Part shown: in pieces, positions 1-64,000 of the stretch
How positions within the stretch are numbered: position 1 is the stretch's first letter
How the letters are laid out: each line of letters opens with the position of its first letter
NCBI RefSeq assembly: GCF_963921235.1
Contig: NC_086123.1
Coordinates: forward strand, 30,938,001 to 31,002,000
Source of the DNA: Mobula hypostoma
Lineage: Eukaryota
Direction of reading: 5' to 3'
Length of the DNA stretch: 64,000 nucleotides
Translations under genes and position numbers: made by a program
The notes under the pieces: model-generated
What the model was told of the DNA's origin: nothing
The model's input: the letters and a program-made list of their open reading frames with translations, nothing else
The model's database searches: none

Positions 1-1080
1 CTTTCTGAGATATAGGGACCAAAACCGTTGAAATATGTCATGATTTTTTTTTGCGGCAGCAGTACTGTGCAATACATAAAATTACTACAGTACTGTGCAG
101 AAGTCTTAGCCACCCTAGCTATATACTGCATGTGCGCAAGACTTTTGCACAGTACTGTTCATCATACGGTCGTATGGTCGTATTGAGTTCAAAGTTTGCT
201 GGGCACACCAGGTCCTCCGTAATCGGGCTCAGGTTTAGCAAGCTGCAATGGGACTGTTTCAGGGGAAATCAGAACAGGGTTTTAACCACCGGCAGCAAAA
301 AGCTGACTCGATGGGGTAACTCCGCAGGTCAGGTAGACCTGTGAAAGTTGGGGGAAGTCGACGCGTCGGACCGGGAGTCCCGATGCAGGGTCTTGACCTG
401 AAAGGTCGACCATCTCTCTGTATTCACAGACGCCGCTCAACCCGACGAGTTCCTCCAGCACTTCGCTTTTTATCCAGATTCCTGCAATGGCAGTTCAGTG
501 TGCCAAACCGATTTCGCTCCTTTTCTCCGAACCTTTCATCTAATCAGTGGCCGAGAAAGTGCGTGAATTAGAGATAAAGACTGCAGATACTCAGGGCCGT
601 GTTAAATGACCCACTTGTGTAGTTTTATAAGCTTGGCGTACTCAAATCAGCGTTCCACAGAGACAAATAAAACAAATTAACACCCCCCCCCCGCCCCGCC
701 CGACACACACACCACTTCTCCCCGCGCGATCATCTGCCGTGAATTACTTCGGTTTGACTCTCAGCCAACACTGCTTTCCCGCACAGAAAGTGTTCACTCC
801 GAACCCAGACTCCCGAGTCACCCTATTCACACACGCGTTATTATCTTCGCAACATTAATGAACATTTTACGCACTATCTCAACAAGCCACACAATAATCC
901 CATAGGAACGATTCCAGCCGAGGTCTTTTTATCCGGTTTTAAGGTTAAAGGAGGAGCGAAGAGCCCAACTATGCTCACCGCGGTGCAGCGGATATTCCGA
1001 CTTTTCAATAAAGTCCCCCGCCCGCCCTCCGTCTTCCTGGCGACGAAAGCTCTGAGCCTGAAACCACGGATCGGCATCTC

Positions 1081-1588
1081 CAGACATCCCACCCTGCAAA
1101 AACTGATTTCAGGGAGGTAGCACCATCAATTTGCGGGAGAGGTGGGATGTCTGCAATAGAGTAGCTCCTTAGCAGCTGGCCAGCTAGTTTAAATAACGTT
1201 AGCTATGCTAATGAACGAATGACACCTGTTAAACTCACCTCAGCATGTCTTTTACAGTCTTAACCCACCATGGGCAATAGAAAAGTCACTGTTACAAACA
1301 GTGCAGCGAGCAACACTGTCATTATTTTGACCCCTATTAGGCCGGGGTACACTTTAGTGTAGTCTGGGGTGAAGTACGTTTTATATTTTTTTTGGAACAC
1401 TCTGCCATGGCGTGCTCTCTCTCTCTCTCTCTCTCTCTCGTGGTCGCTCTCGCGCTCTCTCTTGCTTTTCTCTCTCTCGCTCTCAAAAAAATTGATTTCC
1501 GTGATATCGTATATAATTTGCGGGCATCAGGGAGCCACTATTAATATGCGGGAGACTCCCGGAAGTTCCGGGAGAGGTGGGATGTCTG
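1081..1588. mobile_element. Non-autonomous DNA transposon (MITE-like), TIR CAGACATCCCACC, 6-bp TSD CATCTC
   Basis: Terminal inverted repeats; CATCTC at 1075-1080 and 1589-1594; second copy at 6105-11613 in the opposite orientation. Confidence 0.8.
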
Positions 1589-1634
1589 CATCTCCCTCCA
1601 TATGAACTGCCTGACCCACGGTGTTCCTCAAACA

Positions 1635-1925
1635 GGAGAAAATCTGCAGATGGTGTAAATCCAAAGCAACACACACAAAATGCTGGAGGAGCTCAGCGTC
1701 TATGGAAAAGAGTGCACAGTCGACGTTTCGGGACGTGACCCTTCATCAGGACTGGGAATAGCGGTGGGCGGGAGGTGGACTGTCATTTCATCTTTTTTTT
1801 TTATCCCCAGTCCTGAAGAAGGGCCTCGGCTCGAAGCGTAGGCTGTTCACTGTTTTCCACAGATGCTGCCTGACCTGCTGAGTTTCCCCAGTGTTTTGTG
1901 CGTTACGCGATTCCAGCACCTGCTT
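1635..1925. repeat. Short interspersed repeat with inverted arms (Penelope-derived type); related pieces at ~290-490 and ~15390-16050 and equivalents in each unit
   Basis: Arms aaatgctggaggagctcagc...cttcatcaggactgg and ccagtcctgaagaaggg...ctgctgagtttccccag are inverted copies of each other. Family assignment from recall only. Confidence 0.45.
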
Positions 1926-2229
1926 TCTTTCGCGAAGCTAGTTTACCGAGGTCGACCGTGTAAAATAGCGAAACAAGCATCGCAAAACCATAAACGTATC
2001 GATGTGGGAAGCAGGAGCGGCCATTTCACCTGCTCCACAGTTCAGTGAAAATCCCGATTGACCTGCCCCTTGCCGCCACTTCTCTGCAGTCACTCCAAAT
2101 CCATCGAATCCCTTTCTATAAAGTTTCTTTTTCTGATTAACCATTCTCTCCTTGTATATTGTCAACTGTAACCTGAAGACTACGGTTCAGAGAATTGTAT
2201 GTTATATACAGTACTTTATATTCAAAGAA

Positions 2230-2640
2230 AAAATCAAATGAAAATGAGAACTTTGAGATTACCAAATAAAGTCTTACAATTCTTGGCAGTACAGGGAATC
2301 AGGACGAATTTGCAAAAAGATCTGATCTGCAAGATGTCTTCTGTGCCTTTTACTCCGCACCGTCTCTCAGCTCCGCACCGTGTCTGTGTGGGCTTCTCCC
2401 GAGCGCTGCCGATCTACTTTCCGGTGTCAGACCCGTCTCCGCCTCCCCCCGCCCGCTATATTTTATTTTCCGCGCCGTTTCTGACCCTCGCCGAGCCGCT
2501 GTCCTGATTGCACAGCCCTGATGCTGACGGTGACGACAAACAAACCAACCAGATTCCAGCCGGACTTCCCGAGAAATTCCCCTGCCGTGTTTGGAAAAAG
2601 TCTCCATCTTGTTCCAGGGTTGAAGATTATCGGCTGTCTC
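2230..2640 (-). promoter_or_regulatory. Diverged homolog of the promoter/exon 1 block (unit 0; CDS not in window)
   Basis: Aligns by eye to 14405-14820 (aaaatgagaactttgagat..., gacaaacaaaccaa..., aaattcccc). 781-875 aligns to intron sequence at ~14010-14105. ISRE replaced by GGACTTCCCGAGAA. Confidence 0.6.
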
Positions 2641-2669
2641 ATTGAACCCTCAGGAAGGCTAAACGAAGG

Positions 2670-4415
2670 CATGCTCTAGCAGATAAACTGAAGAAGAATC
2701 CCAAGGGCTTCTACAGATAAATTACGAGCAAAAGAATTGCGAGGAACAAAATTGGTCCTCTTGAAGATCAGAGTGGTCATCAATGCATGAGGCCGAAAGA
2801 GACGGGGGTGGGGTGGGGGGAGAGATTTTAAACAGATTTTTTTTGCGTCTGTATTTACTCAGGAGACCGATAGGTCTTTAGGAATTAGCAACAGCAGTGT
2901 GGTCACAGACCGTATACGGATTACATAGGAGGAGCTGGTTACTGTCTTGAGGCAAATCAGAGTGAATAAAGCCCCAGGGCCTGACAAGGTGTTTCCTATG
3001 ACCTTGTGGGAGGCGAGTGAAGAAAATGCAGCGGCCCGAGCAGAGATATTGAAACGTCCATAGCAACAGAAGAGGTGTCGGATGATTGGCTAATGTTTTT
3101 CCGTTGTTTAAGAAAGGCGGGAAATTATAGGTCACTGAGCCTGCTATCAGAGTGGGAAAGTGTTTGGAAGTTATTTTACGGGACAGTATTATCACGTACC
3201 CGGTGACGGGTTAAAGAACCGGCAGAAATATAAAACACTTTGGAGTCCAGTATTGCTATTAACTAATAATACTTAGTAGTAACTATGCAATACAGTGATA
3301 TAAATGCAGGTAAATCAAACAGGTTAGCAATAATAATATGTAAGTGTGCAAAAATATATGAAAACCAAGCTTCTTCAAGTCTAGGAGTAAATAGTCTTAC
3401 GATGATGAGTAAAGTTCAGTTCAGTTCGTGGTGTTGAGTTGAGTAGTGATGGAGAGAGAGAGAGGGAGAGATTTGAGTCTTCAGGTGAGTTGACGCCATC
3501 GATCTTCCCGTCGTCCTCTGAAATCCTTTAAAAGGCACCGACTGTGACTTCAACAAAGGGGACCATTTTTCTGTGGTGGAATCATCAACCCAGGCAAAGG
3601 TTGGACACATGGATCACTCCCCACCGGTCACTCCTTTTTCTCACTGCAAGAGCCACTGATCGATACTCCAAAAACCCACTTTTTTTGTGGGCACAACAAA
3701 GCTGATTCAGTGTCTAAAAATATATGCCTGAGGTCTATCATCTGACCTCCTATTTATCTCACTGTACTGAATACCAACTGTCACTCAAATAAGTCCTCCC
3801 ATCTCTGTCTGTGTAAGAGTGTACTAGCATGCCATGTCCTTGGGAAGTATAAGCACCCTGCCGAAAAAAATCATAACATCGATTGTCCATCAAATGACTC
3901 CACCCTCGGTCACCATAGCGACTTATGAGCTGCTCGGTGCTCTCTCTCTCCAACTGAGCAGAAATCCAAAAGTTAATCACAGTTCCTCCTCGTGCCTTAA
4001 AGTGACAGTCCAAAAGTTAGTCTTCGTCTCTCTCTCTCTTTCTTTCTCTCTCTCTTTTCAAAACAAGATGTTGGTGTTAAATAACTCTCTCTCTTCAAAA
4101 GCACAGTTCATTGGGGTAATCGAGCACAGTTTCTATTCAGGGCTAATTCAGGACTCCATCACAGTATATATAAGTATTTGGATAGGCAAGGATTGATTAG
4201 GGATAGTCAACAGGGCTTTATGCGTCGTAGGTCGTGTCTAACCAAATTTATAGAATTTTTGCAGAAAGTTACCAGGAAAATTGATGAAGGTAGAGCAGTG
4301 GATGTTGTCTACATGAACTTTAGCAAGTCCTCTGACAAGGTCCTGCATGGGAGGTTTGTCAGAAGATTCAGTCACTTGACTTTCAGGATGAGTTAGTAAA
4401 TTAGACATTGGCTGC
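2670..4415 (+). mobile_element. Decayed CR1 LINE fragment interrupted by a solo LTR
   Basis: Homologous to the CR1 ORF2 at 28184+ (NPKGFY..., LDRQGLIRDSQQGF...VDVVYMNFSK). Confidence 0.8.
3190..4163. mobile_element. Solo LTR (Gypsy-type), 4-bp TSD GTAT
   Basis: tatcacgtaccc...catcaca termini resemble the LTR at 6417; GTAT on both sides; CR1 sequence resumes after it. Confidence 0.75.
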
Positions 4416-6253
4416 AGATCCCACAGTGCAGAAATATACCATTCAATGCCAGCAAATATCCATCCATACTAATCCCACTTTTCAGCTCACTGTCTCTGGC
4501 CTTACACGACATGCTGCTTCATGCACATTGAAATACAGTGGATTGTAGTTAGTTAGGACACATTGGGACCAAAGTATGTGGCTGCCCCAATTAGCTGAAG
4601 TCTCATGGAAAAGTTAATCTGATAGGAAAGGACAATGGACCATGGAAAGAGATGGGGAACCAGCGAGGTGATGGGCAAGTCATGAAGGTGGGGAGGAAAG
4701 TGGTGAGAGGACGAACAAAATGGGAAAAACTAAAGGGTGGACACATTGGATTGATTACTTACCGGAAGTTCAAGGTAAATGCTGTCAGGTTAAAGACTAC
4801 ACAGACAAAACTTGTATTTGGCTTCATCATGGCAGAGTCCTAAGTAGTCCTTCCAGGTGAGGTGGACATTCACATGCATCTCCTATGGCCTTGTTTAATG
4901 TACCAGGTGCTTCCCATGTGGTGTCCTCTACATTGGTGAGATCAAGTGCAAACTAAGCCTTCCTCTCATATCAGATTATATCATCTGCAGCTCTTTATCA
5001 CCTCCCAGCTTCTGTCACCATTCCCACTCTCCCTCCTCCATCTGCCTGTCATCCCTTCTCACCTGGATCTATCTGTTGTCTAGGGCAGCAATGAAGGACC
5101 TCCATCTCCATCTGTCCAGAAGGTTTCTTCATTGCTGTTTCTGTGACAATTGTTTATTGACCAGTCACGGTTCTTATCCATGAGCTGAACACCTGAACCT
5201 GGAGGTGCGGTGGTCCACTGTTAGTCTGCCCTCTACCCTTTGACCTGTTTGGCACAGGTGACCTTACCTAGAACCAAAGCACAAGGCCCTCACTGCAGCC
5301 GACATAGCTCTCCAGGTCACTGAGGCACGCAATCCTCCAAACTCTACGACAAGGTTGTGGTCCTCTTAGAGTAGATTTACCCGAGCAATCATTAACTATT
5401 TGAGATGTCAGTTGGGCATTTGTAATACTCAGCGTAAACATTCTAAAAATTGTGGAATCATATAATTTGTATAATGATTAAGTTAATATGCAGAATTATC
5501 TTCTGGCATGTGTTACTGTCTTAATTATCTTGGGGGCTCAACTCAGAATTGAAAAAATGTTGAACCAAAAAATCAAATTCCACCTAATTCTTAAAATGCA
5601 TGGACTAATTGATAGGTTTGTTTTATTTCACCTCTTCTTGGTCCAACAGGAGTCTTTTAGTTTTTAAAAGAAAAAATGGGACAATTTTGAAATCATAATT
5701 TAAAGTTAATTGATTATTCAGGTTTTACAAGACAAAAGGATCATTTCGGCCACGCTACATCAGCAAAATTGAAGGTAAGTTTAAATTCAGCACCTTAATA
5801 CCATCTGCCCCAATCAAACGTGTTTCTATTTCAGTTAAATCTATATCCAAAGCAAGGGGCTGGCATATATGCAAATGTGTTGGAACAGGAAATTCATACT
5901 GGAACTTTCGAAAACTGTTTTCACAATTCCATGCATAATGATGTAGGAAAGGGAGTAAGTGAAGTAAGAGTAACACACAGTGGGGAATAGTGAGAGTTAA
6001 ACTGCAATATTTGCTTGGGGTATAATAAGAAATAATGCAGAATAGCTTATATAATAATTCCATTGTGTAAAGTGTGTAATGTGAATTAGGTTTTTTGGGA
6101 TTATCAGTCATCCCACCTCTCCCGGAAATTTCGGGAGTCTCCTGCATATTAATAGTGGCTCCCTGATGCCCGCAAATTATATAAAATGTCCTGGAAATCA
6201 ATTTTTTGGAGAGTGAAAAGGGAGCGAGCGCGAGAGAGACCATGAGAGTGTGT

Positions 6254-6258
<5 letters not shown>

Positions 6259-6302
<44 letters not shown>
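6259..6302 (+). repeat. (AG)n microsatellite inside the MITE
   Basis: Direct observation; the counterpart (CT)n lies at ~1415-1440. Confidence 0.95.
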
Positions 6303-6303
<1 letters not shown>

Positions 6304-7410
6304 AGGAGAACGAGAGTGACGATGAGAGAGAGAGAACGCACCCCATGGCTGAGTGTTCCAAAAAAAGAAAATATAAAGCGTACATCACCCCAGACTACAC
6401 TAAAGTGTACTCCTGCTGTTACGTACCCCGTAACTGGGTTGCTAAGAAAGTTTTATTAAAGAAACAAGCAACACAGTACTCTAATTAAAAGGATAATGAA
6501 TGCAACAGTTCAGCAATGATAAACATACATGTACACAGAATTAAGATAACAGGATCAATCAAGCTCTATCGTTGTCTAGGGGCAAATGACCAGTTTCAAA
6601 GTGACACAAAGTTCAGTCCAATTTAGTTCAGTTCGCAGTAATCGTTGCCATGGCGATGGACAGTGGGGGGGCGAGGAGAGAGAGCAAAATGAATGAATAT
6701 TCAACACAGCTTCCACACACAGACCTTCGCAGTCAGCTGTCGGGTGAGTCCTTTGTGATGTCATCTGAGGTCACCGACCGTGACCCCTCCGTTTCCAGAT
6801 ACGATCGTTTCCCTGCGCTGAACCTGGCACCCAGGCAAGGGTGGACACACACCAGGTTCCCGCCGATCGTGCCTTTCCACCCCTGTGTGTTTTATGGCTT
6901 GATCCCGCGATCAGCCGTCCAAAAGCTTCCCACCGACTTGTGAGAGGCGCACCGCATCCAGGGTCTCGTTACCTCGGGTGTCGTGTGTGTGTCCTGCCTT
7001 AGCGAACCTGTCCCTTTTTATCCCCCTGCTGGGGTATCGCCTGTCCATCACTTCAAACAGTTCAGGGTTCAAAGGGGGAGCCGCTCTAGACAGCTCTCTC
7101 TCCCGTCCCTTCATTACACATCTCCAAATGTTCCTCCATTGTCTTCCTTATCTCTCTCTCTCCCGAAGACAGGTGGCAGACCAACTGCTGATCACACAGG
7201 ACAGCTAACATCTATCCATGTGTATTCTTGTCACACTTCCCCCCTTTAAGGATTTTTACCGGGGGGTAAAAATTACAAACATGAATACATTATTTGATAC
7301 ACACACGAATATACTTCTTTATCAGCTATTTGGCTAACACAGCGAATTTGAAGTTGTCAACACCTTGACAGACAGTCAGCCATCACATTTTCTGTTCCTT
7401 TTATATGTTA

Positions 7411-9091
7411 TTAATAATCCCTTGGACCAGGTTCCAACTCAGCAAACTTCATAGTGGCCAAAAACACTGATGAATTGCGATCAATGTAACCTCTCATATG
7501 ATTTTGTCCCGGACCACAATAACAAGGGTCGTCCCATTCCGACCTAGTTTTCTCTCGCAAGAGCTTAGTAGGAGGGGGAGGGGTAGTAACCGCAGTGTTA
7601 TTGCAAAACTTCCTACAGTACCCCACCATCTCCAAGAGCCTTCTGAGGGCCCTCTTGTCTGTCGGGGTTGGGAGGTCAGCGATAGCCTGCACTGTAGCTT
7701 GCATCGCTGCCAGCTGCCCCTGTGTCACCACAATTCCCAGGTAAGTGACCTTCGTGTGGACGAACTCATTTTTTTTCAAGGTTCACTATCAAGCTGGCTT
7801 CAGACAGCCGTATTAAATTGCCAATACACACCTCTGTGTTCGTCAGCCCTTTAGTCACTGAATTACTCATTCTATATGAATGTTGCTTACTAGGCTGACC
7901 CACCCAACGTCCCAGTTCTTTGCATCGCCTCGGGACAATCAAACACACGGGTGCGAGTCGTTTAATTACTTCCCCTAAAGAGTCGCTTTGTTCGGGGATT
8001 AAGGGAGAGACCTTATCAGCAGACCTGGCCAAAACAATAGCCTTCTCTCATCTGGTCGATACCATACTCACCTTTTCAAAATGGTTTTTCTCTCTTATCG
8101 GGGGGACCCTAGCTTCATTGATTTCCACGCTAACACCGACTAGGTTTGTTAGCATATCAAAAGCCTGTGACCGTCCCAGTTCGCGTCGGCCATAATCAAT
8201 AACATCCTTCCCCCTGGGCAGCCGGTAAACCTCTTTCATGATTCCACCAACCGTTCCCTCCAGTACCGCAAAATGTCCACCGGGGGGTACCTTGTGGGCC
8301 AGGTTAAAAATCTCATCCTCATAACTCTTTTGCACCACCCCCCATTCCTCATCTGCGGGTACTGTACTTGATTTCCCTTTCTTCCTTAGCACTTCCTCCT
8401 CCGCACAATAGCCTACTAGTTCCCTTGTTAAGTCTGTGTCAGAGAGAGCTGTCTCTGCCAAAACCATCAGCCCCTCGTCTCGCTCCTGCGTCTGCACAAA
8501 TTCTTTCCTGGCTACTGCTATGTCCGTCCCAGCTCCCTCACTACCTCTTGTCTCACTACACTCCTTCTTTTCACTTTCTACCCCCTTCTCGTACAAGGTT
8601 GGCAGAAACGTCTCAGCTAAATTCACTATCGCGGTCCCGTGATGAACCTGTGAGTCCATGGGCGGGGCCTCAATGCTGGCAGGCTGACCTGTCAATCTCA
8701 CGACTGGGAACACGATTCCCCCGGCGATGTCATTACCGAGCAAGACTTCCACGCCTTTCATCGGTAATTCGGACCTCACCCCGATCGTGACTAGTCCAGA
8801 GACCAGGTTGCTTTGTAAGTGTATCTGGTGCAAAGGGACTGACTCTGTCCCTTCCCCAACACCTTTGACCTTTACCTCCCCAGTCTGGGTCTCTGAGCTA
8901 AACTCTAATACGCTCTTCAGTATTAGTGACTGACACGCTCCCGTGTCTCTCCAGATCCGCACTGGAACTGGTTTTAACCCCTCCTTCACTGACATCAATC
9001 CGGCCGAGATAAACTTCTCGCGCCCTTCCTGAACTTTGGCAGACCTGTCCTTCCCTAGCGGTTCGTGTACCAGCTCGATACAGCCAGTCAA
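7411..9091 (-). pseudogene. pol: pol remnant: aspartic protease, integrase HH remnant, RT C-terminal remnant
   Basis: RDTGACQS and LLGND (protease); AHKVPPGGHF (integrase Zn-finger histidines); VTYLG...PTPTDKRALRRLLEMVGYCRKF (RT). No YxDD or DDE core seen. Confidence 0.75.
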
Positions 9092-9103
9092 AATTGCCGT
9101 TTT

Positions 9104-10286
9104 TCATTTTCCCGTCTCCTTCTTTGGGGCAAAGCACCTGGACGCAAAGTGTCCGACTTTCCCGCAATTATAACAGACGACCCCAGGAGACTTCCTGCCA
9201 GACTGCTCCCGGTCTACCTTATCCTTCTCACTAGTCCCCGGCTTACTTTCTGACTTTTCTGGCGGACTCTCCCCGCCGTCCTGACTACCCTTCTGGTAGC
9301 CTTTACTCCGGGCAAACTTCATTTTATGCGTCAACGCATACTCATCCGCTAACTTAGCAGTTGCGGCTAACGTGGCTGCCTCTTTCTCATCTAGGTAGGG
9401 TCTCATACCCTCAGGGACACAACCTTTAAACTGCTCAATCAGGATCAGCTGTAGCAGTCTGTCATAATCCTCCTCTACCCCTTTTGAGGCGCACCAACTC
9501 TCACAATATGTCTGCATCTCACGGGCAAACTCTAAATACGTGCGGTCCCACTGCTTCCTCGCATTCCGGAACCTCTGCCGGTATGCCTCCGGGACCAACT
9601 CATAAATCCTGAGGATGGCCTCTTTCACCGCCTCATACCTCTGAGCATCTTCCTTGGACAAAGCGGAGTAAGCTTGTTGGGCTTTCCCTTTCAGTACACT
9701 CTGAAGTAAAACCACCCACTTATCCCTCGGCCAGTCCTGACTTATAGCCACTTTCTCGAAATGGAGAAAGTACCGATCCACGTCGGTATCGTCAAACGGG
9801 GGAACCAGCCTAACCTCCTGGGTCGCCCGGAACCCTCCACCTTGGTTCGGCACGAGCCCTGCTCGGCCCTTATCCTTAACTTCTCCAGCTCAAATTCCCT
9901 TTCCTTCTGTTTCTCCAACTGCCTCTCTCTCTCTCTTGCCTTTCTAACTCTCTCTCCTTCTCTTCTCGCTGCAACTGTCTATCCCTCTCTTTCTCTTCTC
10001 GCTCCAACTGCCGTACCCGGAAGTCGTGCTCGAGTCTCAGTTTTTCAAGCTGCACCTGTACCGCGTCTCCAGCAGGTTTTTCAATAGACACCACCTCCAG
10101 CTCGCCTTGGGGAAACACACCTTTAGATACATAGTGCTCTACGATAGCTCTGTGTATCTCCTCTCTCCTCATTGTCGACTTCCCCTTAGCAAGATTCAAC
10201 AGTTTGGCCACAGCTACCAATTCCGATTTCCTGGCATCCTCTAATGCCTCCAAGGTCGGCGCCTTTATAAATTCCTCAGCCTCCAT
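9104..10286 (-). pseudogene. gag: gag (frameshifted): coiled-coil, SCAN/capsid-like domain, CCHC knuckle
   Basis: PEAYRQRFR...LILIEQFKGCVP and CYNCGKVGHFASRC motifs; split across ORFs 9876-10286 and 9104-9853. Confidence 0.85.
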
Positions 10287-12362
10287 TTCTGCTGTTTGTC
10301 TTTTCTTTCTTTCGGGAATTTTGACCCAATCAATTTACTCCATCCCAAATTTAGCGTTCAAAATCGCGGACGAGAACCCCACTTATGTTACGTACCCCGT
10401 AACTGGGTTGCCAAACCAGCAGAAATGGATCGCTCAGTTGGAATCTGGATTACTAGAACTAAGAAAGTTTTATTAAAGAAACAAGCAACATAGTACTCTA
10501 ATTAAAAGGATAACGAATGCAACAATTCAGCAATGATAAACATACATGTACACAGAATTAAGATAACAGGATCAATCAAGCTCTATCGTTGTCTAGGGGC
10601 AAATGACCAGTTTCAAAGTGACACAAAGTTCAGTTCAATTTAGATCAGTTCACAGTAATCGTTGCCATGGCGATGGACAGTGGGGGGGGGGAGGAGAGAG
10701 AGCAAAACGAATGAATATTCAACACAGCTTCTACACACAGACCTTCGCAGTCAGCTGTCGGGCGAGTCCTTTGTAATGTCATCTGAGGTCACCGACCGTG
10801 ACCCCTCCATTTCCAGATACGATCGTTTCCCTGTGCTGAACCTGGCACCCAGGCAAGGGTGGACACACACCAGGTTCCCGCCGATCGTGCTTTTCCACCC
10901 TGTGTGTTTTATGGCTTGATCCCGCGATCAGCCGTCCAAAAGCTTCCCACCGACTTGTGAGAGGCGCACCGCTTCCAGGGTCTCGTTACCTCGGGTGTCG
11001 TGTGTGTGTCCTGCCTTAGCGAACCTGTCCCTTTTTATCCCCCTGCTGGGGTATTGCCTGTCCATCACTTCAAACAGTTCAGGGTTCAAAGGGGGAGCCG
11101 CTCTAGACAGCGCTCTCTCCCGTCCCTTCATTACACATCTCCAAATCGCCTGTCCATCACTTCAAACAGTTCAGGGTTCAAAGGGGGAGCCGCTCTAGAC
11201 AGCGCTCTCTCCCGTCCCTTCATTACACATCTCCAAATGCTGCTCCATTGTCTTCCTTATCTCTCTCTCTCCCGAAGACAGGTGGCAGACCAACTGCTGA
11301 TCACACAGGACAGCTAACATCTATCTATGTGTATTCTTGTCACACTGCCTAATAGGGGTCGAAAATATTGACAGTGCTGTTCGCTGCACTTTTCTATTGT
11401 CCATGGTGGGTTAAGACTGTAAAAGACATGTTGAGGTGAGTTTAACAGGTGTCATTCGTTCATTAGCATAGCTAACATTATTTAAACTAGCCGGCTAGCT
11501 GCTCAGGAGCTACTCTATTGCAGACATCCCACCTCTCCCAGAAGTTCCAGGAGTCTCCCGCAAATTGATGGTGCTACCTCCCTGAAATGACTTTTTGCAG
11601 GGTGGGATGTCTGTATTCTTGCACATGATTCAAATGCTACAATCAAACTTTGGTCAAGATACTTAATCTCTTACCAAGGTCTATAGACCTAGATGAAAGC
11701 AGTCACACAGAAATACCAGTGTCATTACATTTAGACTTTTATTAAAAAATTATTTCAAATCATCGTGGAAATTTCAACAGTGAAAATTGCAAAACATTTA
11801 GAACTTCAACTAATCTGATTTCATTAAATTTTAATGCTAAAATGAAAATAAAGATCCATTGGAAGAACACAGTAACTGAAGCAATTAATTCTTGAGGGCA
11901 TTAAGGTAAGCAGTAAGTCATCTCTCCCTCCCCCATCAAACCCAATCTTTTCAGTGGGATTTGTTTTAAAACATTGTAAATTGGAATTGCCACAACAGTT
12001 ATTTCTGGGTCTCTGAGTGAGACCCGTTTTGTGTGGGAAGTCATAGACCATCATATTGTGATCAGCCATTCGGAGTTACATTGATCTGAAGAAGAGGTGC
12101 AGGTTGCCAGGTTTCCTTTGATCTTGTTAATATCTGGCCTATGCAAAACTGACAACCCATGTTTTCCAGGCTAAGAAGGCAACAAGGTGACAAGCGTCAA
12201 ATCTCGATGGGAATTTATGTCATTGCCCGACAGACACCCCATCAGTACAGCATTAATACAGAGCGGAAATCGGTCCTTTGTCCAACTTGTGAATGCCAGT
12301 GTGGAACGTAGCAGATAGTCAGGATAAAGTAACAAAGTGCTAACGACAGAATATAGGAATGC

Positions 12363-12390
12363 AATAAAATACCAATAAATTATTTTTAAT
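12363..12390. terminator. Bidirectional poly(A) signal cluster (repeated after every ISG15-like gene)
   Basis: ATTAAA on minus strand (12385-12390) about 30 nt after the stop of A; two AATAAA on plus strand (12363, 12374) after the convergent terminal exon. Confidence 0.6.
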
Positions 12391-12421
12391 CACAGTTCAC
12401 TCAACCGTCCGCGGGAGTAAA

Positions 12422-13114
12422 TCAGCCTCCACGTAGCCGGAGCAGCAGAGAGATGGTGGTTAGTGGTCTGATGTTGTAGTCGGAGAGCAATCGCCCATCC
12501 TCCAACTGTTTGCCCTCGTAAACCAGGCGCTGCTGGTCGGGTCTGACCCCCTCCTGCCGATGGACCCGCTCTTTAAAATTCTGCACGGACTCAGAGGGCA
12601 TCACATCGTACGTCGAGGTTTTCCCCTTTTCATTCAGGAGAAATATCTGCATGGATTCCTCTTTGCTAACCAACATGATGGTGGTTTGTGGTCTGATGTT
12701 GTAGTCGGAGAGCAATCGCCCATCCTCCAACTGTCTGCCCTCGTAAACCAGGCGCTGCTGGTCGGGTCTGACCCCCTCCTGACGATGGACCCGCGCTTTA
12801 AACTTCTGCACGGACTCAGAAGGCATCACGTCGTACGTCGAGGTTTTCCCCTTGTCATTCCGGAGAAATATCTGCATGGATTCCTCTTTCGTGACCAGCA
12901 ACATGACGGTGGGGCTGGGGTTGAGGTTGTAGTAGCTCAGACTTCTCTGGTCTTGCATCTCCACGCTTTGGCCATTTTGCACCATCAGACGCTGTTGGAA
13001 AATGGGCACCTTGGTCTTTTCCTGGATTTTCATCTTGAGAGTCGACACTTGAATGGAAGGGTCGACATCAAGGTCGAAACCATCGCCGCTGATAAACCTC
13101 ACCTGAAGTCTCAT
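12422..13114 (-). CDS. ISG15: ISG15-like modifier A, three Ubl domains (230 aa), C-terminal LRLRGG
   Basis: Divergent N-terminal Ubl followed by two near-identical Ubl domains. The [11 protein letters not shown] motif resembles human ISG15 RNNKGRSSTYEV. Ends LRLRGG-stop, with no internal GG. Splice acceptor 12 nt upstream of the ATG; ISRE promoter upstream. Confidence 0.85.
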
Positions 13115-13126
13115 CTTGTCAAATCG

Positions 13127-14534
13127 CTGTGGAGAAAGGAGAAGTGATTAGAGAGTTTTTACATCAGCAGGGCATGAATATGAGGTATTAATATGGCATT
13201 GCCTATAATATCAACATAATTAGACTATTTACTAAGATCTGTAGACAAGCGGCAAAAGACAAACCACTCTTTCCCTCGCAGTTCTAAAGGAATTTTGAGC
13301 CGCAATACTGACAATTGACGGGAGAGGGACTCCGTGAGCCGGTGGGTTTAAACATTTTTGAACTTGATTCGATTAGCGGCAAAAAAATGTGTAAGTGTCT
13401 CATTGGGACCGTAGTAAATGTGCAACTTGTTTAGATTTCTAAGCCAGGACCATTCTAACCGCCGCTTAATAGGGGAAATAGGGGAATAGGTGACTTTTGT
13501 CACATCGCGTTAATGGTGCACCGGGGAGAGCATTCGGACTTGTTGCATCACCGTCTGATATGGAGGGGCCACGACACAGGGTCAGAAAAAGCTGCGGAGG
13601 GTGGTAAACTCATCCAGCTCCATCATGGGCACCAACAGAGAGTATCTTCAAAAGCTAATACCTCACGGAGAAGGCATCGATCATTCTGGGCCTGCAGGTC
13701 ATGCCCGCTTCTCATTGCTACCACCAGCGAGGAGCCTGCGGACTCACGCTCAACGTTTCATGAACAGATGAACTACTGAACAGTACTTTTGCTTCACACA
13801 CACGCGTAAATGTATACTGTATATACTGTATATGTGTGTGTGTGTATGCTATTATAATTTATATTTATGTTATGTACAGTACTGCCGCCGCAAATTGCCA
13901 AGTTTATCGATTTAAGTTAGTGGTGGTCGTCACAATTCTGATTCTAAATCGATTCTACTGCGAATGAACTCCATTTTACTTTCAACCAAACATTCGCGCC
14001 CCTGCTTTCCTGCAGAGAAAGTGTTCACTAACGACCCAGATTTCCCGAGTCACTCAATTCACGCGCAAATTATTGTCGTGACATGAACGAAGATTTCATG
14101 CACCGTTTTAACAAGACCGTCACTCTACATCAGCCGATTGACGGGTTTCACCGAACCGTGAGCCTATCAATCCGAGAAGCAGGAGTGGCCATTCGGCCTG
14201 CACCGCTATTCAATGATATCCCCGATGATCTTTTACCTCGCCGCTAGTTGCCAACATTTGTCGCATATCTATTGCCCCCTTTCTGTAAAGTTAGTTTTCT
14301 ACTAACTTGTTCTCGCCCCGCGTTTTGTCAGCGGTAGAGACTACATTTCCCACCCGGTTCACAGGATGCTAGTAATTTAAATTATATCGTCAATGTTGTA
14401 AACAGGTAGATAAAAATGAGAACTTTGAGATAATCAAATAAAGTCTTACAATTTTTGTCGACAGTACAGGAAGTCAGGACGAATCTGAAGAAAATCTGAT
14501 CCGCAGCTTTTTTTCTTTGCCCTTTATTCCGCAC
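13127..14534 (-). other. 5'UTR intron of gene A (equivalent acceptors at 21793, 31459, 41039, 50761, 60363)
   Basis: Minus strand reads ctaatcacttctcctttctccacAG|cgatttgacaagATG (branch point, polypyrimidine tract, AG). The candidate donor G|GTGCGG at 14534 is conserved in all units including the diverged left unit, but is less certain than the acceptor. Confidence 0.65.
13515..13780 (+). mobile_element. Old Rex1/Babar-derived fragment in the intron of each gene
   Basis: gagagcatt...tgcatcaccgtctgatatggag parallels the ESIL.GCITTWYG region of the element at 26105. Confidence 0.5.
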
Positions 14535-14637
14535 CGACTTTCAGCTCTGGTCCGGGTAAATCAATAGAAATTCTCCGGCTGCTGCTGATCGGTATCCCCG
14601 CACCTGCAACTCTGCGTCTCTCCGCCTCCCCCGGCTC

Positions 14638-14828
14638 GCTTTATCTCTGCCCCCGTTTCTGAACGTCACCGCGCCGCTGGGCTGATCTCACGGCCCGCTG
14701 TCACTGTGTTGACAAACAAACCAATCAGGTTCCAGCCGAAGTTTCGTTTCCGAAAAATTCCCCGCAGTAAATTGGAAACGTGTTCGCTCTGTTACAGGGT
14801 TCAACGCTATCGGCTGATTCACTTTCGG
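14638..14828 (-). promoter_or_regulatory. Interferon-responsive promoter of A
   Basis: ISRE AGTTTCGTTTCC at 14740-14751; abutting NF-kB-like GAAAAATTCCCC at 14752-14763; CCAATCA at 14721; IRF-E-like TTCACTTTCGG at 14818-14828; GATAAA TATA-variant at ~14640 (minus strand). Confidence 0.75.
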
Positions 14829-16548
14829 ATTCCGTTCTGGTGTCAGCATCTGCAACAATAACACAGGCACAGGGAAGTCGAGAATGTGAAACCCGATCTT
14901 GAAACGGAAAATAACCTTAAACGTGTCATCTCCGAATACATTTATCTGGTTCATTCAGTGACAACCTAAGTGATAAAATGCACGAATCCACCGAAACAAA
15001 ACAACACAACTGGGCCCAATCCACATCACCTCTATTTCCCCATCATTCTTGCCCAGATCCCCGTGGGCTGAGCAGCCGTAGTGTTACCCCGTTTCCCGAG
15101 CTTCACCCCATCCAGCATATCAATCTTTTCAACGTCCACCATCTCCACCGTGATTCCACAACCCGTCACACATTCTGCTCTGCACCTCTTTCTGCTCTCG
15201 GCATGGACCCCTCGGTGCGTGACTTACAGGTCCTCAGATCCCTCACCCCACCCCACCTCCCCCACCCCCACCAGCGGAACTTCATAGGATGTGTTGCAGC
15301 TGACCTCTCCAATGGTCAGCCCGCCTCCATCACCCACCAGGGCCCTAAAGGGAGACCCAGGAGATCATACAGACGCCAGGAATCTTGAAGAGCAGCCAAA
15401 ATAGTTGGGGGAACTCTGGAGGTCAGGCAGCATCATTGAAGGGAAATGAACATCCATAATTCACTCGAGATCCTTCATCAGGATTGGAAAGAAAGGGGGC
15501 TGAAGCCAGAATAAGGAGGAGGGATGAGAGAGAGGTGGAGTATAAATTAGTGAGGGGGAGAATGGATGGGTGTGGGAGTGGGGATGATGTGAGAAGACGG
15601 GAGGTGATCAGTGTAAGCACTAAGGGGCTGAAGAAGAAGGAATCTGATCGGAAGGGGCAGGAGACCATGGAAGGAGATGGGGAACCTGGGAGGGTCATGA
15701 GGGTGGGGGAGGAAAGAGGTGAGAGGGTCACCAAAGTAGGAAAAAAACCTAAAGGGGGAGTGTTGACCAGAGGTTAGAGGTTAATGCCGTCAGGTTAAAG
15801 ACTACTCAGGCCGAGAATGAGATATTGCTCCCCCAGATTGTGCTTGGCTTCATCGTGGCAGTGTCCTAAACTGCCCTTCCAGGTGAGGCGGACATTCACG
15901 TGCACCTCCCTTGGCTTTCTTTATTGTATCAAGGGCTTCTGATGTGGTGTCCTCTATTTTGGTGAGACCAGGTGGAAATTAGACTGGGAATCTCTTATCA
16001 GATTCCATCATCTGCAGCTCTTTATCACCTCCACCCATCACTTCCCAGCTTCTGTCCCCATGTTCACTCTCCCTCCTCCATCCGCCTATCATCCCTTCTC
16101 ACCTGGATCCATCTGGTGTTTAGGACAGCAATAAAGGAACTCCGTTCCCATCGGTACAAAAGGTTTCTTCATTGCTGTTTCTGTGACAATTGCTTATTGA
16201 CCAGTCACGGTTCTTATCCATGAGCTGAACACCTGAACCTGGAGGTGCGCTGGTCCACTGTTACTTTGCCCTCTAACCTTTATCTGTTTGACACAGGTGA
16301 CCCTACCAAGAGCCAAAGCAAAAGGCCTGACTCCAGCCAACGTAACTCTCTGGGTCATTGAGGCACACAAGTCTCCAAGCCCTATGACAAGGTTGTGGTC
16401 CTCTTGGAATAGATTTACCTGAGCAATCATTAACTACTTGAGAGGTCAGGTGGACATTGCTAATGATCAGAATAAGCATAATAAAAATGTGGAATCATAT
16501 AATTTGCAATAATGATTAAGTTAATATGCGGAATTATCTTCTGGCATG

Positions 16549-17550
16549 TACGTCCACACTACACCGGATAATTTTGAAAATGAAGCTTTTTCCCTTCGTT
16601 TTGCTCTCCCGTCCACACTTAGCCGGCGTTTTCAGCCCCCGAAAACGGAGATTTTCGAAAACACTCTCCAGAGTGAATAAATTTGAAAACGCTTAATATC
16701 CGGCGTAGTGTGTACGGGGTAAACGGAGAGTTTAAAAACGTTGTCATAACAACACCACAACAACAATGCTTTTTTCTGCTTCTGCTTGGTACTGCGCAAG
16801 CTGTTATAACGCGCAGTCGGTGTGAACGGCGTGAGAGTTAAATTGTGAAGTGAGCTTTTTTGACTATTTAAAAACGCTGTCATGACGTGCCGGAACAGAT
16901 GTTCGTTGTTTTCTTGAACGCCACCACCTAACAATTTCAGAACAGCCGGCAACGAGACTGAAGCCAGAAGAGTTATGTACTCACCAAATACTTTGACCCA
17001 TAGCTTACTGAATAAATAAGTATACTCACTTCGCCCTGTTTTCTGTCCTTGCTTGTATGAAGGTGGTTTACCTATTTATGCAAGTACTTCTCTGACAATA
17101 GATGTGTAACAGCCTAATGTAACATTGTATGGAAATACAAGATAACACTGATGCAGACATGTTTTATACATTTAACAAGGTGCTTTATTAAAGCAACAGA
17201 GTTAGTCAGTTTTTCAATGTTTGTCGTCAGCTGGGTCATACTGTCCGTGAACTCCCTGCCGGTTGCCTCCATACGCTCCAGTATTTTTTTTAAAGTTTTA
17301 AGTCCTCCTGCGCGAGAGCCAAGAGCAATTCCTTTAAAGTTTTTCTACTCTGTAACTGGACAAACGCGCACTAAGAATACCGTTTCTTCTCAGCTTGTTT
17401 TCTGTGTCCTGCGCATGCCCAGTAGGAGGAGATTCGCCCAAATATCCGCCTAATGTGGACGGAGATATTTTGAAAAACGCTTAGTGTGGACGCCTGTCGT
17501 TTTTACCCGAAAGCGGCGTTTTCAAAATTATCCGGCGTAGTGTAGACGTA
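16549..17550. mobile_element. ~1 kb non-autonomous DNA transposon (Harbinger-like TIRs)
   Basis: tacgtccacactacaccggataattttgaaaa and ttttcaaaattatccggcgtagtgtagacgta inverted termini; unique to this unit; ~45 bp of host sequence missing at the site. Confidence 0.7.
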
Positions 17551-18604
17551 GAAGAACCGTTGAACCAAAAAATCAATTTACACCTAATTCTTAAAATGCA
17601 TGGACTCATTGATTGATTTACTTTATTTTGCCTCTTCTTGGTCCAACAAGAGTCTTTTAAAGTTTTTAAAAGAATAAAAGGGGCAATTTTTAAACCTTTA
17701 TTTAGGGGTAATTGAGTATTCAGGTTTTAGAAGACAAATGGATTTCAGCCTCGCCACATCAGCAGAATTGGTAGTGAGTAGAGATTCAGAACCTTAATAC
17801 CATCTGCACCAAATGAACGTGTTTCCATTTCAATTACATCTATATCCAAGGCAAGGGGCTGACAAATAGGCAAATATGTGCGGAAGAGGGAATTCATACT
17901 GGAACTTTTGAAAATTGTTTTCACAATTCCATGCTTAATGATGTAGGAAAGGGAGTAAGTGAGGGAAGAGTAACACAGAATGGGGAATAGTGCTATTTGG
18001 ACTTCCAATATTTGCTTAGGATATAATAGGAAAGAATGCAGAATAGCTAATATAATAATTCCATTGTGTAAATTGTTAAATGTGAATTGGGGTTTTTGGG
18101 AATCATGTACATGGTTCAAACGCCACAATCAAACTTTGGTCAAGATACTTCATCTCTTACCAGGGTCTACAGAACTAGATGTAAGCAATCACACAGAAAT
18201 GCCAGTGTTCATACATTCGACTTTTATTAAGAAAAGTCATTTCAAATCATATTGAAAATTTCAATAGTGAACATTGCAAAACATTTAGAACTTCAACGAA
18301 TCTGATTTTATTGAACTATTAATGCTAAAATGAAAATAAAAGTCCATTGGAAGGACACAGTAACTGAAGCAATTCTTGAGGATATTAAGGTAAAGCAGTA
18401 AGTCATCTCCCCTCCCTCCATTAAACCCAATCTTTTTAGTGGGATTTGTTTTAAAACATAGTAAATTGAAATTGCCACAGCAGTTATTTCTGGGTCTTTG
18501 AGTGAGACCAGTTTTGTGTGGGAAGGCATAGACCATCAGATTGTGATCAGCCATTCGGAGTTTCATTGATCTGAACAGGAGGTGCAGATTGCCAGAGTTC
18601 CTTT

Positions 18605-20765
18605 CTTTTTTAATCTTTTTATTAGTTTTCAAGTTCATATACATAATAACAATAGTGATACAAAGAGATTTGAAATACCTTACTGTTAAAAACATATAGA
18701 AAAAAGACTACAAAATAGTACATGTGTAATAGACTTCCAAACTCTTGATATAGTTAATCATGAAGAAAAAAAGAAATAAAAAGAAAAGGATATCGCAAAG
18801 GAAAAACCCCAAAAAAACAACAAAAAAACTGAAAATAGAACTAATTGTTAAACCCCCCAAAAATACAAACAGAACAAAATATTGCTGAACCAATATATTA
18901 GATCGAATAATTAGATCAATTCATTAATGTCATCAACTCTGCTCCTCTATTCGTATATTCTAAGTTAATAAAAAGGATTCAAAAAAGATCAAACTACATC
19001 ATATGAAAACGTTGAATAAATGGCTTCCAAGTCTCTTCAAATTTAACTGAAGGATCAAAAATGACCCTTCTGATTTTTTCTAAATTTAAACATGATATCA
19101 TTTGGGAAAACCATTGAAATGTAGTAAGGGTGGTTGGTCTCTTTCCAATTCAATAAAATGGATCTTCTGGCCATTAATGTGACAAATGCAATCATCCAAC
19201 AGGCTGAAGAAGATAAAGAGCTATGTTCCATCATTGGAAAACCAAAAATTGCCGTAATAGGATGGGGTTCTAAATCAAAATGCACAACTATTGAAATAAT
19301 ATCAAAAATATCTTTCCAAAATTTTTCAAGAGAGGGCAGGACCAGAACATATGAGTCAAAGAAGCCACCTCAGAGTGACATCTGTCACAAACAGGATTTA
19401 CGTGGGAGTTAAAACGAGCTAGTTTATCTTTAGCCATGTGGGCCCTATGCAACACCTTAAATTGTATCAGCGTATGTTTAGCACATATAGAGGAAGAGCT
19501 AATGGAAAAATTTTCTCCCATTTCTCTAAAGGTAAGTGAAGTTGAAGTTCCATTTCCCATTCATTCTTAATTTTATCGGACATACCTGGCTGTATTTTCA
19601 TAATTATATCATAAATAGTTGCTATTAATCCCTTCTTTTCTTTTTAAATCTTTTTCATTAATTTTCAAAATTATAAACAAAATAACAATGTTGATACAAA
19701 GAGATTGGAATAATCTTATTATTAGTAAACATATACAAAAAAGATTTCAAATAACATAGGTATAATAGACTTCCAAACTCATGATGAAATTAACCATAAA
19801 GAAGAAAAAGAAATAAAAAGAAAAAAATATATATAAAGAACTCCCCCCCCCAAAAAAAGAACCAAATACTAAACCCCAAAAAAGCAAACGGATATTAATC
19901 CCTTCTGATTAGGATTTAAACCTAAAATTTTTCCCATGATATCAGTAGAGCGTAAAATCAGAAAGGTAGACAGTGTGGCATGTAAAAAGATTCTTATTTG
20001 TAAGTATCTAAAAAAATGGGATCTCGGCAAGTTATATTTATTAGATAACTGTTCACAAGACATGAAACAGTTATTCAAAAATAAATCATGGAAACATGTT
20101 ATACCCTTCATTTTCCATATCAAAAAGGCTTGATCCTTTGGAGAAAAATTAGATATAATAGTGCTTGATAATATAAATTTGTTCAAACCAAAAAAATTAC
20201 TAAATTGGAACCATTTTCATAAAGTATATTTAATTATTGGATTAACCATTTGTTTATTCAATTTAGAAAACACAAAGGAAAGTGAAGTTCCTAAAATAGA
20301 AACCGGTGAAAACCCTTGTACAGAGTAACCTTCAAGGTCTACCAATTGTGCACTTGGAATTATATCCCAATCTTGTGTCCAAAATATTAAATATCCAATA
20401 TTAATTGCCCAGTATTAAAATCATAAATTCCGCATTGCTAAACCACCATCTTTCTTCGACTTCTGTAAATATTTTTTACTTAACCTAGGATTTTTATTCT
20501 GCCATATATAAGATGAAAGTTTAGAATCAATAGTATCAAAAAAAGATTTAGGAATAAAAATTGGTACCACGTGAAATAGATATAAAAATTTTGGTAGAAT
20601 AATCATTTTAATAGTATTGATTCGGCCAATCAATGGTAGAGACAATGATGACCATTCAGTAAGCAATTGTTTAACCTGACTAATTAACGATAAAAAATTG
20701 AGCTTGAATAAGTCCTTATGTCTCTTATCAATTTTAACCCCCAAGTAAGTAAAAAATTCAGTAAT
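18605..20765 (-). mobile_element. 5'-truncated L1-clade LINE with ~20-bp TSD and a nested L1 3'-end insertion (19637-19892)
   Basis: GRINTIKMIILPKFLYLF and CDRC..HMFWSC zinc finger. TSD cag(a/g)ttgccagagttccttt at 18585-18604 and 20766-20785; nested TSD tattaatcccttct. Confidence 0.85.
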
Positions 20766-20835
20766 CAGGTTGCCAGAGTTCCTTTGATTTTGTTAATATC
20801 TGGCCTCTGCAAAACTGACTACCCATGTTTTCCAG

Positions 20836-20977
20836 GCTAAGAAGGCAACAAGGTGACAAGCAACAAACCTCGATGGGAATTTATGTCGTTGTCCAACTGA
20901 CACCCCATCAGTACAGCATTAATACAGAGTGGAAATTGGTCCTTTGTCCAACTTGTGAATATCACTGTGGAACGTAA
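20836..20977 (+). pseudogene. Copy of convergent terminal exon (further copies 30727-30868, 40298-40439, 50029-50170, 59622-59763)
   Basis: ttttccAG|G acceptor and open 46-codon frame retained in all six copies. Confidence 0.55.
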
Positions 20978-21066
20978 CAGATAGGCAGGGTAAAGTAACA
21001 AAGTGCTAATGACAGAATTTAGGAATGCAATAAAGTACCACTAAATTATATTTAATCACAGTTCTC

Positions 21067-21780
21067 TTAACCATCAGCGGGAGTAAATCTGCCTCCACCT
21101 AGCCGGAGCAGCAGAGAGATGGTGGTTCGTGGTGTGATGTTGTAGGCGGAGAGCAATCGCCCATCCTCCAACTGTTTGCCCTCGTAAACCAGGCGCTGCT
21201 GTTCGGGTCTGACCCCCTCCCGCCGATGGACCCGCGCTTTAAACTTCTGCACGGACTCAGAGGGCATCACGTCGTACGTCGAGGTTTTCCCCTTGTCATT
21301 CAGGAGAAATATCTGCATGGATTCCTCTTTGCTAACCAACATGACGGTGGTTTGTGGTCTGATGTTGTAGTCGGAGAGCAATCGCCCATCCTCCAACTGT
21401 CTGCCCTCGTAAACCAGGCACTGCTGGTCGGGTCTGACCCCCTCCTGCCGATGGACCCGCGCTTTAAACTTCTGCATGGACTCAGAGGGCATCACATCGT
21501 ACGTCGAGGTTTTCCCTTTGTCATTCCGGAGAAATATCTGCATGGATTCCTCTTTCGTGACCAGCAACAGGACGGTGGGGCTGGGGTTGAGGTTGTAGTA
21601 GCTCAGACTTCTGTCGTCCTGCATCTCCACGCTTTGGCCATTTTGCACCATCAGACGCTGTTGGAAAATGGGCACCTTGGTCTTTTCCTGGATTTTCATC
21701 TTGAGTGTCGACACTTGAATGGAAGGGTCGACAGCAAGTTCGAAACCATCGCCGCTGATAAACCTCACCTGAAGTCTCAT
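21067..21780 (-). CDS. ISG15: ISG15-like modifier B, three Ubl domains (237 aa), altered C-terminus LRLGGG-RFTPADG
   Basis: Paralog of A with CGT>GGT (R>G) in the LRLRGG motif and TGA>AGA stop loss, giving a 7-aa extension. ORF, acceptor and promoter intact. Confidence 0.78.
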   Translation of the reverse strand: MRLQVRFISGDGFELAVDPSIQVSTLKMKIQEKTKVPIFQQRLMVQNGQSVEMQDDRSLSYYNLNPSPTVLLLVTKEESMQIFLRNDKGKTSTYDVMPSESMQKFKARVHRQEGVRPDQQCLVYEGRQLEDGRLLSDYNIRPQTTVMLVSKEESMQIFLLNDKGKTSTYDVMPSESVQKFKARVHRREGVRPEQQRLVYEGKQLEDGRLLSAYNITPRTTISLLLRLGGGRFTPADG

Positions 21781-23283
21781 CTTGTCAAATCGCTGTGGAG
21801 AAAGGAGAAGTGATTAGAGAGTTTTTACATCAGCAGGGCATGAACTATGAGGTATTAATATGGCATTGCCTATAATATCAACATAATTAGACTATTTACT
21901 AAGATCTGTAGACAAGCGGCAAAAGACAAACCACTCTTTCCCTCGCAGTTCTAAAGGAATTTTGAGCCGCAATACTGACAATTGACGGGAGAGGGACTCC
22001 GCGAGCCGGTGGGTTTAAACATTTTTGAACTTGATTCGATTAGCGGCAAAAAAAATATGTAAATGTTACTCATTGGAACCGCAGTAAATGTGCAACTTGT
22101 TTAGATTTCTAAGCCAGGACCATTCCAACCGCAGTTTAATAGGGGAAAAATCACTTCTGTCACATCGCGTTAATGGTGTACCGGGGAGAGCATTCGGACT
22201 TGTTGCATCACCGTCTGATATGTAGGGGCAACGACACAGGGTCAGAAAAAGCTGCAGAGGGTGGTAAACTCATCCAGCTCCATCATGGGCACCAACAGAG
22301 GATATCTTCAAAAGGTGATACCTCACGGAGAGGGCATCGATCATTCTGGGCCTGCAGGTCATGCCCGCTTCTCATTGCTACCACCAGCGAGGAGCTTGAA
22401 GACTCACGCTCAACGTTTCATGAACAGATGAACTACTGAACAGTACTTTTGCTTGTGTGTGTGTGTGTGTGTGTGTGCGCGCGCTATTATAATTTATATT
22501 ATGTTTTATGTACTGTATTGAACTGCCGCCGCAAATTGCCAAATTTATCGATTTAAGTTAGTGGTGATCACCCCAATTCTGATTCTAAATCGATTCTGCT
22601 GAGAATGAACTCCATTTTACTTTCAACCAAACATTCACCCTCCACGCCCGCTTTCCTGCACAGAAAGAGTCCACTCCTGACCCAGACTTCCCGAGTCACT
22701 CAATTCACACGCAAATTATTGTCGTGACATGAACGAAGATTTCATGCACCGTTTAACAAGACCGTTACGCTACATCAGCCGATTAACGGGTTTCACCGAA
22801 CCGTGAGCCTATCAATCTGAGAAGCAGGAGTGGCCATTCGGCCTGCACCGCTATTCAATGATATCCCCGATGATCTTTTACCTCGCCGCCAGTTGACAAC
22901 AATTTGTCGCGGATCTATTGCCACTTTCTGTAAAGTTAGTTTTCTACTAACTTGTTCTCGCCCCGCGTTTTGTCAGCGGTAGAGACTACATTTCCTGCCC
23001 GGTTCAGAGGATCTTAGTAATTTAAATTATACCGTCAATGTTGTAAACAGCTAGATAAAAATGAGAACTTTGAGATAATCAAATAAAGTCTTACAATTTT
23101 TGTCGACAGTGCAGGAAGTCAGGACGAATCTGAAGAAAATCTGATCCGCAGCTTTTTTTCTTTGCCCTTTATTCCGCACCGACTTTCAGCTCTGGTCCGG
23201 GTAAATCAATAGAAATTCTCGGGCTGCTGCTGATCGGTATCCCCGCTCCTGCAACTCTGCGTCTCTCCGCCTCCCCCGGCTCG

Positions 23284-23474
23284 CTTTATCTTCTGCTCCC
23301 GTTTCTGAACGTCACCGCGCCGCTGGGCTGATCTCACGGCCCGCTGTCGCTGTGTTGATAAACAAACCAATCAGGTTCCAGCCGAAGTTTCGTTTCCGAA
23401 AAATTCCCCGCAGGGAATTGGAAATGCATGCGCCCTGTTACAGGGTTCAACGCTATCGGCTGAGTCACTTTCGG
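23284..23474 (-). promoter_or_regulatory. Interferon-responsive promoter of B
   Basis: ISRE 23386-23397, kB-like 23398-23409, perfect AP-1 TGAGTCA 23461-23467 next to CTTTC. Confidence 0.75.
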
Positions 23475-24924
23475 ATTCCGTTCTGGTGTCAGCATCTGCA
23501 ACAATAACACAGGCACAGGGAAGTCGAGAATGTGAAGCCCGATCTTGAAACGGAAAATAACCTTAAACGTGTCATCTCCGAATACATTTATCTGGTTCAT
23601 TCAGTGACAACCTAAGTGATAAAATGCACGAATCCACCGAAACAAAACAACACAACTGTGCCCAATCCACATCACCTCTATTTCCCCATCATTCTTGCCC
23701 AGATCCCCGTGGGCTGAGCAGCCGTAGTGTTACCCCGTTTCCCGAGCTTCACCCCATCCAGCATATCAATCTTTTCAACGTCCACCATCTCCACCGTGAT
23801 TCCACAACCCGTCACACATTCTGCTCTGCACCTCTTTCTGTTTTCGGCATGGACCCCTCGGTCCGTGACTCACAGGTCCTCAGATCCCTCCACCCACCCC
23901 ACCTCCCCCACCCCCACCAGCGGAACTTTGTAAGTGTAGGATGTGTTACAGCTGACCTCTCCAATGGTCAGCCCGCCTCCATCACCAACCAGTGCCCTAA
24001 AGAGAGACCCAGGAGATCATACAGACGCCAGGAATCTTGAAGAGCAGCCAAAATAGTTGGGGGAACTCTGGAGGTCAGGCAGCATCAATGGAGGGAAATG
24101 AACATCCATAATTCACTCGAGATCCTTCATCAGGATTGGAAAGAAAGGGGGCTGAAGCCAGAATAAGGAGGAGGGATGAGAGAGAGGTGGAGTATAAATT
24201 AGTGAGGGGGAGAATGGATGGGTGTGGGAGTGGGGATGATGTGAGAAGATGGGAGGTGATCAGTGTAAGCACTAAGGGGCTGAAGAAGAAGGAATCTGAT
24301 CGGTAAGGACAGGAGACCATGGAAGGATATGGGGATCCTGGGAGGGTCATGAGGGTAGGGGAGGAAAGAGGTGAGAGGATCACTAAAATAGGAAAAAAAC
24401 TAAAGGGGAGGTGTTGACCAGAACTTAGAGTTTAATGCCATCGGGTTAAAGACTACTCAGACCGAGTATGAGATATTGCTCCCCCAGATTGTGTTTGGCT
24501 TCATCGTAGCAGTGTCCTAAACTGCACTTCCAGGTGAGGCAGACATTCACGTGCACCTCCCTTGGCTTTCTTTATTGTAGCAACTGCTTCTGATGTGGTG
24601 TCCTCTATATTGGTGAGACCAGGTGGAAATTAGACTGGGAATCTCTTATCAGATTCCATCATCTGCTGCTCTTTATCACCTCCACCCATCACTTCCCAGC
24701 TTCTGTCCCCATGTCCACTCTCCCTCCTCCATCCGCCTATCATTCATTCTCAACCGGATCCATCTTGTGTTTAGGACAGCAATAAAGGACCTCCATCTCT
24801 ATCTGGACACAAGGTTTCTTCATTGCTGTTTCTGTGACAATTATTTTTTGACCAGTCACTGTTCTTATCCATGAGCTGAACACCTGAACCTGGAGATGTG
24901 GTGGTCCACTGTTAGTCTGCCCTC

Positions 24925-25475
24925 TGTTAGAGTGAAGTTTTTTGGATAGATGATTTGTTTACACTTAAATGACTTTTGCCACCAGACTTCTATTTGACAA
25001 AGTACTGTGGATTGAGTCCACAACAATGCGCTTCCTAAAGGTGTGAATACCAGATGCTTCTGGTGCCGTAGTTTGACCAGATGCTGTAGTTTCAAAGACA
25101 GTATTATCTGTACTTTATAAATATTAATTGTCTTCTATGTTAGCACATAAAATGCCAAATAAATGTATGGTGGATTTAACTAAAGGCTGTGGATACCAAC
25201 CCAGACATGTTGGCGTCAGAAGGAAAGGATGAAATCCGAAGATGTGATGTTTGTATGTAGCTTCAAAAGGAAGCATTGTCTATAACTTTTTAGGTAGTGA
25301 TGGCCTTTGAGTTTAGCATATAAATATCTGAACCCACATTGGACTAACAGTCCTTTCTACTGGAAGCGTCTCCGTCCATATGATGCCTGCTTGTTGTGTC
25401 GAATGTCGAATAAAGAAGCTGGTTTGAATCTACCAGTGACTCTGACTCTCCATTAATGTCATCCACGCTACAACA
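24925..25475 (+). mobile_element. Solo LTR with 5-bp TSD CCCTC (BEL/Pao- or Copia-type)
   Basis: TGTT...AACA termini, internal AATAAA, absent from the homologous sites in units 0, A, C and E. Confidence 0.75.
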
Positions 25476-25977
25476 CCCTCTACCCTTTGACCTGTTTGGC
25501 ACACGTGACCCTACCAAGAGCCAAAGCAAAAGGCCCTGACTCCAGCCAACGTAACTCTCTGGGTCATTGAGGCACACAAGCCTCCAAGCCCTGCGACAAG
25601 GTTGTGGTGCTCTTGGAATAGATTTACCTGAGCAAACATTAACTATTTGAGAGGTCAGGTGGACATTGCTAATGCTCAGTGTAAGCATACTAAAAATTGT
25701 GGAATCATATAATTTGTTTAAGTTAATATGTAGAATTATCTTCTGGCATGTGTTAATACCTTAGTTATTATCTTTGGGACTCAGCACAAAATTGAAAAGA
25801 TGTTAAACCATCAATTTACACCTAATTCTTAAAATGCACAGACTCATTGATAGATTTGTTTCCTTTGCCTCTTCTTGATCCTGCAGGAGTCTGTTAAAGT
25901 TCTTAAAGTAAAATTCTAGGACAATTAAAGGACAATTTTGAAACCTTTATTCTGGGCTACAGCAATTAATTATTCAG

Positions 25978-26030
25978 GTTTTAAATGACAAAAGGATCAA
26001 TTCCACCTCGCTACATCAGCAAAATTGGAG
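25978..26030 (+). pseudogene. Copy of the 53-nt convergent exon with an in-frame stop (also ~17724, 38513-38565, 45267-45319, 57838-57890)
   Basis: tattcAG|...GAG|GTGAGT; TAC>TAA nonsense change. Confidence 0.5.
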
Positions 26031-26104
26031 GTGAGTTTAAATTCAGAACCTTAATACCATCCGCCCCAATCAAAGGTGCTTCCATTTCAATTAAGATCGA
26101 TATC

Positions 26105-26950
26105 TTAAGACAATAATAAGACACTAACCTATCCCTCAACGTCAGCAAGACGATGGAATTGGTTGTTGACTTCAGAAGGAGTAGTGGACCGCACAACCCT
26201 ATTTACATTGGTGGTGCGCAAGTGGAACAGGTCAAAAGCTTTAAGTTCCTCAGGGTCAATATCACAAATGACCTGACTTGGTCTAACCAAGCAGAGTTCA
26301 CTGCCAAGAAGGCCCACCAGTGCCTTTACTTCCTGAGAAAACTAAAGAAATTTGGCCTGTCCCCTAAAACCCTCACTAATTTTTATAGATGCACCGTAGA
26401 AAGCATTCTTCTCGGATGCATCACAACCTGGTATGGAAGTTGTCCTGTCAAAGACTGAAAGAAGTTGCGGAAGATCGTGAACATGGCGCAGCACATCACA
26501 CAAACCAATCTTCTGTCTGTGGACTCACTGTACACTGCACGCTGTCGGAGAAGTGCTGCCAGGATAATCAAGGACACCACCCACCCAGCCAACAGACTTT
26601 TTGTCCCTCTTCCCTCCGGGAGAAGGCTCAGGAGCTTGAAGACTCATATGGCCAGATTTGGGTACAGCTTCTTTTCTACTGTGATAAGACTGCTGAACGG
26701 ATCCTGAGCCAGATCTGGGCCGTACCCTCCAAATATCCGGACCTGCCTCTTGGTTTTTTTGCACTACCTTACATTCCATTTGTCTATTTTATATGTATGA
26801 TTTATAATTTATATTTTTATTATTTACTAATTTTAACAATTTTTAATATTTAATATTTGTAATCCAGGGAGTGTGAAGTGCAGATTCAAATATTGCTGTG
26901 ATGATTGTACATTCTAGTACTAGTTGTTTGGTGACAATAAAGTGTAAAGT
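26105..26950 (+). mobile_element. Rex1/Babar LINE 3' fragment (copies ~38645-39487, 45394-46240, 57965-58810)
   Basis: LNVSKTxELVVDFRR...FLRKLKKFGL...FYRCTVESIL.GCITTWYG; AATAAA and taaagt tail; absent from spacers 0 and A. Confidence 0.8.
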
Positions 26951-27048
26951 ATATCCTAGGCAAGGGGCTGGCAAACATGCAAATGTGTGCAGAAGAGGGA
27001 ATTCATACTGGAACTTTTGAAAACTGTTATCACAATTCCATGCATAAT

Positions 27049-28162
27049 ATAGAAACATAGAAACATAGAAAATAGGTGCAGGAGTAGGCTATTCGGCCCT
27101 TCGAGCCTGCACCGCCATTTATTATGATCATGGCTGATCATACAACTCAGAACCCCGCCCCAGACTTCCCTCCATACCCCCTGATCCCCGTAGCCACAAG
27201 GGCCATATCTAACTCCCTCTTAAATATAGCCAATGAACTGGCCACAACTGTTTCCTGTGGCAGAGAATTCCACAGATTCACCACTCTCTGTGTGAAGAAG
27301 TTTTTCCTAATCTCGGTCCTAAAAGGCTTCCCCTCTATCCTCAAACTGTGGCCCCTCGTTCTGGACTTCCCCAACATCGGGAACAATCTTCCTGCATCTA
27401 GCCTGTCCAATCCCTTTAGGATCTTATACGTTTCAATCAGATCCCCCCTCAATCTTCTAAATTCCAACGAGTACACGCCCAGTTCATCCAGTCTTTCTTG
27501 ATATGAAAGTTCTGCCATCCCAGGAATCAATCTGGTGAACCTTCTTTGTACTCCCTCTATGGCAAGGATGTCTTTCCTCAGATTAGGGGACCAAAACTGC
27601 ACACAATACTCCAGGTGTGGTCTCACCAAGGCCTTGTACAACTGCAGTAGTACCTCCCTGCTCCTGTACTCGAATCCTCTCGCTATAAATGCCAGCATAC
27701 CATTCGCCTTTTTCACCGCCTGCTGTACCTGCATGCCCACTTTCAATGACTGGTGTATAAGGACACCCAGGTCTCGTTGCACCTCCCCTTTTCCTAATCG
27801 GCCACCATTCAGATAATAATTTGTTTTCCTATTTTTGCCACCAAAGTGGATAACTTCACATTTATCCACATTAAATTGCATCTGCCATGAATTTGCCCAC
27901 TCACCCAACCTATCCAAGTCACCCTGCATCCTCTTAGCATCCTCCTCACAGCTAACACTGCCACCCAGCTTCGTGTCATCCACAAACTTGGAGATGCTGC
28001 ATTTAATTCCCTCATCCAAGTCATTAATATATATTGTAAACAACTGGGGTCCCAGCACTGAGCCTTGCAGTACCCCACTAGTCACCGCCTGCCATTCTGA
28101 AAAGGCCCCGTTTATTCCCACTCTTTGCTTCCTGTCTGCCAACCAATTCTCCACCCACACCA
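27049..28162 (-). mobile_element. 5'-truncated CR1 LINE (RT C-terminal part); copy 46338-47451
   Basis: GVLQGSVLGPQLFTIYINDLD...KFVDDTK; (catagaaa)n tail; ATAAT TSD. Confidence 0.9.
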
Positions 28163-28183
28163 ATAATGATGTAGGAAAGGGAG

Positions 28184-30041
28184 CAGCCTTGGCAGTCAAA
28201 GTGAAGGATAATCCAAAGAGCTTTTACAAGTATATTAAGAGCAAAAGGATTGTAAGGGATAAAATTGGTCCTCTTGAAGATCAGAGTGGCCGGCTTTGTG
28301 CGGAACCAAAAGAAATGGGGGAGATCTTAAATAGGTTTTTTGTGTCTGTATTTACTAAGGAAGCTGGCATGAAGTCTATGGAATTGAGGGAATCAAGTAG
28401 TGAGACCATGGAAAGTGTACAGATTAAAAAGGAGGAGGTGCTTGCTGTCTTGAGGAAAATTAAAGTGGATAAATCCCCAGGACCTGACAGAGTGTTCCCT
28501 CGGACCTTGAAGGAGACTAGTGTTGAAATTGCGGGGGCCCTGGCAGAAATATTTAAAATGTCGCTGTGTATGGGTGAAGTGCCGGAGGATTGGAGAGTGG
28601 CTCATGTTGTTCCATTGTTTAAAAAAGGATCGAAAAGTAATCTGGGAAATTATAGGCCGGTGAGTTTAGCGTCAGTAGTAGGTAAGTTATTGGAGGGAGT
28701 TCTAAGAGACAGAATCTACAAGCATTTGGATAGACAGGGGCTTATCAGGGAGAGTCAACATGGCTTTGTGCGTGGTAGGTTATGTTTGACCAATCTGTTG
28801 GAGATTTTCGAGGAGGTTACCAGGAAAGTGGATGAAGGGAAGGCAGTGGATATTGTCTACATGGACTTCAGTAAGGCCTTTGACAAGGTCCCGCATGAGA
28901 GGTTAGTTAGGAAAATTCAGTCGCTAGGTATACATGGAGAGGTGGTAAATTAGATTAGACATTGGCTCAATGGAAGAAGCCAGAGAGTGGTGGTACAGAA
29001 TTGCTTTTCTGAGTGGAGGTCTGTGACTAGTGGTGTGCCACAGGGATCAGTGCTGGGTCCATTGTTATTTGTCATCTATATCAATGATCTGGATGATAAT
29101 GTGGTAAATTGGATCAGCAAGTTTGCTGATGATACAAAGATTGGAGGTGTAGTAGACAGTGAGGAAGGTTTTCAGAGCCTGCAGAGGGACTTGGACCAGC
29201 TGGAAAAATGGGCTGAAAAATGGCAGATGGAGTTTAATACTGACAAGTGTGAGGTATTGCACGTTGGAAGGACAAACCAAGGTAGAACATACAGGGTTAA
29301 TGGTAAGGCACTGAGGAGTGCAGTGGAACAGAGGGATCTGAGAATACAGATACCAGATTCCCTAAAAGTGTCATCACAGGTAGATAGGGTCGTAAAGAGA
29401 GCTTTTGGTACATTGGCTTTTATTAATCAAAGTATTGAGTATAAGAGCTGGAATGTTATGATGAGGTTGTATAAGGCATTGGTGAGGCCGATTCTGGAGT
29501 ATTGTGTTCAGTTTTGGTCACCAAATTACAGGAAGGATATAAATAAGGTTGAAGGAGTGCAGAGAAGGTTTACAAGGATGTTGCCGGGACTTGAGAAACT
29601 CAGTTACAGAGAAAGGCTGAATAGGTTAGGACTTTATTCCCTGGAGCGTAGAAGAATGAGGGGAGATTTGATAGAGGTATATAAAATTATGATGGGTATA
29701 GATAGAGTGAATGCAAGCAGGCTTTTTCCACTGAGGCAAGGGGAGAAAAAAACCAGAGGACATGGATTAAGGGTGAGGGGGGAAAAATTTAAAGGGAACA
29801 TTAGGTGGGGCTTCTTCAAACAGAAAGTGGTGGGAGTATGGAATGAGCTGCCAGACGAGGTGGTAAATGCGGGTTCTTTTGTAACATTTAAGAATAAATT
29901 GGACAGATACATGGATGGGAGGTGTATGGAGGGATATGGTCCGTGTGCAGGTCAGTGGGACTAGGCAGAAAATGGTTCGGCACAGCCAAGAAAGGCCAAA
30001 AGGCCTGTTTCTGTGCTCTAGTTTCTATGGTTTCTATGGTT
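28184..30041 (+). mobile_element. 5'-truncated CR1 LINE (RT, one nonsense codon); copy 47473-49330
   Basis: NYRPVSL, DFSKAFDKV, GVPQGSVLGP, FADD motifs; (tttctatgg)n tail. Confidence 0.9.
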
Positions 30042-30978
30042 GAGTGAGGTAAAAGTAACACAGTGGGGAATAGTGACAGTTAAACTTCAATATTTACTTT
30101 GGATTAAATAGGAAAGAATGCAGAATAGCTAACATAATGATTCCATTGTGTAAAGTGTTGAATGTGAATTGGGGTTTTTGAGAATCTTGTACATGGTTCA
30201 AACGCCACAATCAAACTTTGGTCAAGATACTTCATCTCTTACCAGGGTCTACAGAATTAGATTAAAGCAATCACACAGAAATGCCAGTGTTCCTGCATTT
30301 AGACTTTTATTAAAAAAATCATTTCAAATCATATTGGAAATTTCAACAATGAAAATTGCAAAACATTTAGAACTTCAACTAATCTGATTTCATTAAATTT
30401 TAATGCTAAAATGAAAATCAAGACCCATTGGAAGAACACAGTAACTGAAGCAAACAATTTTTGAAGTCGTTAAGTCATCTCCCCCTCCCCCATCAAACCC
30501 AATCTTTTTAGTGGGATTTGTTTCAAAACATTGTAAATTGAAATTGCCACAGCAGTTATTTCTGGGTCTCTGAGTGAAACCCATTATATGTGGGAAATCA
30601 TAGACCATCAGATTATGATCAGCCATTCGGAGTTACATTGATCTGAAGAGGAGGTGCAGGTTGCCAGAGTTCCTTTGATATTGTTAATATCTGGCCTCTG
30701 CAAAATTGACAACCCATGTTTTCCAGGCTAAGAAGGCAACAAGGTGATAAGCGACAAACGTCGATGGGAATTTATGTCATTGTCCGACAGACACCCCATC
30801 AGTACAGCATTAATACAGAGCGGAAATCGGTCCTTTGTCCAACTTGTGAATGTCAGTGTGGAACGTAGCAGATAGACAGGATAATGTAACAAAGTGCTAA
30901 CGACAGAATATAGGAATGCAATAAAATACCAATAAATTATTTTTAATCACAGTTTTCTCAACCGTCTGCAGGAGTAAA

Positions 30979-31446
30979 TCAGCCTCCACGTAGCCGGAGC
31001 AGCAGAGAGATGGTGGTTAGTGGTCTGATGTTGTAGTAGGAGAGCAATCGCCCATCCTCCAACTGTTTGCCCTCGTAAACCAGGCGCTGCTGGTCGGGTC
31101 TGACTCCCTCCTGCCGATGGACCCGCTCTTTAAACTTCTGCACGGACTCAGAGGGCATCACGTCGTACGTCGTCGTTTTCCCCTTGTCATTCAGGAGAAA
31201 TATCTGCATGGATTCCTCTTTCCTGACCAGCAACATGACGGTGGGGCTGGGGTTGAGGTTGTAGTAGCTTAGACTTCTGTCGTCCTGCATCTCCACGCTT
31301 TGGCCATTTTGCATCATCAGACGCTGTTGGGAAATGGGCACGTTGGTCTTTTCCTGGATTTTCATCTTGAGTGTCGACACTTGAATGGAAGGGTCGACAT
31401 CAAGTTCGAAACCATCGCCGGTGATAAACCTCACCTGAAGTCTCAT
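30979..31446 (-). CDS. ISG15: ISG15-like modifier C, two Ubl domains (155 aa), LRLRGG
   Basis: Canonical ISG15 size and architecture; C-terminal domain about 55% identical to ubiquitin by manual alignment; ISRE promoter. Confidence 0.88.
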
Positions 31447-32130
31447 CTTGTCAAATCGCTGTAGAGAAAGGAGAAGTGATTAGAGAGTTTTTACACCAGA
31501 TGTGCATGAACTATGATGTATTAATATGGCATTGCCTATAATATCAACACAATTAGACTATTTACTAAGATCTGTAGACAAACGGGAAAAGACAGACCCC
31601 TCTTTCCCAGCAGTTCTGAATGTGTGACAGGAATTTTGAGCCGCAATACTGACAATTGACGGGAGAGGGACTCCGTGAGCCGGTGGGTTTAAACATTTTT
31701 GAACCTGATTCGATCAGCAGCAAAAAAATGTGTAAATGTCTCATTGGGACCGTAGTAAGTGTGCAACTTGTTTAGATTTCTAAGCCAGGACCATTCCAAC
31801 CGCCGCTTAATAGGGGAAAAAAAATCACTTTTGTCACATCGCGTTAATGGTGTACCGGGGAGAGCATTCGGACTTGTTGCATCACCGTCTGATATGGAGG
31901 GACCACGACACAGGGTCAGAAAAAGCTGCGGAGGGTGGTAAACTCATCCAGCTCCATCATGGGCACCAACAGAGGGTATCTTCAAAAGGTGATGTCTCAA
32001 GGAGAAGGCATCGATCATTCTGGGCCTGCAGGTCATGCCCACTTCTCATTGCTACCATCAGCGAGGAGCCTGAAGACTCACGCTCAACGTTTTAGGAACA
32101 GATGAACGAATGAACAGTATTTTTGTCTGA

Positions 32131-32163
32131 CACACACACACACACACACACACACTCGTATAT

Positions 32164-32197
<34 letters not shown>
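32131..32197. repeat. (CA)n-TATA-(TG)n palindromic microsatellite in the intron (also ~13795-13845, 41712-41770, 61035-61082)
   Basis: Direct observation. Confidence 0.9.
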
Positions 32198-32994
32198 CTA
32201 TTATAATTTATATTATATGTTATGTACTGCATTGTACTGCCGCCCCAAATTGCCAAATTTATCGATTTAAATTAGTGATCACCCGAATTCTGATTCTAAA
32301 TCGATTCTGCTGAGAATGAACTCCATTTACTTTCAACCAAACATTCACCCTCCATCCCCGCATTCCTGCACAGAAAGTGTTCACTCCCGACCCAGACTTC
32401 CCGAGTCACTCAATTCACACGCAAATTATTGTCGTGACATGAACGAAGATTTCATGCACCGTTTTAACAAGACCGTCACTCTACATCAGCCGATTAACGG
32501 GTTTCACCGAACCGTGAGCCGATCAATCTGAGAAGCAGGAGTGGCCATTCGGCCTGCACCGCTATTCAATGATATCCCCGATGATTCTTTACCTCGCCGC
32601 TAGTTGACAACAATTTGTCTCGTATCTATTGCCTCTTTCTGTAAAGTTAGTTTTCTACTAACTTGTTCTCGCCCCGCGTTTTGTCAGCGGTAGAGACTAC
32701 ATTTCCTGCCCGGTTCAGAGGATCTTAGTAATTTAAATTATATTGTCAATGTTGTAAATAGCTAGATAAAAATGAGAACTTTGAGATAATCAAATAAAGT
32801 CTTACAATTTTTGTCGACAGTACCGGAAGTCAGGACGAATCTGAAGAAAATCTGATCCGCAGCTTTTTTTCTTTGCCCTTTATTCCGCACCGACTTTCAG
32901 CTCTGGTCCGGGTAAATCAATAGAAATTCTCCGGCTGCTGCTGATCGGTATCCCCGCTCCTGCAACTCTGCGTCTCTCCGCCTCCCCCGGCTCG

Positions 32995-33185
32995 CTTTAT
33001 CTTCTGCTCCCGTTTCTGAACGTCACCGCGCCGCTGGGCTGATCTCACGGCCCGCTGTCGCTGTGTTGACAAACAAACCAATCAGGTTCCAGCCGAAGTT
33101 TCGTTTCCGAAAAATTCCCCGCAGTAAATTGGAAACGTTTTCGCTCTGTTACAGGGTTCAACGCTATCGGCTGATTCACTTTCGG
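32995..33185 (-). promoter_or_regulatory. Interferon-responsive promoter of C
   Basis: ISRE 33097-33108, kB-like 33109-33120, CCAAT, IRF-E-like site. Confidence 0.75.
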
Positions 33186-33496
33186 ATTCCGTTCTGGTGT
33201 CAGCATCTGCAACAATAACACAGGCACAGGGAAGCCGAGAATGTGAAGCCCGATCTTGACCGGAAAATAACTTTAAACGTGTCATCTCTGAATACATTTA
33301 TCTAGTTCATTCAGTGACAACGTAAATGATGAAATGCACGAATCCACCCAAACAATACAACACAACTGTGCCCAATCCACATCACCTCTATTTCCCCATC
33401 TTGCTTGCCCATCTCCCCGTGGGCAGTCAGTCGTAGTGTTACCCCGTTTCCCGAGCTTCACCCCATCCAGCATATCAATCTTTTCAACGTCCGCCA

Positions 33497-36400
33497 TAGA
33501 ACATAGAACACAGAATAGTACAGCACAGTACAGGCCCTTCGGCCCACAATGTTGTGCCGACCCTGAAACTCTGCCTCCCATATAAGCCCCCACCTTAAAT
33601 TCCTCCATATACCTGTCTAGTAGTCTGTTAAACTTCACTGGTGTATCTGGCTCCACCACTGACTCAGGCAGTGAGTTCCACGCACCAACCACTCTCTGAG
33701 TAAAAAACCTTCCTCTAATATCCCCCTTGAACTTCCCACCCATTACCTTAAAGGAATGTCCCCTTGTATTGAGCAGTGGTGACCTGGGGAAGAGGCGATG
33801 GCTATCCACTCTATCTATTCCTCTTATTATCTTGTACACCTCTATCATGTCTCCTCTCATCCTCCTTCTCTCCAAAGAGTAAAACCCTAAATCTCTGATC
33901 ATAGTGCATACTCTCTAAACCAGGCAGCACCCTGGTAAATCTCCTCTGTACCATTTCCAATGCTTCCACATCCTTCCTATAGTGAGGTGACCAGAACTAG
34001 ACACAGTACTCCAAGTGTGGCCTAACCAGAGTTTTATAGAGCTGCATCATTACATCGTGACTCTTAAACTCTATCCCTCGACTTATGAAAGCTAACACCC
34101 CATAAGCTTTCTTAACTACCCTATCCACCTGTGAGGCAACTTTCAGGGATCTGTGGACATGTACCCCCCGATCCCTCTGCTCCTCCACACTAACAAGTAT
34201 CCTGCCATTTACTTTGTACTCTGCCTTGGAGTTTGTCCTTCCAAAGTGTACCACCTCACACTTCTCTGGGTTGAATTCCATCTACCACTTCTCAGCCCAC
34301 TTCTGCATCATATCAATGTCTCTCTGTAATCTTTGACAATCCTCTACACTATCTACAACACCACCAACCTTTGTGTCGTCTGCAAACTTGCCAACCCACC
34401 CTTCTACCCCCCCCACATCCAGGTCGTTAATACCAGTAGTCACAATCCTCCTATCTGAATGTACTCCCTCCACCACGACCCTCTGCCTTCTGCAGGCAGG
34501 CCAATTCTGAATCCACCTGGCCAAACTTCCCTGGATCCCATGCCTTCTGACTTTCTGAATAAGCTTACCATGTGGAACCTTGTCAAATGCCTTACTAAAA
34601 TCCATACCGATCACATCCACTGCAATACCCTCATCTATATGCCTGGTCACCTCCTCAAAGAACTCTATCAGGCTTGTTAGACATGATCTGCCCTGCACAA
34701 AGCCATGCTGACTGTCCCTGATCAGACCATGATTCTCTAAATGCCCAGAGATCCTACCTCTAAGAATCTTTTCCAACAGCTTCCCACCACAGATGTAAGG
34801 CTCACTGGTCTATAATTACCCGGACTATCCCTACTACCTTTTTTGAACAAGGGGACAACATTCGCCTCCCTCCAGTCCTCCGGTACCATTCCCGTGGACA
34901 ATGAGGACATAAAGATCCTAGCCAGAGGCTCAGCAATCTCTTCCCTCGCCTTGTGGAGCAGCCTGGGGAATATTCCGTCATGCCCTGGGGTCTTATCCGT
35001 CCTAATGTATTTTAACAACTCCAGCACCTCCTCTCCCTTAATATCAGCATGCTCCAGAACGTCACCCTCACTCATATTGTCCTCACCGTCATCAAGTTCC
35101 CTCTCATTGGTGAATACCGAAGAGAAGTATTCATTGAGGACCTTACGCACTTCCACGGCCTCCAGGCACATCTTCCCACCTTTATCTCTAATTGGTCCTA
35201 CCTTCACTCCTGTCATCCTTTTTTTCTTCACATAATTGAAGAATGCCTTGGGGTTTTCCTTTACTCCACTCGCCAAGGCCTTCTCATGCCCCCTTCTTGC
35301 TCTTCTCAGCCCCTTCTTAAGCTCCTTTCTTGCTTCCCTATATTCCTCAATAGACCCATCTGATCCTTGCTTCCTAAACCTCATGTATGCTGCCTTCTTC
35401 CACCTGACTAGATTTTCCACCTCACTTGTCACCCATGGTTCCTTCACCCTACCATTCTTTATCTTCATCACTGGGACAAATTTATCCCTAACATCCTGCA
35501 AGAGATCTCTAAACATCGACCACATGCCCATAGTACATTTCCCTGCAAAAACATCATCCCAATTCACACTCGCAAGTTCTAGTCTTATAGCCTCATAATT
35601 TGCCCTTCCCCAATTAAAAATTTTCCTGTCCTCTCTGATTCTATCCTTTTCCATGATAATGCTAAAGGCCAGGGAACACTGGTCACTGTCCCCCAGATGC
35701 TCACCCATTGAGAGATCTGTGACCTGACCCGGTTCATTACCTAGTACTAGATCTAGTATGGCATTCCCCCTAGTCGGCCTGTCCACATACTGTGACAGGA
35801 ATCCGTCCTGGACACACTTAACAAACTCTGCCCCATCTAAACCCTTGGAACTAATCAGGTGCCAATCAATATTAGGAAGTTAAAGTCACCTATGATAACA
35901 ACACTGTTATTTTTGCATCTTTCCAAAATCTGCCTCCCAATCTGCTCCTCTGTATCTCTGCTGCTACCGAGGGCCTATAGAATACTCCCAATAGAGTAAC
36001 TGCTCCCTTCCTGTTCCTGACTTCCACCCATACTGACTCAAAAGAGGATCCTGCTACATTACCCACCCTTTCTGTAGCTGTAATAGTACCCTTGACCAGT
36101 AATGCCACCCCTCCTCCCCTTTTTCTGCCCTCTCTATCCCTTTTAAAGCACTGAAATCGGGGAATATTGAGAATCCATTCCTGCCCTGGTGCCAGCCAAG
36201 TCTCTGTAATGGCCACTACATCATAATTCCATGTATGTATCCAAGCTCTCAGTTCATCACCTTTGTTCCTGATGCTTCTTGCATTGAGGTACATACACTT
36301 CAGCCCTTCTACCTTACGACCTTTACACCCTTTATTCTGCTTCTCTTTCCACAAAGCTTTCTATATTTTAGATCTGGCTTTACTCCATGCACTTCTTTCA

Positions 36401-36540
36401 CTGCTCTATCGCTCTGGGTCCCATCCCCCTCGCAAATTAGTTTAAACCCTCCCGAACCATGCTAACAAACCTACCTGCAAGGATATTGCTCCCCCTCGAG
36501 TTCAGGTGCAACCCATCCAATCAGTACAGGTTCATCTGTA
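33497..36540 (-). mobile_element. CR1 LINE with APE endonuclease and RT, frameshifted; copy 52824-55865
   Basis: YLNARSI, AITETWL, GGGVALLV, LDLVLGN, FADD motifs; (catagaa)n tail; inserted ~380 bp upstream of the ISRE of C/E. Confidence 0.9.
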
Positions 36541-37929
36541 CCATCTCCGCCGTGATTCCACCACCTATCACACATTCTGCTCTGCACCTCTTTCTGCTTT
36601 CAGCATGGACCCCTCGGTCTGTGACTCACTGGTCCTCAGATCCCTCACCCCACCCCGCCTCCCCCACCCTCACCAGCGGAACTTTGTAAGTGTAGGATGT
36701 GTTACAGCTGACCTCACCAATGGTCAGCCCGCCTCCATCACCAACCAGGGCCCTAAAGAGAAACCCAGGGGATCCTACAGATGCCAGGAATCTTGAAGAG
36801 CACGCCAACATAGTTGGGGGAACTCTGGAGGTCAGGCAGCATCAATGGAGGGAAATGAACATCCGTAATTCACTCGAGATCCTTCATCAGGATTGGAAAG
36901 AAAGGGGGCTGAAGCCAGAATAAGGAGGAGGGATGAGAGAGAGGTGGAGTATAAATTAGTGAGGGAGAGAACGGATGGGTGTGGGAGTGGGGATGATGTG
37001 AGAAGATGGGAGGTGATCGGTGTAAGCACTAAGGGGCTGAAGAAGAAGGAATCTGATCAGTAAGGACAGGAAACCATGGAAGGAGATGGGGAACCTGGTG
37101 GGGTCATGAGGGTAGGGGAGGAAAGAGATCAGAGAATCACCAAAATAGGAAAAAAACTAAAGACGGAGTGTTGACCAGAAGTTAGAGGTTAATGCCGTTA
37201 GGTTAAAGACTACTCAGATGGATTATGAGATATTGCTCCCCCAGATTGTATTTGGCTTCATCGTGGCAGTGTCCTAAACTGCCCTTCCAGGTGAGGCAGA
37301 CATTCATGTGCACCTCCCTTAGCTTTCTTTATTGTATCAACTGCTTCTGATGTGGTGTCCTCTATATTGGTGAGACCAGGTGGAAATTAGACTGGGAATC
37401 TCTTATCAGATTCCATCATCTGCAGCTCTTTATCACTTCCACCCATCACTTCCCAGCTTCTGTCCCCATGTTCACTCTCCCTCCTCCATCCACCTATCAT
37501 CCCTTTTCACCAGGATTCATCTTGCATTTAGGACAGCAATAAAATACCTCCATCTCCATCTGTACAAAAGGTTTCCTCATTGCTGTTTCTATGACAATTG
37601 TTTATTGACCAGTCACGGCTCTTATCCATGAGCTGAACACCTGAACCTGGAGGTGCAGTGGTCCACTGTTACTCTGCTCTCTAACCTTTGACCTGTTTGG
37701 CACAGGTGACCCTACCAAGAGCCAAAGCAAAAGGCCCTGACTCCAGCCAACGTAACTCTCTGGGTCATTGAAGCACACAAGCCTCCAAGCCCTATTTCAA
37801 GTTTGTGGTCCTCTTGGAATAGATTTACCCGAGCAACGATTAACCATTTGAGAGGTCAGGTGGACATTGCTAACGCTCAGTGTAAGCATACTAACAATTG
37901 TGGAATCATATAATTTGATTAAGTTAATA

Positions 37930-38258
37930 TAGAAACATAGAAAATAGGTGCAGGAGTAGGCCATTCAGCCCTTCGAGCCTGCACCGCCATTCAGTATGAT
38001 CATGGCTGATCATCCAACTCAGAACCCTGTACCTGCCATCTCTCCATACCCCCTGATCCCTTTAGCCACAAGGGCCATATCTAACTCCCTCTTAAATATA
38101 GCCAATGAACTGGCCTCAACTGTTTCCTGTGGCAGAGAATTCCACAGATTCGCCACTCTCTGTGTGAAGAAGTTTTTCCTCATCTCGGTCCTAAAAGGCT
38201 TCCCCTCTATCCTCAAACTGTGGCCCCTCGTTCTGGACTTCCCCAACATCGGGAACAA
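37930..38258 (-). mobile_element. Short CR1 3' end with TSD taagttaatat; copy 57255-57583
   Basis: Same subfamily as 27049; TRGHSLR...FFTQRV. Confidence 0.85.
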
Positions 38259-40558
38259 TTAATAAGTTAATATGTAGAATTATCTTCTGGCAGGTGTTAT
38301 TGCCTTAATGATTATCTTTGGGACTCAGCACAAAATTGAAAAAATGTTAAACCATCAATTTACACCTAATTCTTAAAATGCACAGACTCATTGATAGATT
38401 TGTTTCCTTCACCTCTTCTTGATCCTGCAGGAGTCTATTAAAGTTCTTAAAGGAAAAAAATATGGGACAATTTTGAAATCTTTATTTATGGCTACAGCAA
38501 TTGATTATTCAGGTTTTAAATGACGAAAGGATCAATTCCACCTCGCTACATCAGCAAAATTGGAGGTGAGTTTAAATTCAGAACCTTAATACCATCCGCC
38601 CCAATCAAAGGTGGTTCCATTTCAATTAAGATCAATATCTTAAGACAATAATAAGACAATAACCTATCCCTCAACGTCAGCAAGACGAAGGAATTGGTTG
38701 TTGACTTCAGAAGGAGTAGTGGACCGCACAACCGAATTTACATCGGTGGTGCGCAAGTGGAACAGGTCAAAAGCTTTAAGTTCCTTGAGGTCAATATTAC
38801 AAATGACCTGACTTGGTCCAACCAAGCAGAGTTCACTGCCAAGAAGGCCTACCAGTGCCTTTACTTCCTGAGAAAACTAAAGAAATTTGGCCTGTCCCTT
38901 AAAACCCTCACTAATTTTTATAGATGCACCGTAGAAAGCATTCTTCTAGGGTGCATCACAACCTGGTATGGAAGTTCTCCTGTCAAAGACTGAAAGAAGC
39001 TGCGGAAGATCGTGAACATGGCGCAGCACATCACACAAGCCAATCTTCCGTCCGTGGACTCATTGTACACCGCATGCTGTCGGAGGAGTGCTGCCAGGAT
39101 AATCAAGGACACGACCCACCCAGCCAACAAACTTTTTGTCCCTCTTCCCTCCGGGAGAAGGCTCAGGAGCTTGAAGACTCGTATGGCCAGATTTGGGAAC
39201 AGCTTCTTTCCTACTGTGATAAGATTGCTGAACAGATCCTGAGCCAGATCTGGGCCGTACTCTCCAAATATCCGGACCTGCCTCTCGGTTTTTTTGCACT
39301 ACCTTACTTTCCATTTTTCTATTTTGTATTTATGAATTATAATTTAAAATTTTAATATTTACTAATTTTAACTATTTTTGATATTTAATATTTGTAATCC
39401 AGGGAGTGTAAAGTGTAGATTCAAATATTGCAGTGATAATTGTACATTCTAGTACTAGTTGTTTGGCGACAATGAAGTATAAAGTATATCCTAGGCAAGG
39501 GGCTGGCAAACATGCAAATGTGTGCAGAAGAGGGAATTCATACTGGAACTTTCGAAAACTGTTATCACAATTCCATGCATAATGATGTAGGAAAGGGAGA
39601 AGTGAGGTAAGAGTAACACAGTGGGGAATAGTAACAGTTAAACTTCAATATTTGCTTCGGATAAAATAGGAAAGAATGCAGAATAGCTAACATAATGATT
39701 CCATTGTGTAAAGTGTTGAATGTGAATTGGGGTTTTTGTGAATCTTGTACATGGTTCAAATGCCACAATCAAACTTTGGTCAAGATACTTCATCTCTTAC
39801 CAGGGTCTACAGAACTAGATGAAAGCAATCACACAGAAATGCCAGTGTTCCTGCATTTAGACTTTTATTAAAAAAATCATTTCAAATCATATTGGAAATT
39901 TCAACAATGAAAATTGCAAAGCATTTAGAACCTCAACTAATCTGATTTCATTAAATTTTAATGCTAAAATGAAAATAAAGATCCATTGGAAGAACACAGG
40001 GACTGAAGCAAACAATTCTTGAGGTCGTTAAGGTCAAGCAGTAAGTCATCTCCCCCTCCCCCATCAAACCCAATCTTTTTAGTGGGATTTGTTTTAAAAC
40101 ATTGTAAATTGAAATTGCCACAACAGTTATTTCTGGGTCTCTGAGTGAGACCCATTATATATGGGAAGTCATAGACCATCAGATTGTGATCAGCCATTCG
40201 GAGTTACATTGATCTGAAGAGGAGGTGCAGGTTGCCAGAGTTCCTTGGATATTGTTAATATCTGGCCTCTGCAAAACTGACAACCCATGTTTTCCAGGCT
40301 AAGAAGGCAACAAGGTGATAAGCGACAAACGTCGATGGGAATTTATGTCATTGTCCGACAGACACCCCATCAGTACAGCATTAATACAGAGCGGAAATCG
40401 GTCCTTTGTCCAACTTGTGAATGTCAGTGTGGAACGTAGCAGATACACAGGATCAAGGATACACAGTAACAAAGTGCTCACGACAGAATATAGGAATGCA
40501 ATAAAATACCAATAAATTATTTTTAATCACAGTTTTCTCAACCGTCTGCAGGAGTAAA

Positions 40559-41026
40559 TCAGCCTCCACGTAGCCGGAGCAGCAGAGAGATGGTGGTTAG
40601 TGGTCTGATGTTGTAGTCGGAGAGCAATCGGTCGTCCTCCAACTGTTTGCCCTCGTAAACCAGGCGCTGCTGGTCGGGTATGACCCCCTCCCGCCGATGG
40701 ACCCGCTCTTTAAACTTCTGCACGGACTCAGAGGGCATCACGTCGTACGTCGAGGTTTTCCCTTTGTCATTCAGGAGAAATATCTGCATGGATTCCTCTT
40801 TCCTGACCAGCAACATGACGGTGGGGCTGGGGTTGAGGTTGTAGTAGCTTAGACTTCTCTGGTCCTGCATCTCCACGCTTTGGCCATTTTGCATCATCAG
40901 ACGCTGTTGGGAAATGGGCACGTTGGTCTTTTCCTGGATTTTCATCTTGAGTGTCGACACTTGAATGGAAGGGTCGACATCAAGTTCGAAACCATCGCCG
41001 GTGATAAACCTCACCTGAAGTCTCAT
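40559..41026 (-). CDS. ISG15: ISG15-like modifier D, two Ubl domains (155 aa), LRLRGG
   Basis: As C; variant residues RREGVIP and EDDR. Confidence 0.88.
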
Positions 41027-42574
41027 CTTGTCAAATCGCTGTAGAGAAAGGAGAAATGATTAAAGAGTTTTTACACCAGATGTGCATGAACTATGATGTA
41101 TTAATATGGCATTGCCTATAATATCAACACAATTAGATTACTTACTAAGATCTGTAGACAAGCGGGAAAAGACAGACCCCTCTTTCCCAGCAGTTCAGAA
41201 TGTGTGACAGGAATTTTGAGCCGCAATACTGACAATTGACGGGAGAGGGACTCCGCGAGCCGGTGGGTTTAAACATTTTTGAACTTGATTCGATCAGCGG
41301 CAAAAAAATATGTAAATGTTACTCATTGGGACCGTAGTAAATGTGCAACTTGTTTAGATTTCTAAGCCAGGACTGTTCCAACCGCCGCTTAATAGGGGAA
41401 AAAAAATCACTTTTGTCACATCGCATTAATGGTGTACCGGGGAGAGCATTCGGACTTGTTGCATCACCGTCTGATATGGAGGGACCACGACACAGGGTCA
41501 GAAAAAGCTGCGGAGAGTGGTAAACTCATCCAGCTCCATCATGGGCACCAACAGAGTGTATCTTCAAAAGGTGATGTCTCACGGAGAAGGCATCGATCAT
41601 TCTCGGCCTGCAGGTCATGCCCGCTTCTCATTGCTACCACCAGCGAGGAGCCTGAAGTCTCACGCTCAACGTTTTAGGAACAGATGAACTAATGAACAGT
41701 ATTTTTGTCTGACACACACACACACACACACACACACTCGTATATATACTGTGTGTGTGTGTGTGTGTGTATGCTATTATAATTTATATTATATGTTATG
41801 TACTGCATTGTACTGCCGCCCCAAATTGCCAAATTTATCGATTTAAATTAGTGGTGATCACCCGAGTTCTGATTCTAAATCGATTCTGCTGCGAATAAAC
41901 TCCATTTTACTTTCAACCAAACATTCACCCTCCACCCCCGCTTTCCTGCACAGAAAGTGTTCATTCCCGACCCAGACTTCCCGAGTCACTGAACTCACAC
42001 GCAAATTATTGTCGTGATATGAACGAAGATTTCATGCACCGTTTTAACAAGACCGTCACTCTACATCAGCCGATTAACGAGTTTCACCGAACCGTGAGCC
42101 TATCAATCCGAGTTACAGGAGTGGCCATTCGGCCTGCACCGCTATTCAATGATATCCCCGATGATCTTTTACCTCGCCGCCAGTTGACAACAATTTGTCG
42201 CGGATCTGTTGCCACTTTCTGTAAAGTTAGTTTTCTACTAACTTGTTCTCGCCCCGCGTTTTGTCAGCGGTAGAGACTACATTTCCTGCCCGGTTCAGAG
42301 GATCTTAGTAATTTAAATTATATTGTCAATGTTGTAAACAGCTAGATAAAAATGAGAACTTTAAGATAATTAAATAAAGTCTTAAAATTTTTGTCGACAG
42401 TACCGGAAGTCAGGACGAATCTGAAGAAAATCTGATCCGCAGCTTTTTTTCTTTGCCCTTTATTCCGCACCGACTTCCAGCTCCGGTCCGGGTAAATCAA
42501 TAGAAATTCTCCGGCTGCTGCTGATCGGTATCCCCGCTCCTGCAACTCTGCGTCTCTCCGCCTCCCCCGGCTCG

Positions 42575-42765
42575 CTTTATCTTCTGCCCCCGTTTCTGAA
42601 CGTCACCGCGCCGCTGGGCTGATCTCACGGCCCGCTGTCGCTGTGTTGACAAACACACCAATCAGGTTCCAGCCGAAGTTTCGTTTCCGAAAAATTCCCC
42701 GCAGTAAATTGGAAACGTTTTCGCCCTGTTACAGGGTTCAACGCTATCGGCTGATTCACTTTCGG
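42575..42765 (-). promoter_or_regulatory. Interferon-responsive promoter of D
   Basis: ISRE 42677-42688, kB-like 42689-42700. Confidence 0.75.
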
Positions 42766-44213
42766 ATTCCGTTCTGGTGTCAGCATCTGCAACAATAATA
42801 CAGGCACAGGGAAGCCGAGAATGTGAAGCCCGATCTTGACCGGAACATAACCTGAAACGTGTCATCTCTGAATACATTTATCTGGTTCATTCAGTGACAA
42901 CCTAAGTGATAAAATGCTCGAATCCACCCAAACAATACAACACAACTGTGTCCAATCCACATCACCTCTATTTCCCCATCTTTCTTGCCCAGATCCCCGT
43001 GGGCAGACAGCCGTAGTTTTACCCCGTTTCCCGAGCTTCACCCCATCCAGCATATCAATCTTTTCAACGTCCACCATCTCCACCGTGATTCCACCATTTG
43101 TAACACATTCTGTTCTGCACCTCTTTCTGTTTTCGGCATGGACCCCTCGGTCCGTAACTCACAGGTCCTCAGATACCTCCCCCACCCCACCTCCCCCACC
43201 CTCACCAGCGAAACTTTGTAAGTGTAGGATGTGTTACAGCTGACCTCTCCAATGGTCAGCCCGCCTCCATCACCAACCAGTGCCCTAAAGAGAGACCCAG
43301 GAGATCATACAGACGCCAGGAATCTTGAAGAGCAGTCAAAATTGTTGGGGGAACTCTGGAGGTCAGGCAGCATCAATGGAGGGCAATGAACATCCATAAT
43401 TCACTCGAGATCCTTCATCAGGATTGGAAAGAAAGGGGGCTGAAGCCAGAAGAAGGAGGAGGGATGAGAGAGAGGTGGAGTATAAATTAGTGAGGGGGAG
43501 AGTGGATGAGTGTGGGAGTGGGGATGATGTGAGAAGATGGGAGGTGATCAGTGTAAGCACTAAGGGGCTGAAGAAGAAGGAATCTGATCGGTAAGGACAG
43601 GAAACCATGGAAGGATATGGGGAACCTGGTGGGGTCATGAGGGTAGGGGAGGAAAGAGGTGAGAGGATCACTAAAATAGGAAAAAAACTAAAGGGGAGGT
43701 GTTGACCAGAACTTAGAGTTTAATGCCATCGGGTTTAAGACTACTCAGACCGAGTATGAGATATTGCTCCCCCAGATTGTGTTTGGCTTCATCGTAGCAG
43801 TGTCCTAAACTGAACTTCCAGGTGAGGCAGACATTCACGTGCACCTCCCTTGGCTTTCTTTATTGTAGCAACTGCTTCTGATGTGGTGTCCTCTATATTG
43901 GTGAGACCAGGTGGAAATTAGACTGGGAATCTCTTATCAGATTCCATCATCTGCTGCTCTTTATCACCTCCACCCATCACTTCCCAGCTTCTGTCCCCAT
44001 GTCCACTCTCCCTCCTCCATCCGCCTATCATTCATTCTCAACCGGATCCATCTTGTGTTTAGGACAGCAATAAAGGACCTCCATCTCCATCTGGACACAA
44101 GGTTTCTTCATTGCTGTTTCTGTGACAATTATTTTTTGACCAGTCACTGTTCTTATCCATGAGCTGAACACGCTGAACCTGGAGATGTGGTGGTCCACTG
44201 TTAGTCTGCCCTC

Positions 44214-44764
44214 TGTTAGAGTGAAGTTTTTTGGATAGATGATTTGTTTACACTTAAATGACTTTTGCCACCAGACTTCTATTTGACAAAGTACTGTGGA
44301 TTGAGTCCACAACAATGCGCTTCCTAAAGGTGTGAATACCAGATGCTTCTGGTGCCGTAGTTTGACCAGATGCTGTAGTTTCAAAGACAGTATTATCTGT
44401 ACTTTATAAATATTAATTGTCTTCTATGTTAGCACATAAAATGCCAAATAAATGTATGGTGGATTTAACTAAAGGCTGTGGATACCAACCCAGACATGTT
44501 GGCGTCAGAAGGAAAGGATGAAATCCGAAGATGTGATGTTTGTATGTAGCTTCAAAAGGAAGCATTGTCTATAACTTTTTAGGTAGTGATGGCCTTTGAG
44601 TTTAGCATATAAATATCTGAACCCACACTGGACTAACAGTCCTTTCTACTGGAAGCGTCTCCGTCCATATGATGCCTACTTGTTATGTCGAATGTCGAAT
44701 AAAGAAGCTGGTTTGAATCTACCAGTGACTCTGACTCTCCATTAATGTCATCCACGCTACAACA
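44214..44764 (+). mobile_element. Duplicate of the solo LTR at 24925
   Basis: Same element, same site, same TSD. Confidence 0.75.
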
Positions 44765-46337
44765 CCCTCTACCCTTTGACCTGTTTGGCACACGTGACCC
44801 TACCAAGAGCCAAAGCAAAAGGCCCTGACTCCAGCCAACGTAACTCTCTGGGTCATTGAGGCACACAAGCCTCCAAGCCCTGCGACAAGGTTGTGGTGCT
44901 CTTGGAATAGATTTACCTGAGCAAACATTAACTATTTGAGAGGTCAGGTGGACATTGCTAATGCTCAGTGTAAGCATACTAAAAATTGTGGAATCATATA
45001 ATTTGTTTAAGTTAATATGTAGAATTATCTTCTGGCATGTGTTAATACCTTAGTTATTATCTTTGGGACTCAGCACAAAATTGAAAAGATGTTAAACCAT
45101 CAATTTACACCTAATTCTTAAAATACACAGACTTATTGATAGATTTGTTTCCTTTGCCTCTTCTTGATCCTGCAGGAGTCTGTTAAAGTTCTTAAAGTAA
45201 AATTCTAGGACAATTAAAGGACAATTTTGAAACCTTTATTCTGGGCTACAGCAATTAATTATTCAGGTTTTAAATGACAAAAGGATCAATTCCACCTCGC
45301 TACATCAGCAAAATTGGAGGTGAGTTTAAATTCAGAACCTTAATACCATCCGCCCCAATCAAAGGTGCTTCCATTTCAATTAAGATCGATATCTTAAGAC
45401 AATAATAAGACACTAACCTATCCCTCAACGTCAGCAAGACGATGGAATTGGTTGTTGACTTCAGAAGGAGTAGTGGACCGCACAACCCTATTTACATTGG
45501 TGGTGCGCAAGTGGAACAGGTCAAAAGCTTTAAGTTCCTCAGGGTCAATATCACAAATGACCTGACTTGGTCTAACCAAGCAGAGTTCACTGCCAAGAAG
45601 GCCCACCAGTGCCTTTACTTCCTGAGAAAACTAAAGAAATTTGGCCTGTCCCCTAAAACCCTCACTAATTTTTATAGATGCACCGTAGAAAGCATTCTTC
45701 TCGGATGCATCACAACCTGGTATGGAAGTTGTCCTGTCAAAGACTGAAAGAAGTTGCGGAAGATCGTGAACATGGCGCAGCACATCACACAAACCAATCT
45801 TCTGTCTGTGGACTCACTGTACACTGCACGCTGTCGGAGAAGTGCTGCCAGGATAATCAAGGACACCACCCACCCAGCCAACAGACTTTTTGTCCCTCTT
45901 CCCTCCGGGAGAAGGCTCAGGAGCTTGAAGACTCATATGGCCAGATTTGGGTACAGCTTCTTTTCTACTGTGATAAGACTGCTGAACGGATCCTGACCCG
46001 GATCTGGGCCGTACCCTCCAAATATCCGGACCTGCCTCTTGGTTTTTTTGCACTACCTTACATTCCATTTGTCTATTTTATATGTATGATTTATAATTTA
46101 TATTTTTATTATTTACTAATTTTAACTATTTTTAATATTTAATATTTGTAATCCAGGGAGTGTGAAGTGCAGATTCAAATATTGCTGTGATGATTGTACA
46201 TTCTAGTACTAGTTGTTTGGTGACAATAAAGTGTAAAGTATATCCTAGGCAAGGGGCTGGCAAACATGCAAATGTGTGCAGAAGAGGGAATTCATACTGG
46301 AACTTTCGAAAACTGTTATCACAATTCCATGCATAAT

Positions 46338-49330
46338 ATAGAAACATAGAAACATAGAAAATAGGTGCAGGAGTAGGCTATTCGGCCCTTCGAGCCTGCA
46401 CCGCCATTTATTATGATCATGGCTGATCATACAACTCAGAACCCCGCCCCAGCCTTCCCTCCATACCCCCTGATCCCCGTAGCCACAAGGGCCATATCTA
46501 ACTCCCTCTTAAATACAGCCAATGAACTGGCCACAACTGTTTCCTGTGGCAGAGAATTCCACAGATTCACCACTCTCTGTGTGAAGAAGTTTTTCCTAAT
46601 CTCGGTCCTAAAAGGCTTCCCCTCTATCCTCAAACTGTGGCCCCTCGTTCTGGACTTCCCCAACATCAGGAACAATCTTCCTGCATCTAGCCTGTCCAAT
46701 CCCTTTAGGATCTTATACGTTTCAATCAGATCCCCCCTCAATCTTCTAAATTCCAACGAGTACACGCCCAGTTCATCCAGTCTTTCTTGATATGAAAGTT
46801 CTGCCATCCCAGGAATCAATCTGGTGAACCTTCTTTGTACTCCCTCTATGGCAAGGATGTCTTTCCTCAGATTAGGGGACCAAAACTGCACACAATACTC
46901 CAGGTGTGGTCTCACCAAGGCCTTGTACAACTGCAGTAGTACCTCCCTGCTCCTGTACTCGAATCCTCTCGCTATAAATGCCAGCATACCATTCGCCTTT
47001 TTCACCGCCTGCTGTACCTGCATGCCCACTTTCAATGACTGGTGTATAAGGACACCCAGGTCTCGTTGCACCTCCCCTTTTCCTAATCGGCCACCATTCA
47101 GATAATAATTTGTTTTCCTATTTTTGCCACCAAAGTGGATAACTTCACATTTATCCACATTAAATTGCATCTGCCATGAATTTGCCCACTCACCCAACCT
47201 ATCCAAGTCACCCTGCATCCTCTTAGCATCCTCCTCACAGCTAACACTGCCACCCAGCTTCGTGTCATCCACAAACTTGGAGATGCTGCATTTAATTCCC
47301 TCATCCAAGTCATTAATATATATTGTAAACAACTGGGGTCCCAGCACTGAGCCTTGCAGTACCCCACTAGTCACCGCCTGCCATTCTGAAAAGGCCCCGT
47401 TTATTCCCACTCTTTGCTTCCTGTCTGCCAACCAATTCTCCACCCACACCAATAATGATGTAGGAAAGGGAGCAGCCTTGGCAGTCAAAGTGAAGGATAA
47501 TCCAAAGAGCTTTTACAAGTATATTAAGAGCAAAAGGATTGTAAGGGATAAAATTGGTCCTCTTGAAGATCAGAGTGGCCGGCTTTGTGCGGAACCAAAA
47601 GAAATGGGGGAGATCTTAAATAGGTTTTTTGTGTCTGTATTTACTAAGGAAGCTGGCATGAAGTCTATGGAATTGAGGGAATCAAGTAGTGAGACCATGG
47701 AAAGTGTACAGATTAAAAAGGAGGAGGTGCTTGCTGTCTTGAGGAAAATTAAAGTGGATAAATCCCCAGGACCTGACAGAGTGTTCCCTCGGACCTTGAA
47801 GGAGACTAGTGTTGAAATTGTGGGGGCCCTGGCAGAAATATTTAAAATGTCGCTGTGTATGGGTGAAGTGCCGGAGGATTGGAGAGTGGCTCATGTTGTT
47901 CCATTGTTTAAAAAAGGATCGAAAAGTAATCTGGGAAATTATAGGCCGGTGAGTTTAGCGTCAGTAGTAGGTAAGTTATTGGAGGGAGTTCTAAGAGACA
48001 GAATCTACAAGCATTTGGATAGACAGGGGCTTATCAGGGAGAGTCAACATGGCTTTGTGCGTGGTAGGTTATGTTTGACCAATCTGTTGGAGATTTTCGA
48101 GGAGGTTACCAGGAAAGTGGATGAAGGGAAGGCAGTGGATATTGTCTACATGGACTTCAGTAAGGCCTTTGACAAGGTCCCGCATGAGAGGTTAGTTAGG
48201 AAAATTCAGTCGCTAGGTATACATGGAGAGGTGGTAAATTAGATTAGACATTGGCTCAATGGAAGAAGCCAGAGAGTGGTGGTACAGAATTGCTTTTCTG
48301 AGTGGAGGTCTGTGACTAGTGGTGTGCCACAGGGATCAGTGCTGGGTCCATTGTTATTTGTCATCTATATCAATGATCTGGATGATAATGTGGTAAATTG
48401 GATCAGCAAGTTTGCTGATGATACAAAGATTGGAGGTGTAGTAGACAGTGAGGAAGGTTTTCAGAGTCTGCAGAGGGACTTGGACCAGCTGGAAAAATGG
48501 GCTGAAAAATGGCAGATGGAGTTTAATACTGACAAGTGTGAGGTATTGCACGTTGGAAGGACAAACCAAGGTAGAACATACAGGGTTAATGGTAAGGCAC
48601 TGAGGAGTGCAGTGGAACAGAGGGATCTGAGAATACAGATACCAGATTCCCTAAAAGTGTCATCACAGGTAGATAGGGTCGTAAAGAGAGCTTTTGGTAC
48701 ATTGGCTTTTATTAATCAAAGTATTGAGTATAAGAGCTGGAATGTTATGATGAGGTTGTATAAGGCATTGGTGAGGCCGATTCTGGAGTATTGTGTTCAG
48801 TTTTGGTCACCAAATTACAGGAAGGATATAAATAAGGTTGAAGGAGTGCAGAGAAGGTTTACAAGGATGTTGCCGGGACTTGAGAAACTCAGTTACAGAG
48901 AAAGGCTGAATAGGTTAGGACTTTATTCCCTGGAGCGTAGAAGAATGAGGGGAGATTTGATAGAGGTATATAAAATTATGATGGGTATAGATAGAGTGAA
49001 TGCAAGCAGGCTTTTTCCACTGAGGCAAGGGGAGAAAAAAACCAGAGGACATGGATTAAGGGTGAGGGGGGAAAAATTTAAAGGGAACATTAGGTGGGGC
49101 TTCTTCACACAGAAAGTGGTGGGAGTATGGAATGAGCTGCCAGACGAGGTGGTAAATGCGGGTTCTTTTGTAACATTTAAGAATAAATTGGACAGATACA
49201 TGGATGGGAGGTGTATGGAGGGATATGGTCCGTGTGCAGGTCAGTGGGACTAGGCAGAAAATGGTTCGGCACAGCCAAGAAAGGCCAAAAGGCCTGATCC
49301 TGTGCTCTAGTTTCTATGGTTTCTATGGTT
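46338..49330. mobile_element. Duplicated back-to-back CR1 pair
   Basis: Near-identical to 27049-30041 at offset 19289. Confidence 0.9.
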
Positions 49331-50280
49331 GAGTGAGGTAAAAGTAACACAGTGGGGAATAGTGACAGTTAAACTTCAATATTTACTTTGGATTAAATAG
49401 GAAAGAATGCAGAATAGCTAACATAATGATTCCATTGTGTAAAGTGTTGAATGTGAATTGGGGTTTTTGAGAATCTTGTACATGGTTCAAACGCCACAAT
49501 CAAACTTTGGTCAAGATACTTCATCTCTTACCAGGGTCTACAGAATTAGATGAACGCAATCACACAGAAATGCCAGTGTTCCTGCATTTAGACTTTTATT
49601 AAAAAAATCATTTCAAATCATATTGGAAATTTCAACAATGAAAATTGCAAAGCATTTAGAACCTCAACTAATCTGATTTCATTAAATTTTAATGCTAAAA
49701 TGAAAATAAAGATCCATTGGAAGAACACAGGAACTGAAGCAAACAATTCTTGAGGTCGTTAAGGTCAAGCAGTAAGTCATCTCCCCATCCCCCATCAAAC
49801 CCAATCTTTTTAGTGGGATTTGTTTCAAAACATTGTAAATTGAAATTGCCACAGCAGTTATTTCTGGGTCTCTGAGTGAAACCCATTATATGTGGGAAAT
49901 CATAGACCATCAGATTATGATCAGCCATTCGGAGTTACATTGATCTGAAGAGGAGGTGCAGGTTGCCAGAGTTCCTTTGATATTGTTAATATCTGGCCTC
50001 TGCAAAATTGACAACCCATGTTTTCCAGGCTAAGAAGGCAACAAGGTGATAAGCGACAAACGTCGATGGGAATTTATGTCATTGTCCGACAGACACCCCA
50101 TCAGTACAGCATTAATACAGAGCGGAAATCGGTCCTTTGTCCAACTTGTGAATGTCAGTGTGGAACGTAGCAGATAGACAGGATAATGTAACAAAGTGCT
50201 CACGACAGAATATAGGAATGCAATAAAATACCAATAAATTATTTTTAATCACAGTTTTCTCAACCGTCTGCAGGAGTAAA

Positions 50281-50748
50281 TCAGCCTCCACGTAGCCGGA
50301 GCAGCAGAGAGATGGTGGTTAGTGGTCTGATGTTGTAGTCGGAGAGCAATCGCCCATCCTCCAACTGTTTGCCCTCGTAAACCAGGCGCTGCTGGTCGGG
50401 TCTGACCCCCTCCTGCCGATGGACCCGCTCTTTAAACTTCTGCACGGACTCAGAGGGCATCACGTCGTACGTCGTCGTTTTCCCCTTGTCGTTCAGGAGA
50501 AATATCTGCATGGATTCCTCTTTCCTGACCAGCAACATGACGGTGGGGCTGGGGTTGAGGTTGTAGTAGCTTAGACTTCTGTCGTCCTGCATCTCCACGC
50601 TTTGGCCATTTTGCACCATCAGACGCTGTTGGGAAATGGGCACGTTGGTCTTTTCCTGGATTTTCATCTTGAGTGTCGACACTTGAATGGAAGGGTCGAC
50701 ATCAAGTTCGAAACCATCGCCGGTGATAAACCTCACCTGAAGTCTCAT
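50281..50748 (-). CDS. ISG15: ISG15-like modifier E, two Ubl domains (155 aa), LRLRGG
   Basis: Higher-order-repeat copy of C (offset 19302 bp); 2 aa differences. Confidence 0.85.
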
Positions 50749-51411
50749 CTTGTCAAATCGCTGTAGAGAAAGGAGAAGTGATTAGAGAGTTTTTACACCA
50801 GATGTGCATGAACTATGATGTATTAATATGGCATTGCCTATAATATCAACATAATTAGACTATTTACTAAGATCTGTAGACAAACGGGAAAAGACAGACC
50901 CCTCTTTCCCAGCAGTTCTGAATGTGTGACAGGAATTTTGAGCCGCAATACTGACAATTGACGGGAGAGGGACTCCGTGAGCCGGTGGGTTTAAACATTT
51001 TTGAACCTGATTCGATCAGCAGCAAAAAAATGTGTAAATGTCTCATTGGGACCGTAGTAAGTGTGCAACTTGTTTAGATTTCTAAGCCAGGACCATTCCA
51101 ACCGCCGCTTAATAGGGGAAAAAAAATCACTTTTGTCACATCGCGTTAATGGTGTACCGGGGAGAGCATTCGGACTTGTTGCATCACCGTCTGATATGGA
51201 GGGACCACGACACAGGGTCAGAAAAAGCTGCGGACAGTGGTAAACTCATCCAGCTCCATCATGGGCACCAACAGAGTGTATCTTCAAAAGGTGATGTCTC
51301 ACGGAGAAGGCATCGATCATTCTCGGCCTGCAGGTCATGCCCGCTTCTCATTGCTACCACCAGCGAGGAGCCTGAAGTCTCACGCTCAACGTTTTAGGAA
51401 CAGATGAACTA

Positions 51412-51540
51412 NNNNNNNNNNNNNNNNNNNNNNNNNNNNNNNNNNNNNNNNNNNNNNNNNNNNNNNNNNNNNNNNNNNNNNNNNNNNNNNNNNNNNNNNN
51501 NNNNNNNNNNNNNNNNNNNNNNNNNNNNNNNNNNNNNNNN
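51412..51540. other. Assembly gap (129 N)
   Basis: Run of N at the position of the intronic CA/TG palindrome. Confidence 1.
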
Positions 51541-52321
51541 ATGTTATGTACTGCATTGTACTGCCGCCCCAAATTGCCAAATTTAACGATTTAAATTAGT
51601 GGTGATCACCCGAATTCTGATTCTAAATCGATTCTGCTGAGAATGAACTCTATTTACTTTCAACCAAACATTCACCCTCCACCCCCGCTTTCCTGCACAG
51701 AAAGTGTTCACTCCCGACCCAGACTTCCCGAGTCACTCAATTCACACGCAAATTATTGTCGTGACATGAACGAAGATTTCATGCACCGTTTTAACAAGAC
51801 CGTCACTCTACATCAGCCGATTAACGGGTTTCACCGAACCGTGAGCCGATCAATCTGAGAAGCAGGAGTGGCCATTCGGCCTGCACCGCTATTCAATGAT
51901 ATCCCCGATGATTCTTTACCTCGCCGCTAGTTGACAACAATTTGTCTCGTATCTATTGCCCCTTTCTGTAAAGTTAGTTTTCTACTAACTTGTTCTCGCC
52001 CCGCGTTTTGTCAGCGGTAGAGACTACATTTCCTGCCCGGTTCAGAGGATCTTAGTAATTTAAATTATATTGTCAATGTTGTAAATAGCTAGATAAAAAT
52101 GAGAACTTTGAGATAATCAAATAAAGTCTTACAATTTTTGTCGACAGTACCGGAAGTCAGGACGAATCTGAAGAAAATCTGATCCGCAGCTTTTTTTCTT
52201 TGCCCTTTATTCCGCACCGACTTTCAGCTCTGGTCCGGGTAAATCAATAGAAATTCTCCGGCTGCTGCTGATCGGTATCCCCGCTCCTGCAACTCTGCGT
52301 CTCTCCGCCTCCCCCGGCTCG

Positions 52322-52512
52322 CTTTATCTTCTGCTCCCGTTTCTGAACGTCACCGCACCGCTGGGCTGATCTCACGGCCCGCTGTCGCTGTGTTGACAAA
52401 CAAACCAATCAGGTTCCAGCCGAAGTTTCGTTTCCGAAAAATTCCCCGCAGTAAATTGGAAACGTTTTCGCTCTGTTACAGGGTTCAACGCTATCGGCTG
52501 ATTCACTTTCGG
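52322..52512 (-). promoter_or_regulatory. Interferon-responsive promoter of E
   Basis: ISRE 52424-52435, kB-like 52436-52447. Confidence 0.75.
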
Positions 52513-52823
52513 ATTCCGTTCTGGTGTCAGCATCTGCAACAATAACACAGGCACAGGGACGCCGAGAATGTGAAGCCCGATCTTGACCGGAAAATAACCT
52601 GAAACGTGTCATCTCTGAATACATTTATCTAGTTCATTCAGTGACAACGTAAATGATGAAATGCACGAATCCACCCAAACAATACAACACAACTGTGCCC
52701 AATCCACATCACCTCTATTTCCCCATCTTGCTTGCCCATCTCCCCGTGGGCAGTCAGTCGTAGTGTTACCCCGTTTCCCGAGCTTCACCCCATCCAGCAT
52801 ATCAATCTTTTCAACGTCCGCCA

Positions 52824-55800
52824 TAGAACATAGAACACAGAATAGTACAGCACAGTACAGGCCCTTCGGCCCACAATGTTGTGCCGACCCTGAAACTCTG
52901 CCTCCCATATAAGCCCCCACCTTAAATTCCTCCATATACCTGTCTAGTAGTCTGTTAAACTTCACTGGTGTATCTGGCTCCACCACTGACTCAGGCAGTG
53001 AGTTCCACGCACCAACCACTCTCTGAGTAAAAAACCTTCCTCTAATATCCCCCTTGAACTTCCCACCCATTACCTTAAAGGAATGTCCCCTTGTATTGAG
53101 CAGTGGTGACCTGGGGAAGAGGCGATGGCTATCCACTCTATCTATTCCTCTTATTATCTTGTACACCTCTATCATGTCTCCTCTCATCCTCCTTCTCTCC
53201 AAAGAGTAAAACCCTAAATCTCTGATCATAGTGCATACTCTCTAAACCAGGCAGCACCCTGGTAAATCTCCTCTGTACCATTTCCAATGCTTCCACATCC
53301 TTCCTATAGTGAGGTGACCAGAACTAGACACAGTACTCCAAGTGTGGCCTAACCAGAGTTTTATAGAGCTGCATCATTACATCGTGACTCTTAAACTCTA
53401 TCCCTCGACTTATGAAAGCTAACACCCCATAAGCTTTCTTAACTACCCTATCCACCTGTGAGGCAACTTTCAGGGATCTGTGGACATGTACCCCCGATCC
53501 CTCTGCTCCTCCACACTAACAAGTATCCTGCCATTTACTTTGTACTCTGCCTTGGAGTTTGTCCTTCCAAAGTGTACCACCTCACACTTCTCTGGGTTGA
53601 ATTCCATCTACCACTTCTCAGCCCACTTCTGCATCATATCAATGTCTCTCTGTAATCTTTGACAATCCTCTACACTATCTACAACACCACCAACCTTTGT
53701 GTCGTCTGCAAACTTGCCAACCCACCCTTCTACCCCCCCACATCCAGGTCGTTAATACCAGTAGTCACAATCCTCCTATCTGAATGTACTCCCTCCACCA
53801 CGACCCTCTGCCTTCTGCAGGCAGGCCAATTCTGAATCCACCTGGCCAAACTTCCCTGGATCCCATGCCTTCTGACTTTCTGAATAAGCTTACCATGTGG
53901 AACCTTGTCAAATGCCTTACTAAAATCCATACCGATCACATCCACTGCAATACCCTCATCTATATGCCTGGTCACCTCCTCAAAGAACTCTATCAGGCTT
54001 GTTAGACATGATCTGCCCTGCACAAAGCCATGCTGACTGTCCCTGATCAGACCATGATTCTCTAAATGCCCAGAGATCCTACCTCTAAGAATCTTTTCCA
54101 ACAGCTTCCCACCACAGATGTAAGGCTCACTGGTCTATAATTACCCGGACTATCCCTACTACCTTTTTTGAACAAGGGGACAACATTCGCCTCCCTCCAG
54201 TCCTCCGGTACCATTCCCGTGGACAACGAGGACATAAAGATCCTAGCCAGAGGCTCAGCAATCTCTTCCCTCGCCTTGTGGAGCAGCCTGGGGAATATTC
54301 CGTCATGCCCTGGGGTCTTATCCGTCCTAATGTATTTTAACAACTCCAACACCTCCTCTCCCTTAATATCAGCATGCTCCAGAACGTCACCCTCACTCAT
54401 ATTGTCCTCACCGTCATCAAGTTCCCTCTCATTGGTGAATACCGAAGAGAAGTATTCATTGAGGACCTGACGCACTTCCATGGCCTCCAGGCACATCTTC
54501 CCACCTTTATCTCTAATTGGTCCTACCTTCACTCCTGTCATCCTTTTTTTCTTCACATAATTGAAGAATGCCTTGGGGTTTTCCTTTACTCCACTCGCCA
54601 AGGCCTTCTCATGCCCCCTTCTTGCTCTTCTCAGCCCCTTCTTAAGCTCCTTTCTTGCTTCCCTATATTCCTCAATAGACCCATCTGATCCTTGCTTCCT
54701 AAACCTCATGTATGCTGCCTTCTTCCACCTGACTAGATTTTCCACCTCACTTGTCACCCATGGTTCCTTCACCCTACCATTCTTTATCTTCATCACTGGG
54801 ACAAATTTATCCCTAACATCCTGCAAGAGATCTCTAAACATCGACCACATCCCCATAGTACATTTCCCTGCAAAAACATCATCCCAATTCACACTCGCAA
54901 GTTCTAGTCTTATAGCCTCATAATTTGCCCTTCCCCAATTAAAAATTTTCCTGTCCTCTCTGATTCTATCCTTTTCCATGATAATGCTAAAGGCCAGGGA
55001 ACACTGGTCACTGTCCCCCAGATGCTCACCCATTGAGAGATCTGTGACCTGACCCGGTTCATTACCTAGTACTAGATCTAGTATGGCATTCCCCCTAGTC
55101 GGCCTGTCCACATACTGTGACAGGAATCCGTCCTGGACACACTTAACAAACTCTGCCCCATCTAAACCCTTGGAACTAATCAGGTGCCAATCAATATTAG
55201 GAAGTTAAAGTCACCTATGATAACAACACTGTTATTTTTGCATCTTTCCAAAATCTGCCTCCCAATCTGCTCCTCTGTATCTCTGCTGCTACCGAGGGCC
55301 TATAGAATACTCCCAATAGAGTAACTGCTCCCTTCCTGTTCCTGACTTCCACCCATACTGACTCAAAAGAGGATCCTGCTACATTACCCACCCTTTCTGT
55401 AGCTGTAATAGTACCCTTGACCAGTAATGCCACCCCTCCTCCCCTTTTTCTGCCCTCTCTATCCCTTTTAAAGCACTGAAATCGGGGAATATTGAGAATC
55501 CATTCCTGCCCTGGTGCCAGCCAAGTCTCTGTAATGGCCACTACATCATAATTCCATGTATGTATCCAAGCTCTCAGTTCATCACCTTTGTTCCTGATGC
55601 TTCTTGCATTGAGGTACATACACTTCAGCCCTTCTACCTTACGACCTTTACACCCTTTATTCTGCTTCTCTTTCCACAAAGCTTTCTATATTTTAGATCT
55701 GGCTTTACTCCATGCACTTCTTTCACTGCTCTATCGCTCTGGGTCCCATCCCCCTCGCAAATTAGTTTAAACCCTCCCGAACCATGCTAACAAACCTACC

Positions 55801-55865
55801 TGCAAGGATATTGCTCCCCCTCGAGTTCAGGTGCAACCCATCCAATCAGTACAGGTTCATCTGTA
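52824..55865 (-). mobile_element. Duplicated CR1 LINE
   Basis: Near-identical to 33497-36540. Confidence 0.9.
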
Positions 55866-58800
55866 CCATCTCCACCGTGATTCCACCACCTATCACACAT
55901 TCTGCTCTGCACCTCTTTCTGCTTTCAGCATGGACCCCTCGGTCTGTGACTCACTGGTCCTCAGATCCCTCACCCCACCCCGCCTCCCCCACCCTCACCA
56001 GCGGAACTTTGTAAGTGTAGGATGTGTTACAGCTGACCTCACCAATGGTCAGCCCGCCTCCATCACCAACCAGGGCCCTAAAGAGAAACCCAGGGGATCC
56101 TACAGATGCCAGGAATCTTGAAGAGCACGCCAACATAGTTGGGGGAACTCTGGAGGTCAGGCAGCATCAATGGAGGGAAATGAACATCCGTAATTCACTC
56201 GAGATCCTTTATCAGGATTGGAAAGAAAAGAGGCTGAAGCCAGAATAAGGAGGAGGGATGAGAGAGAGGTGGAGTATAAATTAGTGAGGGGGAGAATGGA
56301 TGGGTGTGGGAGTGGGGATGATGTGAGAAGATGGGAGGTGATCGGTGTAAGCACTAAGGGGCTGAAGAAGAAGGAATCTGATCAGTAAGGACAGGAAACC
56401 ATGGAAGGAGATGGGGAACCTGGTGGGGTCATGAGGGTAGGGGAGGAAAGAGATCAGAGAATCACCAAAATAGGAAAAAAACTAAAGACGGAGTGTTGAC
56501 CAGAAGTTAGAGGTTAATGCCGTTAGGTTAAAGACTACTCAGATGGATTATGAGATATTGCTCCCCCAGATTGTATTTGGCTTCATCGTGGCAGTGTCCT
56601 AAACTGCCCTTCCAGGTGAGGCAGACATTCATGTGCACCTCCCTTAGCTTTCTTTATTGTATCAACTGCTTCTGATGTGGTGTCCTCTATATTGGTGAGA
56701 CCAGGTGGAAATTAGACTGGGAATCTCTTATCAGATTCCATCATCTGCAGCTCTTTATCACTTCCACCCATCACTTCCCAGCTTCTGTCCCCATGTTCAC
56801 TCTCCCTCCTCCATCCACCTATCATCCCTTTTCACCAGGATTCATCTTGCATTTAGGACAGCAATAAAATACCTCCATCTCCATCTGTACAAAAGGTTTC
56901 CTCATTGCTGTTTCTATGACAATTGTTTATTGACCAGTCACGGCTCTTATCCATGAGCTGAACACCTGAACCTGGAGGTGCAGTGGTCCACTGTTACTCT
57001 GCTCTCTAACCTTTGACCTGTTTGGCACAGGTGACCCTACCAAGAGCCAAAGCAAAAGGCCCTGACTCCAGCCAACGTAACTCTCTGGGTCATTGAAGCA
57101 CACAAGCCTCCAAGCCCTATTTCAAGTTTGTGGTCCTCTTGGAATAGATTTACCCGAGCAACGATTAACCATTTGAGAGGTCAGGTGGACATTGCTAACG
57201 CTCAGTGTAAGCATACTAACAATTGTGGAATCATATAATTTGATTAAGTTAATATAGAAACATAGAAAATAGGTGCAGGAGTAGGCCATTCAGCCCTTCG
57301 AGCCTGCACCGCCATTCAGTATGATCATGGCTGATCATCCAACTCAGAACCCTGTACCTGCCATCTCTCCATACCCCCTGATCCCTTTAGCCACAAGGGC
57401 CATATCTAACTCCCTCTTAAATATAGCCAATGAACTGGCCTCAACTGTTTCCTGTGGCAGAGAATTCCACAGATTCGCCACTCTCTGTGTGAAGAAGTTT
57501 TTCCTCATCTCGGTCCTAAAAGGCTTCCCCTCTATCCTCAAACTGTGGCCCCTCGTTCTGGACTTCCCCAACATCGGGAACAATTAATAAGTTAATATGT
57601 AGAATTATCTTCTGGCAGGTGTTATTGCCTTAATGATTATCTTTGGGACTCAGCACAAAATTGAAAAAATGTTAAACCATCAATTTACACCTAATTCTTA
57701 AAATGCACAGACTCATTGATAGATTTGTTTCCTTCACCTCTTCTTGATCCTGCAGGAGTCTATTAAAGTTCTTAAAGGAAAAAAATATGGGACAATTTTG
57801 AAATCTTTATTTATGGCTACAGCAATTGATTATTCAGGTTTTAAATGACGAAAGGATCAATTCCACCTCGCTACATCAGCAAAATTGGAGGTGAGTTTAA
57901 ATTCAGAACCTTAATACCATCCGCCCCAATCAAAGGTGGTTCCATTTCAATTAAGATCAATATCTTAAGACAATAATAAGACAATAACCTATCCCTCAAC
58001 GTCAGCAAGACGAAGGAATTGGTTGTTGACTTCAGAAGGAGTAGTGGACCGCACAACCGAATTTACATCGGTGGTGCGCAAGTGGAACAGGTCAAAAGCT
58101 TTAAGTTCCTTGAGGTCAATATTACAAATGACCTGACTTGGTCCAACCAAGCAGAGTTCACTGCCAAGAAGGCCTACCAGTGCCTTTACTTCCTGAGAAA
58201 ACTAAAGAAATTTGGCCTGTCCCTTAAAACCCTCACTAATTTTTATAGATGCACCGTAGAAAGCATTCTTCTAGGGTGCATCACAACCTGGTATGGAAGT
58301 TCTCCTGTCAAAGACTGAAAGAAGCTGCGGAAGATCGTGAACATGGCGCAGCACGTCACACAAGCCAATCTTCCGTCCGTGGACTCATTGTACACCGCAT
58401 GCTGTCGGAGGAGTGCTGCCAGGATAATCAAGGACACGACCCACCCAGCCAACAAACTTTTTGTCCCTCTTCCCTCCGGGAGAAGGCTCAGGAGCTTGAA
58501 GACTCGTATGGCCAGATTTGGGAACAGCTTCTTTCCTACTGTGATAAGATTGCTGAACAGATCCTGAGACAGATCTGGGCCATACCCTCCAAATATCCGG
58601 ACCTGCCTCTCGGTTTTTTTGCACTACCTTACTTCCCATTTTTCTATTTTGTATTTATGAATTATAATTTAAAATTTTAATATTTACTAATTTTAACTAT
58701 TTTTGATATTTAATATTTGTAATCCAGGGAGTGTAAAGTGTAGATTCAAATATTGCAGTGATAATTGTACATTCTAGTACTAGTTGTTTGGTGACAATAA

Positions 58801-59882
58801 AGTGTAAAGTATATCCTAGGCAAGGGGCTGGCAAACATGCAAATGTGTGCAGAAGAGGGAATTCATACTGGAACTTTCGAAAACTGTTATCACAATTCCA
58901 TGCATAATGATGTAGGAAAGGGAGAAGTGAGGTAAGAGTAACACAGTGGGGAATAGTAACAGTTAAACTTCAATATTTGCTTCGGATAAAATAGGAAAGA
59001 TGCAGAATAGCTAATATAATAATTCCATTGTGTAAAGTGTTAAATGTGAATTGGGGTTTTTGAGAATCTTGTACATGGTTCAAACGCCACAATCAAACTT
59101 TGGTCAAGATACTTCATCTATTACCAAGGTCTACAGAAATAGATTAAAGCAATCACACAGAAATGCCAGTGTTCATGCATTTAGACTTTTATTTTAAAAA
59201 ATCATTTCAAATCATATTGGAAATTTCAACAATGAAAATTGCAAAGCATTTAGAACCTCAACTAATCTGATTTCATTAAATTTTAATGCTAAAATGAAAA
59301 TAAAGATCCATTGGAAGAACACAGGAACTGAAGCAAACAATTCTTGAGGTCGTTAAGGTCAAGCAGTAAGTCATCTCCCCCTCCCCCATCAAACCCAATC
59401 TTTTTAGTGGGATTTGTTTTAAAACATTGTAAATTGAAATTGCCACAACAGTTATTTCGGGTCTCTGAGTGAGACCCATTATATGTGGGAAGTCATGGAC
59501 CATCAGATTGTGATCAGCCATTCGGAGTTACATTGATCTGAAGAGGAGGTGCAGGTTGCCAGAGTTCCTTGGATATTGTTAATATCTGGCCTCTGCAAAA
59601 CTGACAACCCATGTTTTCCAGGCTAAGAAGGCAACAAGGTGATAAGCGACAAACGTCGATGGGAATTTATGTCATTGTCCGACAGACACCCCATCAGTAC
59701 AGCATTAATACAGAGCGGAAATCGGTCCTTTGTCCAACTTGTGAATGTCAGTGTGGAACGTAGCAGATACACAGGATCAAGGATACACAGTAACAAAGTG
59801 CTCACGACAGAATATAGGAATGCAATAAAATACCAATAAATTATTTTTAATCACAGTTTTCTCAACCGTCTGCAGGAGTAAA

Positions 59883-60350
59883 TCAGCCTCCACGTCGCCG
59901 GAGCAGCAGAGAGATGGTGGTTAGTGGTCTGATGTTGTAGTCGGAGAGCAATCGGCCGTCCTCCAACTGTTTGCCCTCGTAAACCAGGCGCTGCTGGTCG
60001 GGTATGACCCCCTCCCGCCGATGGACCCGCTCTTTAAACTTCTGCACGGACTCAGAGGGCATCACGTCGTACGTCGAGGTTTTCCCTTTGTCATTCAGGA
60101 GAAATATCTGCATGGATTCCTCTTTCCTGACCAGCAACATGACGGTGGGGCTGGGGTTGAGGTTGTAGTAGCTTAGACTTCTCTGGTCCTGCATCTCCAC
60201 GCTTTGGCCATTTTGCATCATCAGACGCTGTTGGGAAATGGGCACGTTGGTCTTTTCCTGGATTTTCATCTTGAGTGTCGACACTTGAATGGAAGGGTCG
60301 ACATCAAGTTCGAAACCATCGCCGGTGATAAACCTCACCTGAAGTCTCAT
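59883..60350 (-). CDS. ISG15: ISG15-like modifier F, two Ubl domains (155 aa), variant C-terminus LRRRGG
   Basis: Higher-order-repeat copy of D (offset 19324 bp); CTA>CGA changes LRLRGG to LRRRGG. Confidence 0.82.
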
Positions 60351-61884
60351 CTTGTCAAATCGCTGTAGAGAAAGGAGAAATGATTAAAGAGTCTTTACAC
60401 CAGATGTGCATGAACTATGATGTATTAATATGGCATTGCCTATAATATCAACACAATTAGATTACTTACTAAGATCTGTAGACAAGCGGGAAAAGACAGA
60501 CCCCTCTTTCCCAGCAGTTCAGAATGTGTGACAGGAATTTTGAGCCGCAATACTGACAATTGACGGGAGAGGGACTCCGCGAGCCGGTGGGTTTAAACAT
60601 TTTTGAACTTGATTCGATCAGCGGCAAAAAAATATGTAAATGTTACTCATTGGGACCGTAGTAAATGTGCAACTTGTTTAGATTTCTAAGCCAGGACTGT
60701 TCCAACCGCCGCTTAATAGGGGAAAAAAATCACTTTTGTCACATCGCATTAATGGTGTACCGGGGAGAGCATTCGGACTTGTTGCATCACCGTCTGATAT
60801 GGAGGGACCACGACACAGGGTCAGAAAAAGCTGCGGACAGTGGTAAACTCATCCAGCTCCATCATGGGCACCAACAGAGTGTATCTTCAAAAGGTGATGT
60901 CTCACGGAGAAGGCATCGATCATTCTCGGCCTGCAGGTCATGCCCGCTTCTCATTGCTACCACCAGCGAGGAGCCTGAAGTCTCACGCTCAACGTTTTAG
61001 GAACAGATGAACTAATGAACAGTATTTTTGTCTGACACACACACACACTCGTATATATACTGTGTGTGTGTGTGTGTGTGTATGCTATTATTATTTATAT
61101 TATATGTTATGTACTGCATTGTACTGCCGCCCCAAATTGCCAAATTTATCGATTTAAATTAGTGGTGATCACCCGAGTTCTGATTCTAAATCGATTCTGC
61201 TGCGAATAAACTCCATTTTACTTTCAACCAAACATTCACCCTCCACCCCCGCTTTCCTGCACAGAAAGTGTTCATTCCCGACCCAGACTTCCCGAGTCAC
61301 TGAACTCACACGCAAATTATTGTCGTAATATGAACGAAGATTTCATGCACCGTTTTAACAAGACCGTCACTCTACATCAGCCGATTAACGGGTTTCACCG
61401 AACCGTGAGCCTATCAATCCGAGTAGCAGGAGTGGCCATTCGGCCTGCACCGCTATTCAATGATATCCCCGATGATCTTTTACCTCGCCGCCAGTTGACA
61501 ACAATTTGTCGCGGATCTATTGCCACTTTCTGTAAAGTTAGTTTTCTACTAACTTGTTCTCGCCCCGCGTTTTGTCAGCGGTAGAGACTACATTTCCTGC
61601 CCGGTTCAGAGGATCTTAGTAATTTAAATTATATTGTCAATGTTGTAAACAGCTAGATAAAAATGAGAACTTTAAGATAATTAAATAAAGTCTTAAAATT
61701 TTTGTCGACAGTACCGGAAGTCAGGACGAATCTGAAGAAAATCTGATCCGCAGCTTTTTTTCTTTGCCCTTTATTCCGCACCGACTTCCAGCTCCGGTCC
61801 GGGTAAATCAATAGAAATTCTCCGGCTGCTGCTGATCGGTATCCCCGCTCCTGCAACTCTGCGTCTCTCCGCCTCCCCCGGCTC

Positions 61885-62076
61885 GCTTTGTCTTCTGCCC
61901 CCGTTTCTGAACGTCACCGCGCCGCTGGGCTGATCTCACGGCCCGCTGTCGCTGTGTTGACAAACACACCAATCAGGTTCCAGCCGAAGTTTCGTTTCCG
62001 AAAAATTCCCCGCAGTAAATTGGAAACGTTTTCGCCCTGTTACAGGGTTCAACGCTATCGGCTGATTCACTTTCGG
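61885..62076 (-). promoter_or_regulatory. Interferon-responsive promoter of F (TATA-variant mutated)
   Basis: ISRE 61988-61999, kB-like 62000-62011; GATAAA>GACAAA at 61890. Confidence 0.7.
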
Positions 62077-63523
62077 ATTCCGTTCTGGTGTCAGCATCTG
62101 CAACAATAACACAGGCACAGGGAAGCCGAGAATGTGAAGCCCGATCTTGACCGGAACATAACCTGAAACGTGTCATCTCTGAATACATTTATCTGGTTCA
62201 TTCAGTGACAACCTAAGTGATAAAATGCTCGAATCCACCCAAACAATACAACACAACTGTGCCCAATCCACATCACCTCTATTTCCCCATCTTTCTTGCC
62301 CAGATCCCCGTGGGCAGACAGCCGTAGTTTTACCCCGTTTCCCGAGCTTCACCCCATCCAGCATATCAATCTTTTCAACGTCCACTATCTCCACCGTGAT
62401 TCCACCATTTGTAACACATTCTGTTCTGCACCTCTTTCTGTTTTCGGCATGGACCCCTCGGTCCGTAACTCACAGGTCCTCAGATACCTCCCCCACCCCA
62501 CCTCCCCCACCCTCACCAGCGAAACTTTGTAAGTGTAGGATGTGTTACAGCTGACCTCTCCAATGGTCAGCCCGCCTCCATCACCAACCAGTGCCCTAAA
62601 GAGAGACCCAGGAGATCATACAGACGCCAGGAATCTTGAAGAGCAGCCAAAATTGTTGGGGGAACTCTGGAGGTCAGGCAGCATCAATGGAGGGAAATGA
62701 ACATCCATAATTCACTCGAGATCCTTCATCAGGATTGGAAAGAAAGGGGGCTGAAGCCAGAATAAGGAGGAGGGATGAGAGAGAGGTGGAGTATAAATTA
62801 GTGAGGGGGAGAGTGGATGAGTGTGGGAGTGGGGATGATGTGTGAAGATGGGAGGTGATCGGTGTAAGCACTAAGGGGCTGAAGAAGAAGGAATCTGATT
62901 GGAAAGGACAGGAGACCATGGAAGGATATGGGGATCCTGGGAGGGTCATGAGGGTGGGGGAGGAAAGAGGTGAGAGGATCACTAAAATAGGAAAAAAACT
63001 AAAGGGGAGGTGTTGACCAGAACTTAGAGTTTAATGCCATCGGGTTAAAGACTACTCAGAACGAGTATGAGATATTGCTCCCCCAGATTGTGTTTGGCTT
63101 CATCGTAGCAGTGTCCTAAACTGCACTTCCAGGTGAGGCGGACATTCACGTGCACCTCCCTTGGCTTTCTTTATTGTAGCAACTGCTTCTGATGTGGTGT
63201 CCTCTATATTGGTGAGACCAGGTGGAAATTAGACTGGGAATCTCTTATCAGATTCCATCATCTGCAGCTCTTTATCACCTCCACCCATCACTTCCCAGCT
63301 TCTGTCCCCATGTCCACACTCCCTCCTCCATCCGCCTATCATTCATTCTCAACCGGATCCATCTTGTGTTTAGGACAGCAATAAAGGACCTCCATCTCCA
63401 TCTGGACACAAGGTTTCTTCATTGCTGTTTCTGTGACAATTATTTTTTGACCAGTCACTGTTCTTATCCATGAGCTGAACACCTGAACCTGGAGATGTGG
63501 TGGTCCACTGTTAGTTTGCCCTC

Positions 63524-64000
63524 TGTTAGAGTGAAGTTTTTTGGATAGATGATTTGTTTACACTTAAATGACTTTTGCCACCAGACTTCTATTTGACAAA
63601 GTACTGTGGATTGAGTCCACAACAATGCGCTTCCTAAAGGTGTGAATACCAGATGCTTCTGGTGCCATAGTTTGACCAGATGCTGTAGTTTCAAAGACAG
63701 TATTATCTGTACTTTATAAATATTAATTGTCTTCTATGTTAGCACATAAAATGCCAAATAAATGTATGGTGGATTTAACTAAAGGCTGTGGATACCAACC
63801 CAGACATGTTGGCGTCGGAAGGAAAGGATGAAATCCGAAGATGTGATGTTTGTATGTAGCTTCAAAAGGAAGCATTGTCTATAACTTTTTAGGTAGTGAT
63901 GGCCTTTGAGTTTAGCATATAAATATCTGAACCCACATTGGACTAACAGTCCTTTCTACTGGAAGCGTCTCCGTCCATATGATGCCTGCTTGTTGTGTCG
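63524..64000 (+). mobile_element. Third copy of the solo LTR (truncated by window end)
   Basis: Same element and same left flank. Confidence 0.75.

Follow-up and report, generated by a model that had tools for sequence, protein, structure and literature searches.

The window (64,000 nucleotides of the genome of the lesser devil ray, Mobula hypostoma; GCA_963921235.1) contains six intact ISG15-like open reading frames (g1 to g6) on the minus strand, spaced by approximately 9.6 kb, in each of which two or three ubiquitin-family domains were identified by Pfam (Table 1). They encode four protein forms: three Ubl domains ending in LRLRGG, three Ubl domains ending in LRLGGG plus a tail, two Ubl domains ending in LRLRGG (n = 3) and two Ubl domains ending in LRRRGG. 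The original prediction of six or more intact tandem paralogs in four forms, in a probable cartilaginous fish, was confirmed by the ORFs, Pfam, tblastn and the identity of the genome, and tblastn of the window returned no copy or fragment beyond these six.

By self-BLAST, the 9.6 kb units are nested inside a 19.3 kb repeat (98.5-99.2% identical), the periods of which differ at about 100-145 positions each and carry two LINEs that were duplicated together with the unit. Gene calls on the same chromosome continue the array beyond the right edge of the window; the predicted continuation past the left edge was not found, since tblastn detected no ISG15-like copy in positions 1-11600, where there is instead an LTR retroelement encoding a gag with a SCAN-like domain and a zinc knuckle. 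The chromosome carries at least six, and probably eight or more, tandem ISG15 copies, and the array would have been built by recent segmental duplication or unequal crossing-over.

Table 1. Features of the ISG15-like array, in window coordinates
Feature	Position	Strand	Evidence and remarks
LTR retroelement, left bound of array within window	6442..11146	-	LTRs 6442-7129 and 10459-11146, 97.2% identical
g1 coding exon, 3-Ubl (N, C'-type middle, C), 230 aa, LRLRGG-stop	12422..13114	-	ORF/translation; Pfam, 3 ubiquitin domains
g1 middle domain	12653-12877	-	
g1 5'UTR intron, 1341 nt	13127..14467	-	GT donor, AG acceptor 12 nt before ATG; RNA splice joint, direct reading
g1 exon 1, non-coding, 5' end approximate	14468..14594	-	RNA contig coverage
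g1 core promoter	14639..14763	-	TATA-like GATAAAG 14639-14645; ISRE-like GGAAACGAAACT 14740-14751; kB-like GGGGAATTTTTC 14752-14763
Canonical ISRE core GAAACGGAAA, inverted, upstream of g1 and g2 only	14901..14910; 23547-23556	+	Motif scan
g2 coding exon, 3-Ubl, 237 aa, LRLGGG then RFTPADG via lost stop codon	21067..21780	-	ORF/translation
g2 middle domain	21319-21543	-	
Higher-order tandem repeat, ~19.3 kb, 2 genes per period	22460..64000		At least 2.15 periods in window, crosses right edge; self-BLAST, neighbouring chromosome gene calls
g2 splice donor (exon 1/intron boundary), GC not GT	23112..23113	-	Alignment, direct reading
ISRE-like + kB-like composites, g2 to g6	g2 23386..23409; g3 33097..33120; g4 42677..42700; g5 52424..52447; g6 61988..62011	-	
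LINE reverse-transcriptase fragments in repeat unit	27147..29964 (copy 46436-49253)		ORFs; Pfam RVT_1, Exo_endo_phos
g3 coding exon, 2-Ubl, 155 aa, LRLRGG	30979..31446	-	ORF, Pfam; AlphaFold pLDDT 87.5
Exon 1 of g3 to g6	g3 about 32824-32950; g4 about 42404-42530; g5 about 52151-52277; g6 about 61715-61841	-	
Second LINE, with endonuclease	33282-36354 (copy 52609-55679)		ORFs; Pfam RVT_1, Exo_endo_phos
g4 coding exon, 2-Ubl, 155 aa, LRLRGG	40559..41026	-	ORF; type seen in RNA contigs
g5 coding exon, 2-Ubl, 155 aa, LRLRGG	50281..50748	-	ORF; separate 155-aa gene call on chromosome record
Assembly gap, 129 N	51412..51540		In g5 5'UTR intron, 664-792 nt upstream of ATG
g6 coding exon, 2-Ubl, 155 aa, LRRRGG	59883..60350	-	ORF/translation

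Copy number was read from a single assembly with a gap inside the array. The gap falls at a (CA)n/(GT)n microsatellite (32108-32216 of the sister unit), its flanks are collinear and in phase with that unit (aligning with 32107 and 32217), and it touches no promoter or coding frame; it could conceal whole 19.3 kb units. Part of the copy number would be an artefact if haplotypes or misjoined contigs had been set in tandem around the gap, or if units had been collapsed, leaving the true array shorter or longer than assembled. The location of the gap and the near-identity of the two 19.3 kb periods speak for such an error, as does the crude depth obtainable from DNA runs that derive from the assembled sample and were used as contigs only. 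However, g3 and g5 lie 19.3 kb apart on one side of the gap, so that duplication at least is within one contig, and flanks in exact repeat phase at a microsatellite are what read drop-out, not a misplaced haplotig, is expected to give. The number of differences per period, a word depth in the shared-promoter DNA contig roughly 3-5 times that of g2-specific contigs, and comparable arrays in the independently assembled genomes of two further rays (Mobula birostris and Hemitrygon akajei, with tandem ISG15-like genes 7-10 kb apart) also argue against it, and we regard an artefact of this kind as very unlikely.

Each copy consists of two exons separated by a 1.3 kb intron in the 5'UTR. The g1 splice joint (13127/14469, with 1341 nt skipped) was present in RNA contigs from all four runs; at the 5' end of exon 1, one contig stops at 14594 and passes into adapter, and another reaches 14882. 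Exon 1 is 98-100% identical between copies, and the intron is less conserved among them than exon 1 and the promoter. RNA contigs of four samples contained the g4/g6-type two-Ubl form only, with all 29 informative sites carrying the g4/g6 letter and, among the matches listed, no change from g4 in the LRLRGG codons. Neither three-Ubl copy was found in the RNA contigs of these samples: no contig covered the g1 middle domain, none matched g2 at ≥97%, and no run held middle-domain words. Both the RNA and the DNA evidence consist of assembled contigs, which lose rare variants, so the missing three-Ubl transcripts are weak evidence.

The GGGGAATTTTTC-GGAAACGAAACT composite does not vary between the six copies and lies about 1.63 kb ahead of the ATG in each (plus-strand AGTTTCGTTTCC starts at 14740, 23386, 33097, 42677, 52424 and 61988), and its ISRE-like part has a spacer one base shorter than canonical GAAANNGAAACT. 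Whale shark has an identical 18-base stretch with the ISRE-like element (GGAAACGAAACTTCGGCT, about as far from the ATG as in the ray), and it also conserves the TGACGTTC-GAAAC and TATA-like blocks. The six promoter copies are duplicates and do not constitute independent evidence, but the identity in whale shark goes beyond chance. The kB-like part agrees with its consensus at only 8 of 10 positions and lacks conservation in whale shark. By alignment, the canonical core GAAACGGAAA was lost from g3-g6 through a 1-nt deletion. Of the ISRE/kB promoter predicted for each copy, the ISRE-type half was upheld and the kB half was weak. As read from its sequence, the promoter holds a conserved IRF/ISRE-type element, which suggests induction by interferon.

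Assignment of the genes to the ISG15 family, as originally proposed, is supported in agreement by domain phylogeny, whole-protein fold and C-terminal motif. In a domain tree built without tetrapod ISG15, OASL Ubl and UBD sequences, the ray N domains fall in one clade with teleost ISG15, coelacanth and Amia (support 100/100), and a second clade (98/80), separate from ubiquitin, unites the C and middle domains; for both domains the affinity is to fish ISG15 rather than ubiquitin. The predicted two-domain fold (g3 model) superposes on solved ISG15 with TM scores of 0.70-0.81, against 0.61 for chicken OASL Ubl and 0.45-0.54 for linear di-ubiquitin. On sequence score alone the order changes, with di-ubiquitin (E 4e-44) ahead of ISG15 (E 4e-26). 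By these comparisons the array genes are judged to be co-orthologues of fish ISG15.

The only homologue in elephant shark is flanked by OASL, arranged head to head, and by a P2X receptor gene. This is the neighbourhood of human OASL and not of human ISG15, and the ray genes may therefore not be one-to-one orthologues of mammalian ISG15. This location would also suit a distinct OASL-linked di-Ubl lineage, either kin of the OASL Ubl tandem or separately derived from ubiquitin, whose likeness to ISG15 would be superficial and which would not be orthologous to tetrapod ISG15. The scores lean the same way, with chicken OASL Ubl (88.5 bits) close to ISG15 (94.9 bits) and ubiquitin ahead of both. Such a lineage is nevertheless very unlikely in our estimation: the tree strongly supports placing both domains with the ISG15 of teleosts and coelacanth, the whole-protein fold is nearer to ISG15 than to OASL Ubl, and the protein is free-standing, 155 aa long and ends in LRLRGG. 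Teleost ISG15 also adjoins a 12q24-type neighbour, GatC, so the fish and ray genes probably occupy one shared locus. A further point against a separate lineage is that fish and human ISG15 are each closer to ubiquitin than to the other (PMC5381560).

The original description of the array as diversifying was not supported. Among g1 and g3-g6, dN/dS was 0.3-0.6, coding divergence among copies was below intron divergence, each tail variant is one substitution confined to one copy, and the RNA contigs were of g4/g6 type only; selection for differences between copies is not supported. The exception is g2, with dN/dS of 1.3-1.6 against every other copy, which with its GC donor, lost stop codon and LRLGGG end is probably degenerating. 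One decaying copy together with very recent 19.3 kb duplications fits the birth-and-death process that had been proposed.

A functionally diversified antiviral repertoire, in which differences in domain number and tail are kept by selection because they alter how each copy engages E1 enzymes, USP18 and viral deISGylases, would draw on the existence of four protein forms and on the state of g1, whose ORF, splice sites and promoter are intact, which has an extra canonical ISRE, and whose AlphaFold model (mean pLDDT 91.0) has three complete, good beta-grasp Ubl domains. The middle domain (dS about 0.2, tree branch 0.17) is older than the recent copies (dS 0.03-0.09), so the three-Ubl form has persisted; three-Ubl ISG15 arose separately in sablefish, and M. 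birostris also has a tail variant, LRLCGG. In g6, a single CTA-to-CGA change (59895-59897) produces L152R, at P4 of the LXGG motif that many deISGylases recognise. We nonetheless consider such a repertoire unlikely, given dN/dS below 1 in every pair without g2, several disabling changes together in g2, the absence of three-Ubl RNA contigs from four samples and of middle-domain words from every run, and the youth of g6, which differs from g4 by two non-synonymous changes and nothing else and has a weakened TATA-like box (GACAAAG).

The explanation we favour, and hold to be probable, is a real tandem array co-orthologous with fish ISG15, in which dosage of the ordinary two-Ubl form is the main effect and the variants are by-products of birth and death that may be neutral. 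Each ~9.6 kb unit is a self-contained two-exon gene, in which the short non-coding exon 1 would be driven by a TATA-like box together with an IRF/ISRE-type tandem GAAAC element and a distal, degenerate ISRE. The intron has its acceptor 12 nt before the ATG, and exon 2 encodes the whole protein, ending in LRLRGG-stop with no pro-peptide to be removed. Unequal crossing-over or segmental duplication would have generated the array, the latest step being the copying of a 19.3 kb two-gene block already containing the LINE insertions. The likely outcome is a high dosage of ordinary, conjugatable two-Ubl ISG15 under interferon/IRF control, with transcription read-through between adjacent genes. An older in-frame duplication of about 75 codons, joining beta-5 of the C domain to the N-domain end and hinge, would account for the non-cleavable N-C'-C form of g1 and g2. 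Among the variants, g1 is an intact copy with no expression seen, g2 is probably degenerating, and the L-to-R change at tail position P4 of g6 is very recent.

Multi-copy ISG15-like genes are represented by RefSeq models in many elasmobranchs, where they are already annotated, as "polyubiquitin-like". Like polyubiquitin genes (UBB/UBC), which give the top raw sequence scores and share this RefSeq name, some elasmobranch models consist of two or three ISG15 units in head-to-tail order, joined directly at GG|M. The ray domains, in contrast, fall in clades separate from ubiquitin, are non-cleavable from one another and pack differently from linear di-ubiquitin, and the N domain has an ISG15-type 3-residue insertion. 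The C-terminal Ubl tandem of OASL (chicken, 7SBI) is similar in length (about 155 aa; 34-35% identity, TM 0.61) and OASL directly adjoins the elephant shark gene, but in OASL the Ubl domains are fused to an OAS domain, and they match the ray fold less closely than ISG15 does.

Mammalian ISG15 is a single-copy gene, and its human chromosomal neighbourhood differs. Its solved structures (1Z2M, 7S6P, 5CHV and others) share the two-domain packing (TM 0.70-0.81, rmsd 2.6-3.9 Å over about 152 residues), the LRLRGG tail and the C-domain signature N-x-K-G-x-x-S/T-T-Y-D/E-V; identity is 35-39%, and the mammalian protein is synthesized with a C-terminal extension, while most ray copies stop at GG. Teleost ISG15 genes named as such by NCBI (Chaetodon, Clinocottus, Salarias) resemble the ray genes in having two Ubl domains, 154-158 aa, an LRLRGG end, a single coding exon behind a 5'UTR intron and an upstream ISRE (GGAAACCGAAACT at -282 in Chaetodon), and their N and C domains are the closest relatives of the ray N and C domains in the tree. 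They differ in identity (42-49%), in the ray ISRE-like element being one spacer base shorter, and in the long array and two three-domain copies of the ray. The 237-aa "polyubiquitin-like" P0412 of sablefish (Anoplopoma fimbria) is likewise a three-Ubl ISG15 whose middle domain is a C-type duplicate without the GG tail, but it is of independent origin, its middle domain being sister to its own C domain within teleosts. In Atlantic salmon, chr20 carries two and chr24 four closely linked ISG15 copies (PMC12234341; PMC13030082), of which only some respond to virus (PMC12234341), matching the birth-and-death picture; those copies derive partly from whole-genome duplication, and a 19.3 kb higher-order repeat, three-Ubl forms and tail variants are unmentioned in these two reports (PMC12234341; PMC13030082).

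Six intact minus-strand ORFs, spaced about 9.6 kb apart in the window, encode the ISG15-like genes g1 to g6 (numbered left to right; see table), and tblastn with their proteins returned no further ISG15-like copy or fragment in the window. The ORFs and their Pfam domains confirm the original prediction of a tandem of at least six intact paralogs, and the domain counts and C-termini match the four forms it described; the cartilaginous-fish origin it proposed is likewise correct, the genome being that of Mobula hypostoma (GCA_963921235.1). Measured against a free-standing ISG15 of two tandem ubiquitin-like (Ubl) domains and approximately 155-165 aa, g3-g6 fit and g1 and g2 depart with three domains. 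The conjugation motif LRLRGG followed by a stop is present in g1, g3, g4 and g5 and absent from g2, where loss of the stop codon adds the seven-residue read-on RFTPADG after LRLGGG, and from g6, where LRRRGG results from one CTA-to-CGA change.

Features of the array and its surroundings (window coordinates)
Feature	Coordinates	Strand	Description
g1	12422-13114	-	230 aa; three ubiquitin-family domains (Pfam), the middle one at 12653-12877; LRLRGG-stop
g2	21067-21780	-	237 aa; three ubiquitin-family domains (Pfam); LRLGGG + RFTPADG
g3	30979-31446	-	155 aa; two PF00240 domains; LRLRGG-stop
g4	40559-41026	-	155 aa; two PF00240 domains; LRLRGG-stop
g5	50281-50748	-	155 aa; two PF00240 domains; LRLRGG-stop
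g6	59883-60350	-	155 aa; two PF00240 domains; LRRRGG (CGA at 59895-59897)
Palindromic kB-type site	1550		GGGAGACTCC; left of array, no ISG15 copy nearby
Canonical ISRE	2122-2133	-	GAAAAAGAAACT; left of array, no ISG15 copy nearby
LTR retroelement	6442-11146		Left of array; no ISG15 copy
FTPADG-stop beyond g1	12401-12424		In frame after the LRLRGG stop
FTPADG of g2	21067-21090		Translated tail
Spacer between g1 and g2	18700-20700		AT-rich (31% GC); no partner in other units
MHRRKHSS... ORF	26389-26853	+	Once per unit, 143-154 aa
MHRRKHSS... ORF	38924-39355	+	As above
MHRRKHSS... ORF	45678-46142	+	As above
MHRRKHSS... ORF	58249-58680	+	As above
Duplicated block	22460-32107 vs 41750-51409		98.5% identity
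Duplicated block	32217-44690 vs 51541-64000		99.2% identity
Microsatellite (CA)n/(GT)n	32108-32216		109 nt, sister unit of gap
Assembly gap	51412-51540		129 N, g5 intron
Source of P0130 linker	33100-33200		Distal g3 promoter, MLTPERNPKVNQPIALNP

An in-frame FTPADG-stop also lies beyond the LRLRGG stop of g1 and the corresponding stops of g3-g6, and this hidden peptide, which in g2 forms the tail, may be a silenced ancestral pro-peptide. Short real tails follow GG in skate, whale shark, horn shark and coelacanth homologues (LFALD, SL, FL, SSSY). Exact look-ups of P0047, P0239 and the g6 protein gave no match. The opposite-strand MHRRKHSS... ORF gave no Pfam match and is probably derived from a transposon.

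Self-comparison of the window resolved 9.6 kb units, 92-96% identical, which lie within a longer period of 19.3 kb that spans two genes. LINE fragments within the units were duplicated together with them, so the latest duplication copied a transposon-bearing block. Among the chromosome gene calls, g5 is separate, g4 and g3 are fused in a 365-aa model, and a 561-aa model ends at g6; as the length of the latter fits three units, at least two more copies beyond the right edge are probable. Of the predicted continuation past both window edges, the right-hand part is therefore supported and the left-hand part is not, the window showing there an LTR retroelement without an ISG15 copy. The young higher-order repeat of this ray contains at least six promoter-complete copies, and probably eight or more.

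The gap takes the place of the microsatellite of the sister unit and looks like a read drop-out there. It falls inside the intron of g5, 664-792 nt upstream of the start codon, where it touches no reading frame or promoter and so breaks no gene. Both flanks align in phase with the sister unit, so whole extra units could hide in the gap; as g3 and g5 are both found to one side of it, at least their duplication is contained in one contig. Assembled contigs from public sequencing runs were aligned on the window, and a DNA contig of the shared promoter exceeded g2-specific contigs in word depth by a factor of approximately 3-5, giving crude support for several real copies; at ≥97% identity, DNA contigs leave the g2 coding region nearly uncovered and g2-specific letters not readable. 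Neighbouring copies are 7-10 kb apart in the Mobula birostris and Hemitrygon assemblies as well. Genome-wide, the spacer between g1 and g2 occurs in high copy number, with word depths in the hundreds to thousands on DNA contigs.

Protein identity to g3 was 93-94% in Mobula birostris and Hemitrygon akajei, 62-71% in sharks and skates, 59% in elephant shark, 56% in coelacanth and 42-49% in NCBI-named teleost ISG15. By raw sequence score, di-ubiquitin (E 4e-44) ranked ahead of mammalian ISG15 (E 4e-26) and of the chicken OASL Ubl (E 4e-24). Sequence likeness likewise favours ubiquitin for zebrafish and human ISG15 (PMC5381560), and raw score alone is for that reason not decisive for family.

In a maximum-likelihood tree of single domains, the N-terminal (N) domains form one clade (support 100/100) comprising the window genes, 17 further chondrichthyan sequences, coelacanth, Amia and NCBI-named teleost ISG15s, while the C-terminal (C) domains and the extra middle (C') domains form a second (98/80) with teleost ISG15, coelacanth and Amia. 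Ubiquitin falls apart from both, so that the domains group with ISG15 as originally predicted. The tree was built without tetrapod ISG15, OASL Ubl and UBD because protein and representative searches were swamped by polyubiquitin: multi-domain poly-Ubl proteins dominated an N-domain search of 1.84 billion representatives, which returned no tetrapod ISG15, and polyubiquitin dominated a profile search with fish ISG15. Among Swiss-Prot models, the best 30 Foldseek matches were polyubiquitins only.

Fold comparison was informative in a PDB search with the whole AlphaFold model of g3 (pLDDT 87.5). The model matched human, mouse and canine ISG15 at TM 0.70-0.81 (rmsd 2.6-3.9 Å), the chicken OASL Ubl tandem at TM 0.61 (rmsd 4.8-4.9 Å) and linear di-ubiquitin at TM 0.45-0.54 (rmsd 7.7-13.6 Å). 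Its interdomain packing is of the ISG15 type, and the model may lean on training structures. Domain tree and fold together rule out ubiquitin genes. Polyubiquitin consists of near-invariant, cleavable 76-aa repeats each ending RLRGG, whereas the ray domains are 43-46% identical to ubiquitin, fall in separate clades, and lack a GG end in the N and middle positions. FAT10 (UBD) is not the closest relative as judged by PDB sequence matches rather than by the tree, no FAT10 chain being found among the best 60, which include ISG15, OASL Ubl and ubiquitin. In OASL the Ubl tandem is fused behind an OAS domain, whereas the ray ORFs have none: they start at the first Ubl, 12 nt past the 5'UTR acceptor, and the exon before it carries no coding sequence. 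No OASL Ubl exon was detected by tblastn in the retrieved loci. Myliobatiform rays also have a second, older line of ISG15 ("b type"), which shares 77-81% identity with g3 (P0005 of M. birostris, which ends LRLCGG, and P0006 and P0007 of Hemitrygon); no b-type copy is present in the window.

Each copy had been predicted to carry an ISRE/kB promoter. A strict ISRE pattern (GAAANNGAAAST) matched the window once, at 2122, unrelated to any copy, and the core GAAANNGAAA occurs, inverted, upstream of g1 and g2 only. The promoter element was detected only through alignment of the six upstream regions (98% mean identity), as a composite GGGGAATTTTTC-GGAAACGAAACT that is invariant in all six copies and sits some 150 nt upstream of the inferred start, followed by a TATA-like GATAAAG (GACAAAG in g6). 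Its ISRE-like half is the teleost and human ISG15 ISRE minus one spacer base; the butterflyfish ISG15 has GGAAACCGAAACT at -282. Identity among copies was 98-100% in exon 1, 96-98% in the promoter and 92-96% in the intron.

Because six duplicates are not independent, whale shark was used as the promoter test. The 18-mer GGAAACGAAACTTCGGCT is identical there, at -1775 from the ATG as against -1637 in Mobula, and the TGACGTTC-GAAAC block and TATA-like box are also kept; where Mobula has the degenerate GAAAGTGAAT, whale shark has a canonical double ISRE. The kB-like half agrees with 8/10 consensus positions and is not conserved in whale shark. The ISRE-like part of the prediction, at non-canonical spacing, is thus supported and the kB part is not. 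An IRF/ISRE-type promoter is well supported by these motifs, and the copies may respond to interferon.

RNA contigs from four samples of M. hypostoma show basal expression and, at the g1 region, a splice joint removing 1341 nt. Exon 1 is non-coding (~126 nt), the coding exon starts 12 nt ahead of the ATG behind a good acceptor, and the donor is GT in g1 and g3-g6 and GC in g2. On g1 the RNA contigs omit 225 nt and so come from a 2-Ubl copy; at 29 informative sites they match the letters of g4/g6 at 29, g3/g5 at 26, g2 at 13 and g1 at 0. In these four samples no RNA contig covers the g1 middle domain or matches g2 at ≥97%, and such contigs drop rare variants. Words from the g1 middle domain (only 18 sampled) were in no public run, in a weak search where the assembled sample's own DNA runs hold just 0.22 of the 18. 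The missing 3-Ubl transcripts are absence of evidence, not proof of silence. The RefSeq 365-aa model P0130 continues from g4 into g3 by read-through. Its linker is translated distal g3 promoter, a stretch with a counterpart above each gene, and its splice connects the usual acceptor with a GT donor that lies upstream of the ISRE-like element. From this pattern, transcription appears to run through from one gene to its neighbour. The inferred start is also passed by one RNA contig, which extends 290 nt further upstream, to 14882.

The middle domain of g1 and g2 is C-type over its first 67 residues, and its last eight, MLVSKEES, resemble the N-domain end and hinge, so the extra domain has no GG tail and is not cleavable. 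Read directly, this junction fits unequal exchange between two beta-5 strands. The g1 model contains three complete beta-grasp domains (pLDDT 91.0). In the tree, middle domains group in a clade of their own (100/99), with the a-type C domains as its sister, and their dS from C domains is ~0.2 as against 0.03-0.09 among copies; tree and dS indicate that the duplication predates the recent expansion or that the C domains have since been homogenised. Sablefish (Anoplopoma fimbria, P0412, 237 aa) has a three-Ubl ISG15 of independent origin, whose middle domain is a C-type duplicate and whose junction cannot be cleaved. Separately, several elasmobranch models (P0137, P0191, P0201, P0490 of 310 aa and P0239 of 461 aa) join two or three complete ISG15 units head to tail through a direct LRLRGG/MRLQ junction, like polyubiquitin precursors, and some appear as isoforms under 155-aa genes. 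The window-type 5'UTR splice cannot yield this junction, because RFDK would precede the Met.

Nei-Gojobori dN/dS, with few changes behind each estimate, was 0.44-0.57 for g1 against g3-g6, 0.3-0.5 among g3-g6 (g4/g6 without synonymous change) and 1.3-1.6 for g2 against every other copy. Together with its GC donor, lost stop and LRLGGG, the latter ratio makes g2 look like a decaying copy, and birth-and-death evolution is supported alongside it. Between g4 and g6 there are two non-synonymous changes only, one being L152R, at tail position P4, which LXGG-specific proteases read; as a single young change, L152R cannot be called adaptive. With dN/dS below 1 except for g2, the description of the array as diversifying is not supported. 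A more far-reaching joint reading would make g1 (N-C'-C) a functional interferon-inducible triple-Ubl modifier older than the array expansion, LRRRGG-like tails conjugatable and resistant to USP18 or viral deISGylases, and the array a repertoire of differing writer and eraser specificities, alongside which elasmobranchs may also encode polyubiquitin-style poly-ISG15 precursors; we consider this combination unlikely. The array represents real, mostly ordinary amplification of the gene for a known antiviral modifier and includes two variants of unusual architecture and unproven function; were the variants merely neutral by-products, it would be an ordinary lineage-specific gene amplification.

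The array offers a natural system for asking whether ISG15 dosage or variety is selected, how an ISRE-driven promoter stays uniform across copies, and how a third Ubl or an altered LXGG site affects conjugation and cleavage by viral proteases. Its flanks lie outside the window; synteny was read from elephant shark and teleosts. In elephant shark (Callorhinchus milii, locus L002 1-20468) a single ISG15-like gene is flanked by OASL and a P2X receptor gene, head to head with the divergently transcribed OASL across an intergenic region that contains a kB site and a canonical ISRE in double form (5692-5795 of that locus); this setting corresponds to the human OASL neighbourhood. Teleost ISG15 adjoins GatC, an Mpv17/PMP22 gene and UDG, and both settings recall human 12q24 and not the locus of ISG15 in human. 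The chimaera arrangement bears on the origin of the OASL Ubl tandem and hints at a common ancestral locus for that tandem and ISG15.

A central antiviral modifier, ISG15 is commonly presented as a two-domain gene that exists in one copy. By RefSeq models, multi-copy ISG15-like genes are common in sharks, skates and rays, hidden under names such as "polyubiquitin-like": linked genes so labelled, or called "uncharacterized", are present in white shark, basking shark, catsharks, thorny skate, red stingray and Atlantic stingray, and the elasmobranch entries include 310-aa head-to-tail models. A literature search found no paper on elasmobranch ISG15 arrays or a three-domain ISG15. A 2026 review describes fish ISG15 as mostly single copy, without extensive duplication, with salmon as the exception, having 2+4 linked copies of which one per cluster is induced (PMC13030082).

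Follow-up and report, generated by a model that had tools for sequence, protein, structure and literature searches.

A three-domain ISG15-like gene formed by an in-frame duplication in the ISG15 array of the devil ray Mobula hypostoma

Results

Organization of the locus

The window analysed in this study is a stretch of 64,000 nucleotides of the Mobula hypostoma genome (RefSeq assembly GCF_963921235.1, contig NC_086123.1, positions 30,938,001 to 31,002,000), and positions given below are counted from its first letter unless stated otherwise. It carries six ISG15-like genes, A to F, all on the minus strand. Genes C to F encode 155 amino acids each (at 30979, 40559, 50281 and 59883), and gene A encodes 230, exactly 75 more. 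The features of gene A, whose domain borders were set by splitting at the MQIFL starts, and the position of gene B are as follows.

12422-13114, minus strand: gene A coding sequence, 230 amino acids, arranged Ubl1-Ubl2'-Ubl2 and ending in LRLRGG-stop (open reading frame, Pfam, AlphaFold2)
12878-13114, minus strand: gene A domain 1, amino acids 1-79, ISG15-type N-terminal Ubl with the KEES linker
12653-12877, minus strand: gene A domain 2, amino acids 80-154, the extra C-terminal-type Ubl, its tail swapped for the domain-1-type MLVSKEES
12422-12652, minus strand: gene A domain 3, amino acids 155-230 and stop, the C-terminal Ubl with LRLRGG
12653-12685, minus strand: gene A internal junction, a hybrid of the C-terminal-domain beta5 (...PQTTI) and the domain-1 beta5 with linker (MLVSKEES)
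12452-12901, minus strand: two 225-nt tandem repeat units, 12452-12676 and 12677-12901 (repeat search)
21067-21780, minus strand: gene B, 237 amino acids, three-domain layout as in gene A, tail LRLGGG, stop lost

The first-pass annotation of this DNA had described gene A as an open reading frame with three Ubl domains, made by an in-frame 225-nt duplication, with a middle domain that ends like domain 1 instead of in Gly-Gly and with an architecture common to gene B. Its description proved right in every detail and its interpretation only in part, since the alternative of a collapse to two domains is rejected below. Pfam detected three ubiquitin-family stretches in the protein (E 2.5e-57), and the repeat search returned a single exact tandem direct repeat of 225 nt at a spacing of 225, with 94% identity between the units. 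The internal junctions read ...KEES/MQIF without Gly-Gly, the domain-1-style end of the middle domain being evident in both DNA and protein, and gene B has the identical layout. Domain 3 differs from the C-terminal domain of gene E by two amino acids, and the tails are identical.

Gene A opens with an N-terminal ISG15-type Ubl and closes with a ubiquitin-like C-terminal Ubl, in which LRLRGG runs directly into the stop codon; gene B lacks this tail. The nearest relatives of the gene A protein are elasmobranch ISG15s, and solved ISG15 chains match its residues 3-148 (E about 1e-25). Since genes A and B have three Ubl domains each rather than exactly two, they are classed here as an ISG15 variant and not as typical members. 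No description of a three-Ubl ISG15 was found in a literature search, and gene A is a genuine, previously undescribed structural variant of a well-known modifier.

The ISG15 array and its annotation

A 120-nt probe across the junction of domains 2 and 3 was compared with the whole 3.48-Gb genome. The full junction occurs at two sites, genes A and B only, and half-matches place at least 10 copies of ISG15 in the interval from 30.935 to 31.030 Mb. The array consists of roughly 9.6-kb units that are 92-99% identical, and it contains at least eight intact two-domain ISG15 copies. The three-domain form is thus so far limited to two edge copies in the array of one species.

Several further features of the array were observed. 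A higher-order repeat of 19.3 kb is present, in which C and D (27147-36354) match E and F (46436-55679); the D and F flanks are 99% identical, and both copies of the repeat contain LINE-type reverse-transcriptase reading frames. Gene F is otherwise nearly identical to gene D and ends in LRRRGG instead of LRLRGG (CTA>CGA, 59883-59903); the altered residue is the equivalent of ubiquitin Leu73, a position of importance in protease recognition. LTR-retroelement-type reading frames lie on the minus strand at 7411-10286, just downstream of the gene A 3' flank, a gag-like one with a CCHC zinc knuckle being followed by protease/polymerase-like ones. A run of 129 N bases (51412-51540) lies upstream of gene E. 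Before the window start and downstream of gene A is a more divergent two-domain paralog, Z (G000:C78:30935749-30936007), whose M. birostris counterpart, P0131, ends in LRLCGG. As Z-type and main-type ISG15 genes both occur in Hemitrygon, the split between them is older than the divergence of these ray lineages.

The exact 230-amino-acid protein of gene A was absent from a collection of 15 billion proteins, and RefSeq holds its sequence only within XP_062890250.1 (P0161, 433 amino acids), a read-through model of A plus Z. RefSeq models of this kind, of 310-561 amino acids and named 'polyubiquitin-B-like', string adjacent ISG15 genes together by splicing and exist in M. hypostoma (P0010, P0161, P0162), M. 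birostris (P0163, P0164) and other elasmobranchs (P0017, P0072, P0074, P0083, P0168). Cleavable poly-ISG15 was considered for the 310-amino-acid and 461-amino-acid models of the last group, which have exact LRLRGG/MRLQV junctions, and these were treated instead as fusion models of neighbouring genes and not as uninterrupted reading frames, because the Hemitrygon 310-amino-acid gene spans 5.75 kb and the Mobula equivalents hold intron-derived linkers. The 'polyubiquitin-B-like' chains are therefore probably read-through or homology-guided fusion models and not poly-ISG15 precursors; as such, they mask gene A as well as the true number of genes. None of the RefSeq proteins P0078, P0131 and P0163-P0166 of M. 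birostris has the three-domain arrangement.

Origin and polarity of the duplication

At the DNA level, domain 2 of gene A ends in CCA CAA ACC ACC ATC and passes into the domain-1 codons ATG TTG GTT AGC AAA GAG GAA TCC. The crossover site is accordingly a hybrid, ...ACC ACC (A/G)TC / ATG TTG..., after which one codon (CTG) is lost relative to a clean 228-nt exchange, and gene B keeps the domain-1 GTC codon at the crossover point. These hybrid codons are as expected from unequal exchange or slippage at the ACC-(A/G)TC microhomology of the two beta5 strands, which supports the earlier proposal of an unequal crossover between the last beta-strands of the two domains.

A tree built from C-terminal-type domains groups the two middle domains, those of A and B, as a clade (support 97/93) that falls within the Mobula C-terminal domains; these middle domains have derived residues in common that are absent from every other copy. 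All of the retrieved outgroup ISG15s (other rays, sharks, chimaera, coelacanth, teleosts and mammals) have two domains. Together, these results indicate that the three-domain form is a gain and not the ancestral state. The reverse possibility in the first-pass annotation, namely that the two-domain genes arose by collapse of a three-domain form, is contradicted by both the domain-level tree and the outgroups and was rejected. On these sequence comparisons, the three-domain form was gained once and afterwards copied along with its gene.

The last domain appears to have had a separate history. Domain 2 of A is nearest to domain 2 of B, at a distance of 7 nt, and domain 3 of A has its nearest counterparts in the C-terminal domains of genes E and C (6-7 nt of 201), a pattern that suggests later gene conversion of the last domain of A by neighbouring genes. 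The flanks of A and B diverge by 6.3%, more than the 1.8% that separates A from the M. birostris transcript; from this, one would expect either that the origin is old and the form was lost elsewhere or that gene conversion spread it.

In an array of such similar units, the extra 225 nt might have been produced by mis-joined reads of adjacent paralogs. An assembly artefact of this kind is nonetheless very improbable, because the two repeat units of gene A differ at about 6% of sites while remaining exactly in frame, and because A and B, 8.6 kb apart, each carry the structure with substitutions of their own, as the seven differences between their middle domains show. It is likewise at odds with the derived residues of the middle domains and with the 3-nt loss and changes at the junction, which occur in no paralog.

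Gene B, a probably decaying partner

In gene B (21067-21110), CGT>GGT changes the tail to LRLGGG and TGA>AGA removes the stop, which adds seven amino acids, RFTPADG. The middle domain has Cys in place of Arg in the conserved QQRL, dN/dS against C-F is 1.3-1.6, and homology of the 3' flank to the other copies ceases about 300 nt past the stop (20760-21066). Judged from these changes, gene B is probably decaying and most likely becoming a pseudogene.

The codons after the stop of gene A (12401-12424) and at the equivalent sites of C-F read FTPADG-stop, with synonymous differences between A and C-F. This segment may be what is left of a C-terminal pro-peptide in an ancestor, exposed again in gene B.

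Three-domain ISG15 in other species

Searches with the whole gene A protein, as well as exhaustive searches with domain 1, were swamped by polyubiquitin; since their scores sum over repeats, they cannot list ISG15s by domain number. In a search scored on residues 105-205 only, a contiguous Ubl-KEES-Ubl was found nowhere outside the A/B cluster. When a teleost ISG15 was used as the query, one three-domain protein was recovered, P0315 of the sablefish Anoplopoma fimbria (237 amino acids), which carries the name 'polyubiquitin-like'. Its gene (L014:5001-5714) is one continuous 714-nt reading frame that contains a tandem repeat, also in frame, with 240-nt units that are 90% identical, and it adjoins another ISG15 copy.

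Like gene A, P0315 is an ISG15 of the Ubl1-Ubl2'-Ubl2 type that ends in LRLRGG, without Gly-Gly at its internal junction (LVNQPAT). The two differ in the repeat unit and in the breakpoint, which lies after LSLRL in the sablefish and inside beta5 in gene A. The two lineages have been apart since the base of the jawed vertebrates, and the sablefish sequence, which is annotated automatically only, represents an independent origin of the same architecture. The three-domain architecture therefore recurs, and the search for three-Ubl LRLRGG proteins elsewhere that the first-pass annotation had called for leaves the architecture of A and B real, with its uniqueness softened. No paper on P0315 was found in the literature search.

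Some other sequences were noted in these searches. The copy upstream of the sablefish gene (L014:24-356) is frameshifted in appearance, and P0393 of the orange-spotted grouper Epinephelus coioides (178 amino acids) has an internal, partial duplication of 23 amino acids where its second domain begins. The multi-Ubl proteins P0129, P0121 and P0137 were set aside as unrelated and not ISG15.

Gene signals and selection

The sequence around the gene A reading frame contains the following elements.

13127-14449, minus strand: 5'UTR intron, GT..AG, with spliced joints in paralog and ortholog RNA contigs and the acceptor 12 nt upstream of the ATG
14450-14646, minus strand: non-coding exon 1, 5' limit approximate (RNA contig pieces 14450/14469-14606/14646)
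14740-14751, minus strand: ISRE-like element GGAAACGAAACT, identical in six of six genes, about 100 nt upstream of exon 1
11617-12421, minus strand: gene A 3' flank and 3'UTR, colinear with C-F over 805 nt, with ATTAAA and AATAAA in common

The ISRE-like element GGAAACGAAACT has one spacer base where two are usual, and no match to the strict ISRE pattern with two spacer bases was found near the ISG15-like genes. Genes A and B have an additional GAAACGGAAA core, and gene A has a TATA-like box. The intron acceptor is identical across all six genes, the strong donor ATT/GTAAGA is intact in A, and paralog RNA contigs extend at least 466 nt past 12300. By its sequence, gene A is a structurally complete gene that is presumably interferon-responsive.

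The history of the donor site was also followed across the array. The ancestral donor ATT/GTAAGA (14449-14468 and equivalents) is intact in A, B, C and E and destroyed (G>T) in D and F. It is in use in the transcripts of organisms B and C, two of the sources of the RNA runs described below. A new donor 18 nt upstream, created by T14468G, is present in C-F and is used by Mobula hypostoma transcripts.

The dN/dS of A against C-F is 0.44-0.57, compared with 0.29-0.48 among C-F themselves. When the three domains of A were pooled, synonymous change was in excess (P=0.036, on small counts). The middle domains of A and B differ by four synonymous and three non-synonymous changes (dN/dS 0.20, P=0.045, again on small counts). 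The signal of selection on A that these substitutions suggest is weak and in part reflects the partner lineage.

ISG15 transcripts in RNA contigs

Four RNA runs, two from Mobula hypostoma (organism A) and one each from organisms B and C, were compared over 12300-15100; they were taken as RNA since the 5'UTR splice is present in their contigs. Two-domain ISG15 transcripts were abundant, paralog contigs having a word depth of 37-75. The long X8 and X9 contigs jump exactly 225 nt, from 12596 to 12822, the X6 contig exits at 12672 with a loose end that is the end of domain 1, and the X7 contig stops short of the domain boundary. Thus, the contigs that cross the boundary (X8, X9 and X6, from three runs and two species) represent two-domain transcripts only. 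Depth was zero across 12676-12769 in all four runs, and at the sites unique to gene A every contig carries a different letter.

Translated, the organism-A contig X8 equals unit one of the RefSeq model P0162, a copy lying beyond the window. The organism-B contig encodes a two-domain protein such as is annotated in M. birostris, and its nearest gene within the window is A (11 differences in 602, against 17-20 for C-F).

No contig of the three-domain form or of a segment specific to A or B was thus present among the four runs, and the absence of a transcript, which the first-pass annotation had named as counting against its reading, has not been cleared. Because minor variants are lost from assembled contigs and the tissues had presumably not been stimulated, the result is a non-detection of the three-domain transcript and not its absence.

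Predicted structure

An AlphaFold2 model of the gene A protein, built on a 15-row alignment, has three beta-grasp domains with a mean pLDDT of 89.5 and without any segment under 50. Residues 145-150, the chimeric beta5, form a regular strand; the relative orientation of the domains is uncertain at a pTM of 0.59. With Foldseek, a pair of domains from the model aligned to the ISG15 of human and mouse with a target-normalised TM of 0.73-0.81 and an rmsd of 2.5-3.3 A. Linear tri- and tetra-ubiquitin were the only solved chains that aligned over all three domains, and this alignment was loose (rmsd 13-17 A).

Discussion

Relation of gene A to known modifiers

This study describes an ISG15-type gene in which a second C-terminal-type Ubl stands between the usual pair, so that the N-terminal domain is farther from the conjugating tail than in canonical ISG15. 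To our knowledge, ISG15 is treated as an invariably two-domain modifier. Apart from the extra domain, gene A resembles canonical ISG15: its N-terminal and C-terminal domains, the hinge of KEES type and the LRLRGG tail are those of the neighbouring two-domain genes. With bona fide ISG15 copies it also has in common its place in the tandem array, the 5'UTR intron and the ISRE-like element of the promoter.

Polyubiquitin and linear (Met1-linked) ubiquitin chains are likewise head-to-tail beta-grasp repeats in one polypeptide. Their units, however, end in RGG and are cut free, whereas the junctions of gene A are KEES linkers and its domain 1 is not ubiquitin-like in sequence. The identity of A to ubiquitin repeats is about 45%, the best polyubiquitin stretches covering residues 79/80-230 and not domain 1; with this identity and no internal Gly-Gly, the assignment of A as polyubiquitin was ruled out. 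The tandem Ubl proteins FAT10 (UBD) and OASL offer another comparison, since in them several Ubls act together as one piece: FAT10 is conjugated with both of its domains as a unit, and the chicken OASL tandem Ubl matches the gene A model with a target-normalised TM of about 0.72. Both belong to other families and have two domains only, and the OASL pair belongs to a larger, enzyme-like protein instead of being a free modifier.

Formation and fate of the three-domain gene

As a mechanism, we propose microhomology-mediated unequal exchange or replication slippage in a two-domain ISG15 gene, by which the codons for beta5 of the C-terminal Ubl became linked to those for beta5 of the N-terminal Ubl, thereby duplicating one Ubl and the linker in frame. 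This exchange would have occurred a single time, in a gene copy at that edge of the Mobula ISG15 array which is less homogenised, and the resulting three-domain gene would then have been duplicated to give A and B. The sequences themselves show the DNA architecture, its gain, its single origin and the intact signals of A, and it is inferred that A is transcribed, induced and conjugated as one unit and that recognition by E3s or viral antagonists is altered. Taken together, this is our best overall explanation, which we hold tentatively and at a little under an even chance.

A quite possible alternative, which we hold to fall short of even, is that the duplication is real and has no role, A and B being copies at the edge of a redundant array that are silent or hardly expressed; the reading frame would then have stayed open only because the event is young, and gene B would show the future of gene A. 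This neutral reading is favoured by the missing A/B-type contigs in the four RNA runs, set against the depth of the paralogs, by the presence of so many intact two-domain copies, by the annotation of M. birostris, which lists no three-domain gene, and by gene B itself, with its altered tail, lost stop, elevated dN/dS and truncated 3' homology. Moreover, the repeat units differ at only about 13 positions, and an open frame would be expected by chance. It is less easily reconciled with the intact regulatory, splice, tail and poly(A) signals of A, with a dN/dS like that of expressed-type paralogs and with the prevalence of synonymous change between the middle domains of A and B. Contigs from probably unstimulated tissues, furthermore, cannot show absence, and the sablefish keeps an equivalent architecture open at a unit divergence of 10%.

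Possible function of the gene A product

If gene A is translated, its product would be a Ubl1-Ubl2'-Ubl2 protein of about 26 kDa. The E1 and E2 steps of ISG15 conjugation depend on the C-terminal domain and the LRLRGG tail, the N-terminal domain aids E3-mediated transfer, and ubiquitin-type proteases require Gly-Gly at the scissile bond. Because the C-terminal Ubl and tail of A are essentially unchanged and the internal junction is without Gly-Gly, the product, if made, would go through activation, conjugation and removal as one unit of three domains. Specifically, given a C-terminal domain nearly identical to that of its neighbours, we infer that it could be charged via UBA7, passed on by UBE2L6 and an E3, and removed by USP18. 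USP18 requires the C-terminal domain of ISG15 only (Basters et al. 2017 as reviewed in PMC6985271).

It is also conceivable that the three-domain protein would be mainly unconjugated, intracellular or secreted, or would serve as a decoy for USP18-like or viral ISG15-binding proteins. The decoy would act via the two C-terminal-type domains, and gene B, with its altered and capped tail, would be an obligate free form. Free and secreted functions of ISG15 are established (PMC6985271; for a teleost example, PMC3445607); A presents two copies of the surface read by USP18, and B cannot expose a canonical LRLRGG without processing. The perfect LRLRGG directly before the stop of A is, on the other hand, a conjugation-ready state, the changes in B (dN/dS above 1, truncated 3' flank homology) suit decay more than design, and no expression was seen in the RNA contigs. 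A free or decoy form thus seems quite improbable.

Returning to A as a conjugated unit, proteins that read both domains or the spacing between them, such as E3s and viral antagonists, may respond differently to it. Viral ISG15-binding antagonists often clamp both domains, and the role of the N-terminal domain and hinge is still debated. On a stronger and rather unlikely version of this reading, A would be interferon-induced and conjugation-competent, and the architecture would have recurred in ray and teleost because the extra domain alters engagement by E3s, deISGylases and viral antagonists.

Implications

If that version were true, three-Ubl ISG15 would be a recurrent evolutionary solution in host-virus conflict. 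With its conjugating domain unchanged and with two origins, in the devil ray and, by its own duplication, in the sablefish, the natural three-domain ISG15 would offer a ready-made reagent for probing how domain number and spacing influence transfer by E3s, removal by USP18 and the way in which viral antagonists recognise the modifier. Automatic annotation conceals such genes under 'polyubiquitin-like' names or in read-through fusion models. If it is not expressed, gene A would still illustrate how new domain architectures arise when unequal exchange acts on tandem arrays of immune genes.

Follow-up and report, generated by a model that had tools for sequence, protein, structure and literature searches.

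Copy B of an ISG15-type gene array in the devil ray Mobula hypostoma: a tailed, motif-altered paralog that is probably in early decay

Introduction

The closest described relatives of the gene studied here are ISG15 proteins that extend beyond their LRLRGG motif: human, mouse, rat and several teleost ISG15s have 5-10 extra residues after it, and Lates calcarifer has a pair of paralogs, ISG15A and ISG15B, with and without a C-terminal extension of ~10 residues (PMC9680060). The tolerance of the motif itself has been probed in ubiquitin, where phage-display profiling found that E1 is strict for R72 and relaxed at positions 71, 73 and 74, and that E2 fails to pass ubiquitin on to HECT/RING E3 enzymes when R74 or G75 is replaced by a non-native residue (PMC3731359). 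In the structure of human Uba7 with ISG15, Arg155 of ISG15 hydrogen-bonds Glu592, and mutation of Glu592 significantly lowers thioester transfer (PMC10409785). A literature search on elasmobranch ISG15 returned nothing specific.

We analysed a 64,000-nucleotide stretch of the Mobula hypostoma genome, here called the window. A preliminary description of this DNA singled out one ISG15-type gene, copy B, as having both a broken conjugation motif and a C-terminal cap, and suggested that it is a protease-gated precursor, a free or secreted form, or a decoy for viral deISGylases, with early pseudogenisation as the alternative.

Results

A tandem array of ISG15-type genes

A tblastn search of the window with the open reading frame of B detected six ISG15-type genes, which all lie on the minus strand at a spacing of ~9.6 kb:

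12422-13114, minus strand: copy A, 230 aa, three domains, ending LRLRGG-stop; sister paralog of B and the reference for it
21067-21780, minus strand: copy B, a single coding exon of 237 aa, three ubiquitin-like domains, ending LRLGGG-RFTPADG-stop (open reading frame list, Pfam, AlphaFold2)
30979-31446, minus strand: copy C, 155 aa, two domains, ending LRLRGG-stop
40559-41026, minus strand: copy D, 155 aa, two domains, ending LRLRGG-stop
50281-50748, minus strand: copy E, 155 aa, two domains, ending LRLRGG-stop
59883-60350, minus strand: copy F, 155 aa, two domains, ending LRRRGG-stop

The two-domain members of the array align end to end with solved ISG15 chains; residues 3-155 of copy E, for example, form one stretch alignable to residues 5-157 of those chains (E-value ~5e-27). 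All six units also have an ISRE upstream and a splice acceptor 12 nt before the ATG, and together with the alignment of copy E this identifies the array as ISG15-type. The public annotation labels the proteins of the array 'polyubiquitin-like'.

Copies C and E, and likewise D and F, are pairs with 99% identity. The most distinct unit is that of B, to which ~70 substitutions, five indels and a 2.16-kb insertion are private; its 3' flank is ~10% diverged from all other units and its 5' part 3-5%. The reading frame of B is intact, as the preliminary description had it, with 237 codons between 21067 and 21780. Pfam recognises three ubiquitin domains in it, and AlphaFold2, run with a 30-sequence alignment, predicts three confident beta-grasp domains (mean pLDDT 88.6). 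ISG15 has exactly two domains, and B is a three-domain derivative within the ISG15-type array. The only match in an NCBIfam search was a sub-threshold one to a Rad23 ubiquitin-like model, and no signal peptide or other new feature was found in B.

The C-terminus of copy B

The positions at which B departs from the other copies near its end, and one further site in its middle domain, are as follows:

21418..21420, minus strand: codon 121, TGC (Cys) in B, CGC (Arg) in the others; QQRL becomes QQCL, changed base 21420
21097..21099, minus strand: codon 228, GGT (Gly) in B, CGT (Arg) in the other five paralogs
21088..21090, minus strand: codon 231, AGA (Arg) in B, TGA stop in the other five paralogs
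21070..21087, minus strand: tail codons FTPADG, translated 3'UTR; homologous to an untranslated FTPADG flanked by stops in the other five copies
21067..21069, minus strand: stop codon TAA of B, where the other copies have their second in-frame stop (TGA)

The minus strand of 21067-21111 reads LLRLGGGRFTPADG-stop. The substitutions that had been reported here are all present: the Arg to Gly change that gives LRLGGG is CGT>GGT (C>G at 21099), the stop to Arg change that gives RFTPADG is TGA>AGA (T>A at 21090), and QQRL>QQCL in domain 2 is CGC>TGC at 21420, a CpG transition at the site equivalent to ubiquitin R42. The other five copies end in CGT GGA GGC TGA TTT ACT CCy GCr GAC GGT TGA and B in GGT GGA GGC AGA TTT ACT CCC GCT GAT GGT TAA, so that the stretch TTT ACT CCy GCn GAy GGT and the second in-frame stop are common to six of the six copies. 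Judged by this alignment, the tail of B is read-through into the common 3'UTR, up to the second in-frame stop. Residues 231-237 are predicted to be disordered (pLDDT 46, AlphaFold2). B thus has the short extension right after Gly-Gly that marks a pro-form, seven residues long, and lacks the C-terminal LRLRGG of ISG15, having LRLGGG followed by RFTPADG instead.

Both C-terminal changes are derived, since the five paralogs and the outgroup proteins keep Arg-Gly-Gly-stop. The canonical CGT...TGA is retained in 5/5 other paralogs. We compared proteins from M. birostris, Hemitrygon, skates, sharks and the chimaera Callorhinchus, and the final unit of a fused Pristis gene model: all other ISG15-type proteins among them keep the Arg-Gly-Gly end of the motif except one LRLCGG copy of M. 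birostris, which has Cys at the site of codon 228 where the other outgroup sequences have Arg. In the standalone gene models compared, the stop follows directly after the motif, the exceptions being two tailed skate paralogs.

The occurrence of two changes within four codons does not clearly exceed chance. The probability of at least two substitutions in 12 nt is 0.022 at the CDS-wide density, for one pre-chosen 12-nt stretch, and 0.16 at the private-substitution density of 5.9% that B has over its last domain and 3'UTR.

The end LRLGGG-RFTPADG was absent from every other protein in the collection searched. None of the annotated M. birostris proteins compared had three domains or the end of B, a query with the last domain and tail of B matched only distant ubiquitins, and an exact look-up of B gave a single match, the genome contig.

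Two other origins for this end were considered and set aside. One is that FTPADG was ancestrally coding or a read-through product, which we rejected as unproven. The variable sites of the stretch are CCC/CCT, GCG/GCA/GCT and GAC/GAT inside CCCGCGGACGG, and 3/4 changes in CCCGCGGACGG are CpG transitions, which fall on third positions through the layout of the CpGs; the conservation of FTPADG at the protein level is mostly this CpG effect and is therefore no evidence of past coding. Moreover, the whole proximal 3'UTR is conserved with skates, beyond the FTPADG frame alone. The other is that the 3' end of B was copied from a divergent paralog of the MRVQV type, which we rejected as the private residues of B differ from that type.

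Effect on the conjugation motif

ISG15 is activated by UBA7, passed on through UBE2L6 and HERC-type E3 enzymes, and taken off again by USP18. The last domain of B aligns without gaps to residues 1-76 of ubiquitin, which places LRLGGG at L71-R72-L73-G74-G75-G76 and the start of the tail just past G76. The residue changed at codon 228 corresponds to ubiquitin R74 and human ISG15 R155, and R72, L73, G75 and G76 in the ubiquitin register are retained. The motif had been called broken: the Arg equivalent to R74 is indeed lost, but R72 and Gly-Gly are kept, so the word is too strong. The ubiquitin R74 variants described above concern the same position of LRLRGG, and in them E1 is tolerant and the E2-to-E3 step is blocked (PMC3731359). 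Those variants were engineered and assayed with ubiquitin enzymes, whereas B has Gly at this site and belongs to the ISG15 cascade of a ray. By analogy, the motif of B is plausibly weakened, most likely after E1, with the elements known as indispensable still in place; it is probably not dead.

Promoter, splice signals and 3' flank

The elements surrounding the coding exon of B, all on the minus strand, are listed from the promoter to the distal 3' flank:

23412..23433, minus strand: block upstream of the ISRE, near-invariant in the other five copies, with five B-private substitutions (23414-23430)
23386-23397, minus strand: ISRE GGAAACGAAACT, identical in 6/6 copies
23282..23291, minus strand: TATA-like element AGATAAAGCG, intact in B, with the ISRE ~95 nt upstream of it
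23089..23100, minus strand: candidate exon-1 donor AAAATT/GTAAGA, intact in B; placed according to the 173-nt exon 1 of skates
21793..21794, minus strand: splice acceptor AG, as in A, lying 12 nt before the ATG
21051..21056, minus strand: proximal ATTAAA, 11 nt past the stop of B, in all copies; candidate signal
18605..20765, minus strand: B-private 2.16-kb fragment of a non-LTR retrotransposon, in sense orientation, ~300 nt past the canonical stop position
18103..18604, minus strand: distal 3' flank of B, displaced; its homologue in other units directly follows the 3'UTR

The acceptor context CAG/CGATTTGACAAG-ATG (21778-21800) is the same in B and A. Spliced skate transcripts have a first exon of 173 nt and a junction 13 nt before the ATG; B is organised likewise: the first exon is short and non-coding, and the last contains the whole open reading frame. 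The TATA-like element of B is homologous to one in a skate contig (L003). At the skate loci, the first exon lies farther away, and their upstream flanks of 2-2.5 kb accordingly yielded no ISRE.

The preliminary description listed the acceptor, the ISRE and the poly(A) signal as intact. For the acceptor and the ISRE this is correct, and the ISRE gives B the promoter motif of an ISG15 gene, from which inducibility would be predicted. The promoter as a whole is not fully intact: the five private substitutions upstream lie within 17 nt adjoining the ISRE, and a sixth is at 23464.

The poly(A) signal held up in part. The proximal ATTAAA is present; the other five units have, near the distal stretch, a conserved ATTAAA/AATAAA pair, and in B the 2.16-kb insertion parts the proximal 3'UTR from the flank with this pair. 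The insertion, whose bounds are the breaks in homology, contains a zf-RVT domain at 19288-19560 (Pfam). Spliced skate ISG15 contigs from public sequencing runs reach 250-350 nt beyond the proximal ATTAAA, and since these transcripts extend so far, the distal signals may be the important ones.

Substitution pattern on the B lineage

We polarised the coding differences between A and B with copies C-F and the paralogous domains. On the B lineage we count 10-11 replacements and 1 silent change in addition to the loss of the stop; on the A lineage there are 3 replacement and 5 silent changes (Fisher p=0.018 for the contrast, on small counts). The neutral expectation is 78% replacement, from 535 replacement and 155 silent sites: A lies below it in replacements (p=0.017), whereas B shows no departure (p=0.21). 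B therefore has the neutral pattern of a decaying duplicate, within the limits of such small counts, and at 11 replacements to 1 silent change it lacks the purifying selection on the protein body that a pro-form ISG15 would have. In the last 50 codons of B, there are 6 replacements and the stop loss, with 0 silent changes.

Private divergence of B is ~1.9% in the CDS and ~2.2% in promoter plus intron (33 in ~1,500 nt), and rises to 5.9% over the last domain and 3'UTR. Six replacements, D16A, V102M, R121C, I146V, D212A and R228G, are at sites invariant or near-invariant in the other cartilaginous-fish sequences compared, whereas E182A, D193E, R216T and L218R are at naturally variable sites, and at positions 182, 193 and 218 the residue of B occurs in other species. 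The changes are scattered across all three domains with no focus on a known interface. Polarisation is complicated by concerted evolution among the other copies, owing to which some states that look private to B could be ancestral.

None of the 237 codons of B contains a frameshift or premature stop, and the stop loss is the sole stop-related lesion. Over ~2 kb of non-coding sequence, B carries five indels of its own, so that strict neutrality would predict ~1.8 in the CDS; an arithmetic estimate puts the probability of an intact reading frame (no indel, and no nonsense change among ~13 substitutions) at ~0.1. That value hints weakly at residual constraint or at very recent relaxation.

Tailed ISG15 genes in skates and other comparisons

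A similar loss of the stop has occurred in skates. Leucoraja and several contigs from public sequencing runs read GGT TAA TTT GCG CTC GAC TGA, that is LRLRGG, stop, FALD, stop; two paralogs of Amblyraja radiata have GGT TTA at the stop site and encode 160-aa proteins ending LRLRGG-LFALD. The Amblyraja change from stop to sense (TAA>TTA) is thus of a single base, leads into homologous 3'UTR, and has the conserved second stop as its boundary. The codon and the tail both differ from those of B, and on these sequences the skate switch is independent of that in B.

Between the tailed and untailed skate types there are 13-14 replacements, QQRL>QQHL among them, and 2-3 silent changes (dN/dS 1.4-2.0), and their CDS are more diverged than their flanks. 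The two tailed copies, which are 37 kb apart, differ at 4/480 nt in the CDS and at 2.1% in the flanks. Because coding divergence between these two copies is below that of the flanks, the tailed type seems to be maintained, which suggests that a tailed batoid ISG15 can persist.

The C-terminal cap ascribed to B is accordingly real, as a seven-residue tail, and of a kind known for ISG15 in mammals and some teleosts (PMC9680060) and seen here in skates. Mammalian pro-ISG15, a precursor whose short tail is cut off ahead of conjugation, resembles B in being a ubiquitin-like modifier with a presumably disordered extension of 5-8 residues past Gly-Gly and an ISRE-type promoter. It differs in that it keeps LRLRGG, where B has LRLGGG and three ubiquitin-like domains, and in that its tail is a conserved part of the gene, whereas that of B appears to be recent read-through of the 3'UTR. 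Lates ISG15A and ISG15B offer the same arrangement of neighbouring paralogs, one ending at LRLRGG and one tailed (PMC9680060). However, LRLRGG is unchanged in the tailed teleost copy, for which expression and inducibility are reported; B has an altered motif and is a gene known from sequence alone. The Amblyraja LFALD paralogs share with B the one-base stop loss into the 3'UTR and raised replacement change, but they retain LRLRGG, and two copies carry the type.

Incipient pseudogenes, young tandem duplicates on which selection is relaxed, are the remaining comparison. Like B, they have dN/dS near or above 1, changes at conserved residues, loss of the stop, private regulatory substitutions and a transposon in the flank. 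B differs from them in having no frameshift or premature stop and in its intact core promoter and splice signals.

Discussion

We consider it moderately probable that B is a redundant array member under relaxed selection, with a C-terminus that is starting to decay, and that it would at best act as a conjugation hypomorph, produced as a pro-form. It would be a copy with an intact reading frame in early decay, freed from purifying selection within a tandem ISG15 array. The two C-terminal point substitutions are 2 of ~13 private coding changes, nearly all of which alter the protein. Transcription from the intact ISRE promoter would yield a three-domain pro-protein with a disordered 7-residue tail, and a C-terminal hydrolase would have to cut past Gly230 before E1 could use it at all. 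The trimmed LRLGGG end would lack the Arg that contacts Uba7 Glu592, and if, as the ubiquitin R74 analogy suggests, this Arg is needed for transfer from E2 to E3, conjugation of B would be inefficient. Once either change had impaired conjugation the other would be neutral, so the two could come to lie next to each other without design.

What argues for decay is the 11:1 ratio of replacement to silent changes, the alteration of near-invariant sites, and the private damage to promoter and 3' flank. On this evidence early pseudogenisation, put forward in the preliminary description as the alternative, is the better fit, and the functional role in its headline goes unsupported. Several observations pull the other way: B retains an intact reading frame, core promoter, ISRE, acceptor and candidate donor; its replacements are mostly conservative or at the surface, and a good fold is predicted for the protein; the two-copy tailed type of Amblyraja radiata looks maintained; and an 11:1 ratio is nominally omega > 1, which leaves room for positive selection.

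B could also be a working pro-form, in which a cellular hydrolase trims the 7-residue tail past Gly230 and the LRLGGG end is conjugated, perhaps in a delayed or gated manner. We regard this as rather unlikely for B; tailed ISG15 is in any case already known in kind. Tails of 5-10 residues are normal in mammals and several teleosts, pairs of tailed and untailed paralogs exist (PMC9680060), and skate paralogs have made an equal one-base switch from stop to sense into homologous 3'UTR, with less difference between the tailed copies in CDS than in flanks (4/480 nt against 2.1%) and more difference in CDS than in flanks between tailed and untailed types. B itself keeps R72, L73 and Gly-Gly, ubiquitin E1 is tolerant at position 74 (PMC3731359), the reading frame, ISRE and splice sites are intact, and the tail would be accessible, being predicted to be disordered. 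However, all tailed ISG15s compared here or cited keep LRLRGG (PMC9680060), which B has lost; the missing Arg contacts Uba7 Glu592 (PMC10409785), and its ubiquitin counterpart is needed for transfer from E2 to E3 (PMC3731359). Nor is there purifying selection on the B lineage, in which several otherwise invariant or near-invariant sites have changed, and B exists as one copy, for which no ortholog is known.

A positively selected, non-conjugatable B that acts as a free or secreted signal, or as a decoy for deISGylases such as USP18 or viral proteases, is in our judgement improbable. Unconjugated ISG15 has functions in mammals, and UBB+1, a C-terminally extended ubiquitin, acts as an inhibitor. 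The nominal ratio of replacement to silent changes above 1, the last 50 codons with their 6 replacements, stop loss and 0 silent changes, the fold predicted to be intact and the retained ISRE would all suit such a role. Yet the excess of replacements is non-significant against neutrality (p=0.21), coding divergence equals that of the intron, and the changes are spread across three domains rather than focused on a known interface. B has no signal peptide or new feature, its tail is plain 3'UTR sequence, and both the cluster of promoter substitutions and the inserted retrotransposon speak for decay. Nothing tested here lends support to a decoy or a free or secreted role. That the end of B is not fixed biology, being either an error of assembly or sequencing or a private allele of the sequenced individual, is very improbable indeed. 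A single genome record carries the B protein, and tandem arrays are prone to mis-assembly; but B, with ~70 private substitutions, five indels and the 2.16-kb insertion, is the most distinct unit of the array and for that reason the least likely to be collapsed or chimeric. An error would also mean that a chromosome-scale assembly had gone wrong twice within 9 nt, each time by a transversion, and the reference annotation likewise models a 237-aa B protein.

The skate comparison raises a broader idea: that batoid ISG15 has a latent tail, with a second in-frame stop 5-7 codons on, which is toggled, and that B is a selected gated or decoy member of this system. On this view, the second in-frame stop 5-7 codons past the ISG15 stop would be homologous between skates and devil rays. 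We give this idea, with selection on B as part of it, only a small chance. If true, one-base toggles between stop and sense would create tailed paralogs over and over, and LRLGGG-RFTPADG would make B a protease-gated or deISGylase-resistant three-domain modifier. Were B functional, it would offer a naturally occurring ISG15 that carries its own cap and a different residue at P3, with which one could probe how far the E1-E2-E3 cascade and the deISGylases depend on LRLRGG; it would also hint that cartilaginous fishes diversify their antiviral tag through stop-codon toggling.

If B is instead a redundant copy in decay, as we favour, it would illustrate the drift of single copies in a big redundant immune-gene array, even at the most conserved motif of the family, and would be a warning on inferring function from the intact reading frames of young duplicates. 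The recurrent toggle from stop to sense at the C-terminus of batoid ISG15 is the more reusable observation. The motif has changed in other copies of redundant arrays as well: F has LRRRGG, and one M. birostris copy combines LRLCGG with QQCL, which is as expected if selection on each copy is weak.

Recurrent changes at the ISG15 C-terminus

The stop-to-sense switch that gives copy B its tail (LRLGGG-RFTPADG) has a counterpart in skate ISG15, where TAA>TTA yields LRLRGG-LFALD in two Amblyraja radiata paralogs lying 37 kb apart. These were compared with an untailed locus, and seven further skate sequences (L001-L004, L006-L008) were included in the ISG15 3'-end comparison.

L005:2501-2983 and L009:2501-2983, tailed ISG15 paralogs of A. 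radiata
L010:2501-2968, untailed ISG15 paralog of A. radiata used for comparison

Between tailed and untailed skate types, divergence of the coding sequence exceeds that of the flanks, with a dN/dS of 1.4-2.0; between the two tailed copies, coding divergence is lower than flank divergence.

The stretch into which such a tail extends was also followed in the six Mobula hypostoma copies.

12401-12421 in copy A, and the equivalent stretch after each other stop: post-stop FTPADG-stop frame

Variation in this frame is confined to third positions; of the four changes, three are CpG transitions within CCCGCGGACGG. The Mobula copies are homologous with skates both at the second in-frame stop and across the proximal 3'UTR (ATTAAAA, ATTCCTAT).

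The conjugation motif of the same array is struck a second time, very recently, in copy F.

59883-60350, minus strand: copy F ISG15, ending in LRRRGG; codon 152 at 59895-59897

Here CTA>CGA at the site equivalent to ubiquitin L73 produces LRRRGG, despite 99.3% identity between F and D over the whole unit. In the giant manta, M. birostris, P0027, a divergent MRVQV-type ISG15 paralog of 155 aa, ends in LRLCGG and carries QQCL in domain 1; both changes are of CpG type, and both kinds of site they hit are also altered in B. A second MRVQV-type copy of that species, found inside the fused model P0127, keeps LRLRG.

Fused and head-to-tail gene models

Several reference models join neighbouring ISG15 genes into 'polyubiquitin-B-like' proteins of 345-561 aa.

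P0001, P0121 and P0122 (M. hypostoma), P0123 and P0127 (M. birostris): fused models
P0003 (Hemitrygon akajei), P0005 and P0006 (Cetorhinus), P0007 (Mustelus): head-to-tail double ISG15 models, 310 aa each

The linker of the fused models reads MLTPERNPKVNQPIALNP-RFDK, and the donor used sits upstream of the next gene's ISRE, ~55 nt into the aligned promoter block. These models may represent real read-through transcripts or modelling artefacts. The 310-aa models, as annotated, pass from LRLRGG directly to MRLQV without a linker, an arrangement of head-to-tail units like that of polyubiquitin. Should these prove to be genuine single ORFs, their products would be poly-ISG15 precursors requiring cleavage between units.

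Array structure and candidate exon-1 donors

Across units of about 3.5 kb (30979-62100), C and E are 99.0% identical and D and F 99.3%, which shows that two neighbouring genes were duplicated very recently as one block of about 19.2 kb. A and B, at one edge of the array, are the outliers.

51412-51540: stretch of 129 N separating copy E's coding exon from its promoter
23089-23100 in copy B, about columns 1007-1018 of the six-unit alignment: candidate exon-1 donor

In the unit alignment, the candidate donor AAAATT|GTAAGA is present in A, B, C and E; D and F both read AAAATTTTAAGA at this position, and therefore lack its GT. A second candidate, CCG|GTACTG, lies about 20 nt upstream: C-F have it, A carries a weakened form (CCTGTACTG), and B has lost it (CCTGCACTG).
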